Source: Owenia fusiformis
Lineage: Eukaryota
Assembly (NCBI GenBank): GCA_903813345.2
Contig: CAIIXF020000001.1
Location: 29,388,001-29,452,000, forward strand
Direction of reading: 5' to 3'
Length of the DNA stretch: 64,000 bases
Shown here: positions 1-64,000 of the stretch, in pieces
Layout: each line of letters opens with the position of its first letter
How positions within the stretch are numbered: position 1 is the first letter of the stretch
Notes under the pieces: model-generated
Told to the model about the DNA's origin: nothing
Databases searched by the model: none
Seen by the model: only the letters and a program-made list of their open reading frames with translations
Made by a program: the position numbers and the translations under genes

Positions 1-102
1 AAACAAATCGATGTTCACTTCCATGGTTTTTCTTAATAATCAATTGGGTAATATGTTATATTTGTAACAACCAATCAGTATTAAGAGTCGAATAAAACTT
101 AC

Positions 103-225
103 GACAATTTTCTTCCAATTCATCTGAGCCATCGAGACAGTATTCTATACCATCACATTTATAACTACCATCTATACACTCCCCATCATTACAGCGGAAT
201 TCACCAACAGCACAAACAATAGGTG
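103..225 (-). CDS. HSPG2: LDLa exon 17 ([40 protein letters not shown])
   Basis: LDLa motif; ttttag/GTAAGT; 123 nt. Confidence 0.92.
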
Positions 226-681
226 CTAAAATATTATATCTCAAATATTGTAAAAACAACCAAAACCACACATTATATTGGTGTACGTGTCAAATATTCC
301 ACGAAGTTCTTCTTGTATTATGTAATGTTATAATGAAATTTAAAATGGTTAAACTTGTTTTTGAAATATCTTCTTGAGGAGTTGTTGACAGATAACTTAG
401 TTTAAATGAGGTGTAGTATTGTGTTGGAGAAAATTCTGAATTAGACCTAAACTGACCTTCAATTGTTTGCGGTTGTATGTATGCATGTGGTATGTATGTA
501 TGTATGTGTATTGGATGTATCAGTCTAGTATCAATAAAGCATTGCTTATTAGGTTGTGGTCCATCTTGGAACATATCCCGTGACGAATTGCACTTCACTG
601 TTGTGACAGTTGTGCAATTTTTATTGAACAATTGTTCAATAAAATACCTAAATATAAAGTATAAATGAAAAGTATACTTAC

Positions 682-813
682 GACAGTCTGCTCCAGTTTC
701 GTCTGAACCGTCACTACAGTCAACAAAACGATCACATTTCTTAGCTATATCGACACACTGTTTGTTTTCACATTGAAACTCACTAGAACTACACTCTGAC
801 TCTACCGGTGTTG
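682..813 (-). CDS. HSPG2: LDLa exon 16 ([43 protein letters not shown])
   Basis: LDLa motif; ttttag/GTAAGT; 132 nt. Confidence 0.92.
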
Positions 814-1492
814 CTAAAATATCATGCAGCATAAAATATTGATTCCAGATCAATGACTATGTGATCAAAATACTAAAGTCAACATATAATTTTTTTGTCA
901 TTGATGTGACATCAGTGTTTGCAAAAAGAAAGCATAAAGGAAAAGCTTATGAATCTGACAAAGAGATTTAAACAATATATGTTTTGACAAAAAACAGGGT
1001 CAAAAGATAAAAAATAAAATAATAGAAGATGATTGTGTAATATATTTTTCTCTTTGTCAAATTAGCAGGTACGGACAATACTTTACAAACATAGAAACTT
1101 ATACTACGGAATATGTTGGTGTCAATACTGAATGGACAAAATCCGATGGTGACCACATTTTCATTTAAAGTTTGTATCAGTTCTAGTAAGCAATCCTGAC
1201 AAAATCTTTTATTGAACATTTTTGATAAAATCTAAGATAATTCAGATCCTATTTGATGCTGTCACATCATTTGAAGTTTTGCTGGCTGATTTGGAAATAT
1301 TAAATAACTAAATGGGCAACAGTCACCATCAGATAAAAGGGAAATAAACTATTGCTAAGCATTGGTTTATACTATACTAAACTTAAACTAAATAAAGCGA
1401 TCTATACTACATGTGATTGACTACAACTATGCCAAAAGAGCATGCATCCATAACAAAAATTAAAAATTTTAAAAATTCTTGGAAAAACTTAC

Positions 1493-1615
1493 GACAAGTA
1501 GCTTCAAATTCATCTGAACCATCAGAACAGTCCTCACGGCCATCACACTTTCTCCTTACATCAATGCAGTCACCATTACCACATTTGAACTCATTATCAG
1601 TGCATGCAACTGTAA
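1493..1615 (-). CDS. HSPG2: LDLa exon 15 ([40 protein letters not shown])
   Basis: LDLa motif; tag acceptor (alternative start 1609), GTAAGT donor. Confidence 0.92.
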
Positions 1616-2107
1616 CTACAATAAGGGGAGCACAGGTCTTAGAGCATGCCACCTGAGACTACTTACAGTAAATACCAAATCAAAAAATGGATGAAATGAA
1701 AGCTTCAAAACTGGCAACTGAATACAAGATTCATTTGAACATGCAGGCACTGAGATTTTCAATAACAGCTTTCCCTGAAATGCCCTTTATATAAAGACAG
1801 ATAAGGTATATCATATCATGGTTAAATGTTATAACTCATACTTGTCAAAAATTACATTAAGAAGATAGTTTATTCAAGGATTTAATAATTGTCTTGAACA
1901 GTCAATGCCCATCACTGCTCCAAGCAAATAACTATATGTGCTAAGTCTGATAACTTTGATCACTAAAACTAAGTCACTCTTTGACAAGTACAAGTGAAAC
2001 CTATTCTACTTATCATTCACCTATGTTCTTATTTAGTGTAGACAACAAATAATAACCATCACAAGCAATGAAAGGAAACATGCATGAAGAATTCAAAGTG
2101 TACTCAC

Positions 2108-2230
2108 GACAAGTAGCTTCAGATTCATCTGAACCATCGGAACAGTCCTCGCGGCTATCGCACTTTCTCCTTGCATCAATGCAGTCGCCATTGGCACATG
2201 TGAACTCAAAAGCAGTGCACTCTACTGCAG
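2108..2230 (-). CDS. HSPG2: LDLa exon 14 ([40 protein letters not shown])
   Basis: LDLa motif; tag acceptor (alternative start 2224), GTGAGT donor. Confidence 0.92.
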
Positions 2231-2660
2231 CTAAAATGTGGGAAACATTGTAAGCGCACATGCAGGGAGCTGATGAAGTGATATTCTATTGTTCCAAATA
2301 TTTGTATTGCTAATATTCACATTGTTTGTTAAAAACATGCAATATGTCAACTGCTCAAACATTTTAATATTGAATTTTTCAAAACCTCTCAGCCATTTTG
2401 CCCAAATGATAAATGCAATATTTAATGTTCATCCCATTTATGTCGAACCAGATACAATGCTGAATAATATTAGCAATATAAATATATGTATTGTTCATGT
2501 ACTTTAAGTTCTTTTTTGGAGTACAATGAAGAATGATTCTATTTTGAACTACTAATAAAGCACTGTGATAAAGACAATATTGGAAATCCAGGAAATATGT
2601 TCCAAAACAAAAATGACTAAATACAGTATCAGTATATAAGGGTTGTTTAGCATTTTAAAT

Positions 2661-2754
2661 ATACAGGGTTCATACATGGGAAATATCTGTATCTCCCTAT
2701 GGGCCACAGGGACTGAGAAAGATACACATATTTCCCAAGGGATAAACCCTGCAT
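2661..2754. repeat. Degenerate hairpin, probable relic of the same hairpin-element class
   Basis: ACAGGGTT...TGGGAAATATCTGTATCT pairs with AGATACACATATTTCCCA...AACCCTG. Confidence 0.6.
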
Positions 2755-3163
2755 CCAAATCCAAGCATACATAATAAACATATCCTATACCTCCATTCTA
2801 CCTATTATAAGGTTTTTTAAAAAATGTTAAAAAGCTTAATTCTAGTTTTTGAAAATGGAATATTTCAGATAACACTTTTGAGTAAAAATGAAAAAATTCA
2901 TGTTCAGTTTTAAAACTGAGATAAAAATCTATTTTTAAAACTGTTATGAAGTGGGACAGGATTGACAAATGAAAAATGCCTCTGCTGTAGCAGGATATAT
3001 AAATTCCACTCCCTAGATACATCATATATTCCCATGTGTTATCTACATGGGATACACATGTTCATCCAATGGTCATTTCTGTATAGTAGTCATTAAAGCC
3101 ATTGTATGTGGCTTTACCAGTGATCAGAGAAAACTGAGTCATATTGACCACATATACACTTAC

Positions 3164-3286
3164 AACATGCACTTGCTGACTCATCTGATCCATCTCTACA
3201 GTCCTCATACTGGTCACATTTCCTTCTGTTATCTATACAATCACCATCTGAGCAGCGGAATTCATAAGCAGTGCATTCACGAGGGG
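3164..3286 (-). CDS. HSPG2: LDLa exon 13 ([40 protein letters not shown])
   Basis: LDLa motif; tag/GTAAGT; 123 nt. Confidence 0.92.
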
Positions 3287-4413
3287 CTACAATATGGGAA
3301 GTTAACAGGGTATTCATAAGCGCAAACGCAAGGAGCATGAATCTATTTTGTCATATGATTCCTCGTTTTGATACTGAACAAAACCTGAATCATTAAACAT
3401 CATAGATTTCAATGTTAATCAAAATTATTCACTCCTTCCCAACCAAGTATCTTATTCATAGACAAGCAGTCTTTAAATACAGGCACAACTCATTTTGGGA
3501 TTTTGGGAGGAGACCTTTGGATTGCATAGTGTGACACTGCATTTGAAGAATTGAAGATAACTGGTTGGGACCGAGTGAACAATCGCGCAATGCATGGCCC
3601 TGGCATCAAAGTCACCCCCAAAACAGGTACTGACACAATCATAAAAAAAATTGTATAAGAATTTCAAGTCAGGTCAATTATAGTGTCATAGGTGATTGCT
3701 GTTAACCATCATTAATCTTGAGCTACCTTCATTATTTCAATTTCAGAAAACAATAATTTTGTAAATATCATCTCTAACAGCGTTTGGACCAATGGTCAAA
3801 CACATGTGTATTAAATAAAACACTGAGACGTGATGTCAAAAGTATCTAAAGATTAATATCCTGGAAGGTTTTTAACTGTGAAATGCTTTAAATAGAAAAC
3901 AATCAAGTTCTCAAGTCCACCAATGCAACTAGATAGCATGTACCCATGCATTCTTGAGTGCTCCAGCCCCTAACCACTTTGCATTTAAAAACAAAAATCA
4001 GGTTTATTAAAAAATAGGGTTTTTCAAAAAGCAGAAAACAACAATTATTATTATCATCTCACTGTCATAGTTCTCATTCTGTGATTTGTTGAACAGGGAT
4101 CATATGATACAAAAGATATCTTGCGATATTTCCCTGTAATCCTTGCTGTTCATTGGCAGAAAAGTGAGCCTCGTTTTAAAGAGCAAATATTCCATTCAAC
4201 CTGTTTTTAATATTCCTTCTCTATAATGAATCCCTCCCTTTTCCATGGTTACAGAATAAGAAACACAACAGTGAATAATAAAACAAATATTTCATTCTAT
4301 TGTCAAAAGAACAAAATATTTGAATAGTATGTTTTGGAAATAAGCAGCAACAAATACAATACTGAGGAAATTAATACTTGTTAATAGGTTGCAGAGATTC
4401 AAGATTGACTTAC

Positions 4414-4536
4414 GACATGTGGCGTCATTTTCATCTGAGCCATCACGGCAATCATCTCGTCTATCGCACTTCCTCCTGCCATCAATACACTGGCCATTGT
4501 CGCAGCGGAATTGGTCTGGGGTACAATCCCCTGATG
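4414..4536 (-). CDS. HSPG2: LDLa exon 12 ([40 protein letters not shown])
   Basis: LDLa motif; cag acceptor (alternative start 4530), GTAAGT donor. Confidence 0.92.
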
Positions 4537-4886
4537 CTGAAGCCAAAGAAAATGTTATGTTACTATTAATTTGAAATTGTAAATAAAACATAAATTATCC
4601 ACATTTTTGTTTGAAGAAGTTCTTTTATTGTATGCATCATGTAGTGTTCGTTTTTTATTTCAAGTTTTTTGTCAGGGAGTAATGTTAAAGCCGATCAACT
4701 GGGGCTCAGAAAAATTTGGTTGTGTGACAACTAGCAAAGGAATTCCTCTGTCATATTCATCTACACTATAGCATAGACTTGAAACAAATCAAATCTCTTA
4801 TTTCAACACATTCCATATGTATTGCTGAACACAATAAGTACCAGTAATAAAAATCTACATATGATAGTAAAACTAAAATGACTTAC

Positions 4887-5000
4887 GGCAATCCTTTTCA
4901 TCAGATTTGTCTTTGCAATCAGGTCGTCCATCACACTGCAGTCCGGCATCGACACACTGACCTCCAGTCTCACATCTAAACTGACCGCTTACACAGCGTG
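4887..5000 (-). CDS. HSPG2: LDLa exon 11 ([37 protein letters not shown])
   Basis: Hand translation; tag/GTAAGT; 114 nt. Confidence 0.9.
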
Positions 5001-5082
5001 CTATTTATGGAAATAACCAAGGAAAGCGTGAATGGCAAATCAATGTATAATATTATTCGAATGATGCACAGTGAGAAAGTGA

Positions 5083-5226
5083 TCCTAAATTAAGTGCAGA
5101 GTAGGTGACCTTCAAATCTGTGTCACTGTAAAAAATCAGATTCCCGAAAACATTTTTTTCTGTACCAAATTCAGAAATCTGATAATTTTATACAGGGCAC
5201 ATATCGAAGAGGCATCTAAATTTAGG
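5083..5226. repeat. Degenerate palindrome (old MITE-like)
   Basis: CCTAAATT...CTTC...TGTGTCACTGTAAAAAATCAGATT pairs imperfectly with AATCTGAT...TACAGGGCACA...GAAG...AATTTAGG. Confidence 0.5.
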
Positions 5227-6235
5227 CCAAAATCAGTACATTACTCGTAATACTTGTATTTCATGATTTTCAAATCTACCTCCATAATTATACTGCAATA
5301 AAATAGAGTTTTATCCTGCAGTGATAAATACTATGATATCTCACCATAAGATAAAGGAGGATAGTTTTGAAAGTCAGTTCAAGCATACTGTACATTATAT
5401 ATGAATATTTCAATGATGAAATAGCTGAACATGCATTCATGATTTCATTTCTACGTGAGAAGCAGTTTTAGAAGTTAAATAAGTTTCAATCATTCTGTGA
5501 ACCATTTAATTTTAAGAAATGTCCCGAGGGAAGTTATGGCAAATGAGGCACAATTAGTGTGCGTAATGATAATGATTAAAAGCCACAATGAAAACTACTT
5601 AGTAATAACAATGTTTTGAAATATTAGATCAAATAGCCTTATTATTAAATTATGACAACTCAATTAAGTGCTATATTCTATATTTACTTATATGTATTAC
5701 TTACTTTAATTAGATGTTTCAGTGGGAGAAAGCATTCAGAACAGATAAGATACACACATAAGACAAGACAATACAAGTGGCAAGGAAGAATCATGACAAA
5801 TACAAAGAGACGAAAGTAGAGATTGCATATACAGTAATATACCTACTACAATATAGGGCACAAACAATGTACATTGGAACAGCCGCATCCCTTGTGCAAA
5901 TGTGAGTTTAGGCACAAACTACTAAATCGATACCCCAAAAAGATCAATGTACCATAGAAAAAACTGATGATCATTTCCCCTTTCTAAATCATGTAAATAT
6001 TTCAATGAATGAATCCTTAAATGAATAATGTCTGTAATTTTGACATTCTGCACCTTTTCATCCAAAACATAATTTGTAATACCTTTGATATTGGAACTTT
6101 TTTCTGAAAATATAAAAGCTTGAAAAAAATCAACAATTCAGTAACTAAGGCTCTACCAAATGTCTCAAAAGTTCCAATAGTACAATGCAAGTGACAGAAT
6201 ATCTACATCTACGACTAGTACATATACAGACTTAC

Positions 6236-6358
6236 TACAACCCTCTTCGTCAGAATTCCGCTCATCATTACAATCTCGACGGCCGTCACACCGACGCCGT
6301 ATATCAATGCAGAGGCCATTGTGGCACCGAAATTGGTCCAGGCGACATATTACTGAGG
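6236..6358 (-). CDS. HSPG2: LDLa exon 10 ([40 protein letters not shown])
   Basis: Hand translation; tag acceptor (alternative cag gives start 6352), GTAAGT donor. Confidence 0.9.
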
Positions 6359-8986
6359 CTACAAGTCACATGGGACATTCTCTCACATCACACAATAACA
6401 GGCAGGGACCAGCTATGAAACCTAGCGGCAAATTTGGGGAGATGGGTTTTTGGAGAGCTGGGGCAGATTGCAAATGGACATCATATTCAGCATGGATGGT
6501 CTGGTTGTCTTTTAACTTATTTTATCAGTTTCAGGTTGGATTACTTTGGACTATTTTTCATTTATTTCTCAAAGTATTTTGATCTTATTTCTCAAAGTAT
6601 TTTGATCTTATTTCTTTACGAATGTTGATTGGTAATGAGGTAGTTCCCAGGGTTTAGAGGGAGAGCCGCTAGGTTTCCTACTTAAGTAAGCAACTAACTT
6701 CCATTGCAGTTCTCATGATTTCCAGAAACGAACGATAATATAGAATTGTTGAACAATAATCATGTAGTAGTAGTTAATTAATAGAACTTAAAGTATTCTA
6801 AGAGTATACCAAAAAGGCGAATGAACACCTAAAAGGATTCATGAGTTTGTAGTAGAGAGAGACAGCTAAGATTTGTAAGATACGAAAATTAAGAGGATAG
6901 CTATCATGAACATAGAGATTTGAAAACCTGAGGAAATCATGAGCTAGCCTACAATGGTTTGGTTAGTTCTAGTACTTACAGTTCACATGCCTCTGCAGCA
7001 TAGACACCAGATAGATTAATCACAGGACTGTATGATCTCCCCAGTTTTAAACACAACACAGCATATCACAAAGCCCCAAATAAATCCCAATATAAGCTGA
7101 TCTTTGTATTCATTTAGATTAACCAATTACATAACTAGCCATGTTTTCTTTGGGACTGTGAGCTAGACTGAGAATGAAACATCCATTTGACAATGAAAAA
7201 CCCATGTTAGGTCAGATGTGAATATGGAAAAGCAAACCAAAGCACTAAAAATGAGCCAAATGTGGCATTTGTAAGTTACATAAATAATATTGTAATTCCT
7301 ATATGAAATATGAAAGATCATTTTTTGCCTTTGTGAAAAATCATCAGGGAGATCATTACAGTATGAAAGTCAAACTTGGACAATTTATACTCAACATATT
7401 TGTTCTAATACTCAACGTTTTCTGTTTAATACTTGTTTCCAATAACTTTACATGACAATTTAAATCGTGATTGAGCTCAGGATACTGTTTATTCCTTATA
7501 TATTTTTACAAAATAGAATTTGAATGAAAAAGTACATCTCAAGATCAGGTCAATTCGCTGATGAAAAATGTATGCATACAACTACATATGAGATCATAAA
7601 TGCTGAGTGGTGAATCTAAAGGTACAAGTATATGAATGAATGAATGATGAGGGGAAATTCTACAAGCTCGACTTCCAGATAATTTAAATCATCAAGAAAT
7701 TATTATAATTACTTAATCAATTATTATTGTATGAAAAATCACATCAAGAGATCATTTATATTTCTATGTATTAGTATTTAGTACTATATAGGAACTATTA
7801 TTGGGAAACTATAAGGGTAACTTTCCCTTGAATATCACTCCACTTGTATCTTTTTGACATTATATCATTATTCTATGATACAATAATATGATTCCTCTGA
7901 GAACTCTTTTAATTTTTGTAAGATTCAATCATTCAATGTTGAAGCATCATGAGAAAAAGAATCCTATATCAAAAGGTACATTTACCAATAGTCCAGGTGG
8001 TCTACTGGAAGTATTCCACTTTGGGGATACATTGCGTAATTTGTCCAAGTGAAATGAAATTCAGGTGAACTAAATGTTGGTTTAACATAGAGTGTTGGAT
8101 AGTAAAATAACATTATCATTTATCACTTTTCCTTAGAAGGGAACTATTGGAGTGGATGTGCTGCTATGTATTAACTTATTTTATAAATTTATTGAAAACA
8201 TAATAACTAATAAAAATGAATAAATAAAATGAAAGATGCACTAAAAGTACTAACAAACAAAAATACTACTTAATTGTGAATCAGTGAATTAAATGAGAAA
8301 CATAAATCATGCTACTGAAATGTCTAAGCATTGGGAGGTCAATGGATAGAGATCCTACGTAATGAACTTGAATAAATGATATTGTTGAATGAATGAAATA
8401 ACATGCAGTAATAACTGAACAGTGTAGATTTAACTAAAAACATCAACAAAAACAACTATAGTCTTGGAGATATGAACAGTAAGGAGTGTATGGGAAAGGT
8501 TTAGAGAAAATGAATTGTTATTTTACAAGCCATCAAACTATTGAAACATGTAAGACCATATTTTCAAGCAGTTTATGAAGTCCATTTTACTAAAAATGTC
8601 TTTCCTTAGATGCGTAAAATGCAGCACATGTAACTTGCTAAAAGTTGCAAACAAGCATTCAAGTGGACGAGATTTTATAATGCAACCACTCCTTGAATGT
8701 AAGTCTACATAATGCCTCATTATTCAAGAAGAAGGAACATAATAGAGCAAATTCAACTTGATTCTACATGCTTACATTTTATTTCGTTTCAGACACTGAA
8801 CTGCTTGCAAATAATGGCATGCAGGATATGCATAGACAGGGTGCTTAGATGAAGGCAGTGAGCTAAACCTCTCATACCATGCAATAACAACAAACATGAC
8901 AAGTGCAATGAAATGTAAATGATACAGTGCATAAATTACTATACGGAAGGCATAGTCTCATTGATCCTTTAAAATTAACAACTTAC

Positions 8987-9103
8987 GACAGTCAAATTCA
9001 TCGGTTCCATCTGTACAGTCATATTGACGATTACAACGTTGAAGTACACTAATGCAATCTCCATTCTTGCACTGCCATTGGTCACTGGTACACGCTGGTT
9101 TTA
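8987..9103 (-). CDS. HSPG2: LDLa exon 9 (KPACTSDQWQCKNGDCISVLQRCNRQYDCTDGTDEFDC)
   Basis: Hand translation; ttctcag/GTAAGT; 117 nt. Confidence 0.92.
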
Positions 9104-9931
9104 CTGAGAACAAAAACATAGAAAGCTATGCTACTACAACATTCTAGGGTATACAACAGCTGCAATCTGTTGCTATGCTTCATTGCGCTGCATTCTTTGG
9201 TTGCTATGAGCATCGCACATTCACGCTGCATTTTGTACCTCTTGTTGAGGAAACATTCATGTATTTACTTATTCCCCTCAAATAAGTACATCCACCTTGT
9301 TCCTCCCCTACACTAACCACCATCAAAGTGCAAACCATGCTTCAATTATTCAACTTGATCAACTCTTGAGAGATTAAACAAATACATGAAGTCGCCTAAA
9401 AGAGTGTTACGCATATCATTACAAATGCTTTCAAATGCTTTGCTATTACCAATGTTTTGCGCAGATTTATTAACACTATCAGCTGAGTGAGCTATTTGAA
9501 ACCAAATTTTGCCCATTTACAAAATATTTGCTTTCAAATCATATCGATCAATGAAGCGCCTTTAAAAGACGTAAGATACAAAAACGTTTGAAGACGAACT
9601 TGCATATTACAACACATTTCTAATCCATACATTCTAAGGTCAATAGGTCTGTTCGTTGCAAAACATAACATTACAGTTTAGCCTAATAAATGACAATATT
9701 GCCTTAAGGTTTAAAGGGTCTTATTAAATAAATGTTCATTTTTGGATTATCAATTTAATTTATGTGTGAAAAATGGATTATCTATTTAAATGTCATCTAC
9801 TGAAAGTAAGACCCTTTAATTCCAAAGTAAGAGTCATTTGTGTAATCATATATACAAAATAGTAACATTAGATTAGGAAACAATTCTCACGAAATCATAC
9901 ACACATAATCTTAGACCAGTTGCCTACGTAC

Positions 9932-10048
9932 CACAACCGACTTCATCGCTACCATCTGCACAGTCAGCTCTGTTGTTACATTTAAGACGTGCATCAATAC
10001 ATCGACTCTCATCGGCACACTTGAACTCTCCAGCACGGCATTGAAGGG
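9932..10048 (-). CDS. HSPG2: LDLa exon 8 ([38 protein letters not shown])
   Basis: Hand translation; ctctag/GTACGT; 117 nt. Confidence 0.92.
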
Positions 10049-10290
10049 CTAGAGGTAATAAAATCTAAACTAGTGTGCAGTTTTGATACAGCATATAAAA
10101 TACCCATATCTCTCATATAACATAACTGAGGGTAAGCAATACTTATCATATTCATATACATATATGAGAGTGACATGGAATTAAGAACTTGAGGTGATCT
10201 AATGCAAGTGAATAAACAATACAGTGAACATGCATCAGGTATTTCAGTTTGCTCTCCTTCAACCTATATATGGACTTGAATACATACAAA

Positions 10291-10417
10291 ATATTCCATT
10301 CTATTAAGGTGAATACGTTTTCATCTTTTCCTCTTTATAATTGACACAGCCCTTAGGACAAGGGAAATATATGGATGGAAAGGTGAATACGTATTCACTG
10401 AAAATATGATGGAATAT
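10291..10417. repeat. Degenerate hairpin, probable hairpin-element relic
   Basis: ATATTCCAT...GTGAATACGTTTTCATCTTTTCC pairs with GGAAAGGTGAATACGTATTCAC...ATGGAATAT. Confidence 0.55.
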
Positions 10418-11170
10418 ATGGTTTATTGCATATTAAAGGAATGTTTCCCACTTACTTAGAAAATGTACAAAACAAGTGTATGCCTTTAAATCTACATTTA
10501 ATAGTTCTGAATAAAAATCTTGAAGTTTTTTGTTTATGACATTTTTCTCTGCCCATTCAAGATTCAAGTTATGTTGTCAAGTTATGAAGCTGCAGAACAT
10601 AATCTTGGTAGTATATGCCTTTCTCAACTGTGGTATACACTCTGTGGTATATATACAATAAAATAAGGCTGTAGATGGAGACTGCAGGTGACAGGGGAAT
10701 ATACAATCATCCTTTTAAATATCTTGAGAGATAGTGAGAAACATTCCAATGATATAATAAATCTGTCAATTGTGAGCTTCTAAGACACATGCTGCTATGT
10801 GTAATCAATATACAAAAGCATGGCTCATCATTATTAAAATAATGTAAGACAAGGCATTACCATGCAAAATGTCACAACCTGCCATTTGATACAGACACCA
10901 ACTGCCAAGCACCAACCAATTATAGCTGAACATCAACCACTAAACGCTGGACATTCAACACAAAAAGTTGGAGACCACAACAATATGTCACCACTTGTGG
11001 TGGTGACATAAACACTGACATCATTTTAGCATGACAAGGTATTGCGAATATCAAAATTAACTACAATTTTCTGTTGTCTAATAATTGCATTTAGCTTTGA
11101 AAACAGAAAATCATTTCATTCTGATTGCAGTGCTTTATTAGTGAGAATATAGAATAACATAGTCACTTAC

Positions 11171-11287
11171 GACAGTCTTCTTCATCTGAACCATCAGGGC
11201 AATCTGATCTTTGGTCACAGCGACGTCGTTTATCGATACAGTCACCACTGGCACATTGGAACTCACTATCCCGACAACCCACAGCAG
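11171..11287 (-). CDS. HSPG2: LDLa exon 7 ([38 protein letters not shown])
   Basis: Hand translation; tttttctag/GTAAGT; 117 nt. Confidence 0.92.
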
Positions 11288-11783
11288 CTAGAAAAATATC
11301 ATAATTTTATTTTTATGATTCAAGCATTTTAGATCAATCGTATTTTATTCAAGCAATGGGTATTCCACTCAAACTGCTAAGCTCAACCCTTCATTACATC
11401 CACCTGAATTCTTCATCAGAGATCTACTTTCAATCTTGATCTTACATCATGAAAACAGTTCCATAAGATTAATAACATTCAGGATTTTCAACTTGAAAGA
11501 AAACAAGTCTTTGGAACCATATTAACATAAAAATATCAAAATCTATCAAGACATTTCAAGTATTCAATAATGTAATTTTTCCAATAAGGTTAGCCTATAA
11601 TGCCATTGGTGCTAGGCAGCAGTACCATACTTGTATATTTTTCAATAATGTCATAAATAAATGAATAAATAAATATGAAAAAAAACATAAATATTCATGA
11701 AATGTCATATGACAGTATTACACCCATTCAAATTAATGATCTAACGCATCATATCCTTTATCCCAAATCAAAGTATAACTTAC

Positions 11784-11900
11784 GACAGCCAAATTCATCT
11801 GAGCCATCTCTACAGTCAACCCTACTGTCACATTTCCTATTTTCATCAATGCACTCCCCAGTGATACATTGGAACTGTCCCCGTCCACATGGCTTGGAGG
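11784..11900 (-). CDS. HSPG2: LDLa exon 6 ([38 protein letters not shown])
   Basis: Hand translation; ttttttccag/GTAAGT; 117 nt. Confidence 0.92.
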
Positions 11901-14281
11901 CTGGAAAAAATAAGATAAAATCATACATACATGAATATATAAACTACTGTATAAATAAGATGAGAGATTATTTAGAGGAAATAGATATTTATTAGAATAA
12001 TACTTTTTGTGATAAGAAAGTGACTTTCTTACACTATTTCAAAGTGTGTACTATTTATTGAAACATAAAATATATTCAACTCAGATGAACACTGCACATA
12101 TGGCATGTATAAATTAATTAAACAACTATAATATTTATTAATGTATTATGAAAACTATGATGAATGTGGTATGAAAAATCCTGAAAGATAATGTATATTG
12201 GTGATTAATAAAAAGCATTGCGCAGTATTAGAAAATCGACAAAGTGTACATGGTGAAAATGATGTGTTGCTGGTGAATATGAATTGTGAGGAGATCATGG
12301 TGTGCCTGAAATAAATAGAACTATATCAGATGTCAATATTATTCAATCCCTATAATATGATATCTGCTGGTTAATCAAAGCTGCCTCCAGAGAATCTACT
12401 TCAGTTATTTACATGAAAGATTAATTAATACAGGGTGCCCAGTAAGTAATGATGCAAATGCCCTTAACATCATGGACACCTTGTATAAGGATGCTCTTGC
12501 TTGTTAACTGGGATAAAGCTAATACATATACAGATCATAGCTGCGAATAATCTTTGATTTTCAGTTTCCTTCATGAATTCTTCAGGAATACGAAAATCAG
12601 AAATTATGCAGCCCTTCATAAAGTTGGACTGTCTTAAAAGCCTTGGACACTGAGATAAGTAAAGCAATGTTATTTTATTACAGAACAGGAGAAAACTTAT
12701 AAATACATAAGGGATTGAATAATGATCACATCTTCAGAAATGGAAATCAAATTTCTCATAATATGCAACACACATCAATAAATGAGAATTTAACAGCGCA
12801 AAATAGAACAGATAAAGCATAGCAGCGTGCAACATTTACGAATCAAACAGAACAATATACCATTAACATTGAATAACATGGACAGAAACTGGAAACAATA
12901 GATTAATATAACAAATTATTTTGAGTCTAACCTTAAGCGTAGCTCCTGTAAAATATACACTTAAATCTTGAAATCAAAGAAGTTAATGTCAGCATGTCAA
13001 AAAATAGCTTTCTGAATTTGAATAAGCATCAAGTGTGTTTCATCCGCTTGATGAAAAGACACGTCAACAACCCAATTAAAATATTTCTTTGGACTGGGAA
13101 ATAAACCATGATAGTTGATTTAGAACTTATGTGCATTTAAGAACTCAGGGACTTCTTTATTTGCTTTGTTTCTTATATAATGAGATCCAAAGCATGCAAA
13201 GTTGTCTATTAATTAAAGATATATACCAAGGAGCGAAATATGACAAGGAGCGGGTTTTCTAATCATTATTCAGTGTGTCAGTGTGTGAGTACAGTAGTAA
13301 TCTGCAAGGCAAAGTGCTGTTAGAAAACTGCTTTGGCGTCAGCCCCATCCCAAATTCACACACATAATTCATTCACTGGTCCAAAAATTAGACCAGAGCA
13401 ATTCAAATATAGAAAGGCACTATTAAAACTGAATAAAATCACCCCGAAGTCATTCTGTGACATTCAATTTTATAAATTTAGTTGTGCAATGTATATGCCT
13501 ATCAATGTGTGGACAACCCTAGCAGTGTTGTAACACGAGTTTAAACAGATAATAGGGAGGTATAGCTTGCATTTAATCAAAATGAAAACGAGTAATGTAT
13601 TGAGTGTGCATGTAATTGCATACAGTTGTATTGCTATTCAGCTTCAGTGCTCTGCTTAGAACGGGAGTATGTACAGAAATGATTTTCTTAGTGTTTCCTG
13701 AATATGCACAGTTATGTGAGTTTCTTTGAGTACATTGAAATCATAAAAGTCAAAAATACATACATTCTGCATGTACAAGATTTGTTCAAAGAAATGTATA
13801 TGGACTTAATAAATCTATATACATTATACTGTATCTAATTTTCAAGCTTGTTTAAGATATTTGGAGATAAAACATGCATGTCTACTGTGCACCAAAACCA
13901 AAATGCCTGCATAGTATTCAATAAATATGCGTATAATCATTCCTGTAGACTTCAATGTGTAATTTCAAATTTCCTGTTCAAAACATAAAACTCTGAAGCT
14001 GAGCGGGTATTGGAATGGTACAACAGTATGCACGCGCAACACATTCCTAAACAGACTCATGTACATGCTTAAATTTTTCTGTACACGTTTACATTGTGAA
14101 AGATAGCGCAAGCTTAACCTCTCTAATAAATAAACACATTGTCTAATCCCTCATTGGTAAGTCTAAAACACAGTGACACCCCTTTACCATAATATGAACA
14201 TGTCCATTTAAGCAAAATGGACAAGTCCATGCATGTAGCAAGAGGTGTCTGAGGGGTGCCAGGACATGACACGGCACTTAC

Positions 14282-14392
14282 GACAATCTAACTCATCAGT
14301 GTTATCGGGACAATCAGATTTGCCATCACAACGATCCTCCAATGGGATACACAGGCCACCTTCACATCGATACTGATTTTCTGCACACGGAA
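14282..14392 (-). CDS. HSPG2: LDLa exon 5 (PCAENQYRCEGGLCIPLEDRCDGKSDCPDNTDELDC)
   Basis: LDLa motif; cag/GTAAGT; 111 nt. Confidence 0.92.
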
Positions 14393-16857
14393 CTGAAACT
14401 ACAACCCAACTAATCAGCATCGAGCTTCCATCAGAGCATGGTAAAAACAAAAGATCAAAAGTATCTTAATAAAGAAATTGAAATTGATTTGTGTGCTCTT
14501 ATATCACTTTTAAAAAACAATACATGCATCTAGAAGATGCTATTTCCCTAAAAGTGATCCAGAAATATATTTTTGAAGAAATGGATGGGAAAACTGGTCT
14601 CTGATGAATGCAGTTCTGTTAAAATCAATAAATTGTGTCCTCAAATGTTCCTTTCCATATCTTAGTTGTCTTTTTCATCTGAAAAACTCATGAATTATAA
14701 CATTTCTCTATAACATCAAATATTAATTTGTTCTTGAACATCACAAAAAGAACAACTGCAATTTTCACTTTCAAAATTCAATTTTGAATTAAATATAACA
14801 CATCATTATAGTATCAATGCATGTAATACACCATGCAGTTTTGCATCTGGACCATTTTTAAGCTACCCAGAAAACATGCATACAGCTTTCCTCGGGTAAG
14901 TAGAGCTTAGGTCCCAATAGGCATTTTCACTCATATGCCATGTGGAATATTCCCCCAAATGACCAGCAAGTTATCTGTTCACCAATTCAACAGTATTTTA
15001 TATTTTTCAAGTAATTCTGAAAATGCAAAACTTGATGAATGCATATCATGAATGGGCCTACAGAAATATATATTTGTCAAATAATCTCAAAATACTTAAA
15101 TTCTTGGTATTTATACAGATGCTATACATTATATGATTCAACATCTTAAATTATTCAAAACAAATATTTTGGGATATTCATGGTGGTGCTGCCACTTGAA
15201 AAATGCAAATGGGTGAACAGATAAATGTGAAAGAAAACACAATGTATGTAAGTGTAATAAAGCCATTCATTACTTAGTGGTTATTTCCCAACCTTGTTTC
15301 TTAATATTAGTTGCTGAAAAATCTGAATATTGCTATGACATGGATTAGTGTTCATTTATAATGACATTTCACGAGGAATTGTTAATATTTGTATTGCCAA
15401 TCGACTGCCAAATCAACCATGAGCGAGACCTTTAAGTATTAATATTGTATTACTTCAATGATTTACACCAGCTTGCAATTACAGAATTTGATTGTGCAAT
15501 TTCACATAAGAGACTGGCCAGTGGACTTGGTAAACAAACCTATTCCTGGCCTGGATATAGAAGAATATTAAAGTTTGGGCTTATAGCGGGTAAGAAATAA
15601 AATCTTGAGTCTAACAGCTCTTTGGTGATTTCTACAACTGATTTATGGAACTATAAAATGAGAGATAGTGAATAAGATTTCTTAAGATTCTCTGTGAGAC
15701 TTTGCCGATGGTTTTGGCCAAGAATTTATTTCCCTCGAAATGTCATTATTGATGTACTATAATTGCAGTTGTATCTTATTCAATCTTATATGGGGTAAGC
15801 AATTTCCAGAATTTATGTTAAATAATAAATAAACTAAGCTTATGAACTTTTGTTTTTCTTTATATAATGAAGCATTTAGGAATTTCAGATTCTATTTCAC
15901 TTTAGTTAGTACCAATGAGATTGAATCCTATACATAATGTTATACATTATATATACAACCACTGGATGATAGTATAAAACAAAAAACGATTTTATTAATA
16001 AGAAAAAATACATTCATAATTATACAGCATTATGTTCAGTATTGCGACCTAAAAGACCAAATGCATGCCAAGTCAGGAAAGTTTAATCTGGTCATCTTCA
16101 AGTTACTACAGCCAACCGCAGCAAGTTTGGATTTACCTAGCATTATATAGCTTAGACCCAGATGATAAATATTCAATGCATTTCTCGTGCAGTTAAACCT
16201 CCATAACATAACTGTTCTTCTCATAAAAACCACGACTGTTGGATTTTGCAGGTTTAACTGTGGAAAGAATTGCAAAAAAATATACGAGTTCTATTTTGTC
16301 TTATCACATGAATTAAATAGTTGGAATGAAGTTATTTGAATTCTTATTTCATACATTATAAATTACATGCACTCTAATCTTCAAAGAAGGTGCAGATCTA
16401 ACATTTGAAAGCACAAGTGGAAACAACAAAGATGCTACAATACTCTGTCCTTTATAACGTCTGATACAATCAAGGATCAGAGCCTTTTACAAAATTCAAC
16501 TTCATTCTAAATTACTTAATCCACTCTACTCTAACAGACCCCTTGTTAACACAGGAGGTTAAGTGACTGTTTTCTCAAATGTCAATAGTAAGAATAACAT
16601 TTTTTGAACAAATACAAAAATAAGTAAATAAAAAAATCTCTTGATATTTTTGGTGCTCAGACATCGATCAATCTTATTCCGATTAATGGGGACAAAAAGA
16701 GAAAGACAGTTAAGCTGACCTATTGCAAATGCTTATCAAAAGATAAATCAGAAAGTGAGAATAAAAGACAATAATATTTTCACAAAGGAACATAATAAGT
16801 TTGTTTTTCTAAGGGGTCTGCAACATCTGGGCCTAAAGCAGTGGAGCACAGACTTAC

Positions 16858-16965
16858 GACACTGAAGTTCGTCTGTTTTATCTGGACAATCTTGGCGACC
16901 ATCGCAGCGCCTTGCTTCGGGAATGCACTCCCCACTTACGCAGCGGAATTCGCCATATTGGCAAA
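16858..16965 (-). CDS. HSPG2: LDLa exon 4 (CQYGEFRCVSGECIPEARRCDGRQDCPDKTDELQC)
   Basis: LDLa motif; weak aag acceptor, GTAAGT donor; 108 nt. Confidence 0.88.
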
Positions 16966-17610
16966 CTTCATAAGAACAAATAAACAATAACAGTTATCCT
17001 TTGGGCTGAAGCCACACAGTAGAATCACCACACACGCTAAAATCAATAGAAATCTAACTGGGGGTGGTTTCATTCATGATCTGAACTAATCGAGGAAGAT
17101 AATAGAAACATACATAATAGTCACAAAATGAAAGATATAATAAGATGAACTAAACAATAATAAGATGAGGTATAAAAGATACATACACTAATCAAACATT
17201 GCAAAGCCTTTAACAACAAATTTTCCAAAGAATAGAATAGATATGTATGAACTTAAATATGAAAGCTCTCCAATACAAACTTGTAGGTAGCAGAGTTAGA
17301 TATTCTTACTACTAAAGTGCTATATCGGCACACTTGGCTTGGCAAGAAAATGCATGTCAAGGGACTGACACCAAAAATTTGTACGATCCTCATGTCTGGA
17401 GTCATTTCAAAGATCAATAAAATGGAATTGAAATATTATATTAGGATTAAAGTATGTCGATTTATATACCTGAGACCATAAATTGAGTTTCATTTTCCAT
17501 TCTGTCTAAATTGCTTATTAACAAAAAATTATATCATCCAAATGTAAGGATCCTACAAGTTGATTGGTTCCTGGGTAAGCTTATAGGTGACACTAGAAAA
17601 GGTGACTTAC

Positions 17611-17724
17611 GACATCCAAGTTCATCAGTGTTATCAGGGCAGTCAGCTCTGGAGTCGCAACGTTGTCTTTCATCAATGCATGTACCATCAGTGCATCTAA
17701 ATTGGCCACTTCGGCATTCTTCAA
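17611..17724 (-). CDS. HSPG2: LDLa exon 3 (EECRSGQFRCTDGTCIDERQRCDSRADCPDNTDELGC)
   Basis: LDLa motif; cag/GTAAGT; 114 nt. Confidence 0.92.
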
Positions 17725-17853
17725 CTGAAACATACATTTCAGGTATCATACTATTGCAAATAACAGGGCAAACAAATAAATGACCTGACAAATGAACAAA
17801 TATAATAAATGACCAATCAAATGACTAAACAGAAGGCATGTTGTCACACTTAC

Positions 17854-17967
17854 CACATCTTCGTTCATCAGATCCATCAACACAATCAAAAGCCCTGTTG
17901 CACCTGAGTCTAGCATCAATACAGCTACCATCATCACAGCGGAATTCTTCAGCCCTACAGCTTGTCA
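17854..17967 (-). CDS. HSPG2: LDLa exon 2 (TSCRAEEFRCDDGSCIDARLRCNRAFDCVDGSDERRC)
   Basis: LDLa motif; cag/GTAAGT; 114 nt. Confidence 0.92.
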
Positions 17968-20900
17968 CTGAAATAGGATAATAAAAAGATGTATTAAAAT
18001 AGTCCACTGTGTAAATTCATTTAAATTCATACCAATTATAGTACAGAGCAGGTCTCATAAAGTGTTCTCAGCCCTTTCACAAGTGTAACACAAAGGTGGT
18101 GAAAACCCCATCATTACAGGCAGAATACATGTAATTTACCATGAAAACATGAATGAAATCTGTGCATTTGTGAAAATATGTGCAAATTTGCATCACAGGT
18201 GGTTTTTGCCATTCACCACCTTCAAACGGGTTGGATCTACATGGGGAAGATGCCACAGGAAGAGACTTCTTTCAGAAGATAAGAGACAAAAGCATATGGT
18301 TTCCCAATCACCTTCACCAGATAAAGGGAAGACTCATAAAGGGAAGACCTCTCTAAAGAGATAATCTCACATTAATTATAATTTCTATATAGCATTCACT
18401 CTCTTCAACAAAATGACATATGGATATATATTATTCAAGCATTGTACACTGGGCCCAAATGGTTAATCTCAAATTGGTTTAAGAATCAGTGCAGAACAGA
18501 TTGTCAGAGGAGTTGCTTGGTGATCTCTCTGACAATCCTCAAGGCTTTAAGTCTCTGTTTTATAACAATGAAACCAGTAAATATGTAAGCCAGGAACAGT
18601 AGTAATGACTTTATTTGTGCCAATAATAAGCAATCAACAGGACGTTTTTGAAAGAAGGAACATGTACATGTATACGATAGCATCTTTGTGTAAATCAAAC
18701 ATCAGATTTTATAGATATTCCACATTGAACATGCGAGAGTTTATTTCAAGATGTAAATGAAATCATTTAATAGTCAACCCACCCACCCAAAGGTTTCCAA
18801 ATAAATCGAAACAGAAAGAACTTTCATTCTGACCATGGAACTTCAATCAATTCTGTTCAATGTCCAGACTTAATGGTACAGCAAATGACTGGATGTCTAA
18901 ATACTTCTACAGATACTACTTGGTGCTATCAGAAAAACTCACAGTAGAACCCCCCCCCCCCTTTTCAACATTAGGGCACCCCAGTCAACAATCACTATGA
19001 TGCAGCATCATGGACAACTCTCCTATTATTAGATCTTTACATGGCTTCCTTAAACCTGAATAGCATTACTGTATACTACTGAACAAGTGTACCAGTTCTG
19101 ATAAGTTTACCAATTTGTTCAATTTGCAGTACCACTCATTCACCTTACTGACCTAAACAGTGTAAAGGACTCAAAGAATCTCTTTGAACATAAATTACCA
19201 AATTCTCTCCCACACATTTATTATAATTACACAGAATGGTTCACTGAAATTATGTTATGAGGTTGTTTTAAACCTTTAAAGCTATTAGTGTTGCCAAAAT
19301 GCTCAGTAATTGTAATAAACTAAACCTGGATCACCCTTTCCTTCCAATGCTTAGTGTACTTAATAAAATTCTTCACAAATATTATCGTACCCTTGAGCTT
19401 AAAATTAGAAGTTGTCATTTTCAAGAATTTGGAAAAACTGAGTTGAGGTAAAACAGACAGAATTGGTTATTCAAACATGGTTGAGGTGAATGGGAGCATA
19501 GCACAGGGCTAATTTCTGCCTTTTGAAAATATCTGGAAGAAGAGTAAAACAGTCCGCAATAAAAGACTGACTAATATATATTTGCCGGCTGGTAGCCGTG
19601 TATCCCGGAGGGATGATACAATGAGTGGGGATGCTGAAGTGTTTATCACCTAGCAACATGTAAACATTGTGCTCATCAACACCTTTCTCAGTCTGGGTTG
19701 CACTGACATGCAGATAGTCTAACCCCGGGACAATACTGACAGACCCTGGCAGGATATTCTCATTGAAGTTAATTACTATTTTAAGGAAATGCCAGAATTG
19801 TCTGTGTTTAATATCACAAAGGGTACTGAAGTATGTGCATATTCAGATAAAATTCAAGGAAACCATATGGACCAATAAAAAAGAACCGAGTCAAGGTGAA
19901 CCTACTCAGGAAGACAATATGTATTTAACTTCATGATTGTTATTATTTCATGTAACCAGATCTCAATTTCATGTAGTTTCTTGCAGGGGACGCCAGACTG
20001 GCATGTAATGTTCAGTTATACAAGGAATATCTCTTGCTGAGCTTTTATTGACTCATAATTCGCTCATAGAATGCTTAATAAAAGTATTTCTGATCTTTTC
20101 TCCAATGTTGATAATGAACATAAGCAGATGAAGCTTATTTGAATTTTTTAATTTAAAATCAGGTTTAAATTATTATAACACTATTTATAATTATAAATAA
20201 TTATTCCACAATTCCAATATTATCGCACTTCGGGGAAAGAGAAAAAGTGGGAGGTTGCATAAGAGATTAACTCAAGATTAACTTTGAAATATAAATCAAA
20301 AAATTATCTCCAGTTTGATACCTACCTCTAACTGTATATGAATATTGTAAAATTATTATTTAGCTCGAGAAAATAAAATAACAACAAAATTATTATTTTA
20401 TGCTTCTCAAGAACAATTTAAACATAGTGTTATTTAACTGTGATACAAGTATACACATTTTAGAAACAGCCTACTAGTATATCTTGGAATGTTCAAAATG
20501 ATAAGACACGGCATTCTTAAATGTGCCATATGTCCAAGGACCACCATGCTTTATATATGTCCTCTTAACAATTCTCATTCTACATATACTCTAAGGCAAT
20601 ATCATATTTTTATATTTTGCTGTAGAATGTTTCCTCTATATCTCTATATATTATTCCCAATGCCTCCAATTCTGTATTTAAACATGTGACCTCATGAAGT
20701 TTCGCCAATATTTTACAGAGGGGTGACATTTAGGAAATACTGCCTCTGCATGCTGACAGGGATAGCTTTACACATAAGGGTGATGACAGGGTTCACAGTA
20801 TCTCCTCAACAGTTATCTCCCCTCCTGAGGATGATGGAAGAAATATTGGTGCTGGTTAGAATAACTAGGTTGACTTCTTGGTATTTGTTTATTTAAGATT

Positions 20901-21438
20901 TTGATATATATTTTTTACAGCAAGTTCATTTTGTCATAACAATCATCTGCTTAATCATGTTTTGTATTTGTTGCTCTTTTCAAATGTTGCCCATCATCGG
21001 GTTCTTAATGAGACAAGACATTTACTGATCCATATCTGATTTACTGGGAGATAAAATATCAGTACAAGATGATCAGCGCTAATTGTATGGCAACCAGTAA
21101 AATAAACAAAATCATTCTTCATGAATAGTTTTTGAAAGTAATCTAATAATACCGAATATTTCTTGCAACCACACAGGCACTGTTTATGTGTAGACTACTA
21201 ATAAAACTAAATATACCACCTATAAACACTTCTAATGATTACACCATTCAAACAACTAAGTAACATAAAAACTAAAAGAATAGCTTTTAGAACATTTAGA
21301 AAGCATTTCACTGTGTTATCTAGATAAGCCCCATTACATTTAACATTAACGATGACCTACTACCAATAAAACACTAAAAAATCAAGAAATACCAGCATAA
21401 TGTCTATATATAAAAATCTTAGTACATGTAATATGTAC

Positions 21439-22340
21439 GTGTATCTCATACTTGAGTGGGTTTGGGGTAGATATCACCCGGGAATATATATCGTATCTGA
21501 GGAGCGGGCAGGATATATTGTATATGTCCCGCTCCAGGCCAAATGCGGGCAGATATAATATATCCATCCCGCTCCCGGGAATTTTTCAAAAGTTTAAAAA
21601 AGTTTAAATATCAAAAGTTTTAATTTTTTAATTTCAAAATTTAATTTTTTTAAGTTTAAATGTTACAATTTCATTGTATTGAACAAAAAGAATATTACGA
21701 AAATGTTAAATATAAATATCTTGTCATTTGAAAAAGGTGGAAAGGGTTATATCTACCCTAAACCCACTCAAGTATGAGATACACCAGTTATGCACAGTCG
21801 GTTTGGATACATGGAATATCCCTTGGGATATGCAATACATATAGGTTATTTACTGGGAGGGATTGAATATGGGTTTTATTCCGAGGGACAATATGATATT
21901 GACCGTAGGGTAATGTGATATTGACCGAGGGAGCGCAGCGACCGAGTGTCAATATCATATTTCCCAAGGTCAATATCATATTGTCCCTCGGAATAAAACC
22001 CATATTCAATCCCTCCCAGTAAATAACCTATTTATTCCATAATACATTCCTCCTTAAAATGTTACATTTGGATAATGCTTTCAAGGTTAAAAATAACCGG
22101 GAAAACCAAAAATAGGTTAATACGTTCCAATACGATTTTTGTCCCGGGGACAATACGATTTTTCCATGTAATACGCTCCAATACGATTTTTTTCCCGGGG
22201 ACAATACGATTTTTTCATGTAATACGATTCAATACGATTTTTATTCCTTCATATTTCCCTGGGAAAACAGTAGTATTATGGAATAAATCTTGTATATCCC
22301 TCGGGATATTCCCTGTATCCAAAACCTCCCAGTGCATAAC
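21439..22340. mobile_element. Crypton-like hairpin element (outer), interrupted by a second element
   Basis: 41-bp inverted repeat 21439-21479 / 21744-21784, then hairpin arms 21787-21837 / 22288-22340; shares GCGGGCAGATATA and AGTCGGTT...TATCCCTTGG motifs with 54289-54830. Confidence 0.7.
21841..22287. mobile_element. Crypton-like hairpin element (inner)
   Basis: Near-perfect palindrome 21841-22031, then a body bracketed by TTTATTCCATAATAC (22031-22045) and GTATTATGGAATAAA (22273-22287), containing ~51-bp tandem units. Confidence 0.72.
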
Positions 22341-23710
22341 CCTTATGTATATAAGTGACCGACATTATATACTCTAAAATAAAGATAAATAGTTTCAGAC
22401 CACTATAACCCCATATTCATATAACATACAGTGTATAAATCTCTTAAACTCCATCTCTTAACCCCAGTTTCATTTCCAACAGTAACTATTCCTCACAATT
22501 TATATTTTAGATATACCCTTAATCTCTTTCTTGAAAAATAAAGTTTTAAAAATAACCATGTCTCAATATTCTTCAAGAATAAGAAAAACTGAACATTTTA
22601 GGGAAAACATATTTTCTCAAATCATTCCTCAAATTCTATGCCAAAATACCCAACTGACCCATGTTAGCTCATGTTCCTACGAAAGCCATTTCCATGAAAT
22701 GGTATAAGAAATACTTGATGGCAGATGGCAGTCAATTTAAATGTGGGGGCGACTTTATAAGAAATCAAATATAGAAGACATTTTGAAATCTTACCACCAG
22801 TATTTGAGTTTTTGCCTGGATAGATTAATGAACAATTCATGGAAAAAACTGAAGTTGACACAATTATGAACAAATGATAATGTGACTTAATGTGACATAG
22901 AATGTCTGAGTTGAAACATATTCAGGTAAATAATGTCATGTATCAACATATGTAGACCATGGCATTCAATATGCTTCATACAATGTTTGATATCACCTAG
23001 ACCCAATGCTTCAACATACCGCCAGCATTGTTGTGAAAGAAAAGGAGAGATCCCATGGCTATAATAGGATGCAGGTTTATATTTCCCCATACTTAATTCT
23101 GGAATAGCATATTTTTGACAATACAACCAACAACAATAGCAAAAGATGAAAGTAAAATACAAAATCCGTTAATATGACTTGGACCACCACGTAGAAAGAC
23201 CACTTGCTGCTCACATTTCATTATGAAATAATTGAGGATTCAAGTGAAGCGCCAACAAGCAGTCAAATGAATCTATCTGATCCCTTTAATCTCTATAATC
23301 CCCATTAAGGAGATATTACAAAACATTTTTGTTCAATTCATTTGTGCATTAGAGTTTTTATATGTTGCTATCAGTGGCGAGCATAATCTTGTATAAGATG
23401 ATGAAAATGGTGATATTATTGCAGAATAATACATTCAAAAATCTGAATCTTATCATGATGGTTAAGAAAATATATACTCTTATAATCAATTGTTAATACA
23501 ACCTATGAATAAAGAGAGGAGTGATAGGAATATTTGAACTTCATCTGGTTCATTAAGCATGCAACTCATGAGATGGAAAGAGAGTCATATTTTTTGGAAA
23601 GCTACCCTGAGCAATAAATTGAGGAGGAACCACATTTCCTAGCAATTGTATTGTTCTTTTAATAATAATAAATTCATTGGTCTTTTCTTATTAACTAAAT
23701 AATTATAAAG

Positions 23711-24072
23711 TATTCGAACATGACTGTATTCACGCCTTCTATAAACTGTAAACAAAGTCAACATTTCCCCCGGGTATATTCGCGAAGAGTACCCCTGGTA
23801 ATACATGTAATGTGTGACATCATAACGGCGGGTTGTAGTTATGGTGGACCAAAATGAATATTCAAAACATTTTGGTGAGTTTTCATGTTCGAATTGTAAT
23901 ATAGACCCCAGAGCAGGGGTAATATTGTCGAATATGCCCCTTAGGGCAGGGCTAGGCACAAAAGCCTTCGAACCCCTCTCGCCCTTCGGTCATTCTGGTT
24001 ACAGAAGACGTTTGTGCCTAGCCCTGCGGGTGTATTCGACAATATTACTTCTGCTCTTCAGTCTGTATTTCT
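23711..24072. mobile_element. Crypton-like hairpin element
   Basis: Inverted repeat ATTCGAACATGA (23712) / TCATGTTCGAAT (23883), then an imperfect hairpin about 23899-24068; flanked by direct repeat TAATTATAAAG. Confidence 0.68.
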
Positions 24073-24461
24073 TAATTATAAAGGTTTCAGTGAAGAACTT
24101 TGTGCAGATGCAGATTTTTTGCAGAATGTCACACAACACATTGTATTTTATTCATGCTCTTTTGGGAACATTTTACTGACCAAAAACCCTACCTAAATAC
24201 TCCTCATACTTCTGAATGAATTTCAATATTACCATATAGGGTCCAATGGGCAGCTTTTGAATGCGGACAAACTACCAATGATTAATAAAGAGTCTAACTC
24301 ACTGAATATTTGTCAATACATTTTTGAAAAGTTAAGAAAAAATTAACATAATAAATCAATGTTGATACTTAATAGTAAAAATTAATGCATCATAAGTAAA
24401 TTCATAATCATGACAGTGAATGGTAATTTCTACTTTAAATGACATAAGAACATTTACTTAC

Positions 24462-24611
24462 CAGGACACGTTAGTACAGTTTCATCAGAGCCATCAGAGC
24501 AGTCATTCCTGCCATTACAGAGTAGTCTCCTATCAATACACTGTCCATTGTTACATCGGAACTGGATTGGACTACACGTCAGGGGTGTGGATTGGGTTGT
24601 CACTGGAGGTG
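24462..24611 (-). CDS. HSPG2: LDLa exon 1 with P/T-rich linker ([49 protein letters not shown])
   Basis: Six Cys and DCSDGSDE; cag/GTAAGT; 150 nt; phase 1-1. Confidence 0.92.
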
Positions 24612-26525
24612 CTGTGAACCAAACATCAAATAATGTTAACAAACATATCCAAATTTCAGATTTCATCTTTGCATTATCTATTTCAATTATAATTTCTGAA
24701 TTGTTAGAGTCAATCCATTAATCCTTTCTTTGTGTAAGCCTGGTAGGCCTGTAAACTTAGCCTGTGATTGGGCCTGGTACATTCAACATATGGTAAATTG
24801 TCATCCCTTGAACCTAGCTGACTTTACCCTTTCTTCCCTGTAGCATTTACTGGTTCCGCCTTGTTAACAAACCTTACCAGGCAATTTTTCGGAATATGCA
24901 CATTTCGTTATCTTTTATTGCCACTGCCAAAAATTTTATTGCCAAAATCCAATTTTCCTTCTAATTTGTGATGATACAACAAAGACCCTCAGCTAAGTTG
25001 ATTTTATTTATAGATTTATTACAAAATTATGAGAATTTGTGGTTTCATCAGAGGGTTTCATAGATCTCTCCTAAATGTCTGGTTGTTTCCAACTGCTCAT
25101 TAGAGGCCTTATTCTCAAGTAGGAATTCCTCCAATTTATGTAGACATAAAGTCCATATGTGATATATTCCCATAATGATGTCAAGTCATATAAAACCTCA
25201 ATGAAGTTGACATTTTATAAATAAAACAAGAACAGTTTTTCACTGCATGATGTAATTACTTTTCATGGAAGTAGAAAGAAGTAATAACAGATGTGTCTTT
25301 TGAAATGACTTATTTTGTATGAATTGAGTCAATCAACAGAATTTGATTGATTGTAAATATAATGAAATATTAGTGACAGAGATTAAATTCTAGAGGGTGA
25401 GACACAACAAATAAGTAAACTCAGTCTGAAAAATATGTTCACCAACAATTTACTCAACTGAGTAGCCACTCAAAAAGGCAGCGGCTGTATATTCACTATT
25501 GATATTTCATCGGCTGTATATTCACTATTGATTATATCAAGTTTGTACATATTCTTTAGACTGATTTACAACAGTAAGAGGTACAAATATACAACATATA
25601 TGTCAGTATAGGACAAATACATAAAGTTTAACATGCAGTAGAAATAGGGAGTTATTGTCACAATATTGTTTTCACTTGATGACCATTGCAAAACAATCAA
25701 GTCTTGAAACATTTTGGAGATAAAGCTGTAATTTCTCAAGAGCTGTTTGTTTGTTTGGTTGGTAAGGCAGTCAGTAATGCCATTAAGAATGTTTTGCATT
25801 GGTTACAAAGTGTAACACTTATTACTATAATATTACTAATTAGGTATGTGCAAAACATAAACTAAGTAAACTATAAAACATGTAAAACAATTCAGAGAGC
25901 AAATTCCCATAACCCTTAACAAATAAATGCATACAGCAGACATTTACTATGTATGAATAATGTGAGGATTTTATTTTTATAACTGGAAAATCATGAGAAC
26001 ATGTTCCAATTTCAGGATGGATGGGCTGCAGTGATGACTTTAATAGGGGGAATGATTGGCAACAGGGACTGGTTTAAAACATTTACTAACACATTTATAA
26101 ATCTAAAACGGGTCTGTTTTTTGTCAATTCCAACTATTATACAGACATTGGACATTTTTGGTGAACTGATTACAGTAAGGTCACATAATGGGTCCTTGAA
26201 AACATAAAATAAAATGAAAAACATTAAAAAAATGGTTAAGACTTGATTTAGACAATTGCCACATAAAAAGAAAATCTGGATTTGACTTACTGGTCAAAAA
26301 CATTGTGGTTTTGACAGAAACCCCATTTAACAAAATGAAAAAACATGGACACATTTGCCGGAATACTAGTGAAAGTGGCCACTGAAAATTCCATGAATCT
26401 AGGCTGAGATAAAAGTTGGATCTATAAGCAGTGGGAATGAGCAATTTACTATGAAAAATGAGCGATATGCGTAGCTTTGTATGAAGCATTGGATGAAGCC
26501 TTCTTGTTGCTCTTTTTAAACTCAC

Positions 26526-27038
26526 CTCTTGAAGCAGGACTTTCATAATCAATAATTCCTCTGAGTGCATATGTCCTTCCCATAACCTCACCACCATACC
26601 TGGACAAATCTAACTGGACATTTTCAATGATTTGCTCATCAAACACTGGAGCATTATATGTCTGGAACATGTCAGTTGATGTGTAGCCATCTTCTTCTGT
26701 TGCACTAGCCACTGCACCAACTGGAGTATCCTGGGGGTAGTGAACCCCGAGGAAGTCTCCCTTTCGTACCTCAAGTTTTTGAGGCAGATTAACCCTCTTC
26801 AATCCAAGGCCTCCAGGAAAGAGCTCAATTTTATGCAATAAAATAAATGTCTCAGCGGCAACCTGTCGCCAGATTCCAATAAATGCAGTTCCCTGTGCAG
26901 ATGCGCGGAAATATTCAAATGCTGTGACGCGACCATCACATACAAATGCATTGTTGAGCATGAGGCTTGCCCAGTTGTTGCCAGTACGAGGAAGTTGGTC
27001 TGGAGATCGACCGATATAACGAGGGCATATAGCACCAC
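26526..27038 (-). CDS. HSPG2: Exon 5, 171-codon unassigned extracellular domain (GAICPRYIGRSPDQLPRTGNNWASLMLNNAFVCDGRVTAFEYFR...LEVRKGDFLGVHYP...YALRGIIDYESPASR)
   Basis: 513-nt open frame with coding-like composition, tag acceptor, GTGAGT donor, phase 1-1 in frame with its neighbours. Confidence 0.8.
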
Positions 27039-30000
27039 CTATAACGGTTAGTGTATAGTTAGTGGCTTCATACAGAGTCAGTTAGCGTGTCCCTTATGGT
27101 GATTCTATAGAGTGTTTAATATGACCCTTTGCAAAAATATGAGCTTGTCCATTTGTAGAGAATGGATAAGTTCATAGAATGCATAATGAATAGGGTGCCA
27201 TCTATATAATGTTGAAGTGCAAGTGCAGAATAAACACAGAATGACTAGAATATTCTTAACTATATTTGTGCAAGAAAATGAGATTGTTGCAAACTAAGGG
27301 AAGATCATATGATTTCATGAAGAAGGTGCAGGGTATATGTAAAGTCGTGTGTATTTCTTGAATCTCCAAAAATAAAATATATATGAAAAAGCTTATGTTT
27401 CGAATGATGGGAAACTACCATCCTCAGAACATAGGCCTCCAGAACTCGTACCACTATCTTCCAAGGAAGGAACAAAGTTGATGATATCTGGAGCACTGCG
27501 TTGGGAGGATGGAAACTATAAGAACAGCCTATTGCAAAGCTCAATTTATTTACATGGCTCGTTACTCAATTTGATATCATTTTGGAGTTGTATACAAGAC
27601 TGTATTAGATACCAACTAGGTACCTTATAATAGTACCACAATCATAAGCACTCAGAAATCATATGATCTTCACTCTTGTAAGACACTGCACAAAATTATG
27701 GTTCAAAAATCCCAAAAATAAAACAGAATATCGCAGGATACTGGGTACTATAACAACAATGTAGAATCATCACTCGGTTAAAACATCAAATCATGCGTGA
27801 TATTCAACTGTAAAAAATAGTAGATTTTAGAATAGTGAAAATTATTTAATGAAGATATAAGTAGACAAGTGATATTAAAAAAATATTTTAAATGTATAAG
27901 TATTTTTATATTATATCGTAGTTACTTTAGTGGTATTGACAACACATCACAACACATTACAGTACAGACACACGACAAAGATTTGGATAACATTAGATGA
28001 ACACAGAAAATAGTTAGTTCTGTTACTATATCACAAGTATTAATTCACCCAGAATGTTAAAGTCAAAGATTTAGTTGTTCTTGTTAAGAAAAGGTGTCAG
28101 CACCATACAATAGCAGGGTGACAGTTGATGTTACACAGAATGGGTTAACTAAACAAAAGAGGTAGCACAATCCCAGTGAACTTCAGACTGGGAATTAACC
28201 AACCTCTGCCAATCATATCTCAGGTCTTCTACATTGATAACGGAATCAATTAGATAAGTAAGAAAACTAATGTTTGGATACACAACTCATCTAAAAATCA
28301 AATCTAATTTTGGGTATTAAAAACTCCTAAATCAAAAAATAACCTAAGTAATCTACAAGTAAAAACTCTTAAAAGAATCTTAAACAGTACCATAAACAAG
28401 TCATTGCTTTATTTTTTTTACCTCAATATAAAGGTGGATTTTATTTATTAAAGAATGGCTATGTGTTATCAGGATGATATATCATGTCTAAATGAGACTT
28501 AAACATGTACTTCTGTCTAGGGGGTTCTAACTTCACTTTATCATTATGTCAGTTTGACATGGGCTCAGTCTCAACCACTTGGTAACTATTTGGATCAATA
28601 CAAGTAAGACTGAAACCTCAAGTATTTTTAGACTAAACATATCTCAAGTTTTAGCCCTAATTAATTATATTTATTGGTTATGATTATTTTCTTTGATGAT
28701 TTTAAGGAATTTGAATTAGATCCAATACAAGCTTTCAGTTAGTCAGGGATATATTATAAACATTCACTGAAGTTTGAAAGTACGTAGCGCAACTATAATA
28801 AAATATTTATTTTTAAATGTGCTTGAAAGCCCATGTTATACCATATGTGTAAAAATAATAATATTTTGTTAAATTGGACAGTCAAAACATATATCTCTGT
28901 CTAAAGATTGAAAATTAATGGTTTAAAACAATAGGGACTAAAAACCAATTTAAAAAATAATAATACAATAAGACCACTTGTTAAGAGTAAAATGTCATAT
29001 CAGACCACAACTTGGTAAAATGAACTGGTTGAATATTGCTGTGCTAAATGATGCTCTTTCCATGTTTTCACTCTTATCACCCACTACATCATTACCTCAA
29101 TTTCTTACATCAGTAATTCATTAACATATTCCATCTACTAACTCTTCATATACTATATTATGAAAAGAAGTTGCTTTTAACTAAGGGGATTAAAACACAT
29201 TTAGATTTTTCAACAAAATATTTGCAATTTGATTAATTTTCTTTTTATTAATTACTTATTTACTCATAAAAACATATTTTATTAATGGAATCAGAAAAGG
29301 GGAGGTGTTTGAAGGGTAATAACCCTACTTGACCTTGCTGCCCCTCCAGCAAAGTTTTAAATGAGGTGGGTGTGTGTCCTAATTATGAGCTGTCATCTTT
29401 ATTGGAATCACCAGTAAAGATGTCATTATCTCCAATCATATCAATTGGTCAAATCTATTTTCTTGTTTTCAACAGGTAATTGATAATAAAAACAATCTGT
29501 TGAATAAAAGTAAGCTGTTGAAAAAACTTTTTATAGTGATGAATATAGGATCAATTATATTGACCATCTGACTACATGTACAAGTATTTATCAACATGAG
29601 GAGGGGTCAAGTGTCGTGATAAATAAACATTATTCAAAGGCTACTTTTAAAAGTCATAATCAGAGAATTTGAAAAAATCTCAATATAGATTCCACACTAG
29701 ATTTTTTTCCTAATATAAATGTATAACTAATACCAATGCTAATGGCACATGAGAACCTATAATAGTGAAAAGGTTGAGGGAAAGTTGTATTTTATCAGGG
29801 CTCTGTAAATGATATGATAAAATGGACTTGTTTCTGAAAAGTGTTGAGTGAAACACAGACTGACAGAAAGAACCACTTTTAGTCTGTGATTATGCTGTAA
29901 ACAGAAATCAATTGGTTTTCAAATACTCAAGATAGAGAAACATCCACAGGAAATAATCCAAAACTAAAACTACCAAAAATCACGGTTGAAATATTTAAGT

Positions 30001-30699
30001 TGAAATGAAACATCCACATAGTATCCAAAACAAAAATGGACCATATTAAAGATCAAGCATCGGCAGATATTTGGGGACCTTTTTAAATTTTCAGCATTAC
30101 CCCTTTATGAATATGAATACAAGTGATCAGTCTAATGACAAATCAATCCACCAAAATCTAAATGAAAAACTAGGTCAATTTCTTTGTTTCTTAAAATCAT
30201 CAAGTATATAACATATGTGTCTATTAGAAAAGAAAAGGCTACAAGACCATGTCGAAAATACAGAATAAAACTATATACCAAGCTGACCCATTCTGAAGTC
30301 CTTCACACTTAAGTTATTGCATCAATAGGTTGGCTTATATCACCAATATCAAACACAAACATTTTACTTTCCAAAGTCAATGAATTTATTTCTGAAGTCA
30401 ACGAATTGCCTCTTGATACATTGTGTCAGTCATACTCTGCATAAACAATTGTTCCTCAAGGGCTCTCCATGCAATCAAACCATGGGGAATGGCTCTATTT
30501 ATCTAATAACTTATTCTCAACAACATAATGAACAGACGTTTCTCATTCAACATTTCACTCATATGTATATTATAGGTTATGTTATACGTAGAATCAATGA
30601 TAGAGAGCTTCTCCCAAGGTATTGCTTTGAACCACCCATTTTACAAAATATAATTTGTAAAAATCCAGAACCAGCATTCCTTCATCCTCTGAAGCAGGT

Positions 30700-31040
30700 G
30701 TCCAGAATCTGTGCCTCCTTCTTCCCGATGCGCCGATGACGTGTACATGATTGCTGTCGCAGTGATGCGACAGCGAATCAAATTGCGAGTCTTTAATCGG
30801 GGAAACGCTAACTGCTTATCGCAGGGGGTAAAAAGAAAGAAGATATTCTGGATTTTGAAGCCCTGTGATCGGAGGATGGATGTCATTCCCTTTTCAAGGA
30901 AATATGGAGATAAAACATTTTTTGTCCCCATGAAATAATTTGGATTTTTCATTCTTTGGCCAAATTACAAAACAATAGCCTTGCAATTTTGTCACCATCT
31001 ATATCTCCGATTCTAGCTTCAATTTCTGTTTTCACTTAAG
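30700..31040. mobile_element. CpG-rich island in an intron, probable transposon fragment
   Basis: Abrupt CpG enrichment; no splice-compatible frame and no termini identified. Confidence 0.3.
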
Positions 31041-34000
31041 CCACTCAAATGATTAAAATGAGTTATCATTTGAGAAATCCTGATAATATTGAAGTTGAGG
31101 TGGGGGTGCTCTATTTTAGGCAACACCTTTGAACCACTTGGTTCCTCACCTGATGATAAAGGTCTGATTTAGGGGCATAATGAACTTAACAGTCTTCAGC
31201 CTTTAGCCATATGGACCAATTGAACATTGATTCTGTGGTTAATAGATATGCAGTGAGTTTTTGTGGTGAAGCAAAGTCCATAACAGTTTAGACACGATTC
31301 TCTGATTTTCTGATTAATAATGTCTTCAGTAACAAGTTTAGAGCCAATATGCAACTCATCACTTGAAATCTGAATCCATCTGCTTGTATCAAACCCATAC
31401 AGCAACTTGCATACCAAAAGGTAACCTACCTGATGTTTTGTCTTCTTCCCATAGCCCTCATATCAGCCCATAATCAACTATTGAATAACATGATAAGGTT
31501 GAGTGGTTTTCATTGTTTTCAATTATGTATATACAAAGCATAAACTGTTTCCTGGACTGTATTTGGCACACAATTCATGATAATATAAAAAAATAGGGAA
31601 GTAGAGTGCCTGATCTTATATCATGCTGGTAAGAAGAAATAACCTAGAAAATGGTCTGGCTTATGTTATAATACATGTATTGGGAGGAAGCCAAGTACTG
31701 TCTGACCTTCTAAATCAGTCATATTGCTATACCCCTTGTATGCACCTTCAGACATCCAGAGTTATCTCAGAAATGAATGAATACCACAGTTCATCTGGTA
31801 AGAGAAATCTTCTCATTATAATCATTTCATCATGATCTGCTTTCATTTTCATCATTTTAATGGTGTTTTGGAACTTGTGGGATCTTGGTCTTGCAAAGAC
31901 TCTAGAATATAGTAAGCATGGAGGAATGGAGGCAAACTATGCTATGATAGCTATGTGTAGACGTGTCTTGCCTTCTTGCCCTTTGTAGTAGCTTACAGTT
32001 TATTCTCATTCCAATGATGGGGATGATGCTTCAATATATTATCTACAGTACATATACATGTAGTTTATACTTTTAAATCAACATTTGCAACAAAACATTT
32101 TGTACTAATATGTACATTATATACATTTTTCTTCATTGGTCTTCTGGTCTTGGGTGCTTTCTATTAGATTGAGTAAGCACCATTTCTTCCATTTTCTTAT
32201 ATATATATGGCATTTCACCCAATTCAACACAAAGCTGGGTTTGTTGATTAGCTTTTTATTACTTCAGAACTAATCATCTAATTCTCAAGGTTTCTAATGC
32301 TCTAACTATGTAATAGCCGGCACTTTTGGAAGTCGAAGATAGAACTAGGTTTGTATAATTCTCAATGATGCCATGTACCTTTATTTTTAAAAATGCCAAT
32401 TCTCACCAATAAAAATCATATATAACAATAATACCTAAAAGATCAAGTCATTGTTTCTGATATTCCCAACCCTAATGTTGTATATGATGACATTCATAGT
32501 TGAGTGGGTGTATAGTAAGTATAAGTTCAACTCAATCCATGAATAATAGAGTACTGTGAGAATATCACAATGACATGATCCCACACAGAATTTCAGCTCT
32601 CATAAACATATTTTTCATGTATCCAAGAAACAAATGTCACTGCTACTGTCTTAATTTATTGCATCTCTTCCTATGTGTTAACCTATCTCATCATTACTCA
32701 ACAGGGGTACTCTGTGTACCATCTAGGTATTTGTCTATTAGACTCAGTGATATGTAATTCATACTTAAAAATTTTTAGCGATGATAGCTCAATGATGTTT
32801 CTCCCTTGTATGTAAATGATGCTTATGTTGCATTTCATTTCATTTAAGAATGCTGACGATGACTATGCCTCTGTTTACTTTCTACATCATTATTTTTCTC
32901 TTTTCTATTTTGTTTTATGTTTTTGATATGATGACTGTGAGATATTACTCTAGGGCTAACCCTAACCTAACATGAATATGGCACAGTTAGACACGATCAG
33001 AAACAGGTGTAACCCCTCACCCTCCTCAGAACTCGATAAATCAAAATTATAAAATTGAGCAATAAGCATTTCATGAGTTGATCATACTGCGAGAGCATTC
33101 TGAAGATAGTTCTTAGTCTCCGGGAATCTTTGACCATGAAATCTAGATGACACACCCAAAACAAGAGATTTAGACAATTGTTCAAAAAGCTGAGTATGAT
33201 GACAAAGAAACAAATAATATGTGTGATAGCTTTCAATGGAACATTCAGAACTATTTTGATGTGTGTATTCATGGTCAAAAAGACAACCATGCACAAAAAT
33301 GACATAGGTAACTTGGATGACTCTAAACATCTGCTTCCGAAAAAGGGTACTTCACCTCAAAGAATTGTCCTCAAATAACAGTAAAATTCAGGATAGTTTT
33401 TTCAAGGTAAATGCAAATCATTGCTTCAAAGTGAATAAAACCCTTTAGGTTCACAAAGGTTACTAGAAGTGCTACTTATCATCAGTCAACGAAACAACCA
33501 AGTCTTATACAGTTGGAAAACTTCAAATTACTTCGGGGTTTCAATTCCACATACCATATCTACTTGTGAAGCCTGAGTTACTATGTTAAGGGTAATTATA
33601 TCATAAAATAAAAAATGTTTAGAAGTAGAGAATCTGGCCTTGGTCCCTATATGACATATTCTACATGTGAATCATATATCTTAGTAGAGATAGAGCAATG
33701 CAAATCACCTTAAAACCAAAGGGAATGGGTTCAATAGTTCATGGAATATTTCCACTCTTCCCTTCCCTGTATATCCTGGCTTCACTGTTAAATAACCAGG
33801 ATAGAGAGACCCGAACCACAGCAATGAACCATTAGAGGAACTAGAAGAGGAGCTTGTGGCCTCTGTTACAACAATAGATTATTTCTCCTCAAGTCTTATC
33901 TTAACATATTGTAACTGAAAACTTGATGTTTGGTAATTGAGAAGTAAGCCAGTGGTAAGTTGTTGCATTATGTGTTACAACATTGTCTGATAAAAGAAAA

Positions 34001-37000
34001 CAATCAATTTCTGGCTATAAAAATATTTTCAATGGTCTACATTATGCAACATGCTTGGCTGGCATGCCATGGGGTGGGTGGAAGATGACAAAATGGTGCC
34101 AGTAAGAGGTTTAGAGGAAGTTGTTAATTAAACCAAGACACAATGTACTTCTCTCGATAATCTCAACTTATTCAATATTATCACTAAACATGGGCTACTA
34201 CTAAAACCATAATGATAATATTGAACCAGTATGCTTCTAGGATTTTTCTGCAAAGCAAAGCTCTGGTTAATGATATCCAAAATAGGCTAAGAGTCAGACA
34301 ATGAGATTTTTGAAAAAAAAAAAACTTTTTACATAAGTGGGCTAGTAGATACATTTCGGTGACGGCATTAACATTAGTATAGAAATTGTTTGAAGGATTT
34401 CAAGCATTGTTTATTATAAGAGATGCCACACAGGGTTGCTGATTACACAGACTGACATGTGTATGTTGTAACTGCTGACTCTGATGGAAAAGTGCTGACA
34501 AGATATTCTTCATGTTTTAAGTAAAATCAATTGTGCAAAATGTATTTACTCAAATAACACCATAAGTCCATCTATGATCCATGTGACTTTTGTAATATTT
34601 CAGTCTGCATGCAATAGTTTGTTGATTGGTTATACCATGACAGCAATACAGATGTATATGAAAATGTCCAAGTGCCTCCTCCATAAGAGATTCATAAGAT
34701 TTCAGTTGCTCAAAGTTCAAATGTATCATAACCACTTTGGGAATGGAGATGTGCCTCTATAGAAAAATCGTTGTTATCTATTTTTTCAATGCCCACAAAT
34801 ATTAAGTTGAGACCTCCAAAGTTAAACAATAAAAACAAAAACCAACAAATATGACAGGAAGAAAAAGTTGTGAAAGAGCCACACAAAGAAGAGCAATCTG
34901 ACATAGAAGGGCTGCATAACCTATATTATTAGTTTGAAAAGCATCTTATATATTCAATAGAAGATTATTTGGAACCCATTTGGAAGCATGGAAAAAATTG
35001 AAAGAAAAAAATGTTGCACTTATTTGCCTTCTTAGTCTATTAAGTGGGTGCTCTGATTTGATTTACTTTCTGTTCAAACACTAAATTGTCATTTTTATAT
35101 CAGAACTTTTTGTTCACATAGCAGTCAAAACTACTACTTGCCTTAAATAAAATAAACATAAACATTGGTCCATAACATTAATGACTGCAATTCTTGGAAT
35201 ATGAAGGATGGTGAAAAAGTCCAGAAATATAGCTTTAGACATTTGGATTTTTACAGACAAAAATTAATTTTTAAACCAAAATATTTGATAGTCTAGACAT
35301 TGTTTGGTACTTGAACGATAAAGTATATATGACACATTTAAACTACATGTTGTAAATTTTAATATTCTGAAAGTGATCTTACTAAGTACTTTGAGTGGGG
35401 AGGGTCCAGGAGGATAGTCTGGCAAACCCAGGGTTACAAAAATATTTGACAAATAAAATGTAGAAATATATGAAAGGTTGATATCCTAATGGAGAAGCCC
35501 TTCTAGCTTCATCTGCTAGCATATTTTTATGGTATTGTTCTTCAATCTAGAAATAAACTTTCATTGCTTTGAAGTGAAGTAATGTAAGGATGGCGAGTGG
35601 TTTGGGCGTCAGACATCATACTCCTAATGCTGTAACTCCCTATATCTTTGATTCAATTCCAATGACATGTAATGAAACCCTTTACTTGTTCGGAGGTATA
35701 TTGCAGGCCAGGAATCAATCTCCAATAACAAAATGGTACCCTTTAGTGCTAATATCTATGTATGGTGCATGAAAAAGAAAAATTATTATCGTTCGAATAA
35801 TTTGTGGCAGGGTGAATTCAGGCTTTAATTGTTTCGTTATCTAAAGTGCTATAATTCATGACAGTTGAGATCCACCATTCACAACAATCTTGAAAAGGTT
35901 ATCGATTTCAAACGTTTACATAAGGTTAATTTTATGAAAGTACATGTTTAATTGTTCAGTTATTTATAATACAGGTATCACCCTTGGTATACACAACTAC
36001 CGATAATGGACAAGGCAGGTCTGACAGTGTGATAGTGTTACAGGGATGGTGTTATGGTTATTTTTGAATCAAAATTCCATATCACTTGCTTACTGACACT
36101 TCACATAAAAATTTGACACGAAAATGACACTATTAAAGGCAGAATCAGATCTAGCAATGATCATCATGATCTTGATAAAAATTAATTCAATTATAGAAAC
36201 TTTTGGGATCATATCATTCCATATCATGTTTTCTAAAAATGCCCAAAGTATTTTATGAAAACTTAATATTTTTACAATAATGGATTCAATTGTCTATAAT
36301 ATGGTTACCATTATAACCATTTGGGAGAATTTATACATTTTCACTCCATTTTTGTATTTTGAATATGAAATAACTTCAACAATTGATAACATATCAAAGA
36401 TCTTCTGGGAGATATTATATTTGAGCTTGTAAGGGATACTTTGGTATCCTTGCTTGCTCAGAATTTTGTCACCCCCTATAGATCTGATTCTGTCTTTAAG
36501 CATGGTTGTTACAGGCTTAAATTAAGATCAGAAAATAGATAACTAGATCAAAAATCCTATAAAAGAGACAAATACTAAAGAAACATTGGACAATACAATT
36601 CATTCTCAAAACAAAACCACTTAGATTAGATGGGGCATTTTTATTTCACCACAGCGAGGTGCTGATCTGCATTTCCATACCTAGATACACTAATCACCTG
36701 ATAAAAAACTAATCCCAAATATGTGAAGTGCACCCACAAAAGCATTATTTGTAGAACAACAAACACCATTTAAACTGTCTGAAGTAAGTTTAGTGTAAAG
36801 AGGCACTTCACTTTAAAAGTTAGTCCCATTAAACACTGATAAAGAAAAGCTTTCACCCTGTTAAATGTATAGACAATTGACCCGAGTACAAAATCATACA
36901 ATGTTAATTGAGTGACCTTATTGTTATTATTTTGAAGTGTGAAAATGCATATATATAGCACTTAAAATGAAAAGTAAAACTAGAATACTTAATACATGTA

Positions 37001-40000
37001 ATTGTGTGAAGTAGACTTGTTTAGGATTTACACACAAATACCTGAAGTATTGAATTAGTACTATTCAATTCATTTATAAGTATCTGATATGTTATATGTG
37101 TCATGAGCCAAAATAATCGGTAAATATAGTCTGGAAATTCCAAATGGTTTCCTATAGATAAAAAATAGCCAATGCAAATAATGCTGAAACCTATTAATGA
37201 TGTTGTTTGACCCACACGTCCCACCCGCTATCATGTAATTCCTCTGTATTATGATAAGAAAGGTCTCAAGATATCTTGAAGAGGTGTTATCTGTAAATGT
37301 ACAAAATAAGGTAACATCTTGACTTCTCATGACTATGTGGTTTCCTTTGTAATTTCCTCTAAAATTATTGTCAAATGTATTCTATTGATCTGGACCATCC
37401 TTGGTCCAAGCGTATTCACTTCTTGAATTGAAAGAGCAATGAATCCTTTTAATGAGGAATCTGGACACCAGTAAATACGATTTGTGACTCAGTAGAAATT
37501 ATCTCTGTACAAGTTTATATCCACAAACTACTTGTATTGAGTCTGATTCTCTTGCAACCCATCAATTTAAAAATACTTAATAAAATGCAAAATACACGAA
37601 GGTAGAATGAATAACTAAAGAAAAGTTTTTTCAAAGAGATGTACTATTGTTCATGAAACTAAGGTTTGAATATTTCTAAAAGTGATCTTAAGTGATGTCA
37701 AAGTTTTATTTTAGACCTATCAATACTTGTCAAGGGAGGGCATAATTATGATGTTGTCAAAGGACCATAATCCAAGGCCTATAAACATGTGGTCATGTTA
37801 CCACATATATGTACAGTACTCTGTTCTAATCACTGATATCTCAACAAAATCACAAATATAAAGAAAGGATCATGATATAATGCAATAAACAAAGAACAAT
37901 GGATGTCATGAGATCTTCAGCAATAACTCATGAATTATATTAAGTCTGGTACTCTTGACTTATTAAATATTTTTGACATTTTCAATAACCATTTCATGAT
38001 TTAGTTGATGAGTGATGAGAGAATGTCTGATCACTTAGGTATCTTATCAATTGTGTGAAGTTGCATGTTTTTGAATGTTCCTGTCTGTTTAACATGTAAA
38101 TGGAATTTCATTGGTTTTCTGAGAGAAGACAGAACACTACAAGAGATGGCGTCAGTTGTTCAGGGTAGTGCAAGTATTTAGGGAGGCAGAGGTAGGAAGA
38201 TTTGAAAGAAAGCATGACAGTATTTTACTTGCCATACTGTACTTATAAATCAAATTGCTATTACAATACATAATGATAAAAATTCATAAGAATCGAAAGT
38301 GGTATGCCTTCAAATCAACCCCTGTCTCTTTCAAATAAGTAATGTTATGAATGATCAACCAGTAATGCAAGACATATATTTTTAAAGTTGTAACTTGCCA
38401 AGTTTTTATAGTATTCTTGCAACACATATTTGCTTAGACTGCAATTTAATTGGCACTATTCTCTAGTTATCCTTATATCCTTAATTTAGTGCTTTTATAT
38501 TTGTCACAGTTTTAGAGTGGCTAAAGTGGTACTTCCAGTAACTTGTCAGTTTGTATTGATAAACAGATGGGCATACATGCATCACCAAGTAGATGATTAA
38601 AAGCGAACCATTTGATAAGTGGTGGGGAGGGAGTAACCAGAATAAGTGGTGGGGAGGGAGTAACTGACCAGAATATCTTTACTAAAACTACAAATCAAAG
38701 CTAAAAATATGTATTTTCTCACTATAAGACAACTGTTGTTGTTCAACTTGAGCCATAAATGCTTCATTCCTTCAATATTCCTTCAAGCCAGAAAAAGGTT
38801 ACAAGCGACTCCCTAAATATCTTCTGGTCAGTCCCTAAGTTACAATTATGTCTGTTCATGAATTTCAAATTACTGTATCAGAGGGTAATTAAAACCTCAT
38901 TGAAGTAAATTATTCTAAACGTTGGTGTCCTAATCAGTTCTAATTAATCCCAAATATCTGCTCTGTAGAGTATAAAGATCTGAATGTTTAGAAATTATTA
39001 TGGAAATTATCTAAAGATATGAGATTTCCACACATGTTAGTGGGGATGGTTTGAAACGAAATTAACTTAGGAATGACCTAAATGAAAATTATAAGGCGTT
39101 GTCCTCAATGAAAATTATAAGGTGTTGATATCTCAACTATTTTTGAGAGCTACCAACAGAACATAATTCAAGTTGGGCTCATTAACAAAGAGTTCTGTTT
39201 ATTTATACTCCATCCAATAAATTAAATATTTTTTGACTTTTTTAAACAGTTTAATATCATCCATTAATCAAACTTAAAGATCATTCATGACTCTTTTCTA
39301 TCATGGAAACCATCAGAAATACATCTTGTGTAATGTTTCAGGTTTTATAACTGTTATAGGGGGTAGCATGATTTGAAGGGTCAGTTATAATGAGAGACCA
39401 TCAACTTTCACTCCAACTTCACCTCATGATGAAATTCTATACTTGTGCTTTAACCTATCAAGACATCTGCTCCTGGTTAACCTCTATATCTATTGGAGGC
39501 ACCTATTTAACCACCTCCCACTTCTCTCTTTAAACCTCATTCTATTACTCAACACATCTTTATGTTTTGCTACTACTGTAGTTCAAATATAGTTGAGAAG
39601 GAGAGATGTCATGGTTTGTCAAGAAGTGAAATCTTGGATAATGAATATAATTATCCCAGACTTGATTCTCCTTTTTAGAGAGTGTTATTCTGACCTATGT
39701 ATTTACCATAAGAAACAAAGCAATTATCCTTGTCAAGCAAATTCTCTATGCAAATAATGGTCTATATTTACACTCATAGTTCATCCTCTTGTTAAGTTTA
39801 TGCCAAAGGGGTCTTTCCATAAGTTCAGGCCCTTCGAAGTCCTTGGGGATTGAATTTTCTATAAACACTTATCAAAAAGGAAACTCAGGAGTAAAACTGC
39901 TGAAAAGGTGCTTTCAACACAAAAAGTAGTAAATCAGTCAGACATACCTTGAGGTAGCAGACTATACAAAATTCAATTGACTGTTTGTTTGCTACTTCTA

Positions 40001-42751
40001 ATTGGACATGGAAACTCCATTGATTCTGATAACGCAGAGTATAACCAGATTCTAGGGTTTTGAACTTTTAGATATTCTCTAAATCAATAATTTTGCCATA
40101 ATTTAATCGCGGACTATTGTGACAGTATTTCTATTGTTTTACATGAACCTGAATTGTTTTTCATTTTTCTTACATATGAACTCCCTTTGTTGTCATATAA
40201 GCATATAGGCACTTTAATAATATAGCATAATATAAGTATTAACTGGACTCGACCTGGTCAAATGTGTAACCCTGCATATTAAGATTCTATGTGGTGATGT
40301 GTAACATGGAAGGAGCATCAAATACAGCAATGTTCCTTTTTGTGTGATTTTAAATGCGTTCAAAATATGTTCACGTCAATCATAAATAAAATTCAGACTA
40401 TACAGAATAGAGTCTAATCCTATACTCCCTCCTATTAATGAAATATATGTCTAGTCAATAAATGTCTAGTTAAATAAGTGTACATTGTATATCTCTATTG
40501 TGCCAAATAAAATCGAGATTTGGGATTGAAAACAAGTATTCTTTAGATGGCAAAAGCTCAAGGGTGAGCACTGTGCTCTACATCAATGGCACATAAACTA
40601 CTCATTAGAGGTTATCATTAGTTTTCATTACAGTTATTAGATGACTTACAATGATGGGTGTTCACATAAGAAACCAAAAAGATGACTTTTTGAACTTTCG
40701 TTAAAAATGTTGGATCAACAATTATGTATTTATAAGGCAAGTTGATAGCACTGCATTTTTTATATAAACAAACCTAATGAAATAATACAACCTAGGTTCA
40801 AAAATGTAAAATAACAAAGTAAACTTAAATTATAAGACACAATAAATCTTGTATGATGTTAATATCTTGGAGGTTTTGCTGAATTCAGGGTGATAATTCA
40901 ACCAATCTTCACACATTCAGGGCTTCAATGATTTCTTTAAAGGATATCTCTCACCTTTTTATTAAGGTATCATATCATATTTTCAAGAGCATTGTGTATT
41001 CTACCAAAAAATTGCTTTATACCAGAAGGAAAAAATATGGGTGTTGCTAAATTGAATAATGCATGTCAGTATGATGTACTTCATTAAAATAGATGAATCC
41101 TGATCCATTTTAGTATAACAAGGCCCTGAGTATGTGAATATGGTCAGACCTGATTTTACAGTATACCTGAAAATCCAGGAAAACTGGCTGCACTGTACAA
41201 GCAAGTGCTCCTAAGCTTCTCAAATTAGGGGACAAATTCAAAATGCAAATTCAAATGTATATTTTATTTAATTCAGAACATCTGGAATTATGAACCAGGA
41301 TAATGTAAACCGTTCAAATGTGGAATACAATGAACCCTCACCAGAATTTTGGCAAATGCACATTTTGTATTTTATAGTTGGTTGTGACATACATCTGAGT
41401 TTACATTGAGAAAGACATCTGATCCAAATGAACCAGTTGAAACTAATGCGCAGATACCTACTGCAGCAATTGGGTTTATATTAGGGAGCATTGCATGACA
41501 TCACAATGATCACCTCAACTTTTCAAACAATGAATGACTATTAAATTCTAATTATTCATGACAGAGAACATCTGATCAGAATAGAACATTATTTGTGTCA
41601 AAATGTCAGGCTGAAGTGTATCACCATTTTTTAATATCTTTCTTTTTGAAGTTGACAAAGCATTTTTGTTGATTGACCATGAGACAAACTGCAATTGTTT
41701 GAGTTAAATCATCATAAATTCAGACACATTTCTTTATATCTTGGGAAGCAGTTTGAAACATTGAGATGATCTTAAAAAAAATTTAAGTGGTTACCAGACC
41801 TGGGGCTCTGTGTCCTACCAATACATATATCACATGTAGTTATACATATATCACACTAAATGTACAAACCCATCCTTGAAAATTAACTCTACATGGGTCT
41901 TATCATTGAGTTCTCAAATAAACAGAGGTCTGCACTCCTAAATCTATAAAGTCTACCATTCTCAATAGCCACACATATTTCTTCTGAGTGACTAAAAAAT
42001 TAGAGACTATTTCTAGTTTATATTACAGTAGGAGGGTGTAAGGCTTGATTTAGGACGTCTGATTCTCATTAGAGCCTGGCTTGCACTCACATTAGATTAT
42101 CTTTGACACTATAATTAACAAAAACAATCCATCATTTTTGTATTTTTTTGCAAGTTGTGTTAGATACACAGACCCCCAGTTATGCATAATTGCTCACAGG
42201 TTTCCATATGTCATTTATCTAACATTTTGACAACTTGGGACAATTTATCTGAGCTATGAAGATTTCTTCTAAGCTCCTTGTTTTCAGACTTTATAGAATG
42301 AAAAATAAATTTTGATATTCAATTTTTCATTTTCATAAAGAACAGTTAAACGATGAATTACCAGTAATATGACACGTACTAGACTGTCAAATGCACCAGA
42401 TAAGAAATGAAAGAGAACAGGTAACTATAGAGAATTATAGGTTGTGTTAAATTTCTCTTGAATGACACTGCTGTTTTTGTAGATTGTATTTAGGGAACTG
42501 TAGTATAAAAGTCCTGACTATGCTAACTTATAGGGGTATACTAATGTGAAAACATGAATGTCTTACAAGACGATTGACAAATGAAAAAACAAACAAGACT
42601 TTAAAAAATCACTTGTTTAAAGTGATTAAGACAAGTGTCTGAAACATGTAGGAGGTGTGTGTTTGTACATAATAAAGAGTGATCCCATATATATGTGCAT
42701 TATACAGTGCCATATAACGTAAGACATAGAGACAATAAACATATGACCTAC

Positions 42752-42903
42752 CTGCAAGAGGCCTAAATGTAAATCCCTTCTGTGTGACTGGGTATGTATC
42801 CACGAACCCTCTTTGTAAAGCTGAATTGATCCTTTCAAATAACACGGGCCTGTTGTAATATCCTTTTGTTCCTAGATCTAAAGTGACTATGAGACTCCCA
42901 GGT
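42752..42903 (-). CDS. HSPG2: Exon 4, SEA domain C-half (PGSLIVTLDLGTKGYYNRPVLFERINSALQRGFVDTYPVTQKGFTFRPLA)
   Basis: cattttcag acceptor, GTAGGT donor, phase 2 in and 1 out; within ORF 42609-42920. Confidence 0.9.
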
Positions 42904-42956
42904 CTGAAAATGAAAAGCAAAATGGATCAAACCTTGTAAAGAGGAGATCAGCCTTA

Positions 42957-44458
42957 AGGCCCGGTCACACCGCCTAAACGTTGCTGGAGCATTCCTTGAA
43001 CGTTGAAAAAAATCATCAACGCTCGTAAACGTTCACCACCGTTTAACAAAAGTTGGCATCCGTTAAAGCAACGCTGTAAACGCTCGGCCAACGCGGATGT
43101 TTCTCGAGTGGCCATCCTAACGCTCCAAAAGTTTTGAGCTGCTCAAAATATTGCGAGCGTTGAAAAGGAACAATTTTACGCCCTGACAAAGTTTATCACC
43201 GCTCCACCAACGCCCAGTCAAAGTTTGGCACCGCTAGACGCAAGTTTGTGGACGCTTGAATCCGCTAGACCAACGCAGAAATCTTAAACGCTGGACCACC
43301 GCTGCTTCACCAGCGTTGCCCGGGCGGCGATTAAACGTTGCACAAACGTCGGTGGAGCGGTTGTTAGCGTTTTATCAGCGTACACGGGGTTGTTGGAACG
43401 GTGTCGGACGTTGTCGCAGCGTTCCATGGCGGCGATGAACTTTGCTTTGGCGTTGGTATAGGTGTCGGAGCGGGACCAGAATTTAGCTATAAATACGTGG
43501 AGAAATGCACCACTGTGTAGAACACTGTGGAGACACTTGTGCATTTTACATTTGATATATATTCATGTCTGGCATTTCAATTTTTTGCATTGTAAATTCC
43601 TAAATTAAGCGCTCAAAGTTTGTGATTTTGGATTTTAAAAAGGTGAATTGTGCGATTTTTGTTTTTCATTAAATGTTAATACAAATAGACTTTTACTGAG
43701 ACCTTTATTCAAATATAGTATATACCTAGTGTTTTCACGTCAAGCAATTCAATAAATTATCTGTGAATTTTCTGCGCAGCTTGTAAAATGTTGCACTCGT
43801 CATGGTACTAGTATTATATAAAAAGTTGATGCGCGCACAGCAATGCAAAAATTTGTCATGCATCATGATTATTACTTTGCTGTAAATGTTATTTGACATT
43901 GTTAAAGCAATTTGAACGTAAATCGGTTCCAAGTAATGGAAATGCAACGATTAAATTGTGATATGTTTGTTTGAAATGATATGAGAGATTATTAAAGAAA
44001 ATTGTAATGTTATTCATTCTTAATGTCATATTACATTAATAGAAGCACTTTAGATTTAAAACATTTCTTCTTTAATCCTTGAAGGACTTTTGTTAAAGTT
44101 ACAAATTCCAATAAAGGTCTTTACTCTTAAACACTTCCCACTTGAAATAATTTCCCAGTAGTCAAACGCGATATGCTGCTAAACCAACGCTGCTGCTATT
44201 TATACCCCCGCCGAGGCAACGCTCTCATGCGCAGAACGCCGCTATACCAACGCTCGCATTACCGCTAAACAAACGCTAGCTACCGCTCGCAACCGCTTAA
44301 CCAACGCTAAAGCAACGCCGGCTTCAGCGGTGCACCGCTAAGCCAACGCCCGTGTTTTTGTTTTTTTTTCCCCATTTTGTGCGCGTTGACGAGCGTTGAT
44401 GAATTTTTTCAACGTTCAAGGAACGCTCCAGCAACGTCCGGGCGGTGTGACCGGGCCT
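42957..44458. mobile_element. Non-autonomous PIF/Harbinger-like DNA transposon (1502 bp)
   Basis: About 75-bp terminal inverted repeats AGGCCCGGTCACACCGCC...CATCAACGCTCGT; TTA TSD at 42954-42956 and 44459-44461; CpG-rich subterminal AACGC/ACCGC repeats; no transposase ORF. Confidence 0.88.
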
Positions 44459-44690
44459 TTAAAGCAAGAAATCCACTCATCTTATACAAAATGAAGCTAG
44501 ATTTGGAAATATAGTGTCTATACATCAACTAAAAAGAATGACATTCACTCAAATGCATCCTTGGTCCAAGAGTATTCCAATTCATTCCATATGAGCTGTG
44601 ACAGTGAATGCCTGATCTTGAAGGTTGCACAAATGGTAATATACTGTAAAATTGTTCTTCTTATGAGGTAACATTGAATTTTATACTCAC

Positions 44691-44856
44691 CTAAATTGTA
44701 TGATATTGCAGACTTGTTCCCCTGGTATCTGAGTATATAAAGTAAGAATGGCCCGACAGAGCTCGTTGGCTAACTCCCGAAAACGGTAGCTATCTCTGTT
44801 TCCTAAGTCAGACTCCCATTTAAGTGAGGTAAAGTTTAATGTAACCCGGAAATATT
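44691..44856 (-). CDS. HSPG2: Exon 3, SEA domain N-half (EYFRVTLNFTSLKWESDLGNRDSYRFRELANELCRAILTLYTQIPGEQVCNIIQFR)
   Basis: ttttattttcag acceptor, GTGAGT donor, phase 1 in and 2 out; typical SEA pattern. Not in the ORF track; translated by hand. Confidence 0.9.
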
Positions 44857-46719
44857 CTGAAAATAAAAAGAAATAAAGTGTTAAATCTTTCGATAATAAA
44901 TTAAATGATAATTTGTTTTATTGTTATGACTCATCTTAAAAGGCAGGCCTAATAATGAAAAAATAAGAGGGACATTCAAGGCTATTAAAACAGCCTACTA
45001 TAAATAGAACATGTACACAGATATCTACAAACTTACATGTATTTTAGGACACCCCATACTTAAAAAATAGATGGTTTTAGAAACCTTGGAAAATTGTACC
45101 CATTTGGTTCTAAATCATTAATAGTTAACCTCAAACACAGTTGTGTTTATTTTTCCAACCCTTGGTTTACATGCATGTATTTATTACTGACCAAGGAAAT
45201 GGATAAACTTAATTTAAGGTAAAGAGTTACAGATGGAAGCAAAATGGTATTTTAGCCAAGAGGGGCTTGAAAAATATCCCTTAATTTCAAAATCTGATTT
45301 CTGTTATTTCTCAAATTCTTACAATCGCTGTATCATATTTCAAGAAATTGCAGAAATCTTACTAAATATCATAGGTGAAAGGATTATACTTTGAATTAAT
45401 GATTTTTCTATTCATATGTCCTAATAACTCTTACTACATTTAACCACTTGTTATTTTCAGTCAGGAAATAAGGTTTTGATGAAATGGCAGACTGGTGATA
45501 GATGAAGACTAATTGAACATATTTTCTATTTATCCTTCCAAAAATAAAAAATGATAGCTCTACCTTTTACATAAAACATAGAAAAGACATGACACGATTG
45601 GGATCAGTCTATATACAGTGTATTAAGATGGTGGGTCAAGTGGTATGGCTTTTGAACCTGGTAGCGCATGATGTCAGCATTACATGTAAAAGTTCCAATT
45701 AAGATCACCAGATCTCAAGTGCTGATCACGTCATGCCTTACTATACTTATAAACTGCCATAGAACCTATATACTCCATTTGTTAATAGTTTGACGCATTT
45801 AATGCAATCATTAGTTTGTAATTGTTCAAATGCTGAATGCTGTCATGTCAACCTATCTTATTCAAAAGGCCCATTCAATAGTTTATGTCAGATACTGGGG
45901 AAAAGTTGACATTTGAGTTGTTGAAAGCTTGAATATGTGAAGAATTAAAAATTATATCTGATTTTATATCTTCTCTCATTATCTGGCAATCGAAATAAAG
46001 TTGCTGAGGTAACCATTTTGAAACCATAATGACCCCCAGAAGATTGGAAACCAAACAACCCCAAGAAACTTGTAATTATGCAACATCATGTGTATGACCA
46101 TAACTAATAAACATGATAATCAAGAGGCTTTTTAATATACAAACAATGTGAAAAAATAAATTAATTGAAAATGTATTTCTGTAAGAGATCATTGGCCAGG
46201 TTTATATAGGGCTTGACCACTTACATTACCTTGATAGCACTACACCTAGAAATACCTCCCTGTAAGCAGTATAGTCTAGTGTAGAATATGAAGTGCACAG
46301 TTGGACCATTTTTGGGCCAAAAAATCAACATCAACTGTACTCCATAGTTAAGTAGTTTAAACCATCTATTTCGTTCACCAGTTTAAAACATAAGCTAATC
46401 CCCAACAATATCCCAATTATTAGCCAATATCTGTGCCGATTTCAACAAAACTGGAAAAGCTCCTATGTTTCAAATTTAAAATAACTCCATGGAGTAGCAA
46501 ATCCCACTGAAAAAACATTTAATTAAATTATGTGATAGAAATAACCAGGAAATAGAATAGTATTGTTTTCTTTTGGGAAAATCTACACCCATTATGTGAC
46601 ATGATGCCATATATTAAATTCTTTCTTGAACAGAGGTCTTATAACCATAAATAAGTGTATAAAAGTTGGACCAAATTCCATAATTTGATCCATAAATGGT
46701 ATCTAAGTTATCAAAAATT

Positions 46720-47045
46720 ATATTTTTTATGATAAATGGCTTTCCATTTTGAAATTCAGTGGTCACCTTGAACATTTCTTCTTAACCGGATCTCCTATGT
46801 CCATAGTCAACAGCAACGAACTGGTATTTGAGTTATCCAAGATTATATTCTTTTACAAAAAAGTGACAATTTGAACTGAGCTGCCATATTGGGGATATTC
46901 CTTCTTGAGCATAGGTCCTACATTCATAAATATAAGCGTAAAAAATTTGAACCTAATCCGTTAACTGGTATTTGAGATATTGCCTGGACAAACAAACAGA
47001 TGGAAGAACGGACAGACAAAGAAGTTGTCCTACAAACTTTGTCCG
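46720..47045. repeat. Decayed interspersed repeat, possibly Helentron/HINE-type
   Basis: TGAGATATTGC...GACAAACAAACAGATGGAAGAACGGACAGAC tract resembles the GACA/ACGG microsatellite ends of bivalve HINE-like repeats; resemblance only. Confidence 0.35.
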
Positions 47046-48924
47046 AGAGGAAAATAAATGTATACAGCCTGGCATTTCACTCATACAATAGTAAACTGAC
47101 TTTTGGACAATTAGAATGTGATCAATGAAATCAAATAATTTTACAATCCATATACACTTATCATACATAATAATAAACGCACTTCACAGATATTTTATCA
47201 ACTTTTGATTCAAGACTTCAAACATTTCAAAGATAGTAGCAAGATAAATATGGCGTTATTCAATGTTATAATCATGTAACATGGTGAGCACATATCAGAA
47301 AAATATGGTCAAGAACTCAATTGGCACATATGAGGCAAGTCCAGAAATGATCTTTTAAAATGTCCAATAAAATATCTTTTATGACAATGATTATATGACT
47401 TCGTACATTTCTTCTAAGAAAGGTGGTTCTAAGAAAGGTGGGAATGCTGCCCTAATTGTTTATACTGTACCTGCCTCCAGTGCTTGTTCAGGGTAAGAAA
47501 ATCACAAACAAAATGTTACCTAAATTACTGTTGCAACATTAAACAAGCAAGCGCTGGAAGGAATATTCGTGGTACAATTTCAGCTGAGTAGCCTTTGATC
47601 CACAGCTAAACATAGTCAGCTGTGATGAGAAAGGTATATTCTATATGCACCTTACTGTTGGTACAGGTAAGCCAAATCATTGTAACATCCATTGGCTTAT
47701 TCAAGCAAACTCATGACGTTTCAATCCATAAAAGAGGACGGAAACCAGCTTACAGATTCAGATGTCAACTTCCTATTACATTTAGAAACTGAGATGAGAC
47801 GTCCAAGGTAAACTGATAAACTGAGAATGAACTGGGAAGCTAAGATTGTGAACCCAAATGAGAGTTAAATTGGTTATATAATAGTTTGCAAGCTCAGGTT
47901 TGGACATGAGGTTTTGCCATATTGTGCCTAAACACTTTATATTAAGTCCCTTGGTTAGATCTATATTTTCACATACGGTAGCTTTTACCCAAAGCTAAAC
48001 TTGCCACATCATCCTTATTTTTTCTACCTTGATACTACTGTATATATTCCTGCCAAGTATAAACTAAAGCGACCAGTTGCTTATGCAGACATCATATCCA
48101 TTTGTAGATAAAAATTATATCACTCAGAAATCAATGTACAAGATGTTTATGAGGAAAAAACAATAAAAATATGTTAATTATAAAACCAATTTCTTTTACA
48201 AAACCACGTTTTTCTAGTTTTAATGAATCTCTCTTGAACAAGTTATAAAATACTTGAGGAAGGAAACTGCCTGGTAGAGTGATTGCTATGATTGGTGTGA
48301 TTGGTAGGTACTTCAGACAATTCTTGCCAGGAAGCAAGAACTCCAGTGGTTTTAGAATCCAAAATGTACTCTTGAGAGTGAAAGGTCAATTAGAGGGGGT
48401 TTACAATCTAAGTGATTCCCTTTAGAAAAATCTTCATTTTCTTATGAAACTCATTAAAACATTGATTTCAACTTAATGACCATTGATTCATTTGTCTGAA
48501 CACAAAAACTGACACATTATTTGAAGGAGTAAATATTGTAGAAAATGTTACTCAAAACAGAAAGGTTATGGTGTATATTTATCTGTCTCCAGTAGGTGTG
48601 ATAAGAATCTCAGCTAATCAGTAGAAACCTAAAACCCTTTACCCCTGAAAAGCTCTTGCTGATAAATTCTTTACCAGTTCAACATCCTTTTTGAATAAAA
48701 GCAGATCCCGAATGAAATATCAATAGGAATATGTATGGTAGAAATAACAAATGAATTCTCCAGTTCTTTAAAATGGAAACTGAACCTATCAACAGTCAGG
48801 ATATCTTGTTCTCTGGTTTATTTAACAAATTGTTTGACTTTGCAGAGAGAGAAAGAGAGAGTGAGTCAGTGCTTCTGTATGTAGAAAGGACTAGCCACTT
48901 GTATGAATATTCCTGGCTCAAAGC

Positions 48925-49105
48925 AGCATTTTCTCAACTACTAATTCAGCCTCTTCAGACCATCAGTCTGAGAATCAGGATTTCTCCAAACCACTTGCCT
49001 TTTCAGGCCAGAATCAGCATTTTCTTAAATACAAACATTTTCAGCCCAGACATTTTCCATGGTTCTAGCCCTTTCAGACCAGAATCAGAATTTCTCCAAC
49101 TACTA
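48925..49105. repeat. Degenerate tandem repeat
   Basis: Recurrent TTCAGACCAGAATCAG and ATTTCTC(C)AACTACTA modules. Confidence 0.6.
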
Positions 49106-49146
49106 GTATTTATTCTAATGTTCTTCACATTTTTCTACCTTGCATC

Positions 49147-49524
49147 TACCCTGCGTGCAGAGTCTAGTTAAACTACACTCTGCCTAGTAGAGACCATATT
49201 ACAGTTTAGTAGCCCCGCCCCCACGACGGGTACCGGTGACAGTTTGGGTAATAAATCACTTCTGACCTACGAGCTGACCTTTCTTCCACCAGTCAGCGAG
49301 CTTGAAGAAACATACGCCAAATGCCTTCTAATTAAATATGCGCATGCCATTGGTCAATTCCGGGCTCAACGATGACGTAAGAAGGAATGACCATATATAG
49401 AACGTCGGTCAAATTTGGCCGACGAACACTGATTGGCGCGGTGAGTTCACAGGTTTATTTTAGTTTGAAAGAGTGAAGACGAAGCTCTCTTTTAAGAAGT
49501 GAAGTCAAACGAATGCAAAGGGTA
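49147..49524. mobile_element. Short non-autonomous DNA element with 9-bp TSD (AcademH-like, tentative)
   Basis: CpG-rich 378-bp block bounded by TACCCT...AGGGTA and flanked by CCTTGCATC at 49138-49146 and 49525-49533. Confidence 0.7.
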
Positions 49525-50255
49525 CCTTGCATCATAAATGCTTGTGAATACTAGTATTTTCAAAATTTTCCAACAACTAAATACCTTAACCAACATCAAC
49601 ATGATAAAAGCAGAAAAGGCAGATGGAACCCAGTTCTACATATCTGACAGTGTATTTGCAATGAACCAAAGTTCCACTGCTCAGTGGTGGATATACCCAA
49701 TGACTTCCCCAGCCTGGACTGGGTTAACCACAGGTACTGTAAAACTACTTCCTGGCACTTACTGTATAGAATATACTATGTAGATCCCAACATTCTGATC
49801 TCTCACAATAGGTAAATCGTGGTAACTGCTCAACTCAAGTCAAGAGAACATCTTGTGTTCCAAGGTACAAGCAATTAGAGACTTTACAATTAGAGATATA
49901 TGATGATCTTGGAGGAGATTTGGTAAGCCATAAAAATGGGGGTAATAAAAGAAAGTTTCAGACACAAAGAAAGATATCAATAATGTGCCCATATATTCAT
50001 TGAACCACAACATCTACTAATCAAACAAACAAATGAACATCAAACAAACAATGCTTGAGAAGAGTTTTAGTTTAGTTTTCCAGATAAACAGTAGCATACC
50101 AACTATGTTCAAGTGTCCACTTGAAGTTGTTCCCTTCTGGAATCACACTATGGAATGGTACACTTGGGAAAAGAATGCTATTAGAGATACCATAGCTGGA
50201 CCTTGATTGGATATTATCAAGAAGTCATCTCAGTTTGAAGACTAAACCCATCTTT

Positions 50256-51028
50256 CACCCCATGCAGACAGATCACCTAAAATTACATTCATATGATGTG
50301 AGACTCGACATTCACCAAGAAACTTGAAATAATTTGTCACCCATGAACAAATTAATTTTTTACTGCTTAATAAATGGTGAATGACAGTCACATTAAGTTC
50401 TATAAGCATGAGAATAGCATGACGTCTTGATATTTCAAGGTAACTCATTTGAAATGTGATGGCGGTGATTGAAATTACGATGTGTACATCACAAATCAAA
50501 TTTTCCGAAACAGAAAAAAATGAATAAATAGTTAGGCCTGCAAGTCCAATTCTCCATGGTAGCATTATCATTGGTCTCGTATATGTCATACAATTAATAT
50601 TTAAAACACAACTATTATTCAAACTTTTGATCGGACATTAGTATGATATTACTTACCTTGAAGTTTGAATAATAGTTGTGTTTCAAATATTAATTGTATG
50701 ACATACACGTGACCAATGTTAATGTTACAAGGGGGAATCGGACCTGTATATTTCTTGGTTTTTCAAAGAAATCCACAAATATTTCTTGACGGTTTTATCT
50801 TTACATTGTAAGCTCAATCAACGCAATCTCTATTCAAACGAGTAACCTTGATATCAAGACGTTGTGCTATTTTCATACTTTTAGAACTCAATGTGACTGT
50901 CATTCACCATTTATTAAGCAATAAAAATTAATTTGCTTCATGGGTGGCAAAATGGTTCTAGTTTCCTGGTGAATGTCGAGTCTCGCATCATACGAATGTA
51001 ATTTTAGGTGATCTGTCTGCATGGGGTG
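50256..51028. mobile_element. Foldback MITE, 773 bp, CAC...GTG termini, 5-bp TSD (TCTTT)
   Basis: Arms pair from CACCCCATGCAGACAGATCACCTAAAATTACATTC almost to a loop at about 50628-50660; TCTTT at 50251-50255 and 51029-51033. Confidence 0.88.
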
Positions 51029-51889
51029 TCTTTGCTACTCAGAGGAAGGGTCATATCATGTTAAAAAAACAATAAGATATGTTTAATTCTATATATGTTC
51101 CAATCAGGTGCTAGTACATTCTACACTGAGTAAATCTCAGCACTTGACTAGTGTGCCATAGACCAATACAATATTATACATGTATAGCAGTATCAATAGG
51201 TACATTTTACACTCTAATCACCATATGGTTTATCAGTTTTGTATGATTATTTTGTTATTCAAAGTCATCACATGTCAAAACAATTAGGGTCCTTGGCACA
51301 CGCTGATGCCTGATATACTAGAATCCTTGTGCCATATTTATATGGTACATTGTTTTGGTAATACATTTCTCTTATTTCCAAATTTTGCATCTGGGTTGTT
51401 TCATTATTTGAAGAATTCTCTCTCAGACATAAATGTTAATGTGACACTGTCTGTATTTATATAATCACTATTGTTGAGTAAAAACAAACATCTCACTTTC
51501 ATGCTTTAGGAGGGTTGTTGGAGGTATATTATATGACAACTTTCTTTTGACTAACTGTAAATTGGATAGGTGAAGATAGAGAGTGACTATTGACTAAAAT
51601 GGTTTCTACAACTTCAGAGACAAATGTTTTTGATTTCTAGAAGGAAGTGGATTCTTTTTTCAAATATTTTTTGAAATTCAAGATTTTACAGGAAGTCAGC
51701 CCTTTCACTGGTATCAAGCACAGGTGGTTATAAAGTCTGCAACAGCAGATGGAAAACATGCAATTTTCAGTGAAAATATAAAACTGGCGTGTTTGTGAAA
51801 ACCAGCAGGCAGATTTTGGCGGTTATATTTGCTAGCTGCCACTTTCAAATAAAAAGGCGGGAAGTGTATGTTGATATTGATGTACTTGC

Positions 51890-52085
51890 CTGGGTAGTCT
51901 ACTCCTAAAGTTGGCTCAAATGGAGACGGAGTGGTGGTCTCAAGTCCACTCCCCTCTTCATCTGGTCCAGAGCCAGGTTCATCTCCTTGAAGAAAGTCTT
52001 CATCATCTATTAAAGTAGGCTTATCAGCTAAGTTAGGCTTTTTAAGTGGCTCAACATCATTATCAGCAAATTCAAAGTCTTCTTT
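51890..52085 (-). CDS. HSPG2: Exon 2, acidic GAG-attachment region (KEDFEF...IDDEDFLQGDEPGSGPDEEGSGLETTT...DYP)
   Basis: ctttcag acceptor in phase 0; two Ser-Gly dipeptides in acidic context; ends CAG|GCAAGT (GC donor, phase 1). Confidence 0.85.
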
Positions 52086-54288
52086 CTGAAAGCAGAACAA
52101 ATATTGATTACCTTACAATCATTTTTGTTTTTTGCCGAGAGCACAAACTTTTTCTACCTTTAATGCAATCATCTCAAAGGAGGAATTTTCTGCCCCTATT
52201 GACTCCATATCCTCTCCCTTCATCTAGAGCTTGTATTTTAATAACATCAATGACCCTGCCTATCAGAGTTTGAGTACGTTTTCATTAATTTTAGAGCAGT
52301 GTGGATATCTTGCACGTTTACATAATATCCAAACCAAGCATTTTCTTACAAAATCACACGCCCTTGCACAAAGAAAATTGCAAACTTCTCTTTGAAAAAC
52401 CAGGTTTTATGAATCTTATATTTAAGTAAGGGAAATAACATGCATTCAAAGCACAAACGCATTCATATTCTCTATATGGTAAATGGCAGTTTGGTTACCA
52501 TCTGATACTGAAGAAATCATGGAATATCAATGGATAGGGAACAGAGTACTGAAAATATTCTATAATTCATTGCAGGGGAACAATTTCCGAAATGGGTCAA
52601 ATAATCTGGTCAATGTCTCCTATGATACCAGACTGGTATTAATTTCTGTTCTGTTGATGAAAGAAATGATTCTAAATAATTGACTCAAATAGCCTCTAAA
52701 CTGGTTCACACAGAGCATGTTGGAAATGATGTTGTGGTAGGTGGTTTCATCAGGTTACTGCATCACGAATCAACCAAATCATGACATGCTGGGATACATC
52801 ATAAACTGTAGAGGAAGATATATATCCAGCAATATCTGATGAACAGGAGACCCAGATCGCTTTATAATTCAACAACTCCCACAAACTGATCCAAGATGGG
52901 ATATTTGACCAGGTCACCCTATACTACAGAGGGTATGGTTTGTTATGGTATCATGCCCTACTCCATCAACATTCATCTTATCAACAATTCTAAACTAATA
53001 ACTGTTCTTCATGAAAACAAACAATCTTAAGCAAGTAAAACTCAGTTTCATTAAAAACAGTTTTTTGGCATGGTTAGAAGAATCAAATGTGTGTTAAATT
53101 ATCCATGTCTACCAACATTTTGAATTTTGACCACCAATACAGACACACTAAGTATGCAATTACTTACACAAACCGGTATCTAAAATTGCATAGTTATATG
53201 AGGTCAATCATCTGGCAACCCCTTGACTTAGAGGGCCTTCAAAAACTAGTACAGTATACAGTTTTGGCAATAAATAATAAGTCATGGATTTACTGAAGTG
53301 AGGTTTGCCGGTTTTCCCATGCTAAAAATAAAATAATTTTCAAGAGGCCATATATCAGTGGATGAGAGTATACGAATTGTAAAATATACAAATTTTAGGA
53401 GATACGTACGTCGTATCTAGATAATATTGATAACCATGGGGTTTCAAACCACCATGGTTTGGTAACTCATTTATGTTTTGCCCAAACTATATGTGTATCC
53501 ATTTGCAATGATCAATTTATGTATCTATGGAAACCATAAAAAATTTTGTTTATGGTTTCCATACATACTGTAACTTATCTTACATAATGTTTGAGCTACC
53601 AGCTGCCATCCCAGCAGAATTTTTCAAAACAATTGAAAGACACAATGCACTACTGAAACTATATCAAAGGCCAACATTTGGGTGGTCTTTGACTTTTGAA
53701 CTTTCAAGGCAATTATCCATAATTCCTTGAAAATAAAGGGAAAAAATCTTGGTAAATATTTCTCAAACCCATGACACAAACCATTGGTATTAATTTCTAA
53801 GGATTCTCTGAGTGAGATCACTTTCTCTTATTCTAAACATACCAAAATCTAAATAGACTTTGGGAACAGAGAGATGTCTCTTGTTTCTGCTCTTTTACTT
53901 TATCATTTCTAAACTAACGTAATATTGAAAATGCCTGCATTATTTTCTACACATATAGACTATAATACATCATTAGTGGTCTATTACTTTTTCTCTGTTG
54001 TACTTAGTTGTACTTAGCTGAACATGCAAAAAGGCCAAATGGACTTGGGCCTCTTTAATCTCTCTTGAACATACAGGCTGGGCTAAAAAAGTTGATAATC
54101 TTCATCATTGCTTGGTTCTCCGAGGTTTCTAGGACAAGAAATAAGGCAAGAAAAGTGAAATAAAATTCATTTTCTCAAATGATATAATAACCTGACTGCT
54201 TCAAAATTCTAGAGCAATTAATATCAGTAGATTATAGTTTAATTTGCTTCTTTAAAAGTAAAGCTTCATATATCATATAATTAAGTCT

Positions 54289-54830
54289 TTTATCCCATAC
54301 TTGGACGTGTTACGGGTACATAAAGCCGGTTTGTAAAAACTTATATTTTCATCAGCGGGCAGATATAGCTTTACGTCCCGCTCTGAGCGGGCAGATATAC
54401 TATATCTGCCCGCTACGTCATAATCGCTGTTCCCGTATTGGTTCTTTTTTGTAACGTTCGCATACTGTAAACGACAATGGAGAAAAACGCAGACAATCTC
54501 GACCTGTTTGATGCTTTAAAAAAGGGAAGGAGCAGTGTACCGGCGTTAATAATCAAAGATTTGAATAGGAAAGAAACAGGAATACAAAACTGGACATGAA
54601 TATTTTAAGAATATTCCACGGTTGGTTGCAAAGTTTCTGAACTTTGGCAAATTGAACAATGTGATTGGTATGGGATAAACAGATCATCCTATAGTCGGTT
54701 CAGGATATTTGGATTATCCCTTGGCCAATATAATATATCTACCCTCGGGACCTACGGCCCTCGGGCAGATATATTATATTGGCCTCGGGATAATCCCAAT
54801 ATCCTGAACCTCATATAGGATAATCTCTAT
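54289..54830. mobile_element. Crypton-like hairpin element
   Basis: Inverted repeat TTTATCCCATAC (54289) / GTATGGGATAAA (54668), internal AGCGGGCAGATATA...TATATCTGCCCGCT hairpins, long terminal hairpin about 54683-54830. Confidence 0.7.
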
Positions 54831-55218
54831 ATACTGAGGGTACGAGATCAATCTTTTTTGAATAATAACCACAGGAAATTATACAAGATTTCAGTAGTTA
54901 TTCTGTCTAATAAGTACCCAGACAGGGTTATATAAGACCCTTTAGACACTATGTCAAATGATAATCTGCAAATCCATTCAGGTAACCATGTTAATCCAGA
55001 ACAGTCTGTTATAATCTTCATGAAGCATGTCAGTTATTTCTCCATTAACATACTTTATTTGTGACAGTTGAGTGGTTTCTCTAAATCGCACAATTGTTCT
55101 AAGTTCATGTAAAATGTTTCAGATATCATTGATATATGCACTCGTTAGCTTTGCTCTCTCGTGCAGATAACAATATCACCTCGTAGATATTCCTCAAAAT
55201 CATAGGATATCCTATAGT

Positions 55219-55395
55219 TATGGCATTGTATGGCAAGACAATATGAAGATATTCTATATTATGGCATTGTAAGGCAAGACCATATAAATATGGTAAGATA
55301 TTCTATTATGGCATTGTATGGCAAGACAATATAAATATGGTAAGATATTCTATCATGGCATTGTATGGCAAGACAATACAAATATGGTAAGATAC
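55219..55395. repeat. Minisatellite, ~47-bp unit x4
   Basis: ATGGCATTGTATGGCAAGACAATATAAATATGGTAAGATATTCTAT repeated, first copy shortened. Confidence 0.9.
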
Positions 55396-58300
55396 CGTCA
55401 GTGAAATGACATTGCATGGAATGTAAAACCATGGTAAGGCATGTGAAGTATTCACAATAGATGTGTTAAAAATGCTTTTTGTCAATTATCATACTCAGAA
55501 CACATAAAAGTGTGGCATACAATGACCCCAAAATGTCCTTAAAGATATGATATAGAGTACACATGACAGATATGACTTGTTTGCATAATGGTGATATTTC
55601 TTGTCTCAGACAAAGATGGCATTTATTGCATGTCTCAGACAATGTACGTACCTCATATGTTCATTATAAAAATCATTCAAAACAATACAAAAATTATCCT
55701 AAAAATTACTAAATAACACATGCATAATGCATTCATTGTCTCAACAGAGTTTTAATCTAATGCAATGTGCTAATAATCATTAATCCATGATGAGATAATC
55801 CAATACAGAAATAGGGTACAATGTATGCAGATTATTCTTTGCTTGAGGGAGTGTTACCAAAGGTGTGGTAAGCCGGTAAGTGGTATTCATACTTTCCTCT
55901 TAACAATTGACTTCTGCAAAGTGAGAATGAATTCCCTTGTTTTCCAGTTAATACAAATGTACACAATCATTTGATTACTGAAACTTAATCTTACAAATTC
56001 AGTATTAGAAAATAATTAAAAGCTGTAATATCAATATTTATTTTTTGTATTTTATTTGTTCTTGTATAATCCACAGGTTGGTAAGGTACACCAAAAAGCC
56101 CATATGCTGTTTGAAGATTGTGTAACACATGTATGTACTGGTATCAAACATGGTGAACTGGCCCTTGAAATAAATCAAAATGTTTGATTGTGTAGTTTTA
56201 TAACAAGATAATGTATAACAATCTTAAAAAGGAAATACCAGACTAAACTATAGCTAACAATAAATAACTTTTAACTCCTATGAATCATAAAGTCTAAATT
56301 TCAGACAGGTAAAACCACAAACAAAGTTTCTCCTCTTAAAAAGTCTGGTTAGGTCTTTTGCTTGTGGATTGGCTTTCATTCAGAACTACATTGGTTACAA
56401 ATTAGGAGGTAATGTACCACAAAATAATGAACATGGAAAAATATTGAATATATATTATTTGCACCCAACATTCATGATATTATATAAGCTGACATTTTTT
56501 GAAATTTCTGATCATATTCATATAGTATGTACAGTTGGTTTTCACCTATTTTTAACCTGCAACTAGCACTGACATAAACAAACATTTACGCATACATATA
56601 CAATAGCAAAATACATCTTGAGAACTACCTGAGAACAGCTTTATCATAAATGAAATACCTACAACAAAACCTCTAAGATCATATTTAACTCAGTTTACTT
56701 TTATTTAGTTCGAGTAGAGTATTTTTGAGCATTCCAAAATTTTTTACCTTTTACCTTTGTGATACTCATGCCATCTCCTTTCTTACAACTGATAGCAAAT
56801 GTGCAGTATGTCTTGATAACTGAATCTAGTTACATTAAGCTGTGCGTAAGATGGAAGGGAGGGAGGGGAATCCTAATTTCAATTGTAATTGAAAGATCAA
56901 AATGTCCTGATCCATTTTATAGAAGACACTTTCATCATCATGTGGAAACACATGTTTTGTCCAGATACTAGACCCCATGAGGTGGTTTCATCTTAAACAG
57001 AGCAGTTTGTTATAAAAGAGAACACTTCTGTAGCACACTGGGAATCATTTCCACCGTTTCCAAGTGGCTAAAAATACATACACCTCAGACTGTCAAAATT
57101 AACTGTTGTCTTAACTACCCACACAGTGTTGCTATGGTTACCCATCATAATGGCTGCAATCTAAGGAGGTTCATGGCTATTCCATCCATCAAAGAAAAGA
57201 ACTTTGAAAAATGGGGCAACCCAGCAACCCATACTCTCCAAACCTGAGAGCAACCATAGGGGCAAACTGGGTTGTCATAACTTAGACAAATTATAGAGGA
57301 ACAGAAAACAATTTTGTGAGTGTTATACTGATTGGCAAATATATTACATTTTGGATGAAGGATAGATAGAAAAAACTCCTGCAAACTTTGAGTCCAGATC
57401 AAGTATACTGTGAAGTACTCGCAGGAATGTTCTGTTACAAATGAAATTCCAATATTACTTGAGGGCTTAAACCTCATGGCCAGTGGGAATATATATATAT
57501 AACTTGTGATAATGTTGGATAAAATACTTATACAATAAAAGCCTAACAGACGTTTTCTTAATGGATAAAGGACATGTATTTCCCTTACAGTCATATGCTT
57601 TGGTAACATGCACAATTTAGTGATACAAAGCACTGTACGTTATTGCCAAATATGTAATGCCTTACATCCCGACTTTACCCCCTTTTATATCATACCCCCA
57701 GTTACCAAATATGGGGTTCAAGACCTCATCTACCAGTTCCTTCCAACTTTGAGTTGGGTGTGTTGTAGAAAGGGAATAGGAACAAATAGATTAAATGCCC
57801 AAGACCAAATACGCAATACATACTCTTCAGATTTGTGAAATATCAACAGTGTTTGTTTCCCAAACCTGTATTGATGAGAATGACCTATTTCTTGCATCAA
57901 GTCCACAACATATAATTAGGAGATGTTACAATTATGACAATGACAATGTCTATTATATGTGTTTGGTGGGCAGTTTGGCACAGATATATGACTTAATAAG
58001 CCATGAACATGTCAAAATGTCACCACCTGGTACGTTATTGCAGTCGTTACAAAAGTGTAACCATTTGTTACATAATGCCGACTACTGATGCCGAATAGTA
58101 GTTGCAAAAAGTGACTAACACAATACTTCTTACATGGTAAAATAAAAATCAAATTTGATATTTGATCATCACATTCATATAATATTCCCCTGGTTTCATC
58201 AAATACCACAAATACTTCATGAAAAGTTGTATTTGTCTCAAGGGAAACAGCTTAGTGATGGAAAGCTGAAAGGTATTACTGTTAGGCAGAACAAGATCAA

Positions 58301-61300
58301 GAGGGACGAAGCAACCACTGTGAAATCACATTAATAGTAAAGTCAATGGAATAAGAAATCAAATTCATTCATGTAGCATAAAATTCTTAAATTCCTTTTA
58401 AAGTACAAGTAACCAATAAATATAAACTGGTATCCATCAGATAGTCTGTTCTAAGCTCTTGATTTCATGCCACATGGTTGGTAGAATATAACTTGGATCT
58501 GGTGCAAGTTTCGTACATTTTTATCCATTTTCAGATTAACAGACTGACCTAGTTTAACCTAAAAGAAAACTATCAAATTTTGGCAGGAACTTTTAACATT
58601 ATATTTTATTTTTGAAAATTGGTGCACTAAACCAGAGGAGGACAATCAAGGGTTGATTTAGGAGATGAATCCTGTGTAAGAACACCAAGTGCGCCAATGC
58701 ATAATGAATCAGAGCATAACAGGTGTTTCTGAGGAAGCTATTTCAGAATCCAGATACAGCAAATTAAATTGAATTACATTGTTTATGCGCAAAATTAGAA
58801 CAAGATGTAGACAAAACAATCCTCATACTTCCCTATATAGGGGTGGATCACATAATCTATAAAAGAGGGGTCAAATGTCCAATACCATAGTATAGTCCAA
58901 TTAAGTGGAAACCTTTTTGGGTTACTATTTTCTGAAAATCAAACTCCTCAAAAGACAATGCTTTTCCTGATGATTATTGAAAGGCAGCCATAATGAAGCC
59001 ATGTTAACATGCTACTTATGAAGGAGAAGCTCTCAACCAGGTATACACTTCTCTGTATACATGATCTAGCTGATAAGAGTTGTTATTTAGGTCAGAAACC
59101 AAGAATATTTATGTAAACATGAGTTAATTAGTATACATGTATACTGTAAAGTGGAAGAATGCTGATGATGCCACGCCACAAGAGTGCTGATGATCCTATG
59201 CTACAGAGAGGTGAAGAAGAGTCTGCTATCTGTACAAGATAATAGCACTACCAGGAAATACTGTAAGGAACAGTCAAGATGTTTGTTAGTGCACATGTTG
59301 CATAAGAAAATCTGCTAGACAAGTTATAAATTCCTAGTCTCTGCAGAACCTCATACCTTCTAAAATCAGATCGCAAGGTGGACTGGTAGAATGAGTAAAA
59401 GGAAACTACTGAACTATGGCTTACTAGTTTTAGAGTCAATATTTCATTTTTCCAGGCATCAAAACAATTTATATCAGGAAAGGTTCAAATATTTCCAACT
59501 AGGTGGGAGTTTTCCATGTTTTGGTTAAGATGCCCATCTGATTATGGTATAAAGATTAAAATAACCTATGATATTGAATAAAGACAAAACCAGCCAAAAT
59601 AAACTCATGAATGTATTCAGTCATAAATACCTTACCTCAGAAAAACAATCACACCAATGTAACACTCAAAGGGTCTTTGACAAGCTATATAGCCTTGGAC
59701 TAACAAGTGGACAGAGGAACTACCTTATCTAAAGGTATTTAATCCTGTTGACCCAACGTATCACCTTTGATACCTTGATGTAGTAAGATATAGGAAGCAT
59801 TATATGCATATTGTACTTAACCGTAATGTTATTCATATAAAGTGAGGATTTTCCCAGACTGCTTATAAGGAGTAACTTATAATTTGCCAGGGGAAAACAT
59901 CAACATTTCAAATGTTTGTCCAGATATCAATAGTTGAATGAACTCAAATTTTGAAAATAAAATTATGCTCTCCTTGATAAACTATAACTTTTTAGCTATT
60001 AGTCCTAGAAGCAGTTTTTATAAAATATATAATAAAAATATATTTGTGTGATTTCCAATTTTTTTATTCAGTGAACTTCAGATATGCAGGTTACATTTAT
60101 ACCACAGTATACCATCCATTGAAACAGGAAAGTCACAACTTAAACTTGATATAAGTAAAAGTGTGAATGACCCCCTCCCTTAGGCTATCTCTAGATAATG
60201 AGCAATGTTTACAAACCATATCAACTAATTATAACAGATAGGCTCAAGTGATACACAACAACAATAACCTGGGCTGTTAATCTATGTTTAGACTGATAAG
60301 TCAAGAGAATTTTAAGAACAGTTTAATTCATATTTAACATGTATAAGTAACACCAGAGGGTCATATTGCATGATATAATGTAACTATGAACTGTTAAGTC
60401 TGTTGTTGTCAGGTTAAGAAGGTAAGAGGTAAGTTTATGTTGAATGAAAAACATAGCAACTCCCCAGAATAACAGTTTCACTCATCTTATGCTCATAAGA
60501 AACCAACCTATAAAAGGTACAAATCCACTAACTTATATTTGACCTTTCAAATCTAGGGGTGGGGTATTTAGGGCAATAGATGAGACACGACACTTGATGC
60601 AAGCCTGAATGAAATAACGATTTTTTCAAACCTTAATAACTGTTCATTTGTTAACTTTCCAAATGCTGACAGTATGAATCTTGAAACAAATGTATAATTA
60701 TTATATCCACATGTAAGCTATATGCTCTGTTGGACGTGTCATGCCTCAAATCCCTTCAACCTATATTATACTCTATAAACTTTGTATAAGCACTCATACC
60801 CCCCACTCCCAGAACACCGTGAACATCTACATGATCGAAATTATCATTATAGGAAATGCATATTTTAAGATCATTTGAAAGCTCAGTATAATCCACAGTT
60901 ATATGATCAACACCTGACATAATCAAAACTGCAATCAGAGTTATATCAGCTAGATAGGCTCAAACATGCTGTGTATTTATGTTTTATGCCAACTTATATA
61001 TATATATGAATTATTTAAAAAAGCTAGATTACTTTTTAAGCTTATATAAACTGAATCATAATTGGTAAGTTTAACTGATGACAAGCTTTTCTTTTTATTA
61101 AAGTTTTTAACATGTTAAAGTAATTAATTCATTAACATATAAAGTAGATTTTCTATAGTTTCTAGGGACCTTACAATAGGATGGTGATATTATATGTAGA
61201 CTATGTAACCCTACCCTGCAGCCCAAAGGCTAGTGGTAATTATTTTAAGACAAAGCTCTGTTTTCAAACATCTTGGATTTCAGATATATGAAATTGAAAA

Positions 61301-63258
61301 TCAAACAAGAAACTGAGCATGGTTTAAAAAGATGCAAAATCAAACTCTTAAAAAGGTATAACCTAAAATAACATAGATTTTGGGGGATATACTCTTTCAC
61401 TGAAAGATTTAATCATTACCATACTTGATTGATGCTTTATATAGAACTTACATGTAACCTCAAATACTGGTAACATAAACACAAACATTTCATCAAAATG
61501 GGAAAAAGCGCAGAATTTGTTTGACATGATTGCAAAAAATTAGGCATTTCCTCTAAAGAGTAATCTCATGGAACTGAGTAGGGGTTTCTTTCACCTTTCA
61601 TGTCCACTTCATTACTGACAAAAAATGAACCAGAATCATTCCTTTAATTCTCTAGAGATTTTCCCAAACATTAAATGTCTTGGATTTAACACTTAGTGGT
61701 AAAATAGACATTATAATAAAAATGTTACATATACAAAATTTATTTTGATGATTATTTGAGATAATAACCAGTGTTGAAATGAAAATGCATTGCATAAGGC
61801 AGAGGGGAGGGGAGCTTAACTCTTGATCTCTCTTATATCTATTACGTTATACTTGTTTTATTTCTTTGAGAACCATACATAGAAGAATTGACAAGGGATT
61901 TGTCAATGAAATAATGAATTTTTTTATAACTGCTCAGTTATTATAGGTGCAAATATAGCAATAAGAAAACCTAACATTGTGTGAAAGCCTCTAAGAAGAA
62001 ACCAAAACTGAAGATGAGCTTATCTTGTGAGTAGAAACTAATTAAACAATCTAAATAGCCTCTTCAGGCCACAAATCTTCTTTTGATGCCTTACTGGCCT
62101 CACTATGTGGTGTGATAGAGTGCAAGTGATCAATCTAAACTACCCAGGTCATCTCCTTTGTCTTGTGTCAGGCTTGTGTGTTATCTAACCCCCCCCCTTC
62201 CCTCCTCATTCTCTTCCTCACAGGAGAGAGTGGATAGAACCATAAATATAATTTTAGATTACTCATCTCCTCTACCCCCTCCCCCTTCATCGAGTGATGT
62301 TTTAGAGAAAACGTATTACCCTTAATATTTCTGGATGGTATCTTTCCAGGTTAAGTGAAGGAAGATCTGAGGGGCTTTTAGCCAAGATTTTTCAACAAGT
62401 ATTTTACCAAACTATACATGCATGTGTAAGTGGCAGGCTTGGGATATTTTAATTGTTATAGTTTCCCATGTTATCGTCCAATACATCAACCAATGTCCTC
62501 TGACAAACTTGTATAAAAATCTATTATTTCTTGAAAGCAGCTTCAGCAATTTTGTTAAATTCATCAAACGTTTTTAACAAAGGACCACTAATGTAAATGA
62601 GAAAACTCAATCTGGTATGAAACATTGTTATATAATAATGGGCCCAATATCAATGGATTCAATACATTTTGGGGTCAAACCAACTGCAGTTATGAAAATT
62701 ATACACCACACACAGTTAAAAAATTATGAAAACTTGAATGATTGAAAATAACCCAGTGAACTCTTGACTTGTTCCCTAATTCTAAATAACATATCATATT
62801 AAAACATTGCATAGAAACTGCAGTTCGACATGATTTGTGATATGTTATTTATAAAGCACCAGTACAAGTTACTGTTACTTATAAACATGTACATTGTACA
62901 GTGGGTGCAAAGGCAACTTATAAGCCTAATGGTACAAAATAGTTTAACCCGTTAATAAAACATAATATCGGCATTTATGATACTTGACTTATGATTTATA
63001 CCTATTTGATACCCTTTTATCTGCCTTCTTATGGCCAAGAATTTTAATCAAGTTTTTAAAGTCTGGTTGGGCATGCAACAAAACAAGATGGTTTTTCAGA
63101 TATTCAAGATCTATTGCATAACAAAAATAACCCCACACAATAGTCAGATAGTAAATCAATTGAAACTGAAAGTTAGGCTAAAAATATAAACAAGAATTAT
63201 AGACTTGCTAAAATTATGAGGCAACGAGTTAGGAAACTTGAATATGTAATATACTTAC

Positions 63259-63351
63259 ACTTGCAGAGTCAGCCAAAGTTTGCACCAGTAAAAGCGAGAA
63301 TGCAACCAACCAAAGAGTCCTAAGCGGAGAGAGGACCGCTGTTCCAGCCAT
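63259..63351 (-). CDS. HSPG2: Exon 1, signal peptide MAGTAVLSPLRTLWLVAFSLLLVQTLADSAS
   Basis: ATG in AAAGATGG context, hydrophobic core, GTAAGT donor at 63258-63253, phase 0 matching exon 2. A weaker in-frame ATG lies at 63363. Confidence 0.85.
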
Positions 63352-63620
63352 CTTTGGCTTCATGAACTTGCAAAGTTTTAAGACTCAATCACTCTTTTAG
63401 TCGTATCTAAGTCAGATTGAGGCTAAATCATGTGCATATCCGATAGAATGTTCACTAATACTTTATCGAATCGATGAAATGAATTTCATGCGTGTTTGCT
63501 GAGTATTTACAGTGAAAAACAGCAACGATTTAACCACTCGACCAGCGAGACTTTTAACTGAAGAGTTTCGTCTGCCTTAGATAGGCGGCTGTTCCATTAT
63601 CCGCACATACCTTATAAATC
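63352..63620 (-). promoter_or_regulatory. Putative 5'UTR and core promoter, with Inr-like TCAGTT at 63561-63556
   Basis: Locally CpG-richer stretch directly upstream of the signal-peptide ATG, TCAKTY match, then a very AT-rich block at about 63650-63790. The transcription start is not provable from sequence. Confidence 0.4.
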
Positions 63621-64000
63621 TGGCATTTAAATCTCCAATTACTCACTTTAAAATACCTTAGAATGGTAAGTAATGAAATGAATAATAACCAAATATATTG
63701 AAATAATATATTTCTATTTAATATGATTATTTGATATGAATGTAATGGGATTTTTAATTTATGAAATTTTAAAATTGAGTATTTTTTATTGTTGGAACAG
63801 CCAAGGGGTGATCCAATAAATTGTTAACGCCAATAGCTGTGATGGCCCACTTGAGATAGTCCATTACCACAGACCAATCACTTGAAACTTTTTCTACTAT
63901 TTTGATAAGTTTAGTTTGATGGTGCCCTTATGGCAGTAAAATGGGTTAAAATGTAAATGTGTAAATATAAGTAATAATGCTGATACAAGTAAACTCTGAA

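Follow-up and report, generated by a model that had tools for sequence, protein, structure and literature searches.

Perlecan domain II of Owenia fusiformis contains a tandemly duplicated array of 77 one-module LDLa exons, 76 of them intact, and this array probably encodes a mostly included spacer rod from which a minority of exons is skipped as cassettes or in blocks. Most exons are probably present in most transcripts, and the rod, of about 3,300 residues and stiffened by disulfides and calcium, would lie between an N-terminal head (glycosaminoglycan, SEA and jelly-roll regions) and domains III-V. By analogy with mollusc and arthropod perlecans, the optional minority, skipped singly or in blocks, would tune the length of the spacer.

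Organization of the LDLa exon array

Positions 103-24611 of the window, which denotes the whole analysed stretch of 64,000 nucleotides, were subjected to a six-frame motif scan. Exactly 17 LDLa repeats were found, all on the minus strand, and none was found on the plus strand. Exon 1 (24462-24611, 150 nt), which also matched the Pfam model Ldl_recept_a (E 1.5e-14), contains a Pro/Thr linker and has an alternative AG at 24602. It is followed by exons 2 (17854-17967) and 3 (17611-17724), both of 114 nt; exon 4 (16858-16965, 108 nt), with an AAG acceptor; exon 5 (14282-14398, 117 nt, or 111 nt if AG 14392 is used); exons 6 (11784-11900), 7 (11171-11287), 8 (9932-10048) and 9 (8987-9103), each of 117 nt; exon 10 (6236-6358, 123 nt, alternative AG 6352); exon 11 (4887-5000, 114 nt); exons 12 (4414-4536), 13 (3164-3286), 14 (2108-2230) and 15 (1493-1615), each of 123 nt, with 88% identity between exons 14 and 15; exon 16 (682-813, 132 nt); and exon 17 (103-225, 123 nt). 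To the left of the window lie exons 18-77 and the remainder of the perlecan gene. The whole array occupies 50 kb, the exons in the window being its first 17, and extends 25.5 kb beyond the left end of the window to exon 77, at about contig position 29362516. The count of at least 17 exons in the preliminary description was thus correct for the window and was a large underestimate for the array.

Each of the 17 exons in the window encodes six cysteines and a D/N-x-S/T-D-E type motif and is bounded by a phase-1 AG upstream and a phase-1 GT donor immediately behind Cys6, in agreement with the earlier view of one-domain, phase 1-1 exons. The donors were gtaagt in 15 exons, gtacgt in one (exon 8) and gtgagt in one. 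All exon lengths (108-150 nt) are multiples of 3; this follows from the 1-1 phase and is not an independent fact. It is true, by phase symmetry, that any subset of the exons could be skipped in frame. Across the entire array, six cysteines were retained in 76 of 77 repeats, the same 76 having a phase-1 GT donor, and the acidic calcium-cage pattern was matched by 75 of 77. An aromatic residue two positions before Cys4, the ligand-binding position of LDLR-family repeats, was retained in only 12 of 77. Within the window, no other homologous exon was detected between the LDLa exons.

Identity of the gene

The gene is perlecan (HSPG2/trol/unc-52) of a lophotrochozoan animal. Upstream of the array, on the same minus strand, a domain I exon (51890-52085, boundaries read from the sequence) with acidic Ser-Gly motifs of the glycosaminoglycan attachment type, a GC donor and a phase 1 end matched mollusc perlecans in tblastn at 36-47%. 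It is followed by the first half of a SEA domain (44691-44856, phase 1-2; Pfam SEA E 2.9e-6, above the cut-off) and by the second half (42752-42903, phase 2-1), which has a G-S-L-I-V autoproteolysis-type motif and matched mollusc and nemertean perlecans in tblastn. Downstream of the array, Ig exons and three further LDLa exons complete domain II, and laminin B/EGF, a run of Ig and LamG/EGF exons, identified from ORF translations, represent domains III-V in order and on the same strand. The overall order is therefore SG-rich, SEA, jelly-roll, LDLa array, Ig, LDLa x3, laminin, Ig and LamG. The exon chain was colinear with four named perlecans, 42 junctions agreed, and the best named matches of a domain III exon were annotated perlecans. 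The assignment of the array to perlecan domain II in the preliminary description was borne out by these flanking exons.

The exon between the SEA domain and the array (26526-27038, minus strand, phase 1-1) encodes an unnamed domain of 171 codons, which was recognised as a jelly-roll beta-sandwich from its AlphaFold model (pLDDT 90) and fold matches. The exon had no Pfam match, and two of nine aligned members of its family matched DUF4082 with E 0.011 at best. Fold matches with Z 8.5-11.3 (best 11.3) were to phage and carbohydrate-binding sandwiches, and a Foldseek search of PDB gave nothing at E 0.001. When the exon alone was compared with proteins of 327-2000 aa, no homologue was found; the homologues lie inside longer perlecans. 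The domain has the same position, between SEA and the LDLa run, in mollusc and nemertean perlecans; a scan of 37 proteins from arthropods and priapulids found it in none. It represents a small but real annotation gap in lophotrochozoan perlecans.

Growth of the array

The array arose from the first LDLa position of domain II, which is now represented by 77 one-module exons. Homologous introns show that growth proceeded by tandem duplication of an exon together with its flanking intron, probably through unequal crossing-over; because the exons are phase 1-1, each gain or loss was frame-neutral. Exons 46-53 form a two-exon unit in four tandem copies. Among exons 62-73, many copies share 94-100% identity, exons 67 and 69 being 100% identical, and many of the introns flanking them are 75-98% alike against a background of 54%. 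Pooled pairwise dN/dS was 0.07-0.34 in the duplicated groups tested, which are under purifying selection. One copy has died: exon 61 lost Cys5, its donor changed from GT to TT, and its dN/dS was 0.87.

The near identity of exons 62-73 and the presence of a dead exon are what would be expected if part of the array were an assembly artefact or non-coding debris. This is extremely improbable, because the exons in the window average 59% DNA identity, the late copies differ in both exons and introns, dN/dS is low, and the region contains no N.

Splice sites and RNA reads

It had been proposed that several acceptors of the array are weak. The aag at 16965 is real and is the only phase-1 AG within the open frame of exon 4, but the tracts at 5000 (13 pyrimidines of 20) and 6358 (10 of 20; 13 at the alternative AG 6352) are ordinary: the 42 acceptors from elsewhere in the gene that served as controls had a median of 12 of 20 pyrimidines (range 8-18), and AAG occurred in 2 of them. 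Array acceptors did not differ from these controls (p = 0.26). The donors were closer to consensus, GTAAG being present in 68 of 76 array exons versus 13 of 42 controls (p about 1e-10). Therefore, the splice sites of the array were not weaker than those of the other exons of the gene, as represented by the 42 controls.

Both comparisons, and the purifying selection on the duplicated groups, favour the view that all 76 intact exons are constitutive and that the array is a lineage-specific increase in length only, as does Anopheles, in which isoforms PA, PB and PC have all 20 repeats in common. This view is nevertheless unlikely, since optional repeats occur in every one of the 13 mollusc isoform sets described below and in spider and crustacean sets, and the consensus form of the intronic donors may simply make up for an exon end that the Cys codon keeps away from consensus.

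Reads from three raw RNA runs (6-12% of the reads of each) and one contig run were aligned on positions 1-18000 of the window. Depth was 0-5 reads per LDLa exon. Nearly all aligned reads derived from a multi-copy element within an intron (10849-11012), which also filled the list of joints. No run with RNA from this locus was listed among the indexed runs, which is evidence in neither direction. At this depth, no exon-exon joint, adjacent or skipping, was found among the 15 of 58 joints listed. First-mate-plus orientation is expected for minus-strand RNA; in run X11, reads in this orientation covered 10 of the 13 exon bins and 3 of the 14 intron bins (p 0.007 in a post hoc Fisher test), whereas non-zero depth was seen in 4 of 13 and 6 of 14 bins, respectively, in run X9 and in 5 of 13 and 6 of 14 in run X10. 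Because the exon excess appeared in X11 but not in X9 or X10, transcription of the array is only weakly indicated. The bins of exon 4, with its AAG acceptor, and exon 17 had zero depth in all three raw runs, which is within chance at such depth, and the pieces of run X7 listed over exons 9 and 10 continued unspliced into the introns.

Optional repeats in related perlecans

Repeat number was compared across genomes. The LDLa run preceding the Ig exons was the longest among 262 perlecan-like proteins, the next being 54; the median number of LDLa repeats before domain III in these proteins, isoforms included, was 26. RefSeq isoform models are predictions from local junction support and do not prove full-length combinations. 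In such models, 13 of 13 mollusc same-assembly isoform sets contained optional LDLa repeats, 1-8 of 17-38. These sets were clustered at 90%, a procedure biased towards isoforms that are close in length, so the count may miss some large block skips in molluscs. For three cassettes of Ostrea, all 8 combinations were annotated, and single repeats were dropped in spider isoforms. The pre-Ig run ranged from 30 to 46 repeats across 14 isoforms of one Penaeus assembly, total LDLa ranged from 34 to 55 across 15 Portunus isoforms, and the blocks missing from isoforms of these crustaceans comprised up to about 16-20 repeats. Limited exon skipping is accordingly likely in Owenia fusiformis, judging from these relatives.

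The idea that the locus yields many isoforms by cassette or block skipping agrees in part with what molluscs, Penaeus and Portunus do, but these relatives point to an optional minority, not free combination of all exons. Extensive combinatorial or regulated block skipping, in which most exons are optional and perlecans of different tissues differ widely in domain II length and composition, is permitted by phase symmetry and fits the crustacean block losses, the Ostrea cassettes and the 25 predicted variants of Drosophila trol (2853-4489 aa) given in PMC10328508. It is improbable all the same: the weak-site signal is absent, just 1-8 repeats vary in molluscs, and the late exons include many near-identical ones, whose combinations add little sequence diversity.

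Related exons stand in tandem here, as in the hypervariable exon clusters of Dscam1, which were likewise duplicated in tandem. It is nevertheless very unlikely that each transcript takes up just one or a few LDLa exons in a mutually exclusive way. Neighbouring exons together preserve the frame, homologous proteins carry the repeats in series, and the shortest intron, of 111 nt, leaves no steric exclusion. A search for docking and selector elements with exact words around exons 2-45, which degenerate pairing could escape, found no flank word shared more often than in shuffled sequences, and none of the 40-nt sites in three candidate docking introns paired with more than 2 of 44 exons. A new mechanism of splicing does not seem to be at work here.

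Mollusc, nemertean and annelid perlecans (for example XP_021372607.1, XP_074655735.1 and Ridgeia NP493_5g02050, the last a model without the N-terminal domains) share the order SG-rich, SEA, jelly-roll, LDLa run, Ig, LDLa x3 and domains III-V, but have 6-42 LDLa repeats before the conserved triplet, compared with 76 in Owenia fusiformis. In many molluscs the run is interrupted (by an Ig-like insert in the scallop sequence examined), whereas the window array is uninterrupted as far as detected. Arthropod perlecans (Drosophila Trol and RefSeq models of Penaeus, Portunus, spider and tick) also have an expanded domain II, with up to 54 repeats per run and annotated single and block skipping, but their arrays are shorter and the jelly-roll domain is absent from those scanned. 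The well-studied cassettes of C. elegans unc-52 are Ig exons of domain IV and not an LDLa array. Regulated alternative splicing of this perlecan is described in PMC6266596. Vertebrate perlecan (HSPG2) shares the five-domain plan and a domain II of LDLa and Ig modules, with four LDL-receptor motifs and one Ig according to PMC6266596; 79 intact LDLa modules are present here.

Among the titles and abstract openings listed in literature searches, with most subscription papers outside their range, none dealt with an expanded LDLa run or with skipped LDLa exons in a perlecan of invertebrates, nor with annelid perlecan LDLa or lophotrochozoan perlecan domain architecture.

Significance

A more far-reaching picture would combine a perlecan domain II longer than any other seen to date, with 76 working LDLa exons that encode about 3,300 residues, tissue- or stage-dependent skipping of large blocks that tunes basement-membrane spacing or morphogen-binding capacity, copy number varying between individuals, and an undescribed lectin-like head domain of lophotrochozoans; this combination is unlikely. 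The customary picture of perlecan shows four LDLa repeats. In protostomes, the length of domain II varies widely, with optional splicing in many annotated genomes, and the Owenia fusiformis locus is the extreme case, combining early duplications, recent ones and a dead exon. It is well suited as a natural test of what the length of domain II does and of how exons of a matrix protein arise and die.

Gene structure and extent of the array

The gene, which lies on the minus strand, is a perlecan. Six-frame scans of the window (G000:C1:29388001-29452000 of the 500-Mb genome) revealed 17 LDLa repeats at 103-24611, all on the minus strand, and the coordinates of the 17 one-domain exons in the preliminary description were right. 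As had also been noted, the exons were of phase 1: each repeat occupied one exon, preceded by a phase-1 AG and closed by a phase-1 GT donor directly after the sixth Cys. Exon lengths were 108-150 nt (n=17), the exact starts being uncertain because an additional in-frame AG lay 6-12 nt into 9 of the 17 exons. A further 160 kb was read past the left end of the window. The array was found to extend 25.5 kb into this DNA and to comprise 77 single-LDLa exons over 50 kb, so the original figure of at least 17 held for the window but was an undercount of the array.

Beyond the array, Ig exons, three LDLa (two sharing one exon) and laminin, Ig and LamG exons followed in this order; colinear alignment of four named perlecans to this downstream part gave 59 junction calls, 42 of them supported by at least two. 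Upstream in the window, a Ser-Gly-rich exon, two SEA exons (Pfam SEA) and a 513-nt exon all chained in phase, and these N-terminal exons resembled mollusc and nemertean perlecans, which points to a lophotrochozoan animal. For the Ser-Gly-rich exon (52085-51890, minus strand), an apparent phase-1 GC donor at 51890 was chosen because it was the sole option fitting the homologues and the phase of the next exon. One SEA exon (42752-42903, minus strand) encoded a G-S-L-I-V motif resembling the one at which other SEA domains undergo autocleavage; passages of PMC4398486, which covers basal perlecans, describe a G-SVV autocleavage motif in the SEA domain of Trichoplax. The intron splitting SEA contained a 1.5-kb element (42956-44459) whose 81-nt terminal inverted repeats were 90% complementary; its appearance is that of a non-autonomous DNA transposon flanked by a target duplication of TAA type. 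Nested inverted repeats seen by eye in intron 1-2 (21480-21780 and 21840-22030) are probably transposon remnants.

Growth of the array

Window exons 1-17 had a mean DNA identity of 59% (88% for exons 14 and 15) and, judging by this divergence, are old copies. Exons 46-53 consisted of four copies of a two-exon unit, and many of exons 62-73 were 94-100% alike. Many introns flanking the duplicated late exons were 75-98% alike, compared with 54 ± 4% for unrelated introns. Pooled pairwise dN/dS values of the duplicated groups, whose pairs are non-independent, were 0.34, 0.19, 0.07, 0.18 and 0.22. Exon 61 (about 29369270-29369392 of G000:C1, minus strand; about 1270-1392 of L002, DNA past the left end of the window) had lost Cys5, its donor GT had become TT, and its dN/dS against its neighbours was 0.87; by its sequence, it is a dead copy. 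Its acceptor is intact, and read-through from there would reach a stop shortly past the repeat. Together, the other 76 exons, all intact, code for about 3,300 residues. For this array, duplication of exons in tandem, purifying selection, a single dead copy and the capacity for in-frame skipping were all shown.

Ahead of the LDLa, exons 46, 48, 50 and 52 (L002 about 4100-7200, minus strand) carried a Thr/Pro/Val-rich tandem linker of variable length, which is likely an O-glycosylated mucin-like spacer.

Splice sites and RNA reads

Array splice sites were compared with 42 junctions of other exons of the gene, picked via protein alignment and blind to site strength; array acceptors were selected from the candidate AGs according to position, a choice that may slightly favour good sites. 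The 20 nt before the acceptor contained on average 12.9 pyrimidines in the window exons, 12.5 in 58 further array exons and 12.3 in the controls (p 0.26 and 0.48), and AAG acceptors numbered 1/17, 1/58 and 2/42, respectively. The argument from weak acceptors was therefore not borne out. GTAAG stood at the donor start in 68/76 array exons versus 13/42 controls. The shortest array intron was 111 nt, and signs of mutual exclusion were absent: no flank word was shared above shuffles, and no docking site was found with exact 11-mers.

Reads of three raw RNA runs, together with one contig run, were placed on window positions 1-18000 (exons 2-17). Each exon was covered by 0-5 reads, and the joint table was filled by an intronic repeat; at this depth, no skipping was seen. 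Exon-centred depth in the expected direction was seen in one of the three raw runs and was absent in the other two. Almost all RNA reads placed fell on a short multi-copy element at 10849-11012 that also occurs in many other transcripts; further such elements lay at about 4250-4300 and 2730-2760.

Domain II in relatives

Two queries, a domain III exon and a region of a scallop perlecan, served to retrieve homologues. Of the 340 proteins fetched that were at least 1500 aa long, 262 combined LDLa with a match to domain III; in this isoform-rich sample, biased toward expanded arrays, the median was 26 LDLa before domain III. The longest pre-Ig run was 54, in a Penaeus model. Ahead of the conserved triplet, the three LDLa after Ig, named molluscs had 14-34 repeats, Ridgeia 42 and Tubulanus 6, compared with 76 in this locus. 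LDLa expansion is thus commonplace among protostomes, with 76 being the highest count in this sample. Four decapod perlecans (P0167, P0176, P0178 and P0393) had an extra run of 8-10 LDLa past the triplet, whereas none was seen here.

Isoform evidence in relatives came from gene models, not long reads. The mollusc set retained 94 of 112 members after other-assembly, partial and duplicate entries were left out; these members formed 13 RefSeq sets, each from a single assembly, in nine genera. Optional repeats were found in all 13: 1-8 of 17-38 were absent from some isoforms, not counting sequence variants or two Littorina models truncated at the N-terminus. By ordinal position, repeats 3 and 4 varied in both of two scallops, and repeats 8 and 12 in both of two oyster assemblies. 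Single repeats and one pair were dropped in a spider set, and blocks in Penaeus and Portunus; against skipping, three Anopheles isoforms kept all 20 LDLa.

In the passages available, domain II is described with four LDL motifs and unc-52 as alternatively spliced (PMC6266596); trol is given 25 predicted variants (PMC10328508) and one skipped exon, whose domain those passages do not name (PMC13423992). Within the limited literature covered, no report of invertebrate LDLa expansion, LDLa skipping or the extra domain was found.

The jelly-roll domain

The 513-nt exon (26526-27038, minus strand), between SEA and the LDLa array, had no match in Pfam. Its AlphaFold model was all-beta (pLDDT 90), and the top structural matches were all to jelly-roll sandwiches, led by 9jwb_Z (Z 11.3, rmsd 3.5, 147 aligned) and followed by a mycobacteriophage tail tip (Z 10.2), the Cwp84 entry, which includes a lectin-like domain (Z 9.6), and entries for carbohydrate esterases. 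The domain had 32 matches in this genome, several adjoining ORFs that by eye were kringle-like, CUB-like or lectin-like. Among 60 proteins scanned, retrieved in part with a scallop region that itself contained the domain, it was present in 17/17 named molluscs, the nemertean and three further entries, and absent from all 37 arthropod and priapulid proteins and from the Ridgeia and Spirometra models. A glycan-binding role would be a guess from the structural model.

Possible role of the array

It is fairly probable that most exons are included, building a long spacer stabilised by calcium and disulfides, and that a minority would be cassettes or be lost as blocks, in the way seen in relatives. 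The position two before Cys4, which helps to bind ligand lysines in LDLR-family structures, held an aromatic residue in 12/77 repeats (1/17 in the window); because so few repeats carry it, a spacer role is favoured over receptor-like binding. Domain II of vertebrates binds lipid, Wnt and Hedgehog according to passages of reviews (PMC9010944), so the array may also serve in a binding capacity. As for the proposal that skipping yields many isoforms, limited cassette splicing is likely, given the isoforms of relatives, but a combinatorial generator was unsupported. The locus is a variant of a known pattern, larger than first reported, and the history of its array is one of birth and death of frame-neutral exons.
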